In this document: one piece after another, positions 1 to 64,000 of the stretch | How positions within the stretch are numbered: the first letter of the stretch is position 1 | Layout: the number at the start of each line of letters is the position of its first letter | Assembly: GCF_037042905.1 (NCBI RefSeq) | Contig: NC_087245.1 | Span: forward strand, 13,642,001 to 13,706,000 | Source: Lytechinus pictus | Lineage: Eukaryota | DNA length: 64,000 nucleotides | Direction of reading: 5' to 3' | Notes under the pieces: generated by a model | Seen by the model: only the letters and a program-made list of their open reading frames with translations | Database searches by the model: none | Told to the model about the DNA's origin: nothing | Made by a program: the position numbers and the translations under genes

Positions 1-599
1 CTTCTCTTCAATCAATGATTTATTGCTTGCCAAATTCTTCAGTTTTCTCAGTGTTATCTGGACTTAACACTCTGTCCAGCCGTACTTGTACAACAAGTTG
101 ACATGAACTACCAGGGCTTATTACAATCAAAGGCCATTAACTAGAAGGAAAACAATTATTTTGAGTATTTTTCTTTATTGGTAGGTGAAAGTTGAATTAA
201 AGCTAGATTTTCTTCAAAATGTGAAGGTGATAATGATTTCTTTTGGTATTATCTCAAAAACTGAGTTGCATCCTTCTGTTGGCCAAGCATCTATTATGTA
301 TGATATTTTCAGGCTTTTTGTTCAGACATTCATACATTCATTACTGGATCCTTTCTTAATACATGTATCTGCACCCTATTAATCATACTTTATGCATAGA
401 TCGAATGTGTATAAACCTGGTTTCAAACCACATATTATTCAAAATCAACTTTACCAGTTCATGAGATATGACAGACATACAAGTCTTTACCTAGCGTTAA
501 GTAGTAAACAAGGATGCAACGTCCAAAACATACAGTATATTGGTAACAGAATTGCAATGACCATTTTAACCCCCCCCCCCATGTATTTATACTCAACAG

Positions 600-1093
600 A
601 TAATGTCATCGATCAGGACCTGTCACCTGGAGCCTCCCTGAGTTGGGTTGGAACAACCTTTGTCATATTAGATCTATCCACAGTCAGCTGTAGCTCTCTC
701 GTCTACTTCTGCATCTTGGCTGAAAGGAACCCCGACTCTCAGAGAAAAGATCTATCACCTCTTAATTTCGATGTTAACTCGTACATCGTTTGTGAGCAGA
801 TAGAGTGTGTGGGGCTTGAGATCGACACACTGACACTTACCCACAACGCAGATCAAGGTGACCCTCTGCGGGAGTTGGTAACCGGCAACCAGGACTTCTA
901 CTTGGACCTGACCATTGATCCTCTTTCGACCAGCGGCGGTGTGTCGGGTAACTGGACATTTGATGTCTACTTCAGTGACATGCAAGACTGTTCGAGTACG
1001 CCTACCAGTCTTCCGACCATTACTGTTGTTCCCTCAATGAAACAAATCTACCAAGACGTGGATGGACAATTGGTCACAATTGAAGGGATTCAA
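600..1093 (+). CDS. Exon 1: C-half of repeat R0 and N-part of R1
   Basis: cag|AT...CAA|gtaagt; DNVIDQDL...CEQIECVGLEIDT...IEGIQ. Confidence 0.85.
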
Positions 1094-4000
1094 GTAAGTG
1101 TCTTGTACCTGATCAATCACGATACATTCATGCAGGAATAAGGTTTGTTGCTTACAGCTTCATGGAAGGAATACCCCCTCCCCCTCATGATAATCAATAT
1201 TAATGAATTAATATAGAAAGGAAGGAATAAATTGATAAAATGAATAAATAAATAAATGAACAAGATATGAAAAAATGAATGCAAAAAAATTGAATAAAAA
1301 ATGAAATAGGACATAAATACAATAATAAATGAATAGATAAATGAATGAATGAAATACATGTAATACATCCAAATTATTGTACCATAAAAACTTTTTTCTT
1401 GAAATTCTAAAATCATTAGATTTATGTCTATGTACATACACAATATAATTAAGTATCTCAATTTTTATTAATGCAAAATGTATAGATTTTCTGGTGACAC
1501 TCATGTGCCTTACAGAAAATTTATTCAACACTATTTAAGTGGTCTAGGGCTGCTTTTATTCATATTCACAACCTTGGAGCATGGTTTAAAACTTCTGTTC
1601 AAATCATGGCTGCATTCAAGCTACAATGTAGTTTGCTTGGTTGTATACATAAAAAGTCTTTCACAAAGAACAAAGAATGTGCATTTTAAAAGGATTTGCA
1701 GGATAAGCCTTTAAACAAAGAACTACTTTTATGAACAAAAATAGCTGAAATCTGGCTGCAATGACCATCTATGTGTTTTAATATTTATTACTCTAGTTAA
1801 AAAAAAAAACATGTAATGTACCATACATGGTATCTGTAATTTATTTATCATGCAGGCACTATTATTGTTATGTTGCTACAATTGTTTGTTCTTATGAACA
1901 AATCATATTGATTTGGTCTATTTCTTCTCAGGTGAAGGTTGATCTGTCAAGGTTTGCATGTTCAAGCGCTCCGTACATGTGCTTAAATTTAACCAGTGCT
2001 TCATCTATGTCTCAAGCTATCACGGGCGAAACTACTGCTAGTTTACGTTATAATTGTAAAGGTAAGCCTTTAGGAAAATTTCTATGGCCATATTCTGAAC
2101 TTTGGTTCAACTTAAGGCTGTTCAAGAGTTATTGTTGAGTGCATCATGATATCTGCTCCTATTTTATGCTATGCATATTGACGTCAAAATGAATGAACAG
2201 GTGATTAATTAGCTGCAGGGATCAGGAGATATTTGCATGCTAACTGTAGGGCCCGTTGCAGAAAGAGTTGCAATCGATCGCAACTCTAAAAATCATTTGC
2301 AACTTGATTTTCAACCAATCAACAGCGTGCATTTGGGACTTGCGATTGATTTTTTGGCTTGAGTTTGAACACAAATCTTTCTGCAACGGGGCCCTGTCTT
2401 ACAATTGATCCAATCAATCCTAGCTCCATTGAAATCCATCAGTGTCATAATTTTTTCTACAGGAAATTTGCAAAATGTACTTTGTAAACAAAGGAGATCA
2501 CACCAAATTGTCAAGAAATCAATGAATTTATGGATATACATTCATATCTAGAATTTTTTTAACAAACATGTATTTTATATGTTGACTTTGCCGGCTTTCC
2601 ATACATGTAGTTGCGATTGATCCGATCAATTGCAACTCTTTGTAAGACAGGCCCTGAAGTACTCTTCTGTCATGCCAATTAGCCAATCCATGAACCCTCT
2701 TTTTAAAAGCCTCCACAACTTCAGAATACTTCACTCTGCAGTGCTGCAAAGTATGACAAATATGACCTCGAGTTTGAATAGCACTCATTACCTTGTGAAT
2801 TTCTCTTTATACTTCAGGAAATAAGTGTATTCAATTATCCGTTTTAGCGAACACAATAAATGAAATGAAATGAATAGATTGGAGAGTGGTTTTGAATTTT
2901 TTCTCACCTTTGGTGTGTTTTTGGTGTTTTTAAAGACACTTATGCTCCAAAAAAAGCACATGAACCCCTATTTTTTTAATGTTTACACCTACCTCTGCAA
3001 CCTTGCAAATTCTGGTGAAAATAAAATGGGTTTTGAGTTAAGTACAGCATTCATTGTACTTCTTGTATTTTATAAAAATTTCAAATCGTTATCATCCTTC
3101 TCACTGTTTTTCAGAATTGAGGTTGTGCTAGCCTTAAAAGAGCAAATAAACAGCAATATGAAGTCTCTGTCTGAAGTATAGATTAATGAACTTTACTGTA
3201 ACATGTAATGAAATAGCTCAGAGTTCAAAGAATTAATCTCATACCTTAAAATTGATTTGTGCTACCATGTGATTTTGTATGACAATAAATTACAGTTTAT
3301 GCAAAAGATCCATTCTCCTCGTCACTGACCTAAAGATTAGGGGGCGCTGGGGGCCATGGTCCCACAAAAGTTTCATGTTCAAGAAATAAGGGGGGGGGGA
3401 ATAAAGAAAATGAAAGATAGGAGGGGAAAATGTGATATGATATTCTGAAGAGTATGTCAATTTCTATCACCAAATTAGATGTTTGCATTAAAAAGGTCAA
3501 AATGTTTGCTTGTTCGCTCGCAGCTTTTTAGGAATTTGCCCCATACATGTAGACCATGTCTGGCCCCCTCAATTTGTTTGGCTAACGACTCCACTGTGCC
3601 ATTTGTCTTTAAAAAAAGTAGAATTAGCTGGGATACATGGGGGACAGGTTAGTGAATCTCATTTTTTTAAAAATTATTTTCATGTATGAAATTTGATGAA
3701 ATTGGAACAATTAGATTTATTTGAAAGAGTGAAATAGTTTTCATTTTGGAAAAGACTGTGAGGATAGGGCTGTGTTTGAAAAACAGTATAGTTCAGGATT
3801 GATGAAATCTTTAAAAGAAACCCTTTGACATTATATGAAGGGATAAAAAGAGCATTGATTGTTCATTTATAAGAAAATTCAAAGTTTGAAACTGCAAGCT
3901 AGCAAAAGGAATTTAATCACATCCTCCAGTCATCCCATGTAGGACAATGGATTTTGAAAGTCTAAATTGCTTTCATTCTCCAACATGACAAAATTAGTTA

Positions 4001-7000
4001 TTTCTGTTATTAGTCTGAATTGGTCATTTTTGTCTCGCCTGCATAGCAGAGTGAGACTATAGGCACCGCTTTTCCGGCGGCGATGGTAGCGGAGCCGTCA
4101 ACATTGAAATCTTAACCAAGGTTAAGTTTTTGAAATGTGAAAAAAGTATATGGACCTAGTTTATGAAATTAGGACATAAGATTAATCAAGTATTACTGAG
4201 CATCTGTTCTGAGTACCAGCTCACATGACCAAGGTCAAAGGTCATTTAGGGTCAACGAACTTTGATAATGTTGGGGGTATTTGTGGAATTGTGTCATCAT
4301 AACTTTAAACGTTTATAGATCTAGTTCATGAAATTTGGACATGAGAGTAACCATGTATCCCTAAATATATTGTGCTTGTTTCAGGTCACATGACCCAAAT
4401 CAAACTCATTTAGAGTCAATGAACTTTGGCTGTGTTGGGGGTATTTGTTGAATTGGCATCATAACTTAGAAAGTTTATGGATCTACACATTGTACTTCAT
4501 GAAACATAGACATAAGGGTAATCAAGTATGAATGATTGTTTTGTACGTCTTAGGTCACATGATCATGGTCAAACGTCATGTTGGGTCAATGGACATAGTA
4601 TTTTATTATCATATGAGTGTTTTCTTTTGTGAATAATTATTTAATAGCAGTTTTCAAAGTCAGCACTGCTGATATATCGAATCGCGTAATGCAGGCGAGA
4701 CTGCCAGAGGCGTTCCACTTGTTTTCCTGGTCATTGGTCTTTTTTTAAAACTGTATGTTATCTTTGAACTCCACAGGAATCAATCTTGTTGCTGACAGTG
4801 TCGTACTGAATAATATGCCAGTGGTCACAGAGCGTGCTCAAGGCGTTACGTTCGATGTTGATCTAAACGTGATTGCCAGAAGCGATGGCGGTGGTGCCAT
4901 TGATACCATTACAGGTCCTCTTTGGACCGCTTCATTTTTCTTTAGTCCTAACCAGAATGGCAATCCGATGGAACTACAAAGCAGTGCTACTACTGGACAA
5001 TGGGCTAGCATAGGTAATCTTCCTTTCTTTCTAAACCTCTGCAGATATTGTAATGGTATTTTTAAAGACTCCTACTGTATTAGGGCTGTGTATACGAACA
5101 GCATTGTTTTTTTTTATTTGTTTGAGTGTCTTAAACATTATGTTGTATACTTTCAGTATAAACCAATATTGTTTGCTGTTTTTTGTTGATGGTTGAATAA
5201 GTTATATTGAAAATGAAATTGTAGCATATTTTGTGGGGCTTTTGTTTGTTTAATTAATTCACCAGGTTATAGACATCACATGTAACTTATGCAGATCTCT
5301 CTGTATTCCACCCATTCCTCATATTAAAGGTTATTATATAAATATTGACTGCTCATATATATTCTAGCTCAAAATAAAATAAAGTGATCTCAGTTGCCAG
5401 TGTTGACCAAATGGTTATTAGATTAAATTTTTTTTAATGATAATGGATAAGATCATGAGGAATGAGCTTCGGTGGTTATTTTACCAAGTAGGATTATTAC
5501 ACTGAGTGGCATTCATTCATTAATTACAATTTTACAGATGTGCCGTCTGCCCGGGTAGGCTCTTCGGCTGATACTCCTACAGAATTGAGCAGTATCCCTG
5601 TCACTATCAACCTTGATTCAACCTGTGCTAACATGCAATGGTTGTGTGTTCAGCTCGACAATCATACAAATGCTTTGTTTACCTTTGAAGTGAGCAGCAG
5701 TGATAGAACAGCTTGCCTTCAGATAACGGAATGCCACGGTAAGTCATAGTTTTACTTCCGGCTTGGTCCCCAAGGGTTAGGATATCTTAAAGGACAAGTC
5801 CAACCCAACAAAAAGTTGATTTGAATAAAAAGAGAAAAATTCAACAAGCATAACACTGAAAATTTCATCAAAATCAGATATAAGATAAGAAAGTTATGAC
5901 ATTTTAAAGTTTTGCTTAACTTCACAAAACATTTATATGCACATCCTGGTGGGTATGCAAATGAGGAAACTGATGACGTCGTCCACTCACTATTTCTTTT
6001 GTATTTTATTATACAAAATAGGGAATATCCAATTTTTCTCCTCATTGTCAAGTAAAACAACAATTAATTCCTCCCTGAACACGTGGAATTAGTATTGTTT
6101 AATACTATTTGATTCAGTCAAGTTGGTTCTTATTTTCAAATCTATAAAAATGAAATATTGTATCATTCAAACAAAAAAAAATAGTGAGTGAGGGACATCA
6201 TTTGAGTTGTGCATATCACTGTTTTGTGGAAAATAAGCAAAACTTTAAAATGTCATAACTTTCTTATTTTACATCCAATTTTGATGAAATTTTCAGCATT
6301 ATGCTAGTTTGATTTTTCTCTATTTATCCAAATCAGCATTTTTGTGGGGTGGACTTGACCTTTAATTTCCTCATGCTGGCAGCAATTGCCCTTGGCCTCC
6401 CCTATTCAACCTACATATAGTTCATCCCCCGTCCTCCATTTTGTGGAGTTGTTGAGGATGAGTGGATAAGTCCCCATACATTGAACAACAAAACTAAACC
6501 ACCTTACACCAGCTGTCACAGCTGCCTCGCATCCTCTACCCATACATATCCTGTTTCCCAGAAAACAAGAACTCCTTCACTGAATCCACACCATGACATG
6601 GCCTTTCCACCATCCCTATAACTCTTTTTTTTTTGTACCCCCACACACAAGATCTTTTGCCCATCAAGTCATTGACATCAAACCACTGTGGAATTGTCTA
6701 CACATTCATCCAAATTATCAGAGTACATATTTTGTTTTGTCCGTCTGTATTCTGTTATCTTTTGAACATCTGTATTCTTACATAGTATCTACATTGTAGT
6801 AGTAATATTCATATATTCAATATACTCAATGCCATCTGGCAGTAGAACAAGACCTATATCATTGAAATAGGTTTAACCCTAAAATGATTTATATACTTTT
6901 TTTTGCTAGTTTCTTGTAACACCTTATAGCTCATTAGACGTCATGAGATGGTAATCTCCAAAATAAAGACAGGTTTAATTCCTACATGAAACAAGAAATT

Positions 7001-10000
7001 CAGTCTATATTTTCATGAAATGCTCAAGACATTCCTCATCCTTCATTCACAAAAAGGGTAATGTATCTACAGGGTTCCCACAGTCATGGTAAATCCTGGA
7101 AAATCCTGGAAAAATTTGTGGTCATGGAAAGTCATGGACTTTGGGAAATTTGTGAAAAGTCATAGAAAAGTTGTGGTATTGCATTTACCTCTTGGCTATC
7201 ACAGCTTTCCGGTTTGTCGTGTCTTGCAACTCTCATACTCTGCTATTGTAATTGGTGTTCATGATTTCCATTTTTTCCAGTTTTGTGACATCCCAAATTC
7301 TACATTTCCTCCCGGATGTGGGGGAAGTCATGGAAAGCAGCAATTTAGTCATGGAAAAGTCATGGAATTCTGTTTTCAAATTTCTGTTGGAACCCTCATC
7401 AGAATTCATTTAAAATCATTGTATAATAACAATATCTGTCTTCTCATTTCTTAATGAAAACAATTATTTGCACAATTCAGCATGAGATTAATTCATATTT
7501 GGTGAAGATGTTAATCTTATTTCTTTCGCCAACAATTTTATTCTTCTATTTGTTTCCAGGTGTGGAAATCGAAGAAACAAACGTGGCTATAGCAGATCCA
7601 TCATCAATCACTGTAATTGAAAACACACCAACTATCCTTAATCCTGAACTAGTCATTGATGGGCAGGCTGCAGCTACGAGTGCCTCCATCAGTGGAATAA
7701 ATCTGTGGAGCCTAGAGATATTCACTAGTTCTGATGGGATGTCAAAGGATGGAGGGGTCAACTTCTTGGAAACATTAACATCAAACCAGGTGGGGTAATT
7801 TTGCCTTGAGCTTGGAATGCTCCCCAGGAAGCGGAGAATCTTTTTTTTTTCTTCAAAACTTTGTAAATATGATAATATTTTATGGGGTTAGTTGAATGTA
7901 TCCATTAACCACAAAGCAGGTGTGTAAGTCATAATATTGGTTGAATGAAAGGAATGCTTTTCCTCTTGATCATGCTCTCTTTGACCTTTTCATATGACTG
8001 TGCCTAAATCCTCAGTAACATAATTCCTTTTAGATAGATAATCATCTCACTGGAACAATGATCATTATCATTTGAATGTATGATTGCGGTACAATCAATC
8101 ATTCATATAAAACAATTTTTTTTTATGCTTCCAATTTTCAGGAAGAAACTGCAATCACCACCGCAGGGGCCAGCTTTAACTTTACAGATGATGATCTGAT
8201 TGATATAACTTTTAACATGTCAAACCAACCCTGTGCTCTAAACAACTACCTCTGTGTAGAAATCATGATGGGGATGTCCCCTGAACCTACATTCACCCTG
8301 GAAGGTAACACGACAGCCTGTGTAAATCTCAACTGTAAAGGTAAGTATTAAGGTTCACTCAAACAGAAGTTTTGTGTTTTGGATTTTCACATCTGTGCAT
8401 CTATCAGGCTTGGTTATTTGTGTCTAGGGCTGACCTTTAAAGGCATACATGTATGGACGAGTAGCCTTGAAAGCGCCCTCTCAAGTCCTCACCTTCTCAC
8501 AGCTGGCCAGGTTCATTTCCAATAATGCAACATGATAGCACTTTAGTTTTGTAAAATATAGGTCCACTTGGATATTAGCACCCGCTAATGTACTTCTCAA
8601 TACATTCATATCAAAATAATTATGTTACCAAGTAGCAAAACAGGTACTTTTCTTTTAAAAAACATGATAGTTTTTCCACACATATGCCAATATATCGTCT
8701 GTATTACAAATAGTTATCTCAAGTTATATTCTATGACTAGCTATTTTTAACACACAATCAATGGGAAACCACTCACCGTGTCGTTCAGCTCGATCCCCCT
8801 TTAATGAAATATTACAAAAGATGTTAAGGAGCCATGTAGCATATGAACAAGTGCTGTGGCCAGGTTTTGAACCCTGGATTTCATGTCTCTAGTCCAGCCC
8901 ATCAGACCACGGCACCCCACTCTGGATACAGCATGATAAAGCTTATCAACAGGACTTAGCTGATTTGTGTCTACAAAGCTCACTATACAATCTGTACATT
9001 ATTCCAATATTAGAACTTTCATTACCATTCAGATCAACTTCATAATTTGATTGCATTTGGTCAGGTAGCATGTCGAGCTATAAAATCAGGAGCTTTGTAC
9101 TTTTCTTGAGTAGTTGAGTGTTGACTAATGCTAGCCATCTGTACGCATGTATGTGTGTATTGATATGGCACATTTTTTACATGCCCGTCCTAGACGTCCG
9201 TGCGTTAACTTTTCCTTGTAAACATAATAACTTCAGTTTAGCTTAACCTGGGCTCATATAATTTGGTGTGTATGATACTAGCATGGATCCTAGGAAGTCT
9301 ATAGATTTTGAGGTGAAAAGGTCAAAGGTCAATGTTGTCCGCATTACATTCGGGCATATAATGTGCTCGCCCCAGCAGCACTCTTGTTATGTAAATAAGC
9401 AAGGGAGACAATAATACTTACCTCAAACAAGGGGGGGGGTCTCTTTTAATTTCCTTAATTGGATGCATCATTCATAGACACATTAAAACAGAGAGGTGTG
9501 GATTTCTGTCTCAGCCATGACATGTTTTCTTTCACAAAGAAATTTATCTACATCGGGCTGCAGTCAACCCAGGTGAGGTGAATGGGCACTCAGCAAGATT
9601 TCTTCATTTACTCTTGTGCCTATGGCCTCTCAGCTGTAGCTGGGGTAATATTATGATGTCATGTATTACAGTATACCAGTAGAGTATATTAGCTGTGTTA
9701 TACTGTTACTCATCATTATCAAATTATGATTTGTCCAAACTTCAGCACTTAATTACCACAATTGCTTTTTTTTTTAATGAACAGGAATAATCGTGACAGA
9801 TACCGTGAACAACATCACCTCCATCCCCAATGGCGGTGTCCTTGTGGAAGGTTTCTCAAACCAGGCAGTTAATCTTGAGGTCACGCTAACCACTGACGGC
9901 AGTGGAGCTGAGGGGTCCGGTACAGGGCTGTGGCAGCTTGATGTCTTCACCAACGCATTTGAGAATGGCACCGGGGTGGTCAAGCAGTTTGATGCATCAT

Positions 10001-13000
10001 TGACAACTGGAAGCTGGATAGATACTGCAGTCCCCGCAGGCACCGCCACTTCGCTGACGGTGCCTGTAATGGTTGATTTATCAGGCCAGCTATGCATGGA
10101 TGTGAGTAAAATATCAGGAATAAAAGATTTAAATATGCCCAAATCGGATTGAGGTGAAAAGTATTTACCTTCAAATTACTGAATGAATTGATCCAGAGTA
10201 TTGCAATGTACTAGTCTTATTTCTTCCGGAAGAGATTTACGGCAGTGGGGATTTTTGCATTGGTAGTCTTGAACTTCCACCAAGGGATATAAAGTTCAAT
10301 TACACCAGCTTTATTCAATGTTTTCACAAACCACAGCACCAAACTTGACAAGGAGGCTTGGGCTGGAACCCACCTTTCTTGTTTTTAGAGTCATCAATGT
10401 TATCATTACTATCATTTATATGCTAGCCTTGATTATACTTTTAAAGCTCATAACCATGTATCTAGTATCCAAGATCTCAGAAAGGCCCTTAGTAAATGAT
10501 AATAATAAACATTATAATTGGACCTGATGTTCTGCAAGATTGTGATTGAATTTTTTTTTTCTCGAAAATTTCCTAGCTTATTTTAACCTTATTTTGTGCT
10601 TCTCATAGGTAAACTACCTTTGTGTTAGGATCCGTGAAGGAGTTAACCCATCCCCAATGGTAACCCTTCAGTACTCAACCGGCCCAGAGAATTTTATTGG
10701 TTGTGCCCCTGTCACTTGTGAGAGTAAGTACAAAGTTTTTTATTTCAGATTTGAGGCCCCATCACACCTACTCATTTTGGTTACAAAACATTTAGTGCAT
10801 GTTTAGTGTGAAGATTCCCACTGGAATAATCAAACAGTTCGGTTATGGTGTTTCTATCCAATGTCAAACCAGGCCATTGTATTGACTCAGCCCATATACT
10901 TCTTGCAAGGGTACCACTTCATGAGGTTCATTTCAATAAATTTGATATGTTATTACAGGGCTCATATGGGATAAGGGATTCCAGAAAAGTCAGGGAATTT
11001 TAAAAGTGTAATTTTTGCAGGTAATAGATTCAATTCTTTTTAAAATCTCTAATCACAGCTATTTTTCAAACATCCATTTATCAAAAAGTCATTTTGAAAT
11101 GAGGCCTGTGAAGAATGTGGGATTCCTATCAAGATCAGGGAATTAAGATCTTTTTTTACAAGCTAAATGACAATAAGTATGTAGCGTCTTCTGGAAGTCG
11201 TAGAAGACAATTTATTCAAGAAGGTTACAGGTGACCAACCATCCTCCAGTTAGCAAAGATGTGCTTGGGTTGCCACAACGTGAGTAAGAACTGGTTTTGG
11301 AAGTCTTAACTATTCAGATCTTTATTCTCTGGAAAGCAAGTGAATTTGGGGGAATGCTTTTATGATGTTTTATATCATTATTTATGTTATGTGTAATCAC
11401 AGCTGCTGGAATCGAGCGCAACGGCTTTTCCTTCACCCCCATGAGGGTTGTTGAGCACCAAGTGGATCCTCAACCCTTTGATATCTCCGTGTCTTACATC
11501 TCTGAACCTGGTCGTGACAACATCACCGGAGCTGACCTCTGGAGTCTGACCGTCTTCTTCAGTGACTCTGAAAATGGGACCAACCCTGCAGTGGAAACCA
11601 AAGTTGATCTTGGCTCTCTCACCGATGCTCCTTTCTATTCTGGCCAAACCTTGAACTTCACCAATCTCAATGTGAATGTATCGTTGGAGGACTTCACCTG
11701 TTACATGCCCACGTACCTCTGTAGCCAGTTGGCAAAAGGAAACCCATTGAATGATTTTTACACACTTGAAATTAGACCAGATTGCCAGCCAATTCAGTGT
11801 GCTGGTAAGTTGATCCTTGTTTTTCTCTTCATTTCTTCTTATGCCTTGTGAAAGGAAGCACTTGTCTATTCTAATATGTGAATGCAATGTATCATGCATT
11901 GTCTACTGATAATTAACTGACCTTAAGATTTATAGCCACATGCTAAATAGAACATTCCTAAAAGAATATGTCCTTGTGTCCACTGTGGCACCATAAATCA
12001 AAGTTCAATGGACACCTGATCATTTTAGATTGTAAGAAAGATGCCAATGTTGTTACTTGTCTATATAAAGGCACTTTCTTTCGTGAACAGGCTATCCCAA
12101 AAAGGATGGTATTCTTTTGTTTGGTGTGCAAGCCCCATTTTATCTACAGGGTTCCCAGCCCATCATGGAAAGTTTTTTTTTTCCAGTCAGGGAAAAATCA
12201 GGGGATTTGATAAAACATACCTCAAATGAGGTAAAATCAGGGAATTTTGATCAGCCCAAAAGTCGAAAGCACGGTAGTCAGTCAGACTCTGGTATATTTT
12301 GTTGCATATCAAAACAACATCCATTGAATGACTGGTTATGGTGGTACTAATTAGTTTTTACTTTATTGTTTTATACTGAAAATACATGTAATTCACTGCA
12401 ACAACCTAGAAAACATGCAAAACTGGGAATGGGTTTGAATAATAATTAGGAAATTTTTTAACTTCATCAGGGAAAAATTAGGGGAAAATCAGGGAATTTT
12501 GTTTTCTTGAAAAGCTGGGAACCCTGTATCTAACCAATTACCATGGTAACAGTGCTTCTCCCCCAACCAAAATCAAGGAAAGTTATCAAATCTGACAACT
12601 TGTTTGACAAAAATGTTGAGGAAATGCTCCCCTTATGAATGTGGAGGAGCCGTGGTGTAGTGGTTCTGACTCTCGCCTTGTAAACAGAGGGTCGTGGGTT
12701 TGAATCCCACCACGGTCTGGCATCCTTTTGCAAGGCGTTAATCCACACTTTGCCACTCTCCACCCAGGTGCTAAATGGGTACCCGGTAGGATGTGAAAGT
12801 CATTGTAGCTTGTCCAGTACTGTGTGCGCCTTACCGGCGACTGACTGGAATACTCCCCAGGGAGTGGAGGATGTGCACACATTGTGTGCGGGAATGATTG
12901 ATTATTGAATCCGATGACCGGGTAATAATATATCTGTAAAGCGCTTAGACACGTCGTTCAGATGTATTAAGTGCTATATACATGTAAAAGCGGATTATTA

Positions 13001-16000
13001 TTATATTATTATTATTATAATGGTCTTGGCCATTCTTCACCATGACTTGTAGCATGAATATAGCTCAGCGTCTTTCCCAGTCTCCCATTGTATTTTGGTC
13101 TATGCAGAAACTGAGGAATAAAAGATAATAAGACACTTAGCAAGACTTACAAATCTGCAGCTAAAAGTACCCTAGAACTCTAATGTGCCCTTGTGGTCCG
13201 CTCACAGATTCAAACTTGACTGCAGTATAGACAGGAACAAAAGCTACATGTACAATTCACCTCATCTCTGTTTATTCAATACAGGTATTGCACTGAACTC
13301 TACAGAGGTATCAATCAATTCTGGCCAGCTGCTGTTTGAGTTCCAAAGCTCTCAGAGTTCAAGTCTAGATGTTACGCTGTATAGCCTCCAAGAAGGTGCT
13401 AGCGTCGAAGGCACCGACCTTTGGAACTTCACTGTCTTTTTGAGCAACAGTGATACCATGTTCACCAACAGGAAAGCAGTGCTGGTAGGTTGCAGTGTTC
13501 ATTTGATGAATTATAATTGATTCTGATAGGTATATTGAATAGTGCATTGCTGCATCAAATTATGAATACTGTTATTTATATTTAACCCTATCCAGGCCAG
13601 GAGGGGGGTGGCCTCGGAGGCCCCCCCCCCCCTCAAGGATTCATGCAATATTTTCGCCATGAAATTTTTTGACCGCGCCACTCACTGACTTTTTACTTTC
13701 AAGTCTTGCACAACTTTTGAGACCAGTTTTGCATCACCCGAGTACGTGGTTCCAAAATTACGCAACATTATGTAAGTGCATGTCAGACCAAAAATTGCTC
13801 AAAACATGATTTCGTATACAAAGTCAATGCAAATTGTGTTTTCAACCAAAAATTATGAATGTATAATCTCAAGGGGGGCCTGGGAGGACTCCCCCCCCCC
13901 CCCCCCCCCGGCCATATGAACTCCCAAAATACCCCGGCCTAGATAGGGTTAATTGAATCAGGTACTGTGGAGCATTTAATATAAACCCGTTTATAAAGAC
14001 CACTTGCCTATGTAGAGCACATTTCACATCTCCAATGAGTGGTCTTCATACCCAGGTGGGTGTTTCATAAAGCTGTTCGTAAGTTAAGAGCGACTTTAAG
14101 AACGACTGGTGATCCTTTCTTATGGCAAATGGTGTATTCATTAGCGATGGTTTTGCGCGTAAGAAAGGATCACCAGTCATTCTTAAAGTCGCTCTTAACT
14201 TACGAACAGCTTTATGAAACGGCCCCCTGGTTTCATTATATGATGGTTCTTTCTGTATTTGCTTTGACAGACCACAACCACTTACACATCAAGTGGCAGT
14301 CCTCTGGAAGCTGGCACACCCCTGTCTGTCACCGGTTTGACATCTCAGCTGGATCTTGAAGGGGTCGGCTGTGTTGATTTCCAGTACATTTGTGTTGAGG
14401 TTGACGTGGGAATCATGGCTGTGCCATCTTTCAATGTAGACCTTCAGAGGCCTGATGCTAACATTGGATGTGCTCCAGTGGATTGTCGAGGTGAGAGTTT
14501 TCCGCCATTTTTAATCCCTTTTTATGAGAAAAAACACTCAGCCACAGTTACGTTCTCTTTGTTACTACATCGTATTAGAGAATTAATTCACTTCTTAAAT
14601 TTGAGAAGTAGTTTTGGTCTATGAATTAATACTTTCAACAAATTGTATGTGCAGTCTTATTTAATTGCTACACGATTCCTTGAAAAAATCGTCTCTGTTA
14701 TCAACATTGCTCATCTACATACATGGAATTCAGAACAATTACTGATAAAGTACAGAGTCCCATCTTACAAAGAGTTGCGATTAATCTGATCAATGGCAAC
14801 TATGGAAGGCCAGCAACATCATCATCTAAAATACATGTTTGGTCAAAATATTTTCTAGAAATTATGTATATACATTCACTGTTTTCTTGAAAATTCGGTA
14901 TGCTCTTGTTTTTAGAGGACATTGAGCAGATTAACTATAGAAAAAATTATGACATTAATGGATTTCCAGATACTTGAGATTGTTCGAATCAATCGTATAT
15001 CTTTGTAAGACAAAATCCCATTCATGCTTTATATCCAGACAAAATGGAAGAAATTTCTTGAATTTTTTTTCAACTTTCAACCTTTATATCTTTCATTTGT
15101 AAGGTGTGGTAATAAGCAGTGCTAATTTGGACGTCTCTGATGGCAATATCCTGATTGAGCGAGTTGATGAGCACAATGTCACCTTCAGTGTGTCTCTTCA
15201 GTTCAGCGATGATAGCACCGATGTCTATGGTACAGACCTATGGCAGGCAACGATCTTTACCAACAGTGGGGAGGGTTGCAGTGATACCCCTTGTGCTTCG
15301 GCGATACCTGTCGCGCTCAATGGCAATGTGACCAGAGGTCAGATGGTGACTACGGAGAGTGCCACCGTGTCCTTGGACGTGTCTCAGTGCACCTGTCCCG
15401 AGATGCAGTATCTGTGTCTGCTCATCACCATGAACCCTGATGCCGGTGTCAACTTCACCCTTGAAATTCCAGCACAGGGCTTTAGAGATCAGCAAAAGGT
15501 CACTTGTACAGGTGAGGCGTTGAATCTTTGGAGATCAGGGATTCTGTAACAAGAAGTTTAGCAGTTTAATCGCACAACAGAATTCATGAGTGATTGCATT
15601 GACTACTATGTAAAGTCGATCGTGAAAATCAGTTATCTACAATCAGTAATTGAGCTTTGTATTTAGGGGAACCAAATCTGAATCCTTACATCTTTTATTA
15701 AGTTCTTCTGTGTAGCATTACCTTTGTTTAAGAGGGAAATTGAAGACTGAATCATTTCAACCCTCTGGGTTTCTCTCCTGTAAAAAAAAAGAATTACCTT
15801 GATAACTATTCTTCCTTAGACAAAATTATGTAAGCATGCATAATACTAAACATAAAATGCCTTTTTACATGTCGTAGATGAACAAGTATAAAATTAGCAA
15901 TGTTTCGTTCTGATCAGGGTGACAAGAGCACGTTGAGCTGTTCAAGCATGTCACCCTCGCGTGTTGCAATGAAGACATGCATGTACACTTTCCCTTGGCA

Positions 16001-19000
16001 GATGGCTGATCCATATAACATCATCCTCATCATCAATCTGACCATGTTTGCTTACAGAGCCAGTGTTAATATCTTTATATGATACAGGTGCAGTGATTGA
16101 TGACGTGAGCCTGTTAGTGACCAATGTTGAACCTGTCATTCTGATTGAAGGCGACACACTGAATGTAACTGCTAATGTTAACTTGACTGTGGCTGATGTG
16201 TCAGCTTCGATAGGTAAGCCGGATGATCATTCTGTATCATCTTTGTCTTTAGTGTCTTTTTCCTCATTGCTGTAGAGAATAATTTCAGTTTTTCTTCCAT
16301 TCATGCAAGTCTTACAAAACATTGAATATAAATAGTTTTTTGTTATTTTCTACTCAGACTTCTCCTATATCTGTATTAAGAGGAAAAAAAGGGAAATAGT
16401 GCGAATCATTTACACATTTTTGTAAGTCTGATGATGGGTGAACAGAATTCAGCCCGTTCTAACCATTTTTACCAATCCTTCCTACCTTCTGTTTGCATCG
16501 ATTGAAAACAAGTGCACCATACTCTGTTGAGTGCACGGTGTAAAAGCCTAATGGTAGATGATCATAATTTGCCTGCAGACAAATCTAGGTGGAAAGAGGG
16601 CTAAAATTGCCAACTTTAGAATTCCATAACCAATCAGGAGAGGGTTGAACATACCCCAGTTCATATGTTAGTAACAAGTCATAATCACAGAGGCAGGTTC
16701 CACAATAGCACACTACCTATGTCTCATATACAACCAAGTATATATCATTTTTCCAATGTTATGTTTATATCTCATATATATGTCTCATAATAATTGGAAG
16801 TGTTGTGATGTAATGATTTGGACTCACGTTGTGTGAACAGGGGATAGTGAATCCCACTGACAAGGTGTCAGTCTACACTTTGCTTGTCTCCACCAATGTG
16901 TTCAATGGGTACCCAGCATGATCGGAAAGTCAACTGATATGCCTTGCATTTGAGCTCTGAAGCTCTTGTTAAAATGCTCTCCAGGGAACGGAGAAAGTGC
17001 ATATCACTCATACCAACAAGTCATAATCTGATGACTGGTTTATGATGTATGTGTATCTGTAAAGTGCTTATATGGTAATTAATAATATTTATAATAATTG
17101 TACATTTATATTGCACATTTTTTATAAGTATATACTCAACTGCACATTACACTAATGTTATTGCCCCGGCTTTAAGCCATGCTGCCTGCAGATGCTCAAG
17201 CATTCAAGGAATTTCTTTCTACCGGATAGCCATTTACCTCACTCAGGTTGATTGCAGCACAATATGGGTAAATTTCTTGCTGAAGAAAAACATGTCATTA
17301 CTGGGAATCAAACCCACGTCCCTCAGGTAGAAAGAGTTACAACCTCTAGACGATGACGCATTCCAAAAATATCATCATTGCAATTATTATTATTATTATC
17401 ACCATATCTCAGATGCATCTGTAACTAACATCTGGCAGATTGAGCTCTATCCGGCATCTGATCCAATGCGTTATCGAGTACCTGCAACCTTGACGACGGA
17501 GCAAAGAGACCAGGGATTTAACGCAAGTGATGTTCTCAAATTTGATGATCTCTTTTTTGAATTCGGAACGCGCGACTTTGTGTGCCCCGAGGGAGATTTT
17601 GAGGATCTCTGTATTCAAGTCAGTGCTTCACCGAGTATTACCCCTGCTGTATCGATTGCCATTTACCAGGACGGTATCGTCTGTATCACAGTTCCATGCA
17701 GAGGTAAATCATATTCTTTTATATCCTTGACAGAGAAGTAGGGGGAAGGGGAGTAATGTCTGGGTGAAAAATAAAATCTTCAGAATTCACAAAATCTGTA
17801 CATCAAATGGCACAGGCAGTTATCAAAATGGAGTAATATTTCAAGCATTACTGGTAAATGTACTTCTAAACCATTTATGAAATACTGCTTTCAATTTTCT
17901 TTAAATTGTCATCTTGTCTAGATTAACAACTTTCCCACACAAGCACATTGCTCATAATTACTGGTAAAGATTTCAGAAATATAAAAGTAAAAGTGATTCC
18001 CCATTCTTTTCACGCCATTTGGAATAGAAACCATAGTAAAAAGCCCTTTTAATTTTTTTTTCGAAAACCAAAAAAACTAAATTTGTACTGTATGTGTAAA
18101 GATTTAACAGCATGTGATAAGTGTGTTTGTCTGTTTGTATGGAGTGTTGACCAGATTCCACCGAAACAAGCCAGTGTTCATTATGGTAGACTACCTTTGA
18201 TTTCAGCACTAATATCAGAAAAAAGGCCCTAACAAAACCATCATTATTTTGATGAAATATAATGAAATTGATCAAGTTCACAATCATTACGATATGCCAT
18301 GTAGCTTTTTGTGAGTGAAGTTATTGTCATGATAAAAATGTGGTTATTTTATTTATCATTTCAGGGGTTGCTTTTGACAATTTGATCGTGGATGAAAGAA
18401 CCGACTCCAGCTTTGTTGAGTTTGAATCTATGCACCGAATCATCTTCAACATCAGTGCAAACACCACAGAATTGAGTATCAACATCCCAAACGGCATCAA
18501 CCTCTGGCAAGTCCGCGTGTACGGAAGCTTGTACATGAATGGGACGGGAGAACGCTACAGCGAGACACACATTCCCATTGCGGATTCTAATGCCATGGTA
18601 ACGGCTGGTACCCCTGTGGAGTATACTGGTCTGGTGTGGGATATGGACCTGACAAATTTCACATGTCCAAGTTCAAACCAGTTCTTCATGTGTGTACAGT
18701 TGATGCCAGGGAATACACCTGTTCCACCTTTATCAATATCTCCTAGCCCGCTTTTAACTTGCGTTGAAATTGAGTGCACTGGTAAGTGTATACTCAAATA
18801 CAGTACCTAATAATAACAGTATATTTGAATAGTTCTTAATAGTGAGGATCTGTTTTAGAGCATAGTAGTATCATTATCATCCCAGCATTCTTGTCACATA
18901 TTTGTCCTGTGGAAATCGGTGTAGGTGAAAGCAGTTTGGCACAATTTTCAGTTAAACCAAGATTTGGTCCACTTAAGTGACAAGACAGGATATTCTTTGG

Positions 19001-22000
19001 ATTAATGAAAGTTTATCATATTTTTATATGATGATTAACAAAGCAAGAATAAAGAATTACTTTTCCTCTTTAATAATCTTAAAGATAATGAAACAAAAAT
19101 GATGAATGAAGTTCATAAGTGAATTTTAACATCTTCCAGCAATATCACTCATATTTCTTTCAGTGGTATGAACTCTTCAGTTCTACTTCCCTTTCCAAAG
19201 CATGTGGTACATTTTAATGTTATGTGGAAAAATAAACTTGATATTTTTTGTGACAGTAGTTTTTCTTCTTTCCCTTTTCTCCCCTTTTTTCTCTTCTGGA
19301 GGATTAAAATTTTCCTTTTCCTTCATTTAATCTCTTCTTCACAAAGATATCTCATTTTGTGGCTCTTCCTCATTTCTGAATTTTTCAAGTAGGTTCTTTC
19401 ATATTTCATGTTTTTTTTTGTCCATATAATTGCATCAGTTTTTTAGGTTATCTCTCTATATATACTTCACTTAAATTGTGTATGTATGAAAATAGGTATG
19501 AAAGTATGAAGTATGAATTCAACTTTGATCAAACTCAATTCAAATCTGTTTCAATACATTATCACCTGTATTGCTTTTGAAGGTGTCTATATCAGCACCC
19601 TTGATCTGACAGTAAACAGTGGCGACCCTGTCTCGGAACGTCGGTCCAACGATATAAACCTGAGTGTCACGGCAACCTCCTCTGCTGCCGGTAGCAGTAT
19701 CAATGGAGATGATCTCTGGAAGTTAACCATCTTGATTTGTGAGAATGACAACTGTGCTGCATCAGCTCGTAGAAGAAGAGCTACGGTAAGAATAAAGGCT
19801 CATCCAGACACGGTGCAGCAAAAATCATCTATATTTTTTATTGCAAAGTTTATGAGATATGAGACATCACAAACTTGTGGCGGGGTCAAGGAAAACTTTT
19901 CATTGTAGGGTGATGGAAACTGCAGACCATTCAAGTTTGCACAAATTGAAACAAATCAGTGACATAAGATCTTCTTAAAGCTGGTAATTCTTATGTGATT
20001 TGTTTTCTATAAACAGTGCTCTGAAATGTTGATGTAAAGCACTATTTAAATCTCGTATCATTATTTTATTACTTATTCATTGCCATGAAATCATCTGTCA
20101 GGACATGAGGTATTTTATTTTATTTTATTTTTTATTTTATTTGTCTTCTTTACCCAGGGTAGCCTGATCAGTGGTTTAGACACTGTTGTCAACCAGGGCC
20201 CTGCACAATACATATATACATAAAACAATCAAAAGAACACATATTATACAACACATTAAAAGTCAACATTGTTACACTGTAATACGAAGAGAGAAAAATG
20301 ATTTGAGTTCTTGAGAAAGGAACCAGTATTGGAAATTGACAGGAAAACAAGGAAAACACTGAAAGAACTATGAGTGTATACGTATCGGATACGAGGTATG
20401 ATGTCACAATGATGTAATAATGAAGTTATATTTTCATGAAATTTTGTACAAAACTTGATCAATTATGAAGACTTGAGGCTTTGTGATGTCACTTTGTCTC
20501 GTGTGTGCACATTTATGAGATCCATTGTAGGCTTCCTCTTTAGTCATTAGAGGCAGTATTACCTTCATACCATTGTCAAAATCTATATGACTTTTGTCAT
20601 GATATTGTGGAAAGTATTAAGGAGGTTTACAAAGAGTAACAAGAATCGGCTGTTGCTGATGAAAATAAAAGTTTCATCCATCGAAAAATATGGCCTAAGG
20701 CACTTCTCTAGAGAAATGAAAATTGAGGGGTTTGATCCCAACAAGACACTTATTCACGTAAAAAAATGTATGTTGCTCTATCATCGTACATTATATAAAT
20801 GATAATGGTAAAATGAATATAAGCATTATCAGTATTAATCTGTTCACCTGTGGGATATACTTGTTTTCTCAAACCTGTTGTAAATAGTGCACATACTGTG
20901 TGCTTGTTGGAGAGAGGTGATAGTACTGTATTCTTATCCAAAATATTGTTTTGGTCCACCAAACTGACAACAAAGTTCATCATGTTGTTCTCAGAATCCA
21001 AATGCTCTTGTGGAAATCCTTGCCAACCTGACAGCAGCGTCGGTCAATGAGGATTTAGCAGCCGGTGGCAGCATCACCTTCAGCGACATTGCAGTGACCT
21101 TTGACCTAGTTGATAATTGTCCAGACACTGAGATTATTTATCTATGTGTCCAACTGGACAGAGGCGATACTGCCTCTCCAGATTACACTTTGCAAGGTGA
21201 CCTTCTAACATGCCAGCCTTTGCAGTGCAGAGGTAAGTCTGACATATCACCTTAGTTTGTCTACAACTTCCAAATGAGTAACAGATCTTTCATTGATGGG
21301 CCACAAGCTCTGCTAAAACTATTTTGAAACTTACAGAGTCTAACAAAATATATTCATATACTATATGCCAGATGTAGGATTCAACTGTACTCATAAAAAT
21401 CCACATAAAATTCATGTGAAATCAACAGATTTAGATCAATGCAATGTAATCATGTATAGTAATGAAAGTGTGTAAAAAAAATTGGATATGCATACTGTAA
21501 TCAATGTTTTGTTTCAAACAACTACTACATCATTTGATTGACTTGTATTTGGTATGTCATATTTTTATTAAAAAAACTAATCTTTTGGGGGCCTTAAGTC
21601 ATAAAAGTTGAGAAAGAATCCAACTGAACCAAGTTGGGGCTCTATAACGCAAAGTTGCGACTATTCACAATCTTTCACAATTTCAAGAGACCCTTTAGTC
21701 TCGTAAAATAATTTTCAGAAATATGCTTAGTGTGATGGCTCTCATTAAAGCTGTAATTACATTATCACGAAATTAAGTGAAATTCCTTATTTTTACTCTT
21801 CTTATTACTTTTTTTACTCTGTCACATATCCAATCATAGTCTTTGATCCTGCATTCATGTAAAAAAAATTGTCAATGATCTCGAAATCCCTGTCAAGTGA
21901 TGGCAGTGTAATGGAATATTGATCTGAAACTGATTAAATCTGGTGTCAAATTATCTGTCTTGAATATAATGATAAGTTTGCAAGATCATCTTCATAATTT

Positions 22001-25000
22001 TTCTCTGCATTTTATTGCATTTCCGGAATGTTTGCAATATGGAGGTTCTAACAGTCAATTTGAGTTACACTGGAGTATTCAGACACTGAATGTTTAGTGT
22101 GTGTGATACCCCCTGTCAATCTCTACTTCTAATTTTCTATAAATAAGAATGTATAATGAATTCTTCTATACTCGAGCAAGTATATTTCTCCATTATTTGT
22201 TAATTTAGGTGTCCACATTCAGAGCAGCATCACAGCCAACGAGATCGGTAGTCTTCAGGAAGGCAACCCAAGCAACGCTGTTGAGCTTGACTTCTCCTTC
22301 ACCGCTGACACCGTCACTTCTAACGTCTCTGGCACCAATCTCTGGGACATTGAGATCTTTGGAAGCGACATGACTGGCGAAACACCGGGCACTCTGGTGG
22401 TCTTTGGGGATATCGGAAGCACAACCAATGCACCCCTATCTGCTGGTCAGACCATTGAGTTCTTCAGGGTCACCGCCACCTTAGACCTCTCACCTTACCT
22501 TACATGCCAAGACACGCAGTACGTGTGCGGCCGTCTCGCTCGCAGGGCTACTGCATCTCAAGAGTTCTCTGTAACTGGAGAGAAAACGGCTTGTTTTGAA
22601 TACCCGTGTACAGGTACATGTATTGTCAGCAAATTTTCCACACAGTGTTCGTATAATTTGATCCACATACTCATCCAAAACGTTGATAAAGATGGTTGAC
22701 TAAAGGCTAAAGTGAAATAAAATCAATATACTGATAACTTGACTAGTCTGCTTCTAAAAATTGATAAGTGAACCTCTCCCTGGAGGTGGTCATTTATTTA
22801 TTTTCTTTTGATTATTCCATGAAAAAAATAAATCCAGAAAATCTCACCAATTATTTGAAGTATTTGCACTCTTGCTCTCTCCATGATAGGTGTTCTAGTC
22901 AGTGCTACGAGTGTGGAAATCACCAACGACGCATCACCAACAGAAGGCCAGGCTATTAACATAGAGCTCAATGTCTCACTGGCAATAAACCCAGACTCTT
23001 CCAACCTGTCCAGTGTAAGCGATGCTTGGCATATCCAAGTCTTTGGTGATCCACAGATGAATGGCCTAGGGGGTGGTGGGCCAGGTTGGTTCACCACAAA
23101 CACCACGTCTGTCGGGGATGTAGGAGCTATGCCTGGTAGGTGTAACTAAAGAAAGGTCATATGATATGATATCAAAGTGGAAAAGTAGTGATGTAGTGGT
23201 TCTGACTCTCGCCTTATAATCAGTGTTTGAATCCCACCATTGCCTTGTGTCCTTTTGCAAGGCTTCAATCTACACTTTGCCACTCTCCACCCAGGTGCTA
23301 AATTTGTACCTGGTACAATGTGAAGGTCATTGTAGCTTGTCCAGTATTATGTGTGCCTCAATGACGACTGGCCGGAATGCTTCCCTTGGAGTGGCATACG
23401 TTAAGTGCTGGAATTACTGGTAGAATCTAATGACTGGGGTTATGATAAATCTGCAAGCGCTTAGATATGTACCATTTATTCTAAAAAACAATTATACACT
23501 GTAAATAACCAGATTATTATACTATTATGTTAAATAGTAAGAAAGAGTTAGAAATGAATAACACATGTCCCATCAACACACCATTAAAAAAAATCTGCGT
23601 CGCCTATTTTAGCCAAAATTTCACTATAAATATAAAGGTGTGCTAACCATGTACTTCTCTAAGAGTAGCTTTCCTGCATTTCCCATTGTTTTGTTTATGA
23701 TGATTGTGAAAATTGGCAATGAAAAGACGCTTTCAGGATTCTTGTGTGAAGAGTGGAGTTCTGACTTTACTTAAGGTATCTATTAATTTGATTGTACGCA
23801 CTGAACATGTACTTCAAATACTAACTCATTCCTCGTACAGGTCAATTTAGCTTTGACCTTGATCCTAATGAAAAACAATTAGGATGCTTTATGAATTCTG
23901 GGCCTCATCCTATCAAGAGTTCTAATCTTGTATATTTTTGTGAATCTCAATAACAGAAAGCCAGACTTCATATAGCGATTTGGCATTTGTGTGATGGTAC
24001 AAGATTTAGCATGAGGTGAAAAAAATAGGCTACGCCTTTTTTAATTGAACTTCTCTTTCTTTCACTGAATGCAAAATGTTGTATCATTGCAGAAATAAGA
24101 ACATTTGCTGTTTGTGTTGTACAACTCCTCGGAAGTAAGCGAAAATAGGAACAATATTTTTTTTCCTGTGCTAATCTTTGAAAAGGAGGAAAGACTTATT
24201 GAAAGAAACAGTTCTGAAACATTCATCATATTTGCAGCAACAAGTGGGCATTAATTTAGCCAGTAGGCCCTTCGCATATTGCGCTTGCGATTCGCCTTGC
24301 ACAATAAATTGAATCGGATCGTAACATCACCTAAACCATTCTGTGGTAAAGTTTGGATGTTACCTGTGCAACCTTACAAATGTTAAACAATCAGCCTCCC
24401 ACATGCTCGCATACAACAAGCTAAGTTGGCATTGTAAAACATTTCTTGGATGGTAATTAAAATGAATTTATATCAATTCTCACTTTGGATAAATACATGT
24501 AAGACAATGTAACATTATGTTTTGTTTTGATTGGAAAAAAAAACATACTTTTCAATATCTTTTGGAGAAGTGATGAATCTTTATCTGAAATAAAACCATT
24601 CAATGCATGCAGCTTACTATTGTCAATTAATTTATTTTCTTTCAGGCACATCCAGTGAATTAAACCCAGTATCTTTGTCCTTTGATCTTACAAATGGCTA
24701 TTGTGCAAACGTAAATTACCTCTGTGTTGCGGTGCAAAGAGGTGGAAATGCAATGCCGCCTTTTAAACTCGGTGGTGTGCCTTCAGACATTGATGGCCTT
24801 TATGCCTGCACTGCCGTCGACTGCATTGGTAAGAAAGAAATGCTTGCATTTTATACTTGCATAAAACTTACGTTGAAAGGAGACACTTACCACCAGGAAT
24901 ACGTTCCGAACTTTTATCAGCATTTGACTTGTACAGTATACATCACTGGTCGGAGGACCAACAAAACAATTTTTTAAACTGCTATACATCGGTGTGCATT

Positions 25001-28000
25001 CCAATAATGCCAATTAGTGCAAGAATAGGGAGCAAAGCCATACATGTAGAGTGTACATCTTGGCTTTCTTGGTGTGATACAAATGATCATGAGGAATAGT
25101 CAGTGATTTTCACTGACTGTTGTTATAAGCTACTGAAACCCTTGCGTCTGATTTGCTCAGAACAAAGTGGTCAATGAAAGTCAAAGACAAGATGCATTAT
25201 AAAACACTCTCCAGCTCCATCATGCTTTATTTATTTTCTTATAAAGTGCATGAGCGTAAACATAGAATATCTCTGTGAATGATAAATGTTCTTGCTTAAC
25301 ATTGATGTTTCTCTGATTATTTCTGTAGGAGTACGTATCAACAGCAGTAGTATTGAAACCATTACAGAAGGAGATCCAATCCTCCAGGGCAATGCATCCT
25401 TTAATGTTGAAATTGATGTAGACTACACCAGTGACGAATCGGGTGCTCATGTCAGTGGAACAAACATCTTTGGAGTCAAGGTCAGAAAGCCATTCAGAAC
25501 GGACATCACTTTTTTGGGAGGAGGGCAAGAAATTTTGATTAAGATCCATGATAAATAAACTACTAAATAAATTGAAAGATGAAATAAGATAAAATTGTGC
25601 ACTTACAGTATTGTTCCCTAATTTTGATGCATTAATATATTTCATTCATTAGTAAAAACAAAAATGAATGAAAATGATTAAGTACATAAATCCATAAATT
25701 TGCAATGTGATTGAAACCTCAAAACCACTATTCCAACATGCAAATTTATGAAATGGTAGACATGCTTCTTAGTTCATGTGACTTATGGATTTTTCATAAT
25801 TAACAAATTGATTGTAATAATATTCCACTTTTATATGTCTCTAGGCTCTTTGCAGATGTATTATCAACCCAGTCCTCAGATTCTATCTTGCCCACATACA
25901 GTATATCCAAAATCTCCACTCCCTGGGTCATATTCCAGAAAAATACACTCAAGCATTAAAAAAGAATTTCTCAAATGTAAGACAAAAATAGTTTATATTG
26001 TTCTGTACCCCTGTCCAGGACATAGATGTCAAACAGATTTGTATTCTGATTAATATCATAGTGAGCAAAGTGGACAAAAGTAGCCGTTATTTCGCCGTTT
26101 CGTTTACTAATGCCTCTGGAGAAGACTAAATAGGACAAAAATTTTGTAGCCGCTTTTTAAAAGGGCCACAAAATGGCTAAAAAACAGCAACAAAAAGGGA
26201 TACAAAACAGCAAGTTGCTCACTGTGTATCATATGTGATCATATCTTGAGTAAATTAGGGAAAAAACTATGCAAAATTGTTTATGCTAGGATTTACACAA
26301 TTGTTTTCCCCGTCATAGATCTTCCTTTCTAATGATGGCTCTGCTAATGGGATCATCGGTGACAAATACACGGCTGATATTCCTGAAGCCTCTCAGAGCA
26401 CTACCCTGATGGCCGGGCAACAACTCAACATCCTTCGTGCCGTGGCATCAATCAGTACAGTGGGGCTCTCCTGCCCTCCAATGTTGTACCTTTGTGCTGA
26501 ACTCTTCAAGCCAGGCAATGCATCTTACTTGCTGAATGGCTACGATTCATCCATGGGGACGGTCGATGATTCCATACTGAGTGCTTGTGAGATTGTAGAA
26601 TGCAGGGGTATGTGTAGCTTGTGGATGTTTTCATGTAGTTACTTGTTATAAAATCAATTTACTTCGAACTAGATTGATTAGTTTGTCGGTACATATGACT
26701 TTCTTTATCAGAGGATGCTACTGAATTCTTAGACTTGAAGAAGAGCTTGGGCATTGTTTACTGGGGATGGGGTGAGTTTAGGGGATAGGGATCATGTTAG
26801 GTTGAATGTTAATGTACCTCTTTCTTTTATATCAGTTTTATGCCCCTCCTCCTAACATACCAAAAGGTGTATTGTTTTTTATTATTCTTTTTAACATGAA
26901 TTTTGTCTCGCCTGCATAGCAGAGCGAGACTATAAGCGCCGCTTTTCCGACAGCAGCGGCGGGGTCGTCAACATTGAAATCTTAACCAATGTTAAGTTTT
27001 GAAATGTCATCTTAACTTAGAAAGTATATGGACCTCGCTCATGAAACTTGAATGTAAGGGTAATTAAGTATTACTGAACATACTGCCTGAGATCCAGGTC
27101 TTATGATTAAGGTCAAAGGTCATTTAGGGTCAATGAACTTTGGCTATGTTGGGGTATTTGTGGAATTGTCATCATAACTTTGAAATTTTATGGACCTAGC
27201 TCATGAAACTTGAACATGAGATCCAGGTCACATGATTAACGTCAAAGGTCATTTAGGGTCAACAAATTTTGGTTATGTTGGGGGGTATTTGTAGAATTGT
27301 CATAACTTTAAAAGTTTATACATGTAGATCTAATTCATGAAGCATAGACATAAGGGTAATCAAGTATGAATCTTTGTTTTGCACATGTGTTAGGTCACAT
27401 GATCATGGTCAAAAGTCATTTTGGATCATTTTACGGAGTATTTTATTATCTTGTGAGTAATGTCTTTTGTTAATAATTATTCAATAGCACTGCTGCGTTA
27501 TCGAATTGTGTAATGCAGGCGAGACTGCCGGCGTTCCACTTGTTAATCTGTTCTTTCACATTGGTTGGGGGTGGATACATGTTTATGCATTCAACAATCC
27601 ATTTACGTTCTATGCATGATAAACATTTGCATTCCTATTAGATGTAAGATTCGATGACATGACATTGTCAACAATCGATCCTCCTTGTGTCGTTGAGAGA
27701 ACTGCCGGTCAGATACTGTCTGTCAACGTGACTGTTGAATCCAACTCATCCTGGAGTAGTGCCATTGGGACCAACCTTTGGATCATAGATGCTATCATCA
27801 ATTCGAGTCAGGAGGTGCGAATGGAATCTGCCATACTTTCTATGGACAATGCCAACAGGGACGTGCTGGCTGGTTCATCAACGACCTTCCCAAATGTGGA
27901 ACTCTCGCTTGACCTGTCCACTTTCTACTGCAGAGATACGATGGTAGAGCTCTGCGTGTCTTTCGCTACAGATGCGAGCTCTGGCTTTTCTCTCAGTTCA

Positions 28001-31000
28001 AATTCAGTGATGGAAGTATGCTTGGACGTCCCATGCAAAGGTTGGTATAGGTCCAAGTCTAAAGGGAAGTTGAAGTCAAGAGAATGGACTTGCAATTTAT
28101 TTTATTCTAGATGAAAATAATCAACCCACTCCTTGATTTCTCAAAACTATATTTGTATCAGTGCACATTCACGCAATTGAACTGAACAATTGCAATTATT
28201 TATTTCAGTCATTATTGTAGCAGAGAAAGTAAAAGTTACCCATTGAGGTGATATTCTCTATACACTGAAGAAATTACTGTATATTAAGAACAATGCTACT
28301 ATTGTCTTCACAAAAATTGTACCAATATTGTTACTATAAAATATTCATTTATTGTGTATGTCACTTGAATACAACTAAATTCCAGTGATGTCTTTGATAT
28401 GATGAAACATGTTTGGTCAATAATTTGTTTTTTACATATTACTTATTGCACACATAATTACCGGTTAGGATATTAATTTTACTATTATGTTTTATTTTTA
28501 TTTTAGACTTATTTCTTAAAATTCTTCTATTTCAAGGTTACATAATCTGTGATGGAATCAAATGTTGTTATTGTTACAGAAAAATAACATAATATCTCTA
28601 CTTCAGTATTCATATTCCATTCTTGATACCCATAGAAGTGGATTCATTGCTCATTCTAAAATTGACTCTGTGATTGTTTATTCTTTCAGTAACGGAAATT
28701 GATAGCAGTGACTATGAAATCTTCTTCCCACCCAACATCTTGGAGTTAGAAACAGTGGACCTGCGCTTTGCAGTTAGCCTGACTTCTGGTCCTCTCTCAA
28801 CTGCTGTAGATGGAGATGAGCTGTGGAGAATTGTCAGGGTTTACATGTCTGGCTATGCTGAGGGTAATGACAGCGTTGCCGTAGATACGACTGTTCCACT
28901 TCTCTCCTCTCAAGATGAAGTTGGTGAGCATGGTTTGTTATCTCTGGCCTTCTTATTGTGATGAATAACGTTGATCATTATAAAAGCAGAGTTGCCAAGT
29001 AGTACTGATTTTCATCATTTGGTACTGAAATTAAGAAGAAAACTGATAGTTTGATGCAAATTGCTGGTTTCTAAAATATCAGATTAATTTGTCCTATGGT
29101 ATTTCTTTGAAAATACTGATTTTCTCTCCAAAATACTGATTTTCAGCTTTTAAAATACAGTATTGAAATGTTCTTGTTCAGGTAGCACTGATGAAATGGG
29201 TTTTAGAATGAACTCACTAAAACTCTATAGAATTAACTGAATGACCTAAATTACCTGCATGAAATAATCTAAATTTTCTTTTCTTTACAGGCATATCTGC
29301 TGGAGAAACAATCCGATTGTTGAATATTCAAGCATCTCTCAACTTACAGGATGTTGACTGTGCCAGTATGCCGTATCTCTGTGTCGAGGTCGCTCAGGGC
29401 GAGACCCCTAGTCCTGAATTCAATGTGTCCTTTAATGATAATTCCAACATCATTTGTAAAGAGAATGTTAGATGCCAAGGTAATTGTCATTTTAAGGAAT
29501 CGTGTGCTCTTAAACTTTCTTCTTTGAAAAATATAAAATGAAGTGCCATAATTCAAAATAATTCAATGGTGGAGATTGGGATTGAAATGGATGCTGTAAT
29601 GTTATGTTATTGTGAATTTAAATGTGAAAATTGATATTTTTTATTTTGCTAAAAAGTATTGTTGATATAGCTAGCACCATGAACATCTCTTGGCTGTGTA
29701 TGTGATCAATAAAGCTAATAGTACATGTAGTAGTAGTAGTAGTAGTAGATCACTCTCCACAAAACTTCTACTTCTGTATACTAAAGTAATGAAAACTTTA
29801 TGAAGCTATGAAATGTTTTGAGCAATCATGAAAGGTTTGGCCTTCGCTGCTTTCCTTACCTTTATGTAGTTCAAATATCTGATTTTTAAATAACTAGTTA
29901 GCTAAGTGCAGGTAGCAAATGAAATATAACATAATGATGGCCTCGAGTTCTGGGTGGCAAGAAGTATTCGTAAAAATCTTATCACAATCAGTGCAATAAC
30001 CATTGTGCCTTTCTCTCTCTCTCTCTCTTTTTCCATCTTTCCCAGGTATCGTCATTACAAATAACTCCATCCAGAGTCCTCCACAGGGACCGGATGCAAC
30101 TGAAGGGGATGAGAACCAAGCAGTGAACATCACCCTGGTCGTCGAACACGACCCTGAACTCGGGACGAGTACAGGTGCGGAGATGTACCCATGGATGGTG
30201 ACGATATTTTATAACAGCCGATGGGATTGCATGGGGGATGACTTCGGAGACAGAGTCGCAGCTGGGCTCGTCGATCACCAAATGCTTATCGATGATCAAG
30301 AGCTTGTGTTAGAGAACCTGGACGTTGATGTGAACCTCACACAACTTGTTTGTCCGCAGAGGGTAGGTGTACTCTTTTATTTATGCCTTCACCAACTGTA
30401 AGTGGTCGCTGGGGGATTGTTTTGGGGATCATCAGACTGAAAAGTGTTACTTTTGTAAATAAAAAGTTCCTTAATCTTTCTTTTTATCTTAATCTTTCTT
30501 CAATTTTAGAGTGGCATCATAGATTAGTGTTTAAAAAAAGTGTAGGTTTTGAAAATGGTTCTTCAGGAAAACTTTGCATTTTTTTCCATTTCTTCTTCCA
30601 ATTTATAGGATATTTACCTGTGTGCTGAGTTTAACAAGAATGCATCAAGAGAATCAGATTTCACCCTTGATTTCCAGTCACCCTCAGTTAGATATGCCAT
30701 GCGAGAGGTTGCATGTCACGGTAAGAAATATCTTGATTTTATCAGGAATTTTTAATATGTATTGAATTTTATATGATGGAAATAATATGCAATTTTTATT
30801 TTGGCCAACCCTTAACCTTCTATTTCCTAGAAAATGGTTATGGTATCTTTGTAGGAGCATCATGAAATATTATTTTTGAGTTTGATATTTGTTACATATG
30901 ACTACTAGACCTGCCAACTACTCCTTTTTTCCAGGAATTACCCCGTTTTAAAGATTTATATCAACCAAAAAAGAGGAGCTCTTGTAATCTCTCAATGTTT

Positions 31001-34000
31001 GAATATAAAAATGTTAAACATCTCTGAATTAAAGTAAAAAGTGAAGGAGACACACCTGACAAAGAGAAGAAAAATTCAATCCGTGCAATAAGGACTTCTT
31101 TTTTTTCATTTTCAAATGTTGGCTGGCCTGGACCACAATCAAATTTGACATAAAAGTAAATAAAGAACCAAATACTTTTTTTTTTAAACTATGATGTGAG
31201 TAATGTTACTATGAAGAAATCTTTTGGGAAACTTTATTGGTAAAGGCTTTGTATAACACTGCATTCCACAAATCCAAAACCATCTGTTAGCTCCAGCCAC
31301 TCCAAAGTAGATATTTAAACTATAGTACAAACCAGTGTGACATACATGTAGTTTGAAGATTTGGAATAACAGCGTTTGCCTCCAACTCCTTGTCCCTAAT
31401 AATCAAGTGGTGTCCACAAATTGTGGAAAACTTAGTAAGCTTGTTACAAAATTGGTTTCTTTTGCATTATCATTAGGAATTAATTTCTGAATACTCACTC
31501 AAAAAAAGTAAAGGAATGAAGTCTGTGATTTTGATGTGAAAGCCTTGAAACTTATCTTGTATGAAATGTTTAATTTCTATCTATTCTTTGAAAAACCTGA
31601 AAGTTTCAATCTTGTTCATTATTTTCTCATTGATATATTTTTTATTCATTTCTTCTTATGGTGCAGGCGTGGAGATTTCGTCCACCAATTTCACATTGAC
31701 TGATGGTATACAGCATGAGCAAGGAGATGCAAACCATGAAATTACATTTTCTTTCGCTGTGACCACATCGGAAACAAGCCGACCACTCAGCGGTGCCGAT
31801 CTCTGGTCATTCCTGATCTACGGCTCTCGGAACGAGGATGGGTCCGGTGATCGTGTGATTAATTATAACTTGACTTCAGACTTGTCTGCAGCATCGATTC
31901 AACCTGATGGAACGTATGAGCTTGATCCTACCAGTCAGATGGTATGTACAATATGAATGCTCCCTTGGGAGTGGGGAATGGTATTAAAGTGGAATATAGT
32001 AACAGACTTGTCTCCAGTATTGCTTCAACCCAATGGAACATATGGGCTTGATCCTGTAAGTCAGATGGTGTGTATGGTATGAATGTTCCCTAGGGAGTGG
32101 GGTATGTGCACTGACATTCTGTAGTATTCAATTCAATACTTCTGTTAAATCAAATTTTATTCATGTGTAGTTCACTTTGTATAGTATTTTTTTGTATGAC
32201 ACAATGAATGTGTCACATCTGCACATCAATCGATACAGATAAATTTAAAGTAGTAAAGTTCTGCTCTTTCTGAAGAAAAAAAATTGGAAAAGATATTATG
32301 CTTAAAAATAAACGTTAATTCCACATGTTTCTGTCATTGGAAAAGATTTTACGATTATTCTTGGTCAGAGTAATATACTAATCACTCAAATGTTTGAGAT
32401 TGATTTGTTCTACACTACAAAATTTTGGCTGATTATCATTTGCATGAATATCCCTTATTTATAACTTTCCTATTTTTCTCTCTTTTTTTTTAACAGGTGA
32501 ATCTCAGTTTTGATGACATTGAATGTATTGAGATGCCATACCTTTGCATGAGGATCCAGAAGAGTGGCAGCTCATCGATTGATTTCTCATTATGGGGCGT
32601 CCCCAATGATCTCATTCTGCAGGATTGTTTCATGCTTGATTGCAGAGGTAAGAATGACACTTACTCTGTTTATTTGACCTAGTCCCTGTTGCATCACTTT
32701 ATGTTAGTAAAGACCGTGTGAATTACTACATTGTCACAAGCTGCGTGAAGTTCTCATTTATTTTTCCATCCAATGATCTAAAAATGAGATATGACCAAAG
32801 TTACCATTCCTACAATAAATATACCCTGCAATGCAGGAAACAATTCAAATAAGATTATCTGAAGAACAGAGAGAGACTGATGCATAATATTTACAATGTG
32901 TAGTTGTTACTTTTTGTACATAGTTTGCAAATAGTTTGACCATATTCTGAATATCATTTCTTCGTAAGGCTTTGTATAACTTTATAAATAATTGATGATT
33001 GTATGAAGCATAGTTTATATTGTCAATTTCATTTACTTTCATTTATAAATTGGGTTGGAGAGGGAATCAAATTTAAATATCGGGGGGGGGGAGGGAAATA
33101 TCCCATATCATGGATTCGATGTTCAGCTGTCATGGTATCTAAAACGCATTTAATATGTATGTTTATTTTATATATCAAGGTGTATACATTGATGAATTCA
33201 ATGTGTCACTGACCGCCGGAGATGAAATCATTTATGAGAACAGAGCAAACGAGCTGACTGCTATTAACCTTGACCTATCATCAAGGATGGACAAAGAGAG
33301 TGTTTCAGGTTCAAATCTCTGGGAGATCTTTACCTTCTTTAGCGACACAGAGGATGGATCAGGAGAGGTCATTGACAGGACACAAATTGCACCTCTTCCT
33401 GATAATCAGGTATTAAACCCTTCCCCCCCTGGAGAAAAAGAAATTAGAAATAAAATAAAGAAATTAAAAAAAAACATAAGAAACTTATAATTTTGTTATT
33501 CAATTCCCTAGCATTTTAAGCCGTTACTAGCCTATTGTTTCATTTCATTTTCTTTACAGCTATTTTTTCATTTAATTTAACTGAATAAATCTTCCTTCAC
33601 ACACACCAAACTCCCTCCCACATATATCTTGGCCTTTGATTATGCTTTCACATTTAAAGCCTACTGGCTTGTTTCCAGAATCAAACCATGTTTACACCCA
33701 CATTGATATTATAACAAGCCTGATTAATGTATAATCATCATTATCAGTGGCGGACCGTGACCCGGAGGAGACAAAGTATTGGGGGAGCACTGTATTGTTT
33801 GTGAACAATGCTGTGCCCCCCCCCCATGCTTTGTCTCCTCCGGGTCACGGTCCGCTACTGATCATTATGAATAAATAGATTTCTTATCAGCCACACTTTA
33901 TAGACCATTCAAATACCCTAAACTTTTGCTTGAACTTTACCAAGGCACCTTTTGTGGCACCAGTGGTACCTGTGGAATATGTAATAGACTCTGATGGAGG

Positions 34001-37000
34001 CTCACAAGTCTTATTGCTGTTCAGTGCCGTCAGGTCTAATAGCCAAATATCTAATGTTGTTAGGTCTATTATTGATTCATCCAATACAAGTGTGATCAAT
34101 TGAACCTATCTACCACTCAACGCTTTTACCAATAACAATTTGAGAGAATATCTATTTGGTCTAAAGCAATTTGGTCTAATAACTAGTTTTTTTTAGTAAT
34201 TTGACTAATGCCTCTCTTGTGTTATGACTATTCCTGGGTTATCTTGGTCGTGTGTTTTACTATTATTTATTTATTTATCAATCCATTCCCCCTCCCCAAA
34301 TCTTTCAGGATGATCAAGATTTCATTGCTGGTGGAGAGATAAGCTTTGGTCCTCTTGACACCAGCCTTACCCTGTCTGGAACGTGTGAAAACGTGATGTA
34401 TTTGTGTTTTGAGCTGAGAGCCAATGATGCGGCTGTTGTTCCTGATACTATAATCCTCCTGGGCATGCGAGTCTCCTGTGTACCAATCGACTGCAGAGGT
34501 ATGGTTTGTGTAATTTAATTTAAGGTACCACCAACACCACCACTACAATATTACCAGAATTCAGACTGTGGTTGGAGCCCATCATAATTGTCAATTTGAA
34601 TTCTTTTTTTTTTCAACGTACTGTCAAAATTTTTAGATATGCCAATTATAATTGGAATATATGATTTTTAATTTTTGTAATCAGATTTGTTTCATTCTAA
34701 TCATGTTATCAGTTCTTGTTGGAAGGCCGAAAGTGTTTCTGCTACTGAAATTAAATAACCCAAAAAGGGGGGGGGGTTGTTTCTTTTATTTGTTATTCTC
34801 TCTTTCCTTTTTAAATAAAGCCTCAAAATATGACCAATGCCATTTTAGAGTTTTAGATAAGAGTAGTGGTAGAAGAAATGAATTATACTACATTATTACC
34901 ACTTTTCACACAGGGGTTATAGTTAGCAGAACCACTCTTCAGGTTGACCCTACTGAGTACACAGAGACAATCGGTCCCATCGACTTTGTGGCCACAGCTA
35001 CGGTAACACCCCATCTTGACTCGGCCGATATCTCTGGAACAAGTCTGTGGAATCTGGACTTTTACCTTTCTGATTCGCCAAATGGGAACACATCCTTTGC
35101 TCGCGCCCCACTGCTATCGTCCAATGAACCCCTATCTGTTGGTTCAAATGTGGAGTTCAGTAATGTGAGACCGGTGTTTAACGCATCGGAAGTTCTTTGC
35201 TACGAAGCCTTGTATCTGTGTATGGTGTTGAAGAAGAATAGTGGTGCAAACCCAGATTTTGGACTCAAAGGTCTTCCAGATGACGGCACTCTACTGGATT
35301 GTGTTGATGTTAGCCCGTCATGCATAGGTCAGTGTATACTCAAACCTACAATATTGGAAGCATACCATTCATCTTACTTTGCATCCATTAGAAATGTATC
35401 TGATGTATATAGTATTATAAAGATGCAGCAAATTTTAATGTTTTATTGGGGAAATAGCAGTGATGTCAAATGAAACATATTTTTATTGGGAAATGAAATG
35501 AAAGGAGCATTATGACATCCTAACCTATCTTGTAAATGATTTTGATTTCCGATCTCATATCTTTGATCTCATGTCTTATTGTTAAGAAATTTATGTCCCA
35601 GGTAGAAGAATTAGATCCTCTGAAGACCCACTGAGATTAACAAAACCAATTAAACAAAAACAAACTGGAGATGGAACCTTCACTGTTGCATCCTCAATGG
35701 AATGAAACAAACCCCCTCTCACAACCCCCAACAGTTGAATCATTTAAGAAGTCCCTGAAAACGTTTTTGTTCTAGGCAACTGCCATAGTTTTATATGTAT
35801 GTCATTCTGTATTTGTTTTTGTATGAATTAGAAAAACTGAAATTGTAAGCTCTATTTGGGAAAAGAGTGTTATAAATATTGGGTATTATTATTGTTATTT
35901 ATAAGGAATCATATTCATTTATTTTCAGATTTCATGGGACATTTCACTAAACAGTTGTTCATAAACTTTTAATTGAACCATCACCTTTTGTTCTCTTTGA
36001 TTCTCCTTCAAACAGGTGTTGTTGTTGCAGAGACCGATCTTGGTCTCATCAACAGCCCCGTTCTACTCAGTGGTGAACCAAACATGGAGCTTGGACCCCT
36101 CAGTATAGATGTAACCTTTGCCACCCTAACAAGAGCCATCCTAGATGGTAACAACCTCTTCAGTTTTCTCATCTTAGCCAGAGATGGAGCTGGACAGGAT
36201 ATTGAACTGGACCGGAGACCACAGACGGTACCGACGAGCAACGTCCAGAGTTTGGGCATGATTCAATTTCCTTTCCAGTCATTAGTTGTTGATTTGACGG
36301 GCATTCGTTGTGACCAGATGACATCGATCTGTGGTGTCTTTCAGAAAGGCTCAGATCCAGAGCCTGATTTTACTCTCCAAGGGCAGGGTCTAGATATGAT
36401 GCTTCTAGAAGACTGTGTGGATCTCCAGTGCAGAGGTATGTTTTCAGAGTGTTGGTATATACATACTGGAAATTTATTTCAAAATATGCATTCGAAAGAT
36501 GAAGTCATGTTTGTTTTTCACTCTAGTCATGTAGTATCAATGAATTTCATTTAAAAACTTTAAAAAAAATATACATCCATATCTTTTACAAATTTTGTTG
36601 TGAAATATAACGGCAAAAGCAGTGCTAATTATTTTCATGAATATTTTCTGTAACATGGTCAAATACTCATACTGCTGTATTAAACTTTATGATATTTAAC
36701 GTTACTGGCTTATAGTATATAGTGAAAATTTTATCTTTGAAGTTTATCTAAAACAAGTAGAATATAATAATATATACAATTTTATAGTAATGTATTAATA
36801 GTGAGATGTGCACTTTAACTGCAGCTACATCTGTATATGCACCTTAGATTGTCCCAAATTTTCTTTGCATAGGTGTATAGCGCAATTTTCAATATAATTG
36901 TAAGATAGTACAAATTTTAGACCCAGCACTACAATCAGACATTGTTGAATAAGTGATCAGGTTAGGAACAGTCTGTACTACGATCAACTTTACTTTGTTT

Positions 37001-37969
37001 ATTAACCAAACCTTTTTGTTTTATCAATGTTTTGTTATTCCACAGGTGTCCGGGTGGAGAGCTTGTTCATAAACTTTATGAGTGGATTACCACTTCTGGA
37101 GCTTACTGCTTCACATGAAGTCAACTTCACTGTAAGTTCTCAGTTCCAACTACTCATAATTATTGCCACCAAGACATTTTTTATGAATGAGCTTTAATTC
37201 CCTATCAATTTATCAAATAGCAAGTCTAATGCCAGTTAGAAGTGCCCCTAGCTAGAATAAACAGTTCTTGAACTTTGGTTGCCCTGGCGACCGGTATAAG
37301 GACCTAAACGCCAGAACACTACTCATTTGTATGTTCAGTACCAACCATACATATTTGAAAGATGCCTGCTGAGTGTTTCATAAAGTTGTTCATAAGTTCT
37401 GCATGGCTTAACACATGACTTGTTATGATTTTGTGTGTAAAATCCCATACCCATCTGTATACTGTTCCTTGTTTTAATGTAATACCAGTAAACTTTCTAT
37501 AATTCTAATAAAATCTTGTCAAATAACAAATTTTGCTTTCAAATGCCTGCTAGCAATGAGAATTTCAATCTAACTAGTTAAGAATTTAGCTTTAGCCGAT
37601 GAGAATACAATTGATTGAGAATCTGATTTTTGCAAACCAAAGGATCACCAGTCACACATAGGTCATTTGTAACTTGAAACAGCCATTGGTTGAGTATTCT
37701 CAGATATGGAAGAAATGATTTCTCATTCTAAAGAAAAAGTTTGTGTCAGGGTTAATTAGGAGATTCCTTGGGTCCATTGTCCCTGAAATTGCACATTTGA
37801 CTTTGAACTGCATCCCGCTCGCAAAAGATTGTTCACTTGATGAGAATAATGATGATGATGAAACATAATGATGGCAATAATACAAATAATGACAATAAAA
37901 GTAATGATGATGATAAAGATGATGGTGACAATGATCATCATGATAATGATAACGGTGATGATGATGATT

Positions 37970-38007
<38 letters not shown>

Positions 38008-41000
38008 AATGAAACATTTATTTTTTTTCAATTTTCCTGCAGCTGACTGTTGCATCATCCTCAATGGGTGCTAGTGCTGTCGGTGAAGATCTGTGGTCCT
38101 TGACAACATTTCTCAGCCGCTATGAGAATGGCAGCAACCCGATCTCGGCAAAGACAGCGTACATCGGTAGCGATGCAAACATGGACCTAGCAGCCGGCCA
38201 GAGTATCGACATTGCAGCATCTGTCAATCTGAACACTAGTGACTTGGTGTGCGACTCCGAGTTCTTCCTTTGCGTGGTGCTATCGAAAGGAGATGGAGTG
38301 AATCCAGATTATACCCTAGAGGGTGACCTCCAAGTTTGCCGATCATTTGTATGCAATGGTAATATATTCATATCTACATGACTTCATCCTTGAAGTCATC
38401 TTTCATCATGCAATGATACAGAATTTAAATGCCACCTCTTGACTAGTCTCTAATCCATTCATGGGAAAAATTGCATTTTGTATATTATCTGAAAAAAAAT
38501 TCTTATTTGAGGTTCAGAATGACTATAAGAATAAAATATTCATGTGAGGGATGGAATTTGCAAGAAGTTTTTTTGAGTAATGGCCAAAATTAGTTCCTAA
38601 ATGTGGCCTGTTGTACGATTGCTTTGGTGTCATGATTCAATATTAAATTCAGTTTGATACATTATAATGGTTGTGAATTTCAAGTATGGACAATAGGATG
38701 GTCTGTTTTCTAATTTTCACATCAGATTTACAGTATGATATTCTGTTCTTAAATTGGGTCATAGGACAGTTGTAAGTTGTGCTTTGGCCTTAGATATTTG
38801 CACTCTTCCTGTTTTGCCCCCCAAAACAGCACACTGATTTATCAAACCATGGATGCATACACAAATGTACATTTCTCGAGCTTTTCTATTCATAAATTTG
38901 GCATCACTTAATTTCCATGGTAAAGAGTAATTTGAAGCAATCAAACTCTAAAAAAGGGAATATTTGATGCAAAAAAAAAATCACATTTACATAAACAATG
39001 TTAAAGATCAATTATTACATTTTAACTAGATAATAAATACAGATACAGTTTAAATTTATTTAGGTCAAATATCCTAATACCATGGAAACTGACTTTATTA
39101 GTAAATAGCATGTTTTTCATAATCTGATCTGGAAAAACAAAATTTGGAGGATTATTGGACTTGTAAAGACTTAATCTGTACATGTCTCATTGATGTTCAC
39201 ATAGGTGTAAATCTGACAAACGCTAACGTAACTATTAGTTCGGACGATGTGCTGCGGAACTTTGACCCCATGTCGGAGCTCACGGTTGATGTGAGTGTTG
39301 ATGTCATTGAGGGCTCTTCTACAGTTACTGGCCGAGATCTTTGGCACTTTGAGTTCTTCACCAGTACTGACTCAGCTGGAAATGTTTCACCTTCGGTAAG
39401 TGAATATGTTTATCCTTCATTTCTCATTAATTTTTTTTTCTTACAGGCTAAAGGATGGGAGAATTGTTGCAGATGTGTTGAATTGAGCTGGTGAAGTTTA
39501 ATTGTTTTCACATTGTATTTACATTGTTTTACGTTTTTGATACCATGACTTATACTTTAGCAAGAATTTAATATGATTGTGTTGCTAGTGAAGACATTCT
39601 TACTCTTTACACACAAACAGCCAAGAGCTACAGCAGACAATCTGACTGCAGAACAAGGTAGTGTGTCCCTAAACGCTGGAGAAACGTCTACCATCTCGGG
39701 TGTGATCGTGTACCTTGACTTGAGTTCAATCTCCTGTGACACTCCAAGGTATCTTTGTGTTGAGGTATGGAGAGGTGACCGAGCTTTCCCATTTTACTCC
39801 ATCAGCAACCTAGATTCCCAGACTCAGCTCAGAACATGCAGACCCATAGAATGTGCTGGTAAGTTATGTTTCTTTTGTGTTTTGTGTTCACCAATCCCTA
39901 AAGAAAGAAGGTGAAAGATGAATGTATATTTTTTTTATTCTAAGTGCTTGAAATTAGCTCTTTGTACCTTGAGGCAATGAAGCAATCTTGGTGATACCTG
40001 GGATGCTGTCTTGTAGAACGCTGCGATGATGCTTGCAACCATACTTTCCACAAATTAGTTAGAATGTAGATTTTTTATTACATTTAGGAATACAGGTGTG
40101 TCTACTAAAGTTAAATCTGTTTAGAGCATAAAATCTGTTGTGTGAAATTTGACTAAGGCAATTATTCAACCTATAGAAAATCAACTTATGCAGACTCAAG
40201 TATAATGTTTGTTTTCTATTATTATGCAAACAATCTTTCCAATTTAAGATTTTTTTTTTAATGGGGCGGGGGGGGTAATCTTGAATCTACATATTAAAAA
40301 AAAGATTTCATTACTCATGTGGAAAAGTATGTGTATACCAGAAATAATTAATCTTATATGCTTTTCACACTGCACATAGTTTCCTTAACCCCGGGAAATT
40401 GGATTAGACCCCCCCCCCCTTAGCCCCACCAATTTCCAGGGGTTAAGCTTAGCCCACTTCGGTTTCACACTACCTTTTAGCAAAGTGGGCTAGCATGGTA
40501 AATAGTATGGTACTATCTGGCCCTGCAAAAAATCAGGGTTAGCCGGCTTATTGCGGTGCTAAGAGATGCAGTGTGAAACGAAACCGCTAAGGCTAAGGAA
40601 AAGTGGGGCTAAGCGTTAGCCAATCACAGACGTCAAAATTGCACGTTAATCTCGCTCTGTGTGGCAAAATCATCAATATTCATGAGCTGTGCGATAGTCC
40701 AAAAGCAAATAGTATGGGGTTAAGAAAGACGCATATTAGCACTTATTGACTATCTCACTTCTATTCCATATTTCATTTTGCAGGAGTTAAGTTTGTGAGT
40801 GTCACTCCCGTAGTGATCACTCCACTTATTTGGATTGAGGAGCTTGCTAACCAGACCATCGCGTTGGAGGTCATCCTGATGCCTGATCCAGCCAGGTCTG
40901 GTATCGTTGGGGAAAACCTCTTCCAAGTAGATGTCTTTGCTTCAGCTTCAAACACTGGGACAGAAGGAGAGATCTCCCCGGTAAGTACATACAGACCATT

Positions 41001-44000
41001 CTCAAATACAAAAAAAAATTATATGTAACTTTGGAAAAAATCAAGTTGTCGCATTTTATTTTGTTGACTTCAGCCGTGTACCGGTGAAAATCAATCAAAT
41101 TTTTTTGCTTCAACATAAATATTATCGGGAAACTTTAATCTTGTTCAGTTGTAGCCAGATTTTCACAATATGAAGTGATATTTTAAAAAAAGCACTAGTC
41201 TTTGTGACATGGTTGATACATAGACACCAAGTTCAATGGCCAGTTCATGCAGGTAACTTCATTGTGATGTGCTGTGGTGTAAGAGAACTACAACCCTTGA
41301 CCAAATACCTACTGGCATTGAGAGGAGCCTGTACAAAGCCTAATGGAAGTAAAGAAATCAAAGCTCAATGCAGGAGTCTAGTATCTTGTCCTCAGAGTTC
41401 ACTGACCGTTGCCAGTTTGCGCCAATGCAAAGCGGCTGTGGCACCTAGTATTACCACTGTTTAGCCACTGCACGCCACTAAGCACCTTTTTTGGTGACAC
41501 TTGGTGCCACAGCTGTTTTGCATTGGTGCGAATTGGCACCAACTGGCGCGAACTGGCAACTGCCTAGTGGACTCCTAGCATAACACATGACATTTGGTCT
41601 ATTTAATCATAATCATTTCATTTATTCATGATCATTACACTGTCTATTAGACACCTGTGATGCTATCATTGAAAATAGTTCTCTAAATAGCACAAGTAAA
41701 TGAAACGTTGATTTGAGATTGAAACTATATTAATCAGCAGTTTCAACTAGTACAACAAAGTTAAATTTGTTGGGCAGGGAGGGAATGGCATGACAGCATG
41801 TACTGTGAAACAGAGGGGAAAAAATACTAGTATTAGGAAATATAGTTTGAGGAATTAGTGAAAGTTTGTTCAATTATGGTAAGTGCATAACATTTTGATA
41901 TTTTGTTTGTACTTTCAAGGTCACTGTACCTGTGTCTAATGCCTATGCATCGAACCTGAGGGTTGATCGTTTACAGAACAATACTCTGGTGAATATCCAG
42001 GCTTTAGTGGATTTCACTGGCCGGTCCTGCAGTGAACTCTCCTATATCTTTGTACGCGTCAGAAAGGGGACAAATGCCATGCCAAATTACTTGCTAGAGG
42101 GCGAGGATGATCTCTTGGATGATTCTAATCTTGGTTTTGCCCTTCAACCGTGTGCAGGTAATGATTATTATGGTGATAATGGAAGTGATACGGTGATGGG
42201 GATGATGATCATGATGAAAATGATGGTGCTAATGATGGTGATGATGATTAAGAAGAAGATGAAGGAGAAGGAGGAGGAGAAAAAGGAGGAGGGCGAGGGA
42301 GGCTGGGGTCTTAAGTTTTATATGCATTCATATATAGTCCCTTTTCATTATCCACTCATCAGATTAAAGGGGTGGTCCGGGCTGAAAATATTTGTATCTT
42401 AATACATAGAGTAGAACTCACTGAGCAAAATACCGAAAATTTCATCAAAATCGGATAACAAATAATAAAGTTATTGAAGTTTAAAGTTTAGCAATATTTT
42501 GTGAAAACAGTCATCATGAATATTCATTAGGTGGGCTGATGATGTCACATCTCCACTTTCCGTTTTCTTATGTTATTACATCAAATCATTTTTTTTTTTT
42601 TTTCATACTTAAGTGTGAATAATATGTCTCCCTTATAATGAAACAAGTTGCAGCAATAAATAGCTAACGCACTGAATCAGTTGTCAATCCAATTTTTCTA
42701 GCTCTTGGAGGAAAAAATTTGAATAAACCTAATTTCATATAATAAAATACAAAAGAACAAGTGGGGATGTGACATCATGAGCCCACCTAATGAATATTCA
42801 TGACAACTGTTTTCACAAAATATTGCTAAACTTTAAAATTCAATAACTTTGTTATTTGTTATCCGATTTTGATGAAATTTTCGGCATTTTGCTCAGTGAA
42901 TTCTACTCTATGTATTAAGCTATAAATACTTTCAGCCCGGACCATCCCTTTAACACTCCCATTCAGTAATACCCATTAATATAACAACTTTTTTCTCTTG
43001 AACCTTCATAGGCATAATTGTCAATTCTGTTATTCCAACTCTTAACCTGGGATCTAACAACATCCTTGAAGGGGATTCAGCTCATACCTTCTCATTCTCG
43101 GTTGATGTATCTACCGGAAATGGAATTATAACTGATGGAACTAATGAGGATTGGCAGCTTGAAGTATGTATCTCTGCTTTTTATATATTTGAAGTAAACG
43201 GTGTGGGGAATCATTTTATGTTGTTGTTGTCTCACCTGCATAGCAGAAGTGAGACATACATTTAGGAGCAGCTCCATTTGAATACTGCATAATCATGTCA
43301 AGGTGAAAATACCTTTTAGGCAATAAATGCAGGTGAGTCACGGGAGCATGCCACTTTGATCATTGTATTTAGGGTGTTTTATATTTGTTAAATAGAAAAG
43401 GAAGTAATTTCATTTATTCCACTTTATATAAGATTTTTTTTTTCTCCTTTCCAAACTAATAACAATATTGTTGATGTTGTATTTTTGACTGAATATTTGA
43501 TTCATCTATAAAATAATGATTTCATCTTGTGTTTCCTTTATATTGAGCTTTTTGCTTTTATATATTATGTTTATTTCATAATATTATTATATATTATGTT
43601 ATTTTACATTGTATTTGAATATTTTTTTATATGGTTAATAAATGAATTGAAAATTGAAAAAATCTAAACATTCTTCATCATTAAGAGTTTGATTTATTCA
43701 TATGTTAAAGAGAATGAATATTTCTGTCACCACTTCTCTGTCAATACTAGCAAATAAGAACCCAAAATGAATTCAAACACGTCAGATTCAGTGGACAATT
43801 CAGGATATAAGAACTAAGGCTGCAGCACACTTAATGAAATATATTTCGGTTGGCCAGTTTTTGTTGATTAAAATAATCCATTGATGCAATTCACGAAGTA
43901 GAAAATAGGCGGACATTCTGGGTTCCCATGCCTTGAAAAAATAAAATTCAAGCAAGCTTGACATCACTTGCAATGTGCTTGATTATGTAACCATAGTAAC

Positions 44001-47000
44001 TGATCAACATCATGTCTTCATCCTAGGTGTTTGTGAGTCTCTTCAACGATGGAAGAGCTCCTCTGCGGAACGTACTTATAGAGGACCTGAGTTCCCCATC
44101 GTCGCCCGACAGTCAAATTGTGTTCTCTGATCTTCAGGCTACTCTCAATCTCTCTGGTCTGGGATGCGATCAATTCAGGTACTTCTGTGCCCGTCTGAGT
44201 GCCCCCGGAGCCAACTTCACCTTGATGGGGGCTCCTACCGAATCTTCTCTCCTTGGCTGTGTTTCTTCTCAGTTAACTTGCTTAGGTAACATTCCTGCTG
44301 TGTATATGAATATCTCCTGGGGAATTACCACTTGGTCTACGTTAATCCCACTTTGTCTAATGGCTGTTTGGTACATCCTGGGGAGTATTTAGAAGGCTGT
44401 TTGGAAAGTCACTAATGAATTTACAACCGACTTGTACATGTTCTTAGATGCTGAGACAGTTACATAGTGATATATTAAGGGTCACCAGTCTTTATGTAAA
44501 GCCATGCTGCATGCATACCTTCCAAAAAGGTTTATGAAATGGCCACTGCATGTTAAGTGTCCTGGGGCCATTTCATAAAGCTGTTCGTAATTTAAGAGTG
44601 ACTTTAAGAATGACTGGTGATCCTTTCTTATGGTATACACCAAAACATTCATTGACGAGGGTTTTATGCCTAAGAAAAGATCACCACTCGTTCTTAAAGT
44701 CGCTCTTAACTTACGAGCAGCTTTATGAAACACCCACCTGAAATATAGAAGATGCAATCAATTGTATCAGTAAGCTTGCCTGTAAGTTTATGACAAAAAC
44801 ATTTACAAAACTTACAATCAATTGTAATCTTTATGTTCATTTATTTGTGATACACTCCCCTGATCCCATTAAGTAAGCATTTCATCCAACTGCTGCTTAA
44901 TCCATATGCCTTATGGTTTAACACAGAAGAGGGGTATTGCAAGAAACTTGAAAGTCATGTTTAGGTCCCTAATTCAATCATAGTTGTTTATAAAGTCTAT
45001 TGCAAATTTGGGATGGGTTTCTTGCTTACTTTTTAATAGGCCCTTGCTAAAGCAAATCATGTGTAGGTTACAGTGCTTTGCTTTGCTGTGAGTAAAGTGC
45101 TATGTGGGTGAAGGAAGATACCAACTCTAATAAATCAGATATTCAGTAAACATAAAATGTGTCATTATCATACAGATTTGGTATATCCATTATTTTGTAA
45201 GCATGATACATATTATTTTTTTCTGAAGAACAGTTTTATGTGTGATATCTTTACAGCAATTAATCTCAATCTGAGATTACAGGTCTTCACTGATACTACC
45301 CTGACCGTTGAGTGGGAACCATCCATCGGAGATTTCGATTCCTACCTCCTTGCTATTAATCCGCGGGAAGGACCAAACCCGGAATATTCGCAGATCAAAT
45401 CGCTTGGAACCTACATGCATACATTCACCGGTTTAACTCCTGGGAATAATTATACAGTCTCTATACAGCTTACCAAGGGGGGTGTGCAGAAAGGAGCGGC
45501 TAATGTCCTTTCTCAAACAACTCTATGTACGTATACTCATCTTGGTCAATTTTCAATGAAATTTGATTGGATAATTGCTCCTTTCATTAATTTTTGTCTC
45601 GCCCACCAGAGGTGAAGGCGAGACTTAGGGATCCAAATGTCGTCCGTCCGTCACAAACCTAATGACACATATAACTCCACAACCGTAAGTCGCTTTTCAA
45701 CCAAACTTGGATGGTAGATGGACTTGGGGGACCTGCATGTTATGCTGCAGTCAGAGGTCACATGGTAAGGTCAAAGGTCATTTTCAGGTCAACGTTAAAG
45801 TTTACATGCAAGACTCTCTTATGACACCTAACTCCGCAACCGTAAGTCGATTTTTCAACCAAACTTGGATGGTAGATAGACTTGGGGGACTTGCATGTTA
45901 TGCTGCAGTCCGAGGACACATGATAAGGTCAAAGGTCATTTTCAGGTCAACGTTAAAGTTTACATGCAAGACTCTCTTATGACACCTAACTCCGCAACCG
46001 TAAGTCACTTTTCAACCAAACTTGGATGGTGGATGGACTTGGGGGACCTGCATGTTAGGCTGCAGTCCGAGGTCACATGGTAAGGTCAAAGGTCATTTTC
46101 AAGTCAACGTTAAAGTTTACATGCAAGATTTTCTTACGACACCTAACTCCGCAACCATTAATCACTTTTCAACCAAACTTGGATGGTAAATAGACTTGGG
46201 GGACTTGCATGTTATGCTGCAGTCAGAGGTCACATGGTAAGGTCAAAGGTCATTTTCAGGTCAACGTTAAAGTTTACATGCAAGACTCTCTAGACTTATG
46301 ACACCTAACTCCGCAACCATTAATCACTTTTCAACCAAACTTGGATGGTAGATAGACTTGGGGCACCTGCATGTTATGCTGCAGTCCGAGGTCACATGGT
46401 AAGGTCAAAGGTCATTTTCAAGTCAACGTTAAAGTTTACATGCAAGACTCTCTTATGACACCTAACTCCGCAACCATTAATCACTTTTCAACCAAACTTG
46501 GATGGTAGATAGACTTGGGGGACCTGCATGTCATGCTGCAGTCACATGGTAAGGTCAAAGGTCATTTTCAGGTCAACGTTAAAGTTTACATGCAAGACTC
46601 TCTTATGACACCTAACTCTGCAACCGTAAGTCGCTTTTCAACCAAACTTGGATGGTAGATGGACATGAGGGACCTGCATGTTATGCTGTAGTCAGAGGTC
46701 AAAGGTCATTTTCAGGTCAATGTTAAAGTTTACATGCAAGACTTTCTTATGACACCTAACTCTGCAACCGTAAGTCGCTTTTCTACAAAACTTGGATGGT
46801 AGATGTACCTAGACGACCTGCATGTTATGCTGCAGTCATAGGTCACATGGTATTAAAGGTCAAAGGTCATTTTCAGGTCAATATTAAAGTTTACGTGCAA
46901 GGCTCTTATGACAAGTGTTATTCCATCCCAGTCATTTCACAATGAAGTTTTGATACAATTCTGTTGCGTGCTCTCGCAAATCACGATATTTCTGGTTATT

Positions 47001-50000
47001 TTCATAAGTGGGCGAGACACTAAATCGCTTTTGCCTTGTTTACATTTAGTACCAAACTAGGTGATGTCATAGAATATTCAGTATTTTCGTGACCAAAATT
47101 TTGTAGAGCATGATGAGAAACCTCCACTGAGCAAATTTGACGCCAATTGCTTTTAAGGCAACATTAATACCTATTTAGACTCACTGAGGTAATATTGTAA
47201 TTTTGGCTGTTCAATGTCAATGGATCAATGTGGGTATTCATGTGGCCATACCATGCACCCCTATCAGCCAATTCCTATTTAATTTGGTCTGTGGATGTCA
47301 ATCATCATGCAGTATTACATGTGTTCACATGCAAGGTAAAAACTGAGATTCAAAAATCAATTTTCTAATTGCGATTATATAACATCAATTCAATTGTGTG
47401 TATGGACAGAATAATCTGACTAATGATTGCAGTTCTTATCACGATTCAACTATGATTTTTCAGAGTAATTATTTACTGAGCACTTTGTTTGTGAACGAAA
47501 TTGTGATTAGAAAATCAGTTTTATCTCCCATCATTCTTTGCGGGTGTGTGCTCAATATGCTGTTCATGTACTATGCAGTGTGTGTGTGTTACGTTAGGGG
47601 ATGCATGCAGTGTATAGCATGGATGCACTCCACATTACCTTGGAGCTGTTGATCCCATTTAGTATTAACAAATGCAGTCTATGATAGTACATACATGTAA
47701 TCATTTATCATTTGATTAATGAGTTTGTTGCCCTACTTTGTTTAGCCTTTTTACTGTCAAAATGTATTTTGCCCTGTCTAGTATAACAATTCTATAAAGT
47801 TAAGTGGAGATAATCTCGGCAGTTTGGCCTATTTCTGTTGCTTTCTCATGTGTATGAATGGAAACAAAAATTTATTGAAATTTTGATTTTAATTGCAATT
47901 CATGTCGCTATCATAATCTCGCTTTTTCCCGTGTGTGAACGGTGGCTATAAAATCAAAATTTCAGTCGTGATTCAAATTTCAATATCTTTTGTGTGTGAA
48001 CAAGCCTATTGAAGCATGGTATCCAAAATGCAAAAAAAAATTTAAAACTTCTTTGAGGTGGAGGGGATGACATCATCCTTTCAGTACTCTATATGATGAT
48101 ATCCTCTTTCTTTATCATTTCCTTATTCATTGGTATGTATTCATAATTTTCCATCTTCATCCTGTGTCCCCCCTTTCCATTTTTTCAGTACTGCTAATAT
48201 TACAATCACATCACCTCCTTTCTCTTCTCATATCTCCCTTTCCCAAAATTTTCACCTCCCTTTTACTTCGAAGTCTTTAAGCAGATATTCATATGGCGTC
48301 GTACAAATGCTGTGATTTTTTTTTTTTCCGTATTTTATTCAGATCCTTCATGTCCTGCCCTTGAAGTCCCCACTGATGATGTCACATCCACGGAGATCAC
48401 TGTCACATGGCCCAGACCAGAAGGCTGTTCCAACGTTGTATCTTACTCCCTCAGCATCGCACCAGACACCGATGTGACTTTTATTTCAGATATAGCCAAT
48501 CCGTTTACATGTAGCAGCCCAACTGCTGATGCGTACAGGGCTGTTTTCTCCTCACTCACACCAGCCCAATCATATGTGATAGAGGTCAGGGCTAATGCTA
48601 GGTATGGTCCATCGAGTCCCCCAGGCTGTAATTCTAGAACTGTTGTGGCAAGTAAGTACTGTAGGCAATTATCCCTTCCTTATTATTCAATGCTTGAAAT
48701 AAACAGATTTATATGCAAACTAGAAATTCATTACTAATTAAGTTCAATTCCAAATGGTAAACTAGAATACTTTTTTGCAGCAAAATGTTTAAAACAATAA
48801 TTAACGATACCAAGGATAAATAACTTTGTGTCACTTGGTCATTGGTCACTTGATCAAATCCAGGTGTACATGCTATTTAATCAAGGGTATAATAGACATG
48901 TTATATACATTGAAAAATGAAAATATGCAAGTATATATATGTAATGAGTTACATAATCTTAATTTTTCATGCAATTCGTCAGAAAGAGAGCAGTACCTAG
49001 AAAGAGCAGTAAAAAAAACTTCAGTTCAAAAGTGTACCCTATTTTTGATATATTAAGATTATAAACTTGGTTTGCTAACAACCCCACCCCCCTTCCCTCC
49101 CCGAATCCACTCATCTAATGCTCCAATCAAGAATGTGTTTGGAGATGGTATATTCATTTAGGTTAAAAACAGATTAAGACTGATGGAGCAAATAAATGCC
49201 AGATAGATACTGTATGCCCTCCATTATGTTTGTATACACAATATATTGATCCAAGGGAAGTATATTAAAAAGTAAATGAGTATGGTCAAGTGTGTCTGCA
49301 TATCATATTTGTTCAACTCTGAAAACAGGATTATTTTACTCATATGTTTGTATCTTTTAATTTGTTTCCTGGAGAACTATCATTGACAATACCATATACA
49401 TGTATGAAATTTCAGAACAAGGTTTTTTAAACAGTAGTGTACAAAAATGACATGAGCATCATCAGTGAAGTTAAGTTATATATGTATCTACTTTGAATGA
49501 TTTCCATCCACCTTTTCTATTTAAGAGCCCGGAGCAGTTGAGCTTCAAGTGAATGCCTTCAACAGCACATCAGTGAGCCTTGGCTGGAACAGTCCACTAT
49601 CGGTCACTCCTGATGGCTACATGCTGACCATTGACATCCTATCAGCAGTACCCGATGCCGCCCCAGCTCCTGTTGATTTCCCTGGAACGGACACGGCTTA
49701 TGTGGTGTCCTCTCTGCTGCCCGGTGTGGAGTATTCATTCACTATACAAGCATACCAGAGTGTCCAGGCTATACTTTCCTTCGGGATAGCAGATACAGTC
49801 ACGCAGCGAACAAGTAATGGTTAAGGGATTTGAGTGATTTAAAACTAGGGATGTGATATTGCAAAAGTTATTTTCCAGAGGAATGATTTCCCAAGATGAA
49901 AGATATGCAGGAAATAAGGATTTAAAGATAAATATTCTTGTTTATGAGATCGGATTTTTGAAGGGACCCTCCTAAAGTGATTGTGAATTGTTGATAATAG

Positions 50001-53000
50001 AGCACCTAAAAATTAAGATGTGAAATCGTCAAATAGATCAGTAATAATTAAATCATCAAAAGAACCTCAAAACTCACAATGATAGATTCCACCTTTCCCC
50101 GCTGCAGGTGTTTTCCTTTGATTATTTAAGTATTTAATTATTTTCATTCTAATTCGCAGATATTATCAATATTTCTTGCACATGTGACGAGACTTGCTTA
50201 CTAAAGTAAAGTGATTCCTTTTAAGTATTAAGTCTAATTTAAAGTGGCACTTATTTATTGCTCTACTTATAATTCATGCTGTAAATAGCACAAGAAAAAT
50301 GCTGGTGAATTGATGCATTCATTGGTTGATTGTTGATGATGCTACCAACAATACAATCCTTCATATATTAATTTATCTTAAATTTCAATACTTTTTTATT
50401 TGTCAGCCCCGGTCCCACCTCAAAACATTGTGATCGACGCAGCCGAAACATCAGTAACCATCACCTACGAAGCCCCTCCTGGTTTCCATAGTTCCTTCAT
50501 TCATTCTCTCCTTGATGTTAATGAGAACTTGTTGAATGGTCCAAATGCCACATATGAATTCACTGTGGAGTACACAGGCTTGACCGCTGGAACCCTGTAC
50601 ACCTACAGAGTACTTACCATGGCAGGGTCAGCGACGAGCGAAACAATTCAACGGACTTTCACTTCTCGTAAGTACCAATTAAGTTATCTCGCAAGTTAAC
50701 TATTACAGCTAATCCTATATAGCTTCAAAACATTTTCTTATTTCAAATGGATGAGTGATTTATTGCTTTAAAGATGCTTCATGGTTGTTCACTCGTTGAC
50801 TCTTTTGTACACACAGGTCCTAGCCCTCCGAGGGAACCGCAAACAATATTCGTGGATGAGTCAACGATCACCATCGTGTGGGAGCATAACATCGGTCAAC
50901 GTGATGAGTACCAAGTCTCCTACACTCCGATGGGCGATAACACTCAACCGCAGTCACCACAAGCTCTGAGTGAGAATCGATTCACCCTGACAGGCATAGA
51001 TCCATACACTACCATAGATTTTAACGTAACCACCATAGTAAACTCTGTGCATAGCATCCCTGCAACCTGGAGGCAAAGGACCGTTGCCACAAGTAAGTTC
51101 ACTCATTTTATTATGTAATAATAATATAGGGTATTTATATGCGCACATATCCACCTTGTTAGGTGCTCAAGGCGCTCCTATATTACCCGGCTAAGCTAGG
51201 CGTTCATAGCGCACACAGCTTTTTAAGGAATTACTTCCTACCGGTACCCATTTACCTCACCTGGGTTGAGTGCAGCACACTGTGGATCAGTTTCTTGCTG
51301 AAGGAAATTATGCCATGGCTGGGATTCGAACCCACGACCTTCTGTTTCAAAGTCCGAAGACTAATCCACTGGGCCACAACGCTCCATTATGTGTAGCTGT
51401 ATGAGACTCTGATATATTTTAAATCAATTTGTAGTGGCTTTCCGATGGTGCATTCAACTTGTACTGTTAAGTGTTAATATTGAACTTGATTAGAAGCATG
51501 AGCGGATAGGAGGCTGAATATCTTAATGAATGGATGTGTGGATGGATGAATAAATGAACAAAAGAATGAATACATTATTGAATAGATAGATATAAGAATT
51601 GTTAGATGAATGTATTAATTGATTATTAAATGAATGGATGAATACATGAATGAAAGAATTGTATAGTTATTTGATTAATCAGTGAATAAGATAGCATACC
51701 AATCTCGTCTTTTTTGTCTAGGGCCTGATCCTGTACAGAATCTAATGCTTGTGGTTACCTCACCCAGCTCAGTCAATGTTATCTTCAATGTCCCCGACAA
51801 GCCTAATGGTTTTATCACTGGATATCTTATCTCCTATATTGGAACAAGGAGTGTGAGTATCAAAGTTTCTAGCAAGTAGGTCTTATACCAATTAGTTTAA
51901 CTCCCAGACTGTCCCATATCACTTTGGTAAAACCTTTTTGATCTGCTGTTAATTTGTCAAAGTCACGCTACTTGCAGCAGCAGAAATTACTTAGCATTCA
52001 TCGACTACTTTTATCAATCTGTCACTATATTGTTTCTTTGAATCATTGTAAAACTAGGTAATTTCCTTCATATTATATTTGGGTCTTGTTTCGTTACTTT
52101 AAGGAAAAAAAAGATTTAAGAGATGTTATATGTTTGAAGATATTTGGACCTCATCATCATTGTTTGTTTCTTTTGTTGTTTTATAAAATTCTCATCAGCA
52201 TAGTATTTATAGCCAGGGTGGTTAGTTTTCTCCATACGAAGAATTCATGGGTATTCATTTCCCTCTTACTCTGAAAGTATTTGTTACCTTTAACCACTGA
52301 ATGATCCTTGACCTTTTGCCACTTAAACAGGATGGTACTATTAGCAGCGGAAACCAGATCTTCTCTGATATCCACCCGAATGATGTCCGCATTGAAGTTC
52401 TGATTGCAAATCTTGACCCAGGAGTTGTGTACGAATTCTTTGTAAGTATTACCTCATTGTCAAGTATCCCATTTTGTACATTTATCGATGAAATAATGAC
52501 AAAATTATTTAATTGGATATTATAATTTTGCATGTTCCCCTACGCAAGGTTTTAAAAAAACCTCCAATATTGCCATGACTGAATGCCTCAGTGATTACCA
52601 ACAGGGAATTTCTTCCTGCCAGTGCCAATTTTCACCCTGTGGGAGAGGGGCAAATATTGATTCTTTTGTTGCAAAATTACATTGTTTCTTCATTTACAAG
52701 GCACATGAGAGTGGGAGTAGTGTCAATATTTCATTCCTTCTAATTGTTCAGTGTGTTGATCTTCATTGTTTTTTTATTCTATAGTTTCTTGAGTGGTAAA
52801 CCCATTTTCTGCTCTTTATAATGTTTGTATCTAGAAATTAGAGTATGCTCTTATGGCACTGAACACTTTGGTTGTTTTCAATTACTTTTTACATATTTAT
52901 TAGTGACCTTTGACTTGAAGCATTTGACCTTTTTGTTCTTAAAGGCATTTGACCTGTTACTTTTTAATGGTATTTGAAGTTTTGTTTTTTACATGACCTT

Positions 53001-56000
53001 TGATCGTTTCGTTCTTAATGGCCTTTGTCCTGATTGTATTTAATGATATTGGCTCTGTTGTTTCTTAATGACCATTGACCTGTTAGTTCTTAATGGCCTT
53101 TGAACTTTTTTGTTTGATGACATTTGACCTGTTTTTGTATAATTATTCAGGTACAAGCTGTGAATGATGAAGGAACAAGTGATGCAGAAAGTGGGCTAAT
53201 CACTCTCGTTGCTGGAGGTTAGTGTTCTCCTTTTATGTACCACCATCATTAAACTCTTCATTTGTCCTCTTTTTTATTTTTGTAAAGAAATTACAGATCT
53301 ATCTGATTTGCATTCATTATGTAGTGCCAATATGGCAGCTGCAGCACTTTGAAACTCTTCAGGGGTCTCATGATTTTTTTTGGGGGGGGGAGGGGGGGTT
53401 CTGTTTTAGGAGGATGTTATTGAATTATCTAAAATTACTCATCATTTAAAATATTTTTTAAATGATGATTTCAGTAGTCTACGACTCCATGTGTGTCTTA
53501 ATGGTTAGATACCAGAGCTCAAAACAAAGAGAAATTATCAGCTGATGACATTGTTATCACAGCAGACAGTAAGAATTACCAAAAGAAATGAATGTTACTA
53601 GTATGATTCATCAAAATATTTGTGTTATTAATGAAAAGATGTTTCATTTAAGTTTTGATTGTGGATTATTTTTTTAGATCCTGTGCCCTCTGGGAATACT
53701 GTCAGTAATTTAGGTCAAACAGTGTCATCCACGGCGACTACTATCACCATCGTAATCACCGATAACCTCTTCTCTGATGTGAATGGCTTTGTGATTGCTT
53801 TCCAGGTCTTTGTAGTAGAAGATCACGGTATGTATGTGCTTTCCAAGACTGACTGATGATCTGAACTTTCAGGTTTGGGATTTCATGCCCATGAAAATGG
53901 TGGATGAACTGGGTGTTTCTTTGAAATAAAAATTTATATAATGTATCCAAATTACAATCCCTCTAATCAGTCTGTATATGTAAGTTAAAGGTTAGCATTG
54001 CGGTTCGAGTCTATAGTAAGGTTAAATTTTAAACATGAGACTTACAACAACTCATAGGGGTTGGAGAGATAGCTGAATAGATTTATCGACTTGATATTGT
54101 TGCATGCAGCCAAGAAAATTAGAGTAACTGTAAAGAGTGAAATTTCATCTAAGTATTATTTTCTATCTATGTGCTGCCAAGAAAATTTGTTGATTATAAT
54201 CTCATTGTCATACACATTAACAGCAAGCATCACAGACCGGACAATCAGTGACCCACCCAGACGATACCAAGAGGTCCGAAATCTACCAATTCGCCTAGTT
54301 TATGTGACATCACCCCTCTTTGCGCCAACCCCACGATTCAGCGGCCGTCGCAAACGTCAGATTGCTGACACACGTACTTCTTTCACCATCGGTACAGAGA
54401 CTGAATGTGTTTCTGAGGACAGCATATGTAATGGCCCTCTTGAGCCTCTGACATCCTACAGGTACTAATAGTGTTTCATCGGGGGTTGTTGCAAAAAAAT
54501 GCAATCAATTCCATTTTAGGTAATGAAATCATTTATAGTCTCACATACGGTTACATAAGATTCAGTCCTGGACACAGGATCATCTGTTCCTCTATGTCCA
54601 GCTCCTGGTGATATACAGTATGTGGCATCTGAAGAATTGGCGCGGTCCGGGGGAGGAACGCTATAATCAAATTTAAATTCTGCATTACGCCACCAAATAT
54701 CAATCCTCTTTACAAATTGTAATACATCCCTAGATTCTACTACAAACTCGGGAAGACAATTCCATAAGTTGCAGATTCTCAACATGTATTCTTATTAGCC
54801 CAAGTCTTTAAAAGCTTTTACACATGACCCTTTGTACTGGTGAGAGAATTAAGTTGCAGACACAGGGCAACATCAGGGTCATATTTGTGGAGAATCTTGT
54901 CTTGCATCATCATCATCATCATCACCATCATCATCATCTATGTCAGTCATCGTTGTCCTGCTTACAAAGGGTTACTGTCTTTCGCATCATGATGGCACGC
55001 CCTCCTTTCACTTCTTTCCGTCTTGAGCATCCTCCTCGTTCAAACCAATCTTACTTCTTTTCTCCCTCACCAAATTCATCCACAGTACTTCACTGATACA
55101 TGAAACTGAAAGTAATGAGCCTTCATATCAAAGAGAAGGCACCTTACCAAAATTCTGTGCTAAACTTTTCTGTCTTTTGTCAGAAACCTCTTCAGCCTTC
55201 GTTCCATTTTAACCTTCAAATATGATGATAATATTTGTCCATTTATATAGTGCATTAACTAAATGCATATACTCTACTACGCCTGATACTTGGTGTCATA
55301 TTATTAGCCCGGCTTTAGTGGAGTCGCCATATGGATGCTCAAGCGTTCAAAGGAATAAATCATAACGGGTACCCATTCACCTCACCTGGGTCGAGTGCAG
55401 CACAATGGGGTAAATTTCTTGCTGAAGGAAAACACACCATGGCTGGGCTTCAAACCCACGTCCCTCTGATTGAAAGATGAGAGTCATAACCACAAGATCA
55501 CAAAGCCCCTGTATCACCATATCAATATCACAATAAACAAAGCAATGTAGCTGCTATGAAATCCTAGATATGGTGAAGACGATGAACACTGTTCTGATTG
55601 TGGTCCTTTATTTTTTTCCAAACTGATGTTTATTGATGTCTCCCAATTTGTTGACAGGATTCTTGTTCGAGCTTACACCGATGGTGGCTTTGCAGACTCG
55701 CCTTGGTCTGATCCTATCTCTACAAGTAAGTCAATATCCTTACCAACATACTTTGGCAAAATGAAGAAAGAATATAAGTGTACTATGCTTTGAAAAGCAA
55801 AATGAGACATGTTACATAGATGCCCATGCACTTGCAAGAAGGTTAACAAGCCATTACTCGTAGCAGGATCAGTGTTTTTCACCAAAATTTGACATTTGAC
55901 ACTATAAAAGTGTCTCTTGCTTCCTTTTGTCAAAGTAAGGCAGTATAGAGTTCAAAATATTTTAAGATCTTAATATATTCTGGACAAAGCAACCTTTTAG

Positions 56001-59000
56001 TTGAGGTTGGCTCACAACATACATTAATATCATTGTCTAGCAATCTTGTTTCTTAACAAAATAGATCTCTTATAATTTTGGTGGTTTTAAAGTGTAATTT
56101 ATGCACTTATTCATTGATGCACTGTAACCATTTCACTATTACTTATTACCTATGAGTTTTATCCTAAGTTAACTCCAATTGCCAGAACCTCTTTCTCTCT
56201 CTCTCTTTTAAATTTTCTTTGATCACATTTCATTTCATTGTTGTATTGTATATTTATATGATAGAAGTATTGGATTCCTGGTTCACCATCCCCATCATCA
56301 TCTATGGAGTCATCATCTTCTTCATTATGATATTCCTCATCCTATGCTGCCTTTCAGCTGGTCGTCATCGTCGTAAGAAGGTCAAGAGGTAAATGAATAA
56401 TCACTTTCCATGAAAAAATAGTCTTCACAGCATTGATATGATTTGTCATAGATTTAATGGAAAATACACAAAGATTAAATATTCATATTCATTCACATAT
56501 AATGAATATCTGCCATTGACTTTCATAGAAAAGTTGGTATTTGAATACCACGTGGTAGGAATATTCATGATGCATTTCGATTTTTCTTTAATGACCATAA
56601 AAAGATGCTTTATAATTTACAAGGAAACTAGAAATTAGACTTCAGCTTTAAGATTTCAGTTTAATTTAATGATCTTTGTGTACTTTGTGTAATTACTATA
56701 CACAGTCTGACTGCCCTATATATGAGAGCTCCTGACCTTGATTTATCACAAATTGAGTCGTTCATGCAGTGTAGTAAGAATGAAGAAATATTTGGGTTGA
56801 ACATAGTCATCAAAAGGTCAATAAATTTATTGAATAACCCCGGTGTATTTTTACAGCGTTGTCATAGTTATGATGTACATGTGTAACAGCTCTTGATAAA
56901 AAAAATTGTCAAAGAATTTATGATGTATTGGAATGACAAAGTGACATAATAATAGTGATGAATAATAATTGGCTTGATATAGCGTGATTCCAGACTATGA
57001 CTGCTCAAAGCATTTATTAACAATTATTTTGTATTTGTCTTTGCTAGCTCACCTGGACCAAGGAAAGCACGTGGCTTCCACTCACCCAAGCAAGAATCTC
57101 GGTTCAATGATAATCACAACAACTCTTCATACAGACACCCAAAGCATAGCAAAGCACCTCCTGCTATCCTCTCACGGTGAGTCAATATTTTAGCTCTTAA
57201 AGATAAATACCAGTTGTGGTAATGATCTCAAAATGAGTTCGAACAGAATCCAATGAAATGACCACCAAAGTGTTTGTATGTATAGATAAAAAATTATGTG
57301 CCAAATAGATCTTAAAGAAAATGCGTAATTGCTGAGAAATGAGCAAAATAAGCACGGATATCCATTAAATGTCGGGTATTTTTCGAAGCAATATTAATAC
57401 ATTGTTCCACATATGCTTTTCCATGTTAGTGATCATCAGAATTATCAATTTTTGAGCTAAGATTTCATGATTTTACAAAGATAATTTACATTAATGTACC
57501 AGATCTAGATGTATTATGATATTTTGACAATTAACCTTGGTTTAAAAGACTTTCTCATGAAATTATTCTTTGCTGCAACTACTGTCCTTTACCTTTAAAG
57601 CCCATGAAAGATTATACTGGTCTGCAGATCTAAAATGTCAAATCGCCTGCCTTGAGTTTAAAGATAGGTATGTGAGAAAATCAGGCATTTCACTCATGAT
57701 TTCTTACGAAATTAACTATATTCTTTCACTATTGCCCCTTTGGCTCCAAGCATATGAATGTGTGAATAGAGATTTAAACACTCGAACAAAGATTGATGTT
57801 ATTACTAATGAAGGCAGTGATATTTTAATCTTACAGGCCTGTTCTGAGTTCTCAGTTTGCTCTTCACTACAATGAGATGATTGCCAACAAACAGCACAAG
57901 TTTACCTTGGAGTTTGATGTAAGTTGACAATCTAATTGATGGTAGGGGTTACGATGAGATGGAAGAGGAGGAGGACGATGATTATGTTGGTAATGATGAT
58001 GATGATGATGATGATAATGATGATGATGATGACAACGATGATGATGACAACGATGATGACGACGATGAAAATGATGATGGTGATGATGACAACGATGATG
58101 ATGATGACAATGATGACGGTGACGATGAAAATGATGATGATGATGAGGATAATGAGGATTATGATAATGATTATGATTGTAATTGTGATGAGGAGGAGGA
58201 TGTTGATAATGGTAATGGTGATGCTGGTGATGGATATGATAATGATTTGTATTTGAAGACACATGATTTTGATATTTCTGCTGGATATTTGTAGATCCTT
58301 ATGAGAATAATAACAATAATGAGTAATGAAGATGGCAAATTCGTTTTAGTTTTATCATGCATAAAAATATTTTGTGAGCTAAATTATGTTCCCATTATAG
58401 ACATTAAGTTCGTATTTCTCCATGCTATTCTAAGATCTCTCATATTGCAAGATTGATAAATGATAGGATAAATTATCTCTTTAAAATGTCTTTTCCATCA
58501 CTCAGGATCTTCGGAACATTGGTCAAGACTTGTCAAAGTCAGAAGGAAGACATTTGGAAAATAAAAACAAAAACAGATTTGGAAACATCTTGCCGTGTAA
58601 GCAATATTTCCTATTCTATCCCTTCTTCTTCGAAAGTATTTTATCACTGTTTCTATTTCCATCTTTTTAATTCCTTCTCTGTGTATGTCTACATCATTTT
58701 TTTACTCTATACAGCTTCTTCCTATGTTTTGAACAGCAAAACTACAAAAAAAGCGTGTGAAGTGTTATAAAAGCATTACTGTTCGAAAGAAATAGTCATC
58801 ATTATTAGTCATAAGCGAATTTTCCTGTGGGCTAAAATGAATGCCTGGACATTTGATAAATTCAGCCTATCATTTAGTTTAAATCCATATCCCTATTTTA
58901 TAATATCTCTTTATTATTATTATTATTATTTTATTCGGCATTTCAACAAAAACAGTTTACAATCAATTTACAAGAGAATATCCAATTACAAGTGAAAAGG

Positions 59001-62000
59001 GATGTTTACAAAACAAGTCCTGGTTGCCTGGAAAAGGAAAAAGTTAAATAAATAACTGTAGCCCGCAGGCTTTCCTCCCCGACCTGGACTTGTATGTTAA
59101 CACCCCAAGAATAAAAACATATATATAGATTATTATATTAATACAAACAATAATTCATATAGAAAAAGCATATTGAAATTGATTTGTATAAGAACAATCA
59201 AATATAGTGTGATTAGAAACGTAATTACAGGACAACTTAAAGAAGGTGTAGTAAATTGGTATTTAGATATACATTTAAATTGGCCAGGTAAATATAAACT
59301 TTAAAATGAAGTACATTGTATTGGGAAAGATGTATAAGCAGTAATCATTATACATCTTATTCAAATAACTCAGACCGTAAGCTTCGTAGCCATGGATTTA
59401 AAGATCTGCAGACCAGGACAAACTCGTTTCGTAGACTAGGCGTTAATTCCTCCCACACTCTTGGGAAGTAGTGGATTGGGGAGCAGTGCAACCTTTGGGT
59501 CCTAGCCAGCAGGTGTCTGAACAATAGATTTTCTTGATGATGGTCATTAATGATTGTTTTGGAGATTATAATAATAGAATCAATTTGTCTGTACAGGGAC
59601 TTGGCAAAAAACGAAATCAATAGAAATTTGCGTCTAGTAGCCAGTGTTGGCCATTCTAAAATACGAAAACGGTCTGCTTTAACACCATACGGGTGGCTCT
59701 CCTTTGCAGAGACTCAATTCTGTATCCATGATTGAAAATCAGAAGGCCTGAACTAAAAAACAGTGATTTTGAGAAAGAGGTGGTTGCTAATTTTCTGTCA
59801 ACCATATCTATTGAGATGTGACAAAGTGTTATTTTGTTACCAAAATCTCAAAATGGTCAAAAAGTGAGTCAAGTCCTTTTGCATATCAACCCTTGATATG
59901 ATTTCTCTCAAACTTTCCTTCCATTTGAAATCTTCAGACAATGAAACCAGGGTGTCACTCAGTGGATCTCAGGATTACATCAATGCAAGCTTTATCTCTG
60001 TAAGTACATGTCTGTAATGATGATTTCAAGTGTCAGTGTTAGTTTTAGTGTTGATTTTGGTGTTGAGAACTTAAATCTGGCTGCCTAGTCTAGCTCCAAT
60101 ACTGGATGTTGGTTAATTATGATACTTATCATACAATCAATAGCTTAAGACCGTGTGATATTAGTCCTAGCAATAGCCCTTATTTCAGCTTTGGTACTGT
60201 GGCTGGTGATGTTCAGATAACCCAACACCTTCCCCTGCTGTCAACACCAAGCTTTAAAGCTTTAAAGTCTCATGATAAAACTATCATGCAGACTCACCTT
60301 GACAAATGGCTTTCGATTTCTTTACTATGCAAGAGCTTGTAACCCCGACCCGGGCGTCTCGGACATTGTTGGTGACTTAGTGACCCTTGGCTATTTTTCA
60401 GAGGGGAATATCATGCCTGGTTAAATAGTCAGCCATGTAGTAGTAACACTGAAATTATACATGTATATGCATTTCATCATCATTGCCCCTGAAGTGAGAT
60501 GCTCTCCTATGTTTTAAGTGTCACACTGTTGTACCATCTTCAAGTATAATTTGGAACAAGTCAGGATAATTGATTTAACCCTAAACAAGCAAAAGCTTCT
60601 TATTGGTACTATAACTCATACCCAACATACAACAACAAATTTCTGACATATGTCAAGGATTAAGTATCCCAGACAACATTCAAGACACTTCTTCCTCCCT
60701 AACACATATACCTTTTGATTCTTCATTTGTCATTTTTATGGCGATTAACTTGAGAACTTCTTTTGGTATGACACCAGGGTTTCAACAAGGCCAAGGAATA
60801 CATCACTACCCAAGGACCAATGACAAACACTGTCAATGAGTTCTGGAGGATGGTTTGGGAGAAGGAATGCCCAGCCATTGTCATGCTGGTTCGCTGCATT
60901 GAAGGTGGCAAGGTGAGTTAATAGGTTTCCAAGAAAATGGTGGTGGTGGTGGTGGACATAATGAAGATGATGGAGTGATGAATTGGGGGGGGGGGGTGAT
61001 GTTGTTTGTATTTGTGGAGCGTTGTGGCCCAGTGGATTAGTCTTCTGACTTTGGAACAGAGGGTGGTGGTTCGAATCCCAGCCATGGCGTAATTTCCGTC
61101 AGCAAGAAATTTATCCACATTGTGCTGCAATCAACCCTGGTGAGGTGAATGGGTGAATGCATGAGCGCTGAAAGGCAGCTCGAGCTAAAGCTGGGGTAAT
61201 AATAATAATAACATCGCGCCTTGGAATAGAATATTTCTAGATAGATGGCGCTATATAAATTTCTATTATCATTATTATTATTATTATTAATGGTGTAATG
61301 TGTCATGTTGATGGATGATGGAAATGATGATGGTGTTGGTGATGAAGATGATAGAGGTTATGATGGTAGGGTGATGATTAATTTATGGCTGGACTGTTGT
61401 GTCAAATATGTTGATACTTTACTCTCAAAGTATTTAGGTATGCTTAATGTGAATATGATATGAAAATTCCCATGGTCCTGATAATCAACGCCATGTTTTG
61501 TTAATTCTTTGCAGGAGAAGTGTGATAAGTATTGGCCAGTCAGTGCAGATCCAACTGTCTTTGGTCAGGTGATTGTTACCAAGCTCGCAGAACACAACCA
61601 TGATAGCTGGGCCATCAGAGACTTCAGACTCAAAGTGGTACGAGTTGTTTCTATTAATTTTCATTGCCATTCTAAAATGATTAATAGCTTGTTGATCATT
61701 TACAATACTCCAAATATAAATAAGCCTAGTTTGTGTTTTAAGCTTAGGTTTACTTTGTACCTTCCTTTCTTGAATGGGTCACATAATATTCACTCATTGG
61801 GGGGCATTTAATAAAACAAATTAGTCATTGATTTTCAGTGATTTGTTTGTTGTAAGCTACTAAAATCATTGCATTTGATTGGTTCAAAATAACTAAGCCA
61901 GTGAAAATCACTTGATTTCTTCATGAAACCCTCCTCGTGATAATTTTAGGAACTATTCAGAATCTTCTTACTGCAGAAACTGGTTGGATTACTAAACACG

Positions 62001-62450
62001 TCATCAGACCCAAGGATTACTCTGATTACAGTGATGACCAGACTTTTCACTAGAATAGTTAATCTGGTCTGACATATTTTACATCTTTGGGCTTGTATTA
62101 ATGAACAAAGATATAAGTCAGGAGTTGGGGGTGGCACTAGGGTTCCCATATTGATGCAAACGCCACTGTTTTCCTGAGGGGCACCCCTGAAGGAAAATTG
62201 TCACATTCATGTCACATCTCATTCCATTTTGTTCATTGCTAATTCAGACAAAATCAGATATTTTAGTTGATTCACCTTCCTTTGCCTCATGACAGGGAAA
62301 TGAAGAACGTCTGCTTCGTCAATACCACTTCATTGCCTGGCCAACCCACAGCACACCCAAGGTTAGCAGACCAGTGCTAAGCTTTGTGAAAAACATCAGA
62401 GACGAGTTAGCATCGGCCAAGCTCAAAGGACCACTTGTCATCCATTGTGG
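600..62450 (+). CDS. Giant receptor-type protein tyrosine phosphatase (R3/PTPRQ-like) gene, partial at both ends, 60 exons: >=24.5 unfamiliar Cys-containing repeats + 6 FN3 + juxtamembrane domain + TM + PTP domain
   Basis: All 60 exons have AG/GT boundaries and compatible phases; summed length 13,381 nt with no stop; PTP motifs KNRF, DYINAS, TQGP, FWRMVWE, IVML, KCDKYWP, VIHC; hydrophobic TM followed by basic residues. Confidence 0.9.
1932..2061 (+). CDS. Exon 2: end of R1
   Basis: cag|GTG...AAAG|gtaagc; VKVDLSRFACSSAPYMC...YNCK. Confidence 0.85.
2249..2394. mobile_element. Short palindromic MITE
   Basis: Terminal inverted repeats GGGCCCGTTGCAGAAAGA ... TCTTTCTGCAACGGGGCCC. Confidence 0.6.
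2389..2656. mobile_element. MITE; a related copy lies in opposite orientation at ~14755-15020
   Basis: GGGCCCTGTCTTACAA ... TTGTAAGACAGGCCC inverted ends; internal sequence matches the reverse complement of 14755-15020. Confidence 0.6.
4027..4723 (+). mobile_element. Non-autonomous Helentron-associated (HINE/DINE-1-like) element, family A copy 1
   Basis: T-run, subterminal IR GTCTCGCCTGCAT with adjacent short IR, internal ~120 bp repeats, ATGCAGGCGAGAC, short hairpin and CTTGTT end; second copy at 26901-27544. Confidence 0.65.
4777..5013 (+). CDS. Exon 3: R2 N-part
   Basis: cag|GA...ATAG|gtaatc; GINLVADS...GPLWTASFFFS. Confidence 0.85.
5538..5738 (+). CDS. Exon 4: R2 C-part
   Basis: cag|AT...CACG|gtaagt; TCANMQWLCV...ACLQITECH. 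Confidence 0.85.
5787..6365. mobile_element. Non-autonomous DNA transposon with TTAA target duplication and AGG...CCT ends (Kolobok-like)
   Basis: TTAA-AGGACAAGTCCA ... TGGACTTGACCT-TTAA; long imperfect TIRs. Confidence 0.7.
7070..7397. mobile_element. MITE with CAGGGTTCC termini (hAT-like)
   Basis: CAGGGTTCCCACAG ... CTGTTGGAACCCTC; subterminal GTCATGGAA repeats. Confidence 0.55.
7560..7789 (+). CDS. Exon 5: R3 N-part
   Basis: cag|GT...CAG|gtgggg; GVEIEET...SGINLWSLEIF. Confidence 0.8.
8142..8340 (+). CDS. Exon 6: R3 C-part
   Basis: cag|GAA...AAAG|gtaagt; PCALNNYLCV...ACVNLNCK. Confidence 0.85.
9173..9388 (+). mobile_element. Short HINE-like element
   Basis: T-run + ATGCCCG ... CGGGCAT subterminal IR, AGGTCAAAGGTCA core, hairpin and CTTGTT end. 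Confidence 0.45.
9785..10101 (+). CDS. Exon 7: R4 N-part
   Basis: cag|GA...GAT|gtgagt; GIIVTD...GLWQLDVF...QLCMD. Confidence 0.85.
10609..10723 (+). CDS. Exon 8: R4 C-part (absent from ORF track)
   Basis: tag|GTA...GAGA|gtaagt; VNYLCVRIREGVNPSPMVTLQYSTGPENFIGCAPVTCE. Confidence 0.85.
11403..11804 (+). CDS. Exon 9: complete repeat R5
   Basis: cag|CT...GCTG|gtaagt; 402 nt, phase 1-1. Confidence 0.9.
12147..12526. mobile_element. MITE with 13-bp perfect TIR and 6-bp flanking direct repeat (hAT-like termini)
   Basis: TATCTA-CAGGGTTCCCAGC ... GCTGGGAACCCTG-TATCTA; subterminal TCAGGGAA repeats. Confidence 0.7.
12643..13019 (+). mobile_element. tRNA-derived SINE, family 1
   Basis: A box TGGTGTAGTGG, B box GGTTTGAATCCC, body CCACCCAGGTGCTAAATGGGTACC, (ATT)n tail; other copies near 16800 and 23180. 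Confidence 0.85.
13285..13484 (+). CDS. Exon 10: R6 N-part
   Basis: cag|GT...CTG|gtaggt; GIALNST...GTDLWNFTVFLS. Confidence 0.85.
13582..13952. mobile_element. piggyBac-like MITE
   Basis: TTAA-CCCTATCCAGGCC ... GGCCTAGATAGGG-TTAA. Confidence 0.75.
14053..14229. mobile_element. Foldback MITE (possibly PIF/Harbinger-type), copy 1
   Basis: Near-perfect ~65 bp inverted arms TTTCATAAAGCTGTTCGTAAGTTAAGAGCGACTTTAAGAA...; CAG/CTG flanks; second copy at 44562-44740. Confidence 0.75.
14271..14490 (+). CDS. Exon 11: R6 C-part
   Basis: cag|ACC...CGAG|gtgaga; LEAGTP...GCVDFQYICV...GCAPVDCR. Confidence 0.85.
14755..15020. mobile_element. MITE related to 2389-2656
   Basis: TCTTACAAAGAG ... TCTTTGTAAGA inverted ends and shared internal sequence. 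Confidence 0.55.
15104..15511 (+). CDS. Exon 12: complete repeat R7
   Basis: aag|GT...ACAG|gtgagg; 408 nt, phase 1-1. Confidence 0.9.
16088..16213 (+). CDS. Exon 13: R8 N-part
   Basis: cag|GT...ATAG|gtaagc; GAVIDDVSL...SASI. Confidence 0.85.
16797..17080 (+). mobile_element. Degenerate SINE family 1 copy
   Basis: Similarity to 12643-13019 (CTCCACCAATGTG..AATGGGTACCC; AATGCTCTCCAGGGA; ATCTGTAAAGTGCTTA). Confidence 0.6.
17091..17363 (-). mobile_element. Degenerate tRNA-derived SINE, family 2
   Basis: Matches 51116-51385 (CCATTTACCTCAC..GGTTGA.TGCAGCACA..AAATTTCTTGCTGAAG). Confidence 0.65.
17413..17703 (+). CDS. Exon 14: R8 C-part
   Basis: cag|AT...AGAG|gtaaat; NIWQIELY...VCITVPCR. Confidence 0.85.
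18365..18781 (+). CDS. Exon 15: complete repeat R9
   Basis: cag|GG...ACTG|gtaagt; 417 nt, phase 1-1. Confidence 0.9.
19583..19785 (+). CDS. Exon 16: R10 N-part with RRRR site
   Basis: aag|GT...ACG|gtaaga; GVYIST...DLWKLTILICENDNCAASARRRRAT. Confidence 0.85.
20995..21232 (+). CDS. Exon 17: R10 C-part
   Basis: cag|AAT...AGAG|gtaagt; NPNALVEI...YLCV...TCQPLQCR. Confidence 0.85.
22209..22613 (+). CDS. Exon 18: complete repeat R11
   Basis: tag|GT...ACAG|gtacat; 405 nt, phase 1-1; GVHIQSS...SGTNLWDIEIF...ACFEYPCT. Confidence 0.9.
22890..23135 (+). CDS. Exon 19: R12 N-part
   Basis: tag|GT...CCTG|gtaggt; GVLVSAT...DAWHIQVF. Confidence 0.8.
23178..23470 (+). mobile_element. SINE family 1 copy
   Basis: TGTAGTGGTTCTGACTCTCGCCTT, TTTGAATCCCACCA and CCACCCAGGTGCTAAAT shared with the 12643 copy. 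Confidence 0.75.
24646..24828 (+). CDS. Exon 20: R12 C-part
   Basis: cag|GC...ATTG|gtaaga; YCANVNYLCV...ACTAVDCI. Confidence 0.85.
25329..25480 (+). CDS. Exon 21: R13 N-part
   Basis: tag|GA...AAG|gtcaga; GVRINSS...VSGTNIFGVK. Confidence 0.8.
26319..26607 (+). CDS. Exon 22: R13 C-part
   Basis: tag|ATC...AGGG|gtatgt; IFLSNDG...SCPPMLYLCA...ACEIVECR. Confidence 0.85.
26901..27544 (+). mobile_element. HINE-like element, family A copy 2
   Basis: Colinear with 4027-4723, including the GTCTCGCCTGCAT / ATGCAGGCGAGAC IRs and CTTGTT end. Confidence 0.65.
27642..28040 (+). CDS. Exon 23: complete repeat R14
   Basis: tag|AT...AAAG|gttggt; 399 nt, phase 1-1. Confidence 0.85.
28690..28923 (+). CDS. Exon 24: R15 N-part
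   Basis: cag|TA...GTTG|gtgagc; VTEIDSS...GDELWRIV. Confidence 0.85.
29291..29479 (+). CDS. Exon 25: R15 C-part
   Basis: cag|GC...CAAG|gtaatt; DCASMPYLCV...ICKENVRCQ. Confidence 0.85.
30046..30362 (+). CDS. Exon 26: R16 N-part
   Basis: cag|GT...AGG|gtaggt; GIVITNN...PWMVTIF...LVCPQR. Confidence 0.85.
30609..30720 (+). CDS. Exon 27: R16 C-part
   Basis: tag|GAT...CACG|gtaaga; DIYLCAEFNKNASRESDFTLDFQSPSVRYAMREVACH. Confidence 0.85.
31667..31941 (+). CDS. Exon 28: R17 N-part
   Basis: cag|GC...ATG|gtatgt; GVEISST...SGADLWSFLIY. Confidence 0.85.
31877..32106 (+). repeat. Diverged local tandem duplication (offset 126 bp) of the 3' end and donor of exon 28
   Basis: 31877-31980 aligns without gaps to 32003-32106. 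Confidence 0.85.
32497..32647 (+). CDS. Exon 29: R17 C-part
   Basis: cag|GTG...AGAG|gtaaga; ECIEMPYLCM...DCFMLDCR. Confidence 0.85.
33180..33409 (+). CDS. Exon 30: R18 N-part
   Basis: aag|GT...CAG|gtatta; GVYIDEF...SGSNLWEIF. Confidence 0.85.
33745..33860. mobile_element. 116-bp hAT-type MITE with perfect 8-bp TSD
   Basis: ATCATTAT-CAGTGGCGGACCGTGACCCGGAGGAGACAAAG ... CTTTGTCTCCTCCGGGTCACGGTCCGCTACTG-ATCATTAT. Confidence 0.85.
34309..34498 (+). CDS. Exon 31: R18 C-part
   Basis: cag|GAT...AGAG|gtatgg; TCENVMYLCF...SCVPIDCR. Confidence 0.85.
34914..35327 (+). CDS. Exon 32: complete repeat R19
   Basis: cag|GG...ATAG|gtcagt; 414 nt, phase 1-1. Confidence 0.9.
35660..35900 (+). mobile_element. 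Degenerate 3' end of an L2/CR1-group LINE
   Basis: Remnant coding GDGTFTVAS...ESFKKSLKTFLF followed by an (ATT)-rich tail. Confidence 0.5.
36016..36435 (+). CDS. Exon 33: complete repeat R20
   Basis: cag|GT...AGAG|gtatgt; 420 nt, phase 1-1. Confidence 0.9.
37046..37131 (+). CDS. Exon 34: R21 N-part (absent from ORF track)
   Basis: cag|GT...ACT|gtaagt; GVRVESLFINFMSGLPLLELTASHEVNFT. Confidence 0.8.
37845..38010. repeat. (GAT)n imperfect microsatellite
   Basis: Direct reading. Confidence 0.9.
38043..38358 (+). CDS. Exon 35: R21 C-part
   Basis: cag|CTG...AATG|gtaata; GEDLWSL...VCDSEFFLCV...VCRSFVCN. Confidence 0.85.
39205..39395 (+). CDS. Exon 36: R22 N-part
   Basis: tag|GT...TCG|gtaagt; GVNLTNA...GRDLWHFEFF. 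Confidence 0.85.
39621..39858 (+). CDS. Exon 37: R22 C-part
   Basis: cag|CCA...GCTG|gtaagt; SCDTPRYLCV...TCRPIECA. Confidence 0.85.
40784..40980 (+). CDS. Exon 38: R23 N-part
   Basis: cag|GA...CCG|gtaagt; GVKFVSV...GENLFQVDVF. Confidence 0.85.
41395..41574. mobile_element. Palindromic MITE-like element
   Basis: GAGTTCACT..GTTGCCAGTTTGCGCCA ... TGGCGCGAACTGGCAAC..AGTGGACTC inverted arms. Confidence 0.55.
41920..42157 (+). CDS. Exon 39: R23 C-part
   Basis: aag|GTC...GCAG|gtaatg; SCSELSYIFV...LQPCA. Confidence 0.85.
42364..42953. mobile_element. Non-autonomous DNA transposon with TTAA TSD and ~190 bp TIRs (Kolobok-like)
   Basis: TTAA-AGGGGTGGTCCGGGCTGAAA ... TTTCAGCCCGGACCATCCCT-TTAA; shares GAAAATTTCATCAAAATC with 5787-6365. 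Confidence 0.8.
43012..43163 (+). CDS. Exon 40: R24 N-part (absent from ORF track)
   Basis: tag|GC...GAA|gtatgt; GIIVNSVIPTLNLGSNNILEGDSAHTFSFSVDVSTGNGIITDGTNEDWQLE. Confidence 0.85.
43229..43366 (+). mobile_element. Internally deleted HINE family A-like remnant
   Basis: GTCTCACCTGCATAGCAG ... ATGCAGGTGAGTC ends only ~100 bp apart. Confidence 0.45.
44027..44285 (+). CDS. Exon 41: R24 C-part (last repeat)
   Basis: tag|GTG...TTAG|gtaaca; GCDQFRYFCA...GCVSSQLTCL. Confidence 0.85.
44562..44740. mobile_element. Foldback MITE, copy 2 of 14053-14229
   Basis: Same inverted arms; CTG flanks. Confidence 0.75.
45257..45526 (+). CDS. Exon 42: FN3 domain 1
   Basis: cag|CA...CTAT|gtacgt; LTVEWEP...FTGLTPGNNYTVSI. 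Confidence 0.9.
45591..47041 (+). mobile_element. HINE/DINE-1-like element with a central tandem array
   Basis: T-run, GTCTCGCCCAC with adjacent IR, (GTCC)n microsatellite, 8 tandem units, GTGGGCGAGAC, hairpin, CTTGTT end. Confidence 0.7.
45663..46912 (+). repeat. Tandem array of 8 units of ~157 bp (144-162 bp)
   Basis: AACTC anchor recurs at 45673, 45830, 45988, 46145, 46307, 46464, 46614, 46758. Confidence 0.95.
48343..48651 (+). CDS. Exon 43: FN3 domain 2
   Basis: cag|AT...GCAA|gtaagt; ITVTWPRP...SSLTPAQSYVIEVRA. Confidence 0.9.
49526..49813 (+). CDS. Exon 44: FN3 domain 3
   Basis: aag|AG...ACAA|gtaatg; SVSLGWNSP...SSLLPGVEYSFTIQA. Confidence 0.88.
50407..50667 (+). CDS. Exon 45: FN3 domain 4
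   Basis: cag|CC...TCTC|gtaagt; PVPPQNI...TGLTAGTLYTYRV. Confidence 0.9.
50817..51092 (+). CDS. Exon 46: FN3 domain 5
   Basis: cag|GT...ACAA|gtaagt; PSPPREP...ITIVWE...LTGIDPYT. Confidence 0.9.
51116..51385 (-). mobile_element. tRNA-derived SINE, family 2
   Basis: Reverse strand A box TGGCCCAGTGG, B box GGTTCGAATCCC, (ATT)n tail; matches 61016-61290. Confidence 0.85.
51722..51852 (+). CDS. Exon 47: FN3 domain 6, part 1
   Basis: tag|GG...AGT|gtgagt; PDPVQNL...PNGFITGYLISY. Confidence 0.88.
52331..52441 (+). CDS. Exon 48: FN3 domain 6, part 2
   Basis: cag|GAT...TTT|gtaagt; IANLDPGVVYEFF. Confidence 0.88.
52904..53135. repeat. Degenerate ~25-bp minisatellite (approx. GCATTTGACCTGTTGTTCTTAATG)
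   Basis: Repeated TTTGACCT / TTCTTAATG units. Confidence 0.65.
53151..53217 (+). CDS. Exon 49: FN3 domain 6, part 3
   Basis: cag|GTA...GGAG|gttagt; VQAVNDEGTSDAESGLITLVAG. Confidence 0.85.
53678..53827 (+). CDS. Exon 50: juxtamembrane extracellular domain, part 1
   Basis: tag|AT...CACG|gtatgt; FSDVNGFVIAFQVFVVED resembles the FSDxNG motif of R3 RPTPs. Confidence 0.88.
54224..54461 (+). CDS. Exon 51: juxtamembrane domain, part 2, with RRKR site
   Basis: cag|CA...TACAG|gtacta; GRRKRQ...FTIGTETEC...CNGPLEPLTSYR (CNGPL motif of R3-type RPTPs). Confidence 0.9.
54540..54785 (-). mobile_element. 3' fragment of a CR1-type LINE ORF2
   Basis: Minus-strand RICNLWNCLPEFVVESRDVLQFVKRIDIWW matches the CR1 C-terminal WNxLP...FKxRLD pattern. 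Confidence 0.7.
55222..55510 (-). mobile_element. SINE family 2 copy
   Basis: GGTACCCATTCACCTCACCTGGGTCGAGTGCAGCACA..AAATTTCTTGCTGAAGGAAA..CCATGGCTGGG. Confidence 0.75.
55658..55725 (+). CDS. Exon 52: juxtamembrane domain, part 3
   Basis: cag|G...ACAA|gtaagt; ILVRAYTDGGFADSPWSDPIST. Confidence 0.88.
56265..56388 (+). CDS. Exon 53: transmembrane helix
   Basis: tag|AA...AAGAG|gtaaat; WFTIPIIIYGVIIFFIMIFLILCCL followed by basic RHRRKKVK. Confidence 0.9.
57048..57176 (+). CDS. Exon 54: cytoplasmic juxtamembrane linker
   Basis: tag|C...TCACG|gtgagt; phase 2-2; SPGPRKARGFHSPKQ...PPAILSR. Confidence 0.75.
57197..57598. mobile_element. Probable TTAA-flanked MITE
   Basis: TTAAAGATAAATACCAGTTGTGG ... 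GCAACTACTGTCCTTTACCTTTAA imperfect inverted ends. Confidence 0.45.
57837..57918 (+). CDS. Exon 55: PTP domain N-terminal (wedge) region
   Basis: cag|G...GAT|gtaagt; RPVLSSQFALHYNEMIANKQHKFTLEFD. Confidence 0.88.
57950..58250. repeat. (GAT/GAC/AAT)n imperfect microsatellite
   Basis: Direct reading. Confidence 0.9.
58506..58596 (+). CDS. Exon 56: PTP domain, pTyr-recognition loop
   Basis: cag|GAT...CCGT|gtaagc; DLRNIG...ENKNKNRFGNILP. Confidence 0.9.
58911..59560 (-). mobile_element. Probable degenerate LINE 3' remnant with (AAT)n tail
   Basis: (TTA)n at 58911 and minus-strand ARTQRLHCSPIHYFPRVWEEL resembling a LINE ORF2 C-terminus. Confidence 0.35.
59938..59999 (+). CDS. Exon 57: PTP domain motifs 2-3
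   Basis: cag|AC...TCT|gtaagt; YNETRVSLSGSQDYINASFIS. Confidence 0.92.
60778..60912 (+). CDS. Exon 58: PTP domain motifs 4-6
   Basis: cag|GGT...AAG|gtgagt; [31 protein letters not shown]. Confidence 0.93.
61016..61290 (+). mobile_element. tRNA-derived SINE, family 2
   Basis: GGAGCGTTGTGGCCCAGTGG A box, GGTTCGAATCCC B box, GCGCTATATAA and (ATT)n tail. Confidence 0.85.
61515..61637 (+). CDS. Exon 59: PTP domain motif 7
   Basis: cag|GAG...GTG|gtacga; EKCDKYWP...WAIRDFRLKV. Confidence 0.9.
62296..62450 (+). CDS. Exon 60: PTP domain WPD-loop region and start of the catalytic signature
   Basis: cag|GGA...TGTGG|gtaagt; RQYHFIAWPTHSTP...GPLVIHCG. Confidence 0.92.
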
Positions 62451-62666
62451 GTAAGTGCAGAGATCAGAAGAGAAATCCTGTCCAAGATTTACCTTAACAC
62501 TCCTTCATTGATTCACTCATCACAGCCAAGTCATTATGTATCTTGCTCTTCAAACCTTCTCTTGCACTGTCTAACTACAGCAGTCACAATGACAAATATC
62601 ACTGGCAACTGTAAAGGATCTTGATAGTCACCAATCATATTGATAGAGAGGCGGCAATTAGGAGCG

Positions 62667-64000
62667 AAGCAGAAATACTCTTGCTATAGGAATATTTTAA
62701 CATCTGTACTACGAGACGCTAAAAAATCATATTATGATGAAAAGTTTAAGTCAGTCTTCAAAGATATGAAGGGAACCTGGAAAATTATAAGACAAACGCT
62801 AAATTCAAAACAAAAGAGTCAGGGTCCCTCTAAACTTTTAGTAGATGGGGTTTTGACTGAAGATCATGTACAAATGAGTAACGCTTGTAATCAATTCTTC
62901 TCATCAATAGGAAATAAATTGTCATCTAGTCTTCCCGCAAGTAAAAAACTCTTCCATGATTACCTTGGTAATCGACTTCCCTGTTCATGTTTCTTTACTC
63001 CTGTCGTTGAAAAGGAAGTGATTGACATTGTTCATAATTTGAAAACAAATAAGGCTGCTGGGTATGATGGCCTATCTAATAAGCTTATTAAAGAAGTTAT
63101 TGATGTTATTGTTTCTCCTATTACTCATATATTCAATTTATCTATTGTACATGGAATCGTTCCTTTGAGTATGAAGATAGCCAAAGTTGTGCCGATTTAC
63201 AAAAAGGGAAACCCTCAGGAAGTTGGAAATTACCGGCCCATCTCTCTTCTTACATGTTTTTCTAAAATTCTTGAAAAGATAATTTCTGTTCGTGTTATGA
63301 AATTTTTGAAAACTAATAATATTCTCGCTCCTGAACAATTTGGTTTTCGTGAAAAACATACTACCTCTCATGCTCTGTTACATTTTATTGACAAAATTTC
63401 TTCCGCAAAAGATAATGGGCTACATACTGTCGGTATATTCCTAGACTACTCCAAAGCCTTCGACACGATTGACCATGACATCCTTTTGTATAAACTATCT
63501 TTCTATGGATTCCGGGGTAAGGCTTTGGAGTGGTTCAAGAGCTACCTCTCTGATAGAAAACAGTTTGTATTTTTAAATGGTGTTAAGTCTCCCATGCAGT
63601 CAATTACATGTGGAGTGCCACAAGGTTCACTCCTTGGACCTATCTTATTTCTCATATATATTAATGATTTCCCTCAGTCATCAAAAATCCTTTCATTTAT
63701 CCTGTTTGCAGATGACTCAAGCATATTTTTTTCTGAAAAGAACCCCTGCAATTTATTGCAAACTATCAATTCAGAATTGATTTCTGTTAACGAATGGATC
63801 ATTGCTAACAGGCTTTCCTTAAATCTTGTTAAAACAAACTACATGTTATTCAGCAACACCCTAGCAACATTGCCAGATAATATTACAATCAGTGATGTTC
63901 AGATTACTGAAGTCTTGAGTACAAAATTCCTTGGGGTACACATTGATAGTAAGCTGAACTGGAAAGTTCACATATCCTATTTATGTAAACTTCTTTCCAG
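62667..64000 (+). mobile_element. 5'-truncated non-LTR retrotransposon (CR1/L2-group LINE) ORF2 with uninterrupted reverse transcriptase, running off the window
   Basis: Open frame with KYSCYRNILT, NYRPISLL, QFGFR, FLDYSKAFDTIDH, GVPQGSLLGP, LFADD, KFLGVHID; missing from the ORF track, presumably because no stop occurs in the window. Confidence 0.93.

Follow-up and report, generated by a model that had tools for sequence, protein, structure and literature searches.

Introduction

SURF modules are four-cysteine modules of sea-urchin fibrillar collagen (PMC2852846), and the available portions of two papers place them in the procollagen between the VWC domain on one side and the minor triple helix on the other (PMC2852846; PMC10817530). 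In the part of the latter paper on which we draw, the 5-alpha N-propeptide with its SURF modules is found on the surface of fibrils, 2-alpha N-propeptides, once cleaved, around the edge of fibril bundles, and fibrosurfin between fibrils, its own function being given there as unknown (PMC10817530). The published accounts that we found treat SURF modules as parts of secreted sea-urchin collagen-fibril proteins. A second set of described systems comprises the R3 receptor-type phosphatases (RPTPs), namely PTPRB, PTPRJ, PTPRH, PTPRO, PTPRQ and fly Ptp10D, whose ectodomains are described as FN3 only and whose WPD loop reads WPD, or WPE in PTPRQ.

The locus described here carries features of both. 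We are confident that the 64,000-nt stretch of DNA that we analysed (the window) contains the greater part of a single, very large + strand gene that is transcribed and codes for an R3-type membrane phosphatase headed by a SURF array, a module that we identify by profile matches. It resembles the R3 RPTPs in its phase-1-flanked FN3 exons, its one TM helix and the grouping of its PTP domain, as far as the accessible part of the R3 study by Chicote et al. 2017 describes these features (PMC5336234), and differs from them in having ~3,430 aa of SURF sequence before the FN3 domains and WPT in the WPD loop.

Gene structure

In the spliced model, 60 exons on the + strand, spread over positions 600-62450, are separated by introns that are GT-AG in 59 of 59 cases and yield a coding sequence of 13,358 nt (4,452 aa) with zero stops. 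An AG stands just before base 600 and a GT just after base 62450, which leaves both ends of the frame open. The product is a type-I membrane protein in which 24 complete repeats and one partial repeat of ~140 aa with four cysteines are followed by six FN3 domains, then by a juxtamembrane domain and a TM helix, and last by the larger part of a PTP domain. The preliminary description of this DNA had proposed one giant receptor-type phosphatase gene with a single frame of ~4,460 aa open at both ends, and the 60-exon frame, together with transcript evidence, agrees with it. It had also counted at least 24.5 repeats, a number that the repeat HMM reproduces as 24 complete modules and one C-terminal half, and had postulated a compatible phase-1 intron between 44285 and 45257, which is phase 1 in the spliced model as well. 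The R3-type FN3-TM-PTP module that it recognized is upheld by Pfam matches and by the PTP tree. Rfam gave 0 matches over the window at gathering thresholds.

The repeat module

Starting from a single exon, we grew a repeat HMM and ran it against the six-frame ORFs of the window of at least 25 aa, and 39 of its 39 matches fell on + strand ORFs and 0 on the − strand. The repeats, numbered R0 to R24 and all on the + strand, have exon borders that upstream of 44027 are set by splice and HMM scoring alone. R0 (600-814) is a C-terminal half covering HMM positions 47-115; with an AG acceptor before 600, the gene extends upstream of the window. No intron separates it from R1 (815-2061, from part of exon 600-1093 and exon 1932-2061), for which the best splice and HMM candidate has 136 aa. 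Single exons recognized by the repeat HMM encode R5 (11403-11804), R7 (15104-15511), R9 (18365-18781), R11 (22209-22613), R14 (27642-28040), R19 (34914-35327) and R20 (36016-36435). The others are divided between two exons: R2 (138 aa, 4 Cys) between 4777-5013 and 5559-5738, R3 between 7560-7789 and 8142-8340, R4 between 9785-10101 and 10609-10723, R6 between 13285-13484 and 14271-14490, R8 between 16088-16213 and 17413-17703, R10 between 19583-19785 and 20995-21232, R12 between 22890-23135 and 24646-24828, R13 between 25329-25480 and 26319-26607, R15 between 28690-28923 and 29291-29479, R16 between 30046-30362 and 30609-30720, R17 between 31667-31941 and 32497-32647, R18 between 33180-33409 and 34309-34498, R21 between 37046-37131 and 38043-38358, R22 between 39205-39395 and 39621-39858, R23, with only 2 Cys, between 40784-40980 and 41920-42157, and R24, the last repeat, between 43012-43163 and 44027-44285. 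Exactly four cysteines are present in 20 of the 24 complete repeats (the other four have 6, 6, 5 and 2), and the conserved cysteine columns are filled in 24, 23, 21 and 21 of the 24.

These had been described as unknown Cys-repeats, and profile matches now give them a name. With no other input than the repeats of the window, a profile finds 13 full-length modules in Paracentrotus lividus fibrosurfin (Q9GNU3; 1,047 bits in total), each spanning profile positions 1-136 with 4 Cys and scoring 47-100 bits (i-E 1e-16 to 6e-33). In a fibrillar collagen of the starfish Acanthaster it finds seven modules at residues 138-1144, behind a VWC domain at 72-123 (25.8 bits, just below the Pfam cut-off of 27.6) and ahead of the collagen helix from 1174 and a COLFI domain. 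Given the fibrosurfin matches and a placement in the collagen that corresponds to the published SURF position, the repeat of the window is, by its sequence, the SURF module. The likeness to fibrosurfin extends to the tandem arrangement, module length and Cys pattern; fibrosurfin, in contrast, is secreted into the interfibrillar matrix, has EGF repeats that follow its SURF array, and lacks any FN3, TM or PTP part. Echinoderm procollagen N-propeptides (2-alpha, 5-alpha) likewise carry the module in tandem, in seven copies in the Acanthaster example, but there it belongs to a secreted chain and sits behind the VWC domain and ahead of the collagen helix, whereas here it heads a membrane receptor.

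No Pfam family was found for any repeat exon among the window ORFs, SURF being absent from Pfam. The repeat profile matched at least 500 representative proteins with many domain partners, including a tyrosine kinase, an adhesion GPCR and perlecan-like proteins, and 20 of 20 named look-ups were echinoderms or hemichordates. With so many matches and partners, SURF deserves a curated family model. When one repeat exon was used as query in a word-index search for homologs, covering proteins of 283-2,000 aa only, a length range that leaves out giant relatives, none was found. AlphaFold2 models R11 with eight strands (pLDDT 88.6, pTM 0.80), and the SURF module is on this model a predicted β-sandwich of ~135-140 aa. 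Searching PDB sequences with the repeat profile gave no match even with E allowed to reach 10, and Foldseek of the R11 model against PDB gave none at E ≤0.001; various sandwiches of Ig-like, FN3-like and arrestin-like type came up with TM-scores of 0.3-0.5. The VIA wide search had a top Z of 8.7 (Spo0M) and the rest at ≤7.6, within the tool's common range, which we read only as a generic β-sandwich. In the ESM Atlas the top score was 0.88, to CARDB-like clusters, all below the lead threshold of 0.9.

From the FN3 domains to the membrane

The ectodomain does not consist of FN3 alone, as 24.5 SURF modules lie ahead of six FN3 domains. The first five occupy one + strand exon each (45257-45526, 48343-48651, 49526-49813, 50407-50667 and 50817-51092; Pfam fn3 E 8.5e-11 to 2.7e-6), all bounded by phase-1 introns, and contigs contain the joints 45526>48343, 48651>49526 and 51092>51722. 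The sixth, FN3-like domain is assembled from three + strand exons (51722-51852, 52331-52441 and 53151-53217), the sole all-canonical chain that both agrees with the 459-nt span in the contig and yields a sensible FN3-like sequence; its separate ORFs gave no Pfam match. An alternative exon choice, 51722-51864 with 53678-53814, was rejected because 54223 lacks an AG acceptor, and the all-canonical chain was adopted instead.

Next come three + strand exons of membrane-proximal ectodomain (53678-53827, 54224-54461 and 55658-55725), connected upstream by the contig joint 53215>53676 (cut +2) and including the contig piece 54223-54457. A further candidate exon, 54602-54644, was rejected on an X1 depth of zero in that bin. 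R3 RPTPs have a PTP_tm-like domain in this position; here the unspliced exon ORF 54073-54465 matches PTP_tm weakly, below the cut-off (E 0.003, 18.2 bits against 26.3), and the hemichordate relative Ptychodera XP_070570607 matches it at 45.3 bits. The region contains a basic RRKR site ~199 residues ahead of the NILP motif, likewise found in the crinoid Anneissia XP_033114395 among ten ambulacrarian rows compared. The TM exon (56265-56388, +) is read from its translation, with a helix from about residue 4161 and then a basic stop-transfer stretch, and its splice sites come from the model only. The cytoplasmic juxtamembrane exon (57048-57176, +) is followed by the joint 57175>57836 (cut +1), seen in contigs and in raw reads (1 + 3).

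Relatives and the phosphatase domain

The architecture had been thought unfamiliar, a view that the relatives do not bear out. The same order of SURF, FN3 and PTP is found in the crinoids Anneissia (XP_033114395) and Antedon, with 31 modules each, and in the hemichordates Ptychodera (XP_070570607) and Saccoglossus (XP_002737754), with 6 modules each; all four are computer predictions named 'uncharacterized protein'. In the order of their domains they agree with the window, and like it they have lost the WPD aspartate; the Anneissia protein is colinear with the window model (29.8% identity over 4,592 columns). They differ in being only ~30% identical and in having 31 or 6 modules against at least 24.5. 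The Saccoglossus protein is the 'AcornWorm' sequence of the R3-RPTP study of Chicote et al. 2017, which, in the part available, puts it near the PTPRQ cluster (PMC5336234). The ectodomains of R3-type RPTPs are thus not always FN3-only, and a sequence already in the R3 phylogeny has six SURF modules.

Six + strand exons (57837-57918, 58506-58596, 59938-59999, 60778-60912, 61515-61637 and 62296-62450) encode the N-terminal ~215 aa of the PTP domain, with a Pfam Y_phosphatase match on the exon ORF 61485-61808. The coding sequence ends with VIHC plus GG; the part of the active site after HC, with the P-loop arginine and Q loop, lies outside the window. Three of the relatives (XP_033114395, XP_070570607 and XP_002737754) end about 95-150 aa after HC, which indicates a single PTP domain in each. 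The X1 contig continues, by arithmetic, ~1,227 nt past the window's last exon, a length that by itself leaves room for a second PTP domain.

The PTP tree sets the window sequence inside a 24-row R3 group, apart from the remaining four rows, of which three are LAR-type (support 95/85), on a long branch of 1.23 and with its place inside the group left open. Constraining the five SURF-RPTPs to one clade was not rejected (p-AU 0.617), with a log-likelihood 3.55 above that of the free tree. On the suggested specific kinship to PTPRQ the free tree gives no decision. Five PTPRQ-clade rows have WPE, the window has WPTHSTP, and a Sebastes row named PTPRQ has WPD and lies in the PTPRB/eta-like clade.

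That the phosphatase domain is atypical, as had been proposed, is clear from its motifs: WPT replaces WPD, HCG replaces the HCS of 27 of 27 other rows of the alignment, NILPYN is present, and KNRF stands in the substrate-recognition motif. All five known SURF-RPTPs are without the general-acid residue, the WPD aspartate being replaced by T, A, A, I and I, against 17 WPD, one WMD and five WPE among the 23 other rows. The relatives keep HCS and YD where the window has HCG and YN. One might therefore ask whether the enzyme is dead, a pseudophosphatase in a pure adhesion or scaffold receptor that docks phosphoproteins or nothing. These substitutions and the long branch speak for such a loss, as does the precedent of PTP1B, in which loss of the WPD aspartate gives substrate-trapping mutants. 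But the catalytic Cys is kept in the window, the frame runs unbroken over six PTP exons, and the relatives retain an intact HCSAGVGRT and Q-loop. PTPRQ, with WPE, is active on phosphoinositides according to the accessible part of PMC5336234. We regard a dead phosphatase as the strongest competitor, though an unlikely one. With WPT for WPD and unusual residues at three further motif positions, the domain would probably be a weak or substrate-trapping phosphatase, or one that acts on another substrate as in PTPRQ.

The ectodomain and a possible function

Our best explanation of the whole, which we hold to be fairly probable, is a SURF-headed R3-type receptor that binds matrix and carries an altered phosphatase. 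How it would work is more tentative. SURF occurs elsewhere on or between collagen fibrils (2-alpha and 5-alpha N-propeptides, fibrosurfin), so the array here would most likely bind collagen or SURF matrix, anchoring the receptor over a long distance. Together, the array and the putatively weak, trapping or differently directed PTP domain could let the condition of the matrix feed into signalling. We consider this chain of steps possible and somewhat less than even in its favor. A SURF-headed phosphatase may in this way link collagen matrix to cell signalling, and a conserved membrane receptor with 6 to 31 SURF modules is a concrete candidate for cell-matrix contact, a question that bears on the mutable collagenous tissue of echinoderms. 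We find it tempting to go further, in what we admit is a long shot, and to speculate that SURF-RPTPs are the receptors by which ambulacrarian cells, such as those controlling mutable collagenous tissue, hold and read SURF-decorated collagen fibrils. A 100-nm-scale SURF rod would then engage procollagen N-propeptides or fibrosurfin, the aspartate-less PTP domain would be a trap or a lipid phosphatase, and SURF would form a large family of extracellular domains in Ambulacraria that serves in receptors too and is in no domain library yet.

The array could instead serve only as a passive spacer. It would then be a glycosylated stalk that keeps cell surfaces a given distance apart or acts as a barrier, and nothing in the matrix would be its specific ligand. 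Such a role would sit well with the 63 N-x-S/T sequons of the ectodomain, with repeats that are about 16-42% identical to one another and have few conserved surface positions beyond Cys, G and W, and with a module number that varies among relatives (6, 31 and at least 24.5). SURF proteins have, on the other hand, been placed at the fibril surface, at the bundle periphery and between fibrils in the available text of PMC10817530, and we think a ligand-free stalk improbable compared with a matrix-binding receptor.

Transcript evidence

Whether the repeats and the receptor belong to one transcript was a point on which the preliminary description asked for junction evidence across 44285/45257, and this was found. 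Record 1 of the X1 contigs (6,965 nt, depth 94.9) has its positions 2409-2665 on 44027-44283, in the last SURF exon, directly followed by 2666-2937 on 45255-45526 (257 + 272 letters), and runs colinear from that exon through the FN3 exons to 54457. It spans the phase-1 GT..AG intron at 44286-45256 (+); judging by the GT..AG model, the 2-nt offset of the joint from 44285/45257 would be alignment ambiguity. One contig in one run bridges this junction. Runs X1-X4 and X15-X18 contain 0.22-0.33 of the sampled window words, and none of the runs listed as containing them is recorded as RNA. The RNA label of X1 and X15 is a guess, for which their splicing argues. Further downstream, eight junctions are present in raw reads from the stranded RNA runs X19 and X20, whose first mates map to the − strand, so that the RNA is + strand. 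The PTP joints 58596>59938, 59999>60778, 60910>61513 and 61636>62295 occur in contigs and in raw stranded RNA reads alike.

These data also bear on the idea of two products from one locus, a secreted SURF-only protein and an FN3-TM-PTP receptor made from an internal promoter, with the fusion as minor read-through. In X15 the contig with the last SURF exon (depth 10.2) and the FN3-PTP contig (depth 63.8) are separate, and many secreted proteins carry SURF arrays. Given this difference in depth, the main form in X15 may be a shorter isoform that has no SURF modules. Minor read-through, however, is hard to square with the depth of the X1 contig and its exact joining of SURF to FN3 at a GT..AG phase-1 intron, and raw RNA depth is similarly low on both sides (bins of 1.3 and 0.42 in the last SURF exon, about 0.1-2.3 in FN3 and PTP exons). 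No loose ends or read starts appear near 45257 among the rows listed, and the fused architecture is predicted in four relatives from two phyla. Two products are, in our estimate, quite unlikely, and a single transcript for a SURF-headed receptor is the reading that we retain. That the locus is a pseudogene, or an artefact of assembly or annotation, has no finding in its favor and can be dismissed as very improbable in view of 4,452 codons over 60 exons without a stop, spliced transcripts, and HMM matches that all fall on one strand.

A retroelement ORF is located after the last exon.

Organization of the repeat array

The gene encodes an R3-type receptor tyrosine phosphatase (RPTP) with a SURF array and is conserved in Ambulacraria. 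It lies in AT-rich animal DNA (window GC 0.33-0.41) with numerous short open reading frames (ORFs) on the + strand. A repeat HMM seeded with the ORF at 11366-11848 and iterated over the complete six-frame set of ORFs (25 aa or longer) converged at 39 matches, 39 on the + strand and 0 on the - strand, which ordered by position make up 24 full repeats and one C-terminal half with a unit of about 135-140 aa, so that the 24.5 cysteine repeats counted in the preliminary description were recovered. Exactly four cysteines are present in 20 of the 24 complete repeats, and the four cysteine columns are occupied in 24/24, 23/24, 21/24 and 21/24. Repeats start with G-V/I directly after a pyrimidine-rich acceptor and end with C-x-G, the donor splitting the glycine codon (G, then GTAAG and variants). 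The first two modules in 5' to 3' order, R0 and R1, share one exon; all 23 inter-repeat introns from R1 to R24, plus the intron preceding the first FN3 exon, are in phase 1. Seven repeats are single-exon and 17 have one internal intron of variable position (13 in phase 0, four in phase 1). As a side observation, a 126-bp unit present 1.8 times at 31877-32106 runs from the 3' end of R17's first exon through the donor into the beginning of the intron, and this local duplication could be the source of a second donor site for that exon.

Internal splice sites of the repeats were picked by combining a splice-site score with the score of the spliced repeat against the HMM, and the best-scoring candidates yield repeats 133-146 aa long. 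Downstream exons were set from RNA or otherwise from chains of canonical exons compatible with the coordinates of the contig itself; within the repeat block, exon borders upstream of 44027 come from the model only. In its final form the model comprises 60 exons from 600 to 62450, GT-AG in 59/59 introns, and a stop-free coding sequence of 13,358 nt (4,452 codons), with intron lengths of 149-2,816 nt (median 679) in the model version before three exon borders were revised. Because AG precedes 600 and GT follows 62450, the coding part of the gene continues past both ends seen in the window.

The repeat is a SURF module

No repeat exon matched Pfam at E <=0.01, and nothing was found among PDB sequences with A1, the window-only profile built from 41 pieces. 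Against 1.84 billion representative proteins, A1 matched at least 500 at E <=0.001, 320 at 1e-10 and 40 at 1e-30, and the partner domains of these proteins identify the repeat. One of them, the Acanthaster 'collagen alpha-1(II) chain-like' protein P0005, has a VWC domain (72-123), seven A1 matches (138-1144), a collagen helix from 1174 and a COLFI domain; the place of its modules, between VWC and helix, agrees with the one described for SURF modules in the literature (PMC2852846, PMC10817530). Fibrosurfin of Paracentrotus lividus (P0227, name from the source) contains 13 consecutive full-length modules by A1, with exactly four cysteines each and a total of 1,047 bits, and the module region of P0002, which has 9 modules and EGF repeats, is 68% identical to it. 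From the matches in fibrosurfin and collagen we draw the conclusion that the window's cysteine repeat, taken at first for an unknown one, is the sea-urchin fibrillar four-cysteine module, SURF.

For one module, R11, AlphaFold2 with the A1 alignment gave a model with eight strands (pLDDT 88.6, pTM 0.80). Foldseek returned no match to this model in the PDB at E <=0.001, and the top Z in VIA-align was 8.7, to Spo0M, with many further values of 6-7 to unrelated sandwiches, so the predicted fold would be an Ig-like or arrestin-like beta-sandwich, nothing more specific. A rod length of >100 nm is an estimate from the domain count.

The module keeps varied company elsewhere, including LDLa, Laminin B and Ig domains in perlecan-like proteins, and Sushi, HYR, SEA, Kazal, Kunitz or LDL-receptor class B domains. 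In Apostichopus, P0070 (884 aa), predicted to be a receptor tyrosine kinase, combines VWC, 2 modules and a kinase domain, and a predicted adhesion GPCR of Diadema (P0103, 990 aa) combines 2 modules, GPS and 7tm_2; the module is thus used in several receptor classes, beyond matrix proteins. All 20 representatives named (20 of the best 150, of at least 500) have an echinoderm or hemichordate source.

A spliced contig joins the SURF and FN3 blocks

RNA analysis covered 42500-62499 of the window in four runs. Run X1, assembled as contigs, is RNA by guess only, and its spliced contigs are the argument for RNA. Its first record (6,965 nt, depth 94.9) aligns to 44027-44283 and then, with its own positions running on unbroken from 2665 to 2666, to 45255-45526. 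It thereby ties the last repeat exon (257 letters aligned) to the first FN3 exon (272 letters). It crosses the 44285/45257 junction at which splicing of the two blocks had been predicted, and we ascribe the 2-nt offset to an ambiguity in aligning around this GT..AG intron. The record goes on through 48343-48651, 49526-49813, 50407-50667, 50817-51092 and 54223-54457; by arithmetic on the model, it begins within the second exon of R18 and extends about 1,227 nt past the window's last exon. Run X15 speaks against a single transcript: there the two sides lie on separate contigs, the SURF side at depth 10.2 and the FN3-PTP side at 63.8, so a shorter isoform may exist.

Downstream exons are connected in the RNA runs by GT..AG joints at 45526>48343, 48651>49526, 51092>51722, 53215>53676, 57175>57836, 58596>59938, 59999>60778, 60910>61513 and 61636>62295. 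All except 48651>49526 (8/9) are also in raw reads of the stranded RNA-Seq runs X19 or X20, of which about 6% each was sampled, with counts of 1 to 11 per run. In the joint-spanning X19 and X20 reads the first mate is on the - strand; with most stranded library types this indicates + strand RNA.

The FN3-TM-PTP part

Pfam fn3 matches five exon ORFs (E 8.5e-11 to 2.7e-6), and a sixth FN3-like domain is divided among three exons. PTP_tm matches weakly at 54073-54465 (E 0.003, under the cut-off) and Y_phosphatase at 61485-61808. The FN3 domains are followed by a membrane-proximal domain with RRKR, a TM helix that starts at residue 4161, a juxtamembrane stretch of basic character and about 215 aa of a PTP domain. 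The usual PTP residues KNRY, YD, WPD and HCS have roles in catalysis and substrate binding; the window has KNRF, NILPYN, WPTHSTP and VIHC followed by Gly.

The RRKR lies in exon 54224-54461, about 199 residues ahead of NILP. An R-x-K/R-R tetrapeptide stands about as far ahead of the PTP domain, positions being compared by distance only, in 9/10 ambulacrarian R3-type proteins (the miss is Amphiura P0169), regardless of SURF modules. This tetrapeptide is a candidate furin-type cleavage site within the membrane-proximal domain.

Relatives and the PTP-domain tree

The architecture had seemed unfamiliar; four proteins, all labelled 'uncharacterized protein', have the same order of repeat, FN3 and PTP. 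Those of Anneissia japonica (P0001, XP_033114395, 5,459 aa) and Antedon mediterranea (P0164, 5,462 aa) have 31 modules each, then FN3, a TM helix and PTP; those of Ptychodera flava (P0008, 2,375 aa) and Saccoglossus kowalevskii (P0009, XP_002737754, 2,849 aa) have six modules each, then fn3, PTP_tm and Y_phosphatase. The window model is colinear with P0001 (residues 20-4452 to 935-5363, 29.8% identity over 4,592 columns), and if the layout matches, about six or seven further modules would lie upstream of the window. A search with the C-terminal part of P0001 found 53 other giant proteins, with modules in P0164 only. No full-length relative above about 30% identity came out of the homologue searches, and short fragments in the databases match single-exon repeats at 65-75% identity. 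Chicote et al. 2017 (PMC5336234) list P0009 in their supplementary file 4 as 'AcornWorm', give its loop as WPI and place it near PTPRQ; the paper contains none of the expressions 'SURF module', 'SURF domain' or 'SURF motif'. A literature search, thin on subscription journals, found no publication pairing SURF modules with a tyrosine phosphatase; two papers that bring up SURF, sea urchin and tyrosine phosphatase seem by their titles to be on other subjects.

In a tree of PTP domains (28 rows, 223 columns) the window row falls inside the R3 group (support 95/85) on a long branch (1.23), its position within the group being open, and the other four SURF-RPTPs form one clade (90/91). Constraining all five together gave a log-likelihood 3.55 above the free search (p-AU 0.617), which is consistent with a single origin of SURF-RPTPs and no proof of a clade. 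The WPD aspartate is absent in 5/5 SURF-RPTPs (T, A, A, I, I), and the other 23 rows have WPD (17), WMD (1) or WPE (5). HCG occurs in the window row only, with HCS in the other 27/27. We infer that the working principle is most likely matrix binding combined with a weakened or re-aimed phosphatase.

Other elements in the window

A 457-aa open frame at 62628-63998 (+), running past the window end, contains a reverse-transcriptase domain (Pfam RVT_1, E 7.5e-37). This piece of a retroelement lies just past the last PTP exon, presumably within the next intron. Rfam at gathering thresholds gave no match in the window, including high-depth intronic stretches. The intron between FN3 exons 1 and 2 holds a tandem array at 45672-46913 (8 copies, about 90% matches, period about 157, with 319 or 476 as other readings). 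RNA depth over the array far exceeds that of the exons, reaching about 128 for the - first-mate side, and variant letters are numerous, which is the pattern expected if a repeat with many copies is transcribed at other sites. Intronic stretches at 51116-51390, 55350-55410 and 61068-61210 reach depths up to about 750 with many loose ends, 'opposite strands' joints tie 51243 and 55350-55368 to 61183, and the three appear to be copies, lying in both orientations, of a single dispersed repeat. GAT/ATG-type microsatellites in introns (37807-38040 and 57923-58291) give long poly-Asp/poly-Met ORFs in several frames and are non-coding in the gene model. By eye, similar intronic ORF fragments recur at 8737-8889, 12684-12905, 23220-23420, 17079-17327 and 51163-51393, those at 12684 and 23220 being alike in part, which suggests dispersed SINE-like repeats.

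What the first reader, a model, noticed from the sequence alone, without database searches (positions are those of the whole stretch)
600..44285. Candidate new ~140-aa extracellular repeat domain
Seen: 24 complete units (R2-R24 are 133-147 aa) share a sparse consensus, G-V-x-I...E...F/V-x-V...V-S-G-x-N/D-L-W-x-L-x-x-F-x-S...G...L-x-A-G...L-D-L-S-x(2-3)-C-x(4-7)-Y-L-C-V...P-x-F-T-L...C-x(4-6)-C-x-G. Alternating hydrophobic residues suggest beta strands. Units are acidic, poor in Lys/Arg and rich in N-x-S/T sequons. They are highly diverged from one another, so the array is old. It does not match the FN3, Ig, cadherin, CUB, EGF, SRCR, HYR or Calx-beta signatures as I know them.
Basis: partly seen in the sequence, partly recalled or inferred. 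Interest (0 to 1): 0.85.

Follow-up and report, generated by a model that had tools for sequence, protein, structure and literature searches.

The report
SURF-module array in a receptor phosphatase
The ~140-residue repeat is real, but it is the 'SURF' module already described in sea-urchin collagens and fibrosurfin, here found as about 27 copies forming the outer part of a receptor tyrosine phosphatase.

Summary
The + strand carries 25 repeat units in the window (R1 partial) and 2 more just upstream. Units are 133-148 aa with four conserved cysteines, and nearly all are bounded by phase-1 introns. The - strand gives 0 hits.

The repeat is not a new domain. A profile built only from window units matches all 13 modules of Paracentrotus lividus fibrosurfin (E 1e-13 to 9e-31). 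hhalign gives probability 99.9%, E 1.6e-35, over 136 of 138 columns. It also matches the run of modules between VWC and the triple helix of a starfish fibrillar collagen. These are the published four-cysteine SURF modules (PMC2852846, PMC10817530).

Pfam-A has no model for the module.

The gene is an R3-type receptor tyrosine phosphatase: 27 SURF, 6 FN3, PTP_tm, TM, one PTP domain. It is annotated only as an 'uncharacterized protein' of 4890 aa (P0196).

All 29 named clusters of 30 looked up are echinoderm or hemichordate. SURF also sits on a tyrosine kinase, an adhesion GPCR and other proteins.

The predicted fold is a generic Ig-like beta-sandwich (pLDDT 89.8; best Z 7.8).

Verdict: a known module in an undescribed receptor context. 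Interest is moderate.

The parts
599..814 (+). SURF unit R1, C-terminal part. Its N-terminal exon lies upstream of the window at about -361..-143. It runs into R2 with no intron at 814/815.
   Evidence: HMM positions 71-137, E 3e-11. Exact match to P0196 residues 337-502. No donor at 814.
815..2063 (+). SURF unit R2 (exons to 1096 and 1929-2063)
   Evidence: ends C-K-G|GT
4776..5740 (+). SURF unit R3 (exons 4776-5012, 5537-5740)
7559..8342 (+). SURF unit R4 (exons 7559-7789, 8139-8342)
9784..10722 (+). SURF unit R5 (exons 9784-10104, 10609-10722). Its terminal Gly codon is replaced by A|GT.
11402..11806 (+). SURF unit R6, single exon
13284..14492 (+). SURF unit R7 (exons 13284-13484, 14271-14492)
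15103..15513 (+). SURF unit R8, single exon (6 Cys)
16084..17705 (+). SURF unit R9 (exons 16084-16212, 17412-17705)
   Evidence: The N-terminal exon is weak for the HMM but is exact in P0196.
18364..18783 (+). SURF unit R10, single exon
19582..21234 (+). SURF unit R11 (exons 19582-19785, 20995-21234)
22208..22615 (+). SURF unit R12, single exon; the unit that was folded (model m3af16058b8aa)
22889..24830 (+). SURF unit R13 (exons 22889-23137, 24645-24830)
25328..26609 (+). SURF unit R14 (exons 25328-25480, 26319-26606)
27641..28042 (+). SURF unit R15, single exon (starts D-V, 5 Cys)
28689..29481 (+). SURF unit R16 (exons 28689-28925, 29290-29481)
30045..30722 (+). SURF unit R17 (exons 30045-30362, 30609-30722)
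31666..32649 (+). SURF unit R18 (exons 31666-31944, 32497-32649)
33179..34500 (+). SURF unit R19 (exons 33179-33409, 34306-34500)
34913..35329 (+). SURF unit R20, single exon
   Evidence: Spliced directly to R21 in transcript contigs (table 8).
36015..36437 (+). SURF unit R21, single exon; first fold model (me4be95141ad4)
37045..38360 (+). SURF unit R22 (exons 37045-37131, 38043-38360)
39204..39860 (+). SURF unit R23 (exons 39204-39395, 39621-39860)
40780..42159 (+). SURF unit R24 (exons 40780-40983, 41920-42159); degenerate, only 2 of the 4 Cys
43011..44287 (+). SURF unit R25, last of the array (exons 43011-43166, 44027-44284)
45256..53216 (+). Fibronectin type III region (exons 45256-45525, 48345-48650, 49528-49812, 50409-50669, 50819-51091, 51724-51852, 52331-52444, 53151-53216)
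   Evidence: fn3 E 8.5e-11 to 2.7e-6 on four exons. Six fn3 stretches in P0196. GT..AG joints in transcript contigs and raw RNA reads. Exact exon map.
53677..55724 (+). Juxtamembrane PTP_tm domain typical of R3 receptor phosphatases (exons 53677-53826, 54223-54462, 55656-55724)
   Evidence: PF18861, 30.9 bits against cut-off 26.3 in P0196 residues 4371-4482. E 0.003 on the single exon. Exon map.
56267..56386 (+). Exon with the single transmembrane helix (P0196 residues 4507-4527)
   Evidence: Kyte-Doolittle 21-residue mean 3.07, the highest in the protein; exon map
58506..62451 (+). Tyrosine phosphatase domain, first six exon blocks (58506-58595, 59940-59999, 60778-60912, 61515-61637, 62296-62451, following 57046-57918). 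The WPD loop reads W-P-T at 62296-62451. The HCx5R catalytic loop is split by the next intron and completed at window +65294, outside the window.
   Evidence: Y_phosphatase E 3.1e-74 in P0196 residues 4627-4853

Best explanation
The window holds most of one gene on the + strand for a single-pass receptor protein tyrosine phosphatase of the R3 type. Its ectodomain has, beyond six FN3 domains, an N-terminal rod of at least 27 tandem SURF modules; 25 are in the window at 599-44287. SURF is the ~140-aa four-cysteine module first described in sea-urchin fibrillar-collagen N-propeptides and in fibrosurfin.

Shown:
- Homology of the units to fibrosurfin and collagen SURF modules.
- The exon structure: one or two exons per module, with phase-1 boundaries, so modules can be duplicated or shuffled without breaking the frame.
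- Continuity of the SURF array with the FN3, PTP_tm, TM and PTP parts in one annotated product and in spliced transcript contigs.
- A confident predicted Ig-like beta-sandwich fold.
- Restriction of all named relatives to echinoderms and hemichordates.
- Loss of the general-acid Asp of the WPD loop in this gene and in 5 orthologues, while the Cys-x5-Arg loop is kept.

Inferred:
- The 27 glycosylated beta-sandwich modules form a long extended stalk. At a few nm per Ig-like domain this would be of the order of 100 nm; that figure is my estimate.
- The other known SURF carriers sit on or between collagen fibrils: the retained 5-alpha N-propeptide, the cleaved 2-alpha N-propeptide and fibrosurfin. 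So the SURF array most likely docks the receptor to the collagen-fibril surface or to other SURF proteins.
- The cytoplasmic domain, lacking the WPD Asp, then acts either as a weak or 'trapping' phosphotyrosine binder or on another substrate class, as the WPE-bearing PTPRQ does on phosphoinositides.

I put the identity (a SURF array in an R3-like RPTP) at about 0.9 and the matrix-docking mechanism at about 0.3.
For: - Repeat reality: 44 + strand hits against 0 - strand hits in 134 kb. A phase-1 G|GT donor ends 24 of 26 units, and a phase-1 AG acceptor starts 19 of 19.
- SURF identity, forward: the window-only profile A2 hits fibrosurfin (P0167, Q9GNU3_PARLI, named) at 13 back-to-back full-length units, residues 262-2095, E 1.2e-13 to 9e-31, ending where its EGF domains start at 2099.
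- SURF identity, profile to profile: hhalign of A2 against the 13 fibrosurfin units gives probability 99.93%, E 1.6e-35, 136 aligned columns.
- SURF identity, reciprocal: an HMM made only from the 13 fibrosurfin units finds 43 exon hits on the + strand and 0 on the - strand.
- Collagen context: in Acanthaster fibrillar collagen P0005 the profile's 7 units (126-1146) lie between VWC (72-123) and the collagen repeats (first listed stretch from 1174), with COLFI at the C-terminus. This is the position the review gives for SURF modules (PMC2852846 passages).
- Cysteines: exactly four in 23 of 27 units.
- One gene: P0196 (4890 aa) maps by exact 8-mers to 62 exon blocks at 599-62451. It carries 27 SURF, 6 fn3, PTP_tm and one Y_phosphatase.
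- Transcripts: contig X1 record 1 (6417 nt) joins 35000-35325, 36014-36433, 38043-38357 and the first FN3 exon 45255-45526. A second contig joins the FN3 exons with GT..AG joints, four of which (at 50667, 51092, 52441, 53215) are also seen by 2 to 6 raw RNA reads each of run X20. RNA depth over the SURF exons is low and almost wholly of one orientation.
- Same architecture elsewhere: Patiria P0170 and Acanthaster P0171, Ptychodera P0008 and Saccoglossus P0009, Diadema P0197 (precomputed Pfam).
- WPD loop: window WPT, starfish WPV (2), hemichordates WPI (2), crinoid WPA. HCx5R is present in all.
- Fold: pLDDT 89.8, pTM 0.83, all-beta.
Against: - The primary SURF papers (Exposito 1992; Cluzel 2001, 2004) were not held. 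The published module boundaries and length (140-145 aa is my recollection) were therefore not compared directly. Identity rests on the named fibrosurfin sequence and on review passages.
- No binding partner is shown. The matrix-docking role is extrapolated from where other SURF proteins are found, and the reviews say fibrosurfin's own function is unknown.
- RNA coverage of the SURF exons is low (depth 0-4 in raw reads). The contig runs are only guessed to be RNA.
- P0196 starts inside a SURF unit with no signal peptide. The 5' end of the gene is therefore not defined and the count of 27 is a minimum. No further unit is found at E<1 within 34 kb upstream.
- Catalytic consequences of the WPD change are inferred from general PTP knowledge, not tested.
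Confidence: 0.85

Rival explanations
1. The unit is a truly new domain family with no described relative.
For: There is no Pfam-A match for any unit: 7 window units, 64 family members and the whole 3773-residue array in P0196. A sequence search of PDB chains with profile A2 found nothing at E<=1.
Against: The unit is homologous end to end to the 13 modules of named fibrosurfin. It is also found at the VWC-to-triple-helix position of a fibrillar collagen. These are the published SURF modules.
Confidence: 0.02
2. SURF is not a family of its own but a very diverged branch of an existing Ig-like or E-set family (FN3, CARDB, transglutaminase or arrestin-like beta-sandwiches). It would then belong inside an existing Pfam clan. 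This is compatible with the main explanation and concerns only classification.
For: The confident model is a beta-sandwich whose best structural neighbours are Ig-like or E-set domains. These include the Spo0M arrestin-like lobe (Z 7.8, rmsd 4.1, 112 aligned), the TRAP subunit (Z 7.3), a bacterial ester-bond adhesin repeat (Z 7.2), the transglutaminase barrel (Z 6.9), FN3 domains (Z 5.7-6.0) and CARDB (Z 5.8). The language-model look-alikes are CARDB clusters at 0.84-0.88, which is below the 0.9 lead level.
Against: No neighbour stands out: 0 chains reach Z>=8, and the tool notes that Z 7-8 is typical for models with no true match. The best Foldseek E is 4.9e-4 with TM 0.38. No Pfam family recurs among the 64 members.
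Confidence: 0.3
3. The SURF array and the FN3-PTP part are two neighbouring genes, a secreted SURF protein and an ordinary R3 phosphatase, fused only by automatic annotation.
For: The old S. purpuratus model P0172 (3028 aa) holds only SURF units and no Pfam domain. There is a 1-kb gap between the last SURF exon (44284) and the first FN3 exon (45256).
Against: Transcript contig X1 record 1 contains SURF exons R20-R22 and the FN3 exon 45255-45526 in one 6417-nt record. Unit R25 ends with the same phase-1 G|GT donor as internal units, not with a stop. The fused architecture is modelled independently in 6 other species of 4 classes.
Confidence: 0.03

Closest known systems
SURF modules of fibrosurfin (Paracentrotus lividus, Q9GNU3; P0167)
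   Same: Same module: about 140 aa, four cysteines at the same alignment positions, the same G-V...SG-x-NLW...F-S...AG...C...Y/F-x-C-V...P-x-F-L...C-x(4)-C-x-G consensus, and tandem head-to-tail arrays sharing the boundary Gly. hhalign probability 99.9%.
   Different: Fibrosurfin is a secreted interfibrillar matrix protein with 13 modules followed by EGF domains. Here there are at least 27 modules on a transmembrane phosphatase. Sequence identity to fibrosurfin is only about 26%.
SURF modules in N-propeptides of echinoderm fibrillar collagens (sea-urchin 2-alpha and 5-alpha chains; starfish P0005)
   Same: The window profile recognises the run of modules between VWC and the triple helix. [quoted passage not shown]
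   Different: In collagens the array is a propeptide, either cleaved or retained on the fibril surface. Here it is the distal ectodomain of a signalling receptor. The sea-urchin collagen sequences themselves were not fetched; the test used a starfish collagen.
R3-subtype receptor tyrosine phosphatases (PTPRB, PTPRJ/DEP-1, PTPRH, PTPRO, PTPRQ)
   Same: An FN3 ectodomain, the PTP_tm juxtamembrane domain, one transmembrane helix and a single catalytic domain. Loss of the WPD Asp recalls PTPRQ (WPE). The 2017 survey lists an acorn-worm R3 with WPI near the PTPRQ cluster (PMC5336234 passages), and Saccoglossus P0009 has WPI.
   Different: Vertebrate R3 ectodomains are described as FN3 only (PMC5336234 abstract). 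Here 77% of the protein (3773 of 4890 aa) is the SURF array. The loop has Thr, Val, Ile or Ala, not Glu, in place of Asp. That the paper's 'Acorn worm' is P0009 is my inference.
Generic Ig-like / E-set beta-sandwich domains
   Same: Predicted two-sheet beta-sandwich of similar size.
   Different: No specific structural relative (best Z 7.8). There is an extra C-terminal C-x(4-6)-C-x-G hairpin with two cysteines. No sequence signal to any Pfam Ig-like family.

Membership tests
SURF (sea urchin fibrillar) module | Sequence homology to the modules of fibrosurfin | tested here: met
   A2 profile: 13 of 13 fibrosurfin modules hit, E 1.2e-13 to 9e-31. hhalign probability 99.93%, E 1.6e-35, 136 columns. 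The reciprocal fibrosurfin-only HMM gives 43 + strand hits and 0 - strand hits.
SURF (sea urchin fibrillar) module | Four-cysteine module (PMC2852846) | tested here: met
   23 of 27 units of P0196 have exactly 4 Cys; the others have 6, 6, 5 and 2. Three Cys columns are invariant and the fourth is at least 90% conserved in 64 sequences.
SURF (sea urchin fibrillar) module | [quoted passage not shown] | tested here: met
   This holds for the family the profile defines. In Acanthaster collagen P0005, VWC is at 72-123, 7 units at 126-1146 and collagen repeats from 1174, with COLFI at the end. It does not apply to the window's gene, which is not a collagen.
SURF (sea urchin fibrillar) module | Module length of about 140-145 aa (recalled from the primary papers, not seen) | tested here: inconclusive
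   Units here are 133-148 aa and fibrosurfin units are 139-147 aa by the profile's envelopes. The published figure could not be read.
R3-subtype receptor protein tyrosine phosphatase | Single cytoplasmic PTP domain with the Cys-x5-Arg loop | tested here: met
   One Y_phosphatase stretch at 4627-4853, E 3.1e-74. VIHCGAGIGRSG is present.
R3-subtype receptor protein tyrosine phosphatase | Juxtamembrane PTP_tm domain (PF18861) and FN3 repeats | tested here: met
   PTP_tm 30.9 bits against cut-off 26.3; 6 fn3 stretches, E 5.1e-49.
R3-subtype receptor protein tyrosine phosphatase | Ectodomain composed only of FN3 repeats (PMC5336234 abstract) | tested here: not met
   27 SURF modules precede the FN3 region. 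It is therefore best called R3-like with an added SURF array.
R3-subtype receptor protein tyrosine phosphatase | WPD loop with the general-acid Asp (kept in all but PTPRQ-like members) | tested here: not met
   W-P-T at 62296-62451. Orthologues have WPV, WPV, WPI, WPI and WPA.
Any Pfam-A family (FN3, Ig, cadherin, CUB, EGF, SRCR, HYR, Calx-beta and others) for the repeat unit | Match to the family HMM at or near its gathering score | tested here: not met
   No window unit reaches a family's cut-off (best E 0.064). Among 64 members, 14 families are hit once each at E 0.008-0.08. There is no match in P0196 residues 1-3773. SMART, InterPro and CDD were not available.

The most novel reading that the evidence does not exclude
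SURF is an ambulacrarian invention (echinoderms plus hemichordates). It was spread by phase-1 exon shuffling from matrix proteins onto three classes of signalling receptor: this R3-like phosphatase, a receptor tyrosine kinase and an adhesion GPCR. The 27-module phosphatase would be a direct cell-surface sensor of SURF-decorated collagen fibrils or fibrosurfin. Its Asp-less catalytic domain would work as a phosphotyrosine trap or on a non-protein substrate. That would give echinoderm mutable connective tissue a matrix-to-cell signalling link that has not been described.
Probability: 0.15. Interest if true: 0.7.

Novelty: new member of a known kind. Interest (0 to 1): 0.4.

Why it matters
The domain is not new, so the headline claim falls. 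Three things remain useful.

1. SURF has no model in Pfam-A. As a result 77% of a 4890-aa receptor, and hundreds of echinoderm and hemichordate proteins, are annotated 'uncharacterized' (484 representatives at E<=0.001). The alignments made here could seed a family.

2. In the literature I could search, SURF is treated as a sea-urchin collagen and fibrosurfin feature. Here it is found in all five echinoderm classes and three hemichordates. It occurs on a receptor phosphatase, a receptor tyrosine kinase, an adhesion GPCR, perlecan-like proteins, and lectin, Kazal/Kunitz, Sushi, HYR, SEA and SRCR proteins.

3. The known SURF proteins decorate collagen fibrils in mutable collagenous tissue, whose control is still unexplained. 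A SURF-bearing receptor is a concrete, testable candidate for how cells read that matrix.

Tried and rejected
- Word-indexed protein search with A1, lengths 'longer': no hit, because only proteins of 248-2000 aa were scored. The exhaustive profile search replaced it.
One unit was used as the query instead.
It was dropped from the scan and its units were mapped with my own HMM.
- First fold model from 7 sequences (pLDDT 74.4) gave only generic E-set neighbours. The deeper model (pLDDT 89.8) gave the same generic picture. No specific fold relative can be named.
- ESM Atlas: CARDB look-alikes at 0.84-0.88, below the tool's lead level. Not used.
- PDB sequence search with A2: 0 hits at E<=1.
- Complex prediction with two copies of unit R12: 'no answer' (score 0.00). 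It says nothing about SURF-SURF binding.
- The look-up of sequencing runs: no listed holder is on record as RNA. The lay was used instead.
- Own-genome search with whole fibrosurfin returned only EGF-rich loci and did not locate the fibrosurfin gene.
- Earlier findings of the scan: nothing by place, by sequence or by words.
- Papers not held: Cluzel 2001 and 2004 and Byrum 2006.
- Literature searches for SURF outside collagen and fibrosurfin. 'SURF module / fibrosurfin / sea urchin fibrillar' found 24 papers. 'SURF domain / SURF repeat / sea-urchin fibrillar / SURF-containing / four-cysteine module' found 5 papers. 'SURF + tyrosine phosphatase + sea urchin' found 2 papers, with nothing in their titles or abstracts on this topic. 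None describes SURF modules in a phosphatase or in hemichordates.
- The 2023 review 'Extracellular Matrix of Echinoderms' has 0 occurrences of fibrosurfin, and its 8 'surf' hits include no SURF module in the nine passages shown.
- Supplements of PMC5336234, which may list domain maps of the sea-urchin and acorn-worm R3 proteins, were not opened.

Full report
**What is in the window**

The window is metazoan genomic DNA (GC 33-40%). It has short open frames on the + strand separated by introns.

I aligned seven units that each lie in a single exon (A1). An HMM from them, and later from 36 exon pieces (A2), was run over every stop-to-stop ORF. The search covered the window plus 40 kb upstream and 30 kb downstream, fetched.
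- 44 hits among 909 + strand ORFs, all between window -5024 and 44284.
- 0 hits among 884 - strand ORFs.

The hits assemble into 25 units in the window and two more upstream. In the window R1 is only a C-terminal part and R2-R25 are complete.

Unit boundaries are regular.
- 24 of 26 unit ends read C-x-G with the exon ending after the first base of the Gly codon (G|GT).
- 19 of 19 unit starts follow an AG acceptor in the same phase.
- The exceptions are the R1/R2 boundary, which has no intron, and R5, which ends A|GT.

Seven units are single exons. The rest carry one extra intron at varying positions.

- D+E 12.5% against K+R 4.1%.
- 2.2 N-x-S/T sequons per unit against 1.5 expected from composition.
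- Pairwise identity among the single-exon units is 18-26%.

**The gene**

Downstream of the array lie four exons matching fn3, one matching PTP_tm and one matching Y_phosphatase. A LINE-type reverse transcriptase ORF sits at 62628-63998.

A database protein, P0196, maps by exact 8-mers onto 62 exon blocks from 599 to 62451. It is 4890 aa and NCBI names it 'uncharacterized protein LOC129263629 [Lytechinus pictus]'. It continues into the flanks, so it is the annotated product of this locus.

Its architecture:

| Residues | Feature |
|---|---|
| 6-3773 | 27 SURF-profile units; no Pfam hit |
| 3778 to about 4341 | six fn3 stretches |
| 4371-4482 | PTP_tm, 30.9 bits against cut-off 26.3 |
| 4507-4527 | the one strongly hydrophobic segment |
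| 4627-4853 | a single Y_phosphatase domain, E 3.1e-74 |

The model starts inside a unit and has no signal peptide, so the 5' end is incomplete. No further unit appears at E<1 in the 34 kb upstream.

Laying public runs on 35000-54900 gave transcript evidence.
- One 6417-nt contig (run X1, record 1) joins exons R20, R21 and R22 with the first FN3 exon at 45255-45526.
- Another contig joins the FN3 and juxtamembrane exons through GT..AG joints. Four of these (at 50667, 51092, 52441, 53215) are also crossed by 2 to 6 raw RNA reads each of run X20.
- Raw-read depth over the SURF exons is low (0-4) and almost all of one mate orientation, as expected for a + strand transcript in a stranded library.

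**What the unit is**

Pfam-A has nothing for it.
- The seven units give no family above its cut-off; the best is E 0.064.
- Across 64 family members, 14 families are hit, each by one member only, at E 0.008-0.08.
- A PDB sequence search with A2 found nothing at E<=1.

The exhaustive profile search against 1.84 billion representatives found 484 proteins at E<=0.001, 311 at E<=1e-10 and 40 at E<=1e-30.

Two of the named hits gave the lead.
- An Acanthaster fibrillar collagen (P0005) has the profile's seven units at 126-1146. They lie between VWC at 72-123 and the collagen repeats from 1174, with COLFI at the C-terminus.
- S. purpuratus proteins have 13 units followed by EGF domains.

A search with one of the S. 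purpuratus proteins returned Paracentrotus lividus 'Fibrosurfin' (Q9GNU3, 2656 aa, P0167). It is 66% identical over the whole 13-unit region.

Three direct tests followed.
- The window-only profile hits fibrosurfin at 13 contiguous full-length units, residues 262-2095, E 1.2e-13 to 9e-31. They stop where its EGF domains begin at 2099.
- hhalign of the window profile against those 13 units gives probability 99.93%, E 1.6e-35, over 136 of 138 columns.
- An HMM made only from the 13 fibrosurfin units finds 43 exon pieces on the window's + strand and none on the - strand.

The literature I could read agrees.
[quoted passage not shown] Four cysteines are present in 23 of 27 units here. The repeat is therefore the SURF module.

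The primary JBC papers were not held. The 140-145 aa figure is my recollection.

**Distribution and partners**

Of 30 clusters looked up, 29 carry a source name, and all 29 are echinoderm or hemichordate.
- Crinoids: Anneissia, Antedon.
- Echinoids: Strongylocentrotus, Diadema.
- Asteroids: Acanthaster, Patiria, Asterias.
- Ophiuroid: Amphiura.
- Holothuroids: Apostichopus, Holothuria.
- Hemichordates: Saccoglossus, Ptychodera, Glandiceps.

Lytechinus and Paracentrotus were added.

The SURF + FN3 + PTP_tm + PTP architecture recurs in Patiria (4504 aa), Acanthaster (4491 aa), Ptychodera (6 units) and Saccoglossus (6 units). Diadema (4937 aa) shows SURF, FN3 and PTP, but no PTP_tm in its precomputed Pfam list. 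The crinoid protein has 31 units and a PTP signature.

Other partner domains found:
- a tyrosine kinase (P0062);
- GPS + 7tm_2, an adhesion GPCR (P0098);
- LDLa + Ig + Laminin_B, perlecan-like (P0004, P0010);
- SEA, SRCR, C-type lectin, Kazal, Kunitz, Sushi, HYR, C8 with LDL-b, and VWC.

The window's own genome holds further arrays on other contigs. The symmetric phase-1 boundaries explain how one module could be copied into so many contexts.

**Structure**

With a 64-sequence alignment (A3), AlphaFold gives pLDDT 89.8 and pTM 0.83. The model is an all-beta sandwich with a short helix.

Neither Foldseek nor the all-against-48,161 VIA search singles out a relative.
- Foldseek: best E 4.9e-4, TM 0.38.
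- VIA search: 0 chains at Z>=8; best is Spo0M at Z 7.8, rmsd 4.1, 112 aligned.

The neighbours are assorted Ig-like or E-set domains. The fold class is ordinary, but no solved structure is close.

**How it probably works**

Shown: an extracellular array of at least 27 Ig-like, cysteine-stabilised, glycosylation-rich modules sits on a single-pass receptor. Its catalytic loop is intact (VIHCGAGIGRSG) but its WPD loop reads W-P-T.

The general-acid Asp is also absent in all five orthologues examined: WPV twice, WPI twice and WPA.

A 2017 survey of R3 phosphatases lists an acorn-worm sequence with WPI near the PTPRQ cluster (PMC5336234, passages). That this is the Saccoglossus SURF protein is my inference. 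The terms 'N-terminal' and 'amino terminal' have 0 occurrences in that paper's main text, so nothing I saw there points to an N-terminal repeat region.

Inferred: every SURF protein whose location is known lies on or between collagen fibrils. The array therefore most likely tethers the receptor to fibril surfaces or to other SURF proteins. The Asp-less domain then signals as a slow or trapping phosphotyrosine binder, or on another substrate as PTPRQ does. This rests on general PTP knowledge and is recalled.

I rate this mechanism at about 0.3. The identity of the parts I rate at about 0.9.

**Novelty**

The module is already described, so the finding as stated ('candidate new domain') fails.

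I did not find the following in the held literature (searches; review check):
- SURF modules on a receptor phosphatase, a kinase or a GPCR;
- SURF modules in hemichordates;
- a structural model of the module;
- a family-database entry for it.

I therefore class it as a new member of a known kind, of moderate interest.

Noticed in passing
window 62628-63998 (+), runs off the window end: An open frame of 457 aa with a reverse-transcriptase domain (RVT_1, E 7.5e-37). It is a LINE-like insertion inside the intron that splits the phosphatase catalytic loop (exons end at 62451 and resume at +65294).
   Followed up: partly
window 62296-62451: The WPD loop of the phosphatase reads W-P-T. The general-acid Asp is also missing in the starfish (WPV), hemichordate (WPI) and crinoid (WPA) orthologues, so the loss is old and conserved across Ambulacraria.
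   Followed up: yes
window 814/815: R1 and R2 are the only neighbouring units with no intron between them; the frame runs straight through C-V-G-L-E-I.
   Followed up: partly
window 40780-42159 (unit R24): This unit keeps only 2 of the 4 conserved cysteines (Y-I-F replaces Y-L-C) and matches the profile only to position 128-129. It may be a structurally relaxed module.
   Followed up: no
window 40312-40975, 42304-42967, 44296-47615, 50936-51599: Intronic stretches with contig or read depth hundreds to thousands of times that of the exons, many variant letters and loose ends. They look like high-copy interspersed repeats, some of them transcribed.
   Followed up: no
window 37700-38070 (-) and 57867-58345 (both strands): Long mechanical ORFs made of His, Ile, Asp or Met runs. 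These are simple-sequence tracts in introns, not genes.
   Followed up: no
G000 contigs C3 43.687-43.920 Mb, C10 34.313-34.424 Mb, C18 21.222 Mb, C3 18.124 Mb: Dozens of further SURF-like exons cluster at these places, mostly as whole units in single open frames of 145-323 aa. They are presumably the collagen, fibrosurfin and other SURF genes of this genome. A search with whole fibrosurfin hit only EGF-rich loci and did not resolve which is which.
   Followed up: partly
P0062 (Apostichopus), P0098 (Diadema): SURF modules also sit on a receptor tyrosine kinase (VWC + 2 SURF + kinase) and on an adhesion GPCR (2 SURF + GPS + 7tm_2). So three receptor classes carry the module.
   Followed up: partly
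P0196 N-terminus; window -6047 and upstream: The annotated product starts inside a SURF unit and lacks a signal peptide. No further unit is detectable within 34 kb upstream, so the first exon or exons are unannotated or lie further away.
   Followed up: partly
window 11387-11899 (-): A 170-aa ATG-started ORF lies antisense to unit R6. It gave no hit in the - strand HMM scans. I take it as a chance antisense frame.
   Followed up: no

Follow-up and report, generated by a model that had tools for sequence, protein, structure and literature searches.

A Lytechinus pictus R3-type receptor with threonine in place of the catalytic-loop aspartate in its membrane-proximal phosphatase domain

A receptor phosphatase gene with a repeat-bearing ectodomain

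The window analysed here is a 64,000-nucleotide stretch of the Lytechinus pictus genome (NC_087245.1, positions 13,642,001 to 13,706,000). It corresponds to a single plus-strand gene, of which about 4,450 residues are encoded inside the window and both ends lie outside it. Counted from the first base of the window, the gene has the following features:

602..44281, plus strand: cysteine-containing repeat exons found by profile search, 25 repeats (24 whole, one cut by the window start); the gene begins before the window
45253..52428, plus strand: six ordinary FN3 domains, with exons near 45253, 48345, 49525, 50409, 50819, and 51722 plus 52331
53678..55725, plus strand: long juxtamembrane FN3-like domain of the R3 type, in three exons with predicted boundaries
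56265..56388, plus strand: transmembrane exon (19-residue hydropathy maximum 3.2), then a basic stop-transfer stretch
57048-57176 and 57837-57918, plus strand: two juxtamembrane exons leading into the PTP domain (open GT-AG model)
58506..58596, plus strand: PTP exon with the pTyr-recognition loop KNRF at 58569-58580; joint 58596->59938 in 4/4 runs
59938..59999, plus strand: PTP exon with Asn at the DxxRV position and DYINAS; spliced in the runs
60778..60912, plus strand: PTP exon with TQGP, FWRMVWE and a conserved Glu, which we take to be at the PTP1B E115 position; Pfam E 7e-16
61515..61637, plus strand: PTP exon with the KCxxYWP motif; Pfam search and run joints
62296..62450, plus strand: PTP exon that carries the WPT loop and opens the signature motif, ending inside a Gly codon; HMMER, Pfam and runs
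62338-62346, plus strand: codons TGG CCA ACC (Trp-Pro-Thr) in the preceding exon, with the Thr codon at 62344-62346
62443..62450, plus strand: CAT TGT GG (His-Cys-Gly), with the nucleophile Cys codon TGT kept at 62446-62448; what follows of C(x)5R is encoded past the window, which ends inside the next intron

The five PTP exons join into 188 open codons through four GT-AG joints, each present in all four runs (contigs X1 and X5, raw reads X21 and X24; two organisms). RNA run X21 places 3, 1, 4 and 3 reads over these joints, with the first mate always on the minus strand, as for a plus-strand transcript in a stranded library; the gene is spliced and expressed. Eight exon differences, from a total of at least ten, are listed for organism B, and six of these eight are synonymous, where 33% would be expected for transitions (P = 0.019), which indicates that the gene is under constraint.

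The PTP domain comes directly after the helix and two short exons, with 103 residues between the helix end and KNRF in the open GT-AG model, and is therefore the membrane-proximal domain, where activity normally resides (PMC2638020). A second-domain (D2) identity was considered and rejected.

The extracellular repeats are each about 135-140 aa long and share roughly 20% mutual identity. Their profile was built from 20 repeat exons (alignment A1), and the 40 plus-strand pieces that it recovered resolve into 25 repeat ends. No convincing Pfam family was found for the repeats in the seven repeat exons searched. A structure model of one repeat is an Ig-like beta-sandwich (pLDDT 85.7) whose structural matches are those of a generic beta-sandwich (best Foldseek E 6e-4; best VIA Z 8.7, rmsd 2.9, 108 aligned). 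In the ESM Atlas, one repeat had no match and another gave only CARDB-like leads below 0.9. The repeats are possibly an unnamed ambulacrarian domain family.

Closer to the membrane, five of the FN3 exons score above the Pfam fn3 cut-off and a half exon at 51724 reaches E 0.018; our own FN3 profile detected no further FN3 exons beyond the six domains. The juxtamembrane FN3-like domain matches PTP_tm (PF18861) at E 0.0013, under the family cut-off, and aligns with the same region of the R3-type protein P0001. This latter protein, which has an FN3-TM-PTP layout with WPD and KNRF, gives a 440-column alignment with the final 445 residues of the model (33%, E 1e-78). The gene thus has multiple extracellular FN3 domains (the six ordinary ones), a long juxtamembrane FN3 and a single membrane helix, as R3 receptors do, and departs from an FN3-only ectodomain in its 25 non-FN3 Cys repeats. 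An acorn-worm protein carrying such repeats is already counted among the R3 receptors (PMC5336234). On these features, we assign the gene as an R3-type receptor with an added repeat array.

Within the juxtamembrane FN3-like domain, an RRKR stretch (54346-54357, plus strand) is a putative furin site, and basic runs like it occur at the same place in P0001 and in the acorn-worm proteins. The giant ectodomain may be cleaved or shed there.

The catalytic loop reads WPT

A first-pass annotation, made from the letters of the window, had proposed that this PTP domain carries WPT where active enzymes carry WPD. The codons are present as described, and HMMER alignments of the exon to the first domains of LAR and PTPsigma place the Thr opposite the general-acid Asp, without gaps at the loop. 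The exon itself matches Pfam Y_phosphatase (E 6e-08). The loop holds no acid residue at any other position, and the domain lacks the general-acid Asp that characterizes active classical PTPs.

Could the Thr be an artefact of an assembly error, a rare allele or a wrongly chosen exon, with a true transcript reading WPD? Few raw reads cover the exon (depth about 2 in X21 and about 9 in X24), and 40 of the 248 base differences of the runs against the window are listed, so that the raw-read runs are legible only in part at this codon, which leaves some room for this explanation. Against it, ACC lies two base changes from GAC, and any one-base change of it yields a codon for neither Asp nor Glu. Moreover, X1 record 6, the organism-A contig (presumed RNA), has no differences across 62295-62450. 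The contig of organism B, X5 record 13 (presumed RNA), has two across 62295-62447, of which one is synonymous (62379 A>G), and cannot encode Asp or Glu at the codon. The two contigs run on for 259 (X1) and 1,279 (X5) bases beyond the exon. The joint 61636->62295 was recovered in 4/4 runs, and the window offers no alternative WPD exon: plus-strand words coding for WPD or WPE are absent near the PTP domain, the four matches in the window all lying at or before 23376. Sequencing error was rejected as the source of WPT on these grounds: two changes are required, X1 agrees with the window throughout the exon, and X5 cannot code for an acid here. For the contigs examined, the explanation by assembly error is already refuted, and we give it next to no chance overall. 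The WPT observation is real.

Other residues of the active site

The remaining pocket residues were compared with 224 PTP alignments from 152 proteins, comprising the best 150 matches to the WPT exon and two long PTPs; this set is biased toward matches to that exon and is no fair sample of PTPs, a limit that applies to each of the counts below. All three of the pocket residues considered, namely the aromatic residue of the pTyr loop, the Glu and the Lys, are kept: Phe stands for the pTyr-loop Tyr in 6/60 WPD-bearing domains, and the Glu and Lys are found in 77/81 and 82/86. The KNRF motif runs on over its exon joint into ILPYNETRV, where Asn occupies a position at which it appears in 0/62 WPD-bearing domains. 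Two residues past the loop Asp position, Gly is found in 140/162 WPD domains and Ser in the WPT domain.

The nucleophile Cys of active classical PTPs is retained. The last exon ends in CAT TGT GG before a GTAAGT donor, and the residue after the Cys is Gly because its codon starts with GG, whatever the third base. Alignment of the organism-B contig stops at 62447, so that the third base of the Cys codon falls outside it, and neither P-loop nor Q-loop motifs were found on either strand of 62451-64000. Gly after the Cys (HCG) occurs in 3 of 95 WPD-bearing domains of the comparison set.

The first-pass annotation had listed KNRF, NxxRV and HCG with a retained Cys alongside WPT as departures from the norm. 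All of these are present, but KNRF and HCG signal no inactivity: both are found in WPD-bearing domains, and we regard them as tolerated variants and rejected them as inactivity markers. KNRF and WPD also occur together in fly PTP4E, C. elegans DEP-1, Haemonchus and an annelid R3 (PMC5336234 S1 File). The Asn at DxxRV is, from these comparisons, unusual, and PTPRQ has it too. As a separate observation, the proteins P0003 (Trichoplax), P0019 and P0051 have WPD-bearing first PTP domains with HCG, and the last two also have KNRF, plus Ser-Arg replacing Gly-Arg in the P-loop.

Loss of the loop Asp itself has a different distribution. It is absent from 58 of the 220 domains in the comparison set that cover the loop, 54 of them second domains and four of them fragments without a membrane anchor; Thr stands at this position in two domains, both second domains. 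Within this set, Asp loss goes with D2-type pseudo-domains.

Relatives and the age of the acid loss

Non-canonical loops have been described in R3 receptors of other invertebrate deuterostomes by Chicote et al. 2017, including WPQ and WSV in Ciona and WPI in an acorn worm, along with two sea urchin R3 proteins that read WVD and WTD and retain the Asp (PMC5336234). The sequence printed for the acorn-worm protein, XP_002737754.1 of Saccoglossus kowalevskii, can be read by eye as about six Cys repeats, seven FN3 domains, a helix and one PTP domain. Its repeats follow the same pattern as those of the window, namely Gly-x-x-Leu-Trp, a Cys followed by Tyr-Leu/Ile/Phe-Cys, and a closing Cys pair, and its PTP domain carries KNRY, WPI, HCSAGVGRTG and a Q-loop (PMC5336234 S1 File). 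The main text of that paper mentions the loop change of the acorn-worm receptor and, in the part consulted, gives neither a description of the repeats nor an activity test.

The two proteins are alike in repeat type, FN3 count (seven including the long juxtamembrane domain), helix, non-acid loop and retained Cys. They differ in that the acorn-worm protein has WPI rather than WPT, a canonical KNRY, Asp at DxxRV and HCS, and in that its repeats are far fewer and accompanied by a Thr/Glu-rich region. From this by-eye reading of the printed sequence, XP_002737754.1 is likely the orthologue of the WPT gene. Orthologues or reads with WPD would have spoken against the first-pass proposal; the contigs of organisms A and B instead have no Asp at the codon, and this likely orthologue has WPI. 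Since a counterpart of the same architecture carries WPI, the acid loss in this gene is probably old, and the simplest explanation is a single loss before the echinoderm/hemichordate split, two losses in the same gene being the less simple alternative.

Database searches yielded no other orthologue. Matching the WPT exon to proteins of 91-2000 aa gave five candidates, none of them orthologous, and among 1.84 billion representatives the best single-exon identity was 53%, with no WPT first domain among the best 150 matches. PTPs of 3715-5000 aa provided two matches, neither with WPT in the first domain, while the repeat profile retrieved none from 8,000 candidates and metagenome contigs held two unrelated PTP loci and no orthologue. 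These missing orthologues are weak evidence, because the full protein is likely above the length limits searched.

The same relatives bear on whether the domain is a decaying remnant without a binding role, the function residing in the ectodomain alone. Several residues are off-norm together, namely the Thr, the Ser two residues on, the Asn and the Gly after the Cys, and tunicate R3 relatives show further P-loop decay. A remnant of this kind is nonetheless hard to reconcile with spliced codons that stay open in two organisms with mostly synonymous differences (among the eight listed of at least ten), with an identity of about 40% to PTPs bearing WPD across the full readable part of the domain, and with an acorn-worm domain that is intact except for its loop (PMC5336234). 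We consider such decay improbable.

Predicted activity and alternative functions

The loop Asp of class I PTPs protonates the leaving group and activates water, and its mutation reduces or abolishes activity (PMC4322731). In PTP1B, the D181A change lowers kcat by about 1e5-fold with affinity little altered, producing a substrate trap (PMC10148153), and a change of Asp to Glu in PTPRK costs about 115-fold (bioRxiv 805119). Near-zero turnover is predicted for the WPT domain because Thr cannot be the general acid and no other acid is available in the loop. Without a protonated leaving group, turnover would be lower by orders of magnitude, as in D181A. The "little or no pTyr activity" of the first-pass annotation is therefore also what we would predict for a membrane-proximal domain that misses its general acid.

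We favour a near-inactive pseudophosphatase that acts as a scaffold or phosphotyrosine decoy, which on the residues present is the probable reading; a catalytic residue has been lost in the membrane-proximal domain, a trait counted among those of receptor pseudophosphatases. Phosphoproteins might remain bound in the pocket and be protected from active R3 paralogues, in line with the proposal for PTPRU, which binds substrates of its active paralogues and shields them (PMC7320164). The long ectodomain of repeats and FN3 domains would place such holding at cell or matrix contacts.

A natural substrate-trapping receptor is a tentative further reading. Here the acid would have been lost and the Cys, Arg and pTyr pocket kept since the echinoderm/hemichordate ancestor, and the receptor would read and shield phosphotyrosine through the active site of its sole PTP domain, much like the D181A trap. 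If the P-loop Arg is lost, pTyr trapping is unlikely, and the Gly to Ser change after WPx-His could distort the loop and weaken binding. The likeness to engineered PTP1B D181A lies in an acid removed and a Cys kept (PMC10148153); unlike the present domain with its further loop changes, that protein is a laboratory mutant of an otherwise intact enzyme.

Known receptor pseudophosphatases offer closer parallels in position. The first domain of PTPRU and the domain of IA-2 (PTPRN) are likewise membrane-proximal or sole PTP domains with a variant loop, presumed in the case of IA-2, and a retained Cys, although these proteins belong to subfamilies R2B and R8. PTPRU also differs in having WPE and a disordered pTyr loop, so that its pocket does not trap, whereas the pTyr loop here looks near-canonical.

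Alternatively, the domain could turn over a special substrate slowly but genuinely, with an acid supplied by the substrate or displaced, or with a good leaving group, which would make the Asp dispensable. The pocket Cys, Glu and Lys are kept in the WPT domain, the acorn-worm protein keeps Cys, Arg and Q-loop beyond the needs of a dead scaffold, and acid-free or substrate-assisted catalysis has been debated for Cdc25 (PMC4322731). This retention is no proof of catalysis, however, as many inactive D2 domains in the comparison set also keep the Cys, and loop-Asp mutants of class I PTPs are impaired as described above. We consider a slow enzyme unlikely.

Motif changes in PTPRQ and IA-2beta indicate that such changes may switch the substrate rather than abolish activity, and the first-pass annotation had suggested that the domain binds phosphoproteins or acts on lipids. 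Of these, the binding role is the one we favour, and the lipid role would have to work without the loop acid (Glu) of PTPRQ. The motifs that the annotation gave for PTPRQ, KNRF and WPE, are correct: human and mouse PTPRQ have KNRF, Asn at DxxRV and WPE (PMC5336234 S1 File). The present gene shares with PTPRQ the FN3-TM-PTP layout, an altered WPD loop, and the pairing of KNRF, by itself unspecific, with an Asn that the WPD domains of the comparison set lack. The acorn-worm protein moreover lies near the PTPRQ cluster (PMC5336234), Ci-VSP D331A retains residual PIP3 activity in vitro, and IA-2beta has lipid activity (PMC9900141).

Yet PTPRQ keeps an acid (WPE) and HCS, and a Cys-repeat array is absent from the descriptions of it consulted. 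Its lipid activity is tied to the loop Glu, reversion of which to Asp abolishes that activity (PMC3765866, PMC4322731), whereas the WPT loop is acid-free and the acorn-worm P-loop is likewise without an acid. The loop-variant phosphatases PTPD1, PTPD2, HD-PTP and PTPRU are inactive on lipids, and KNRF is common in R3 receptors with WPD. One 44-aa PTP exon, a single short one, scores 51.7 and 51.4 bits against DEP-1/PTPRJ, compared with 42.9 against PTPRQ and 42.6 against PTPRB. A PTPRQ-like phosphoinositide phosphatase is thus doubtful, and we would be rather surprised to find one here.

Relation to earlier work

Receptor pseudophosphatases are already known in humans. The sea urchin phosphatase catalogue of Byrum et al. 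2006 and the phosphatome survey of Chen, Dixon and Manning 2017 may list the present gene. Non-Asp loops in R3 receptors of invertebrate deuterostomes, including that of the likely orthologue, are already published (PMC5336234). Our literature search, outside which most subscription papers fell, returned nothing that treats this echinoderm gene or its repeats and no account of WPT in a first PTP domain, and the part of PMC10815196 consulted held nothing relevant. If the favoured reading as a near-inactive pseudophosphatase is true, an invertebrate-deuterostome receptor lineage retains a well-formed acid-less PTP domain in the position that is normally active. It would then provide a natural test of why the PTP fold persists without turnover, and of the steps that take R3 receptors near PTPRQ away from phosphotyrosine catalysis.

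Elements within the introns

The introns, in a window of about 37% GC, contain several repetitive or mobile elements. A LINE-like reverse-transcriptase frame of at least 457 aa, still open, occupies 62628-63998 (plus strand; Pfam RVT_1, E 7.5e-37) and sits in the intron interrupting the PTP signature motif. A very high-copy short interspersed element lies in an intron at 61013-61210, with a summed contig depth of about 1e5 and thousands of RNA reads in both organisms; Rfam gave no matches across 55000-64000, this element included. The intron after the first FN3 exon carries a tandem array (45672-46913) of eight copies with a period of 157 bp and 90% matches. The intron before the first PTP exon harbours a degenerate array of about 90 GAT triplets (57977-58246), which yields spurious poly-Asp and poly-Met frames.
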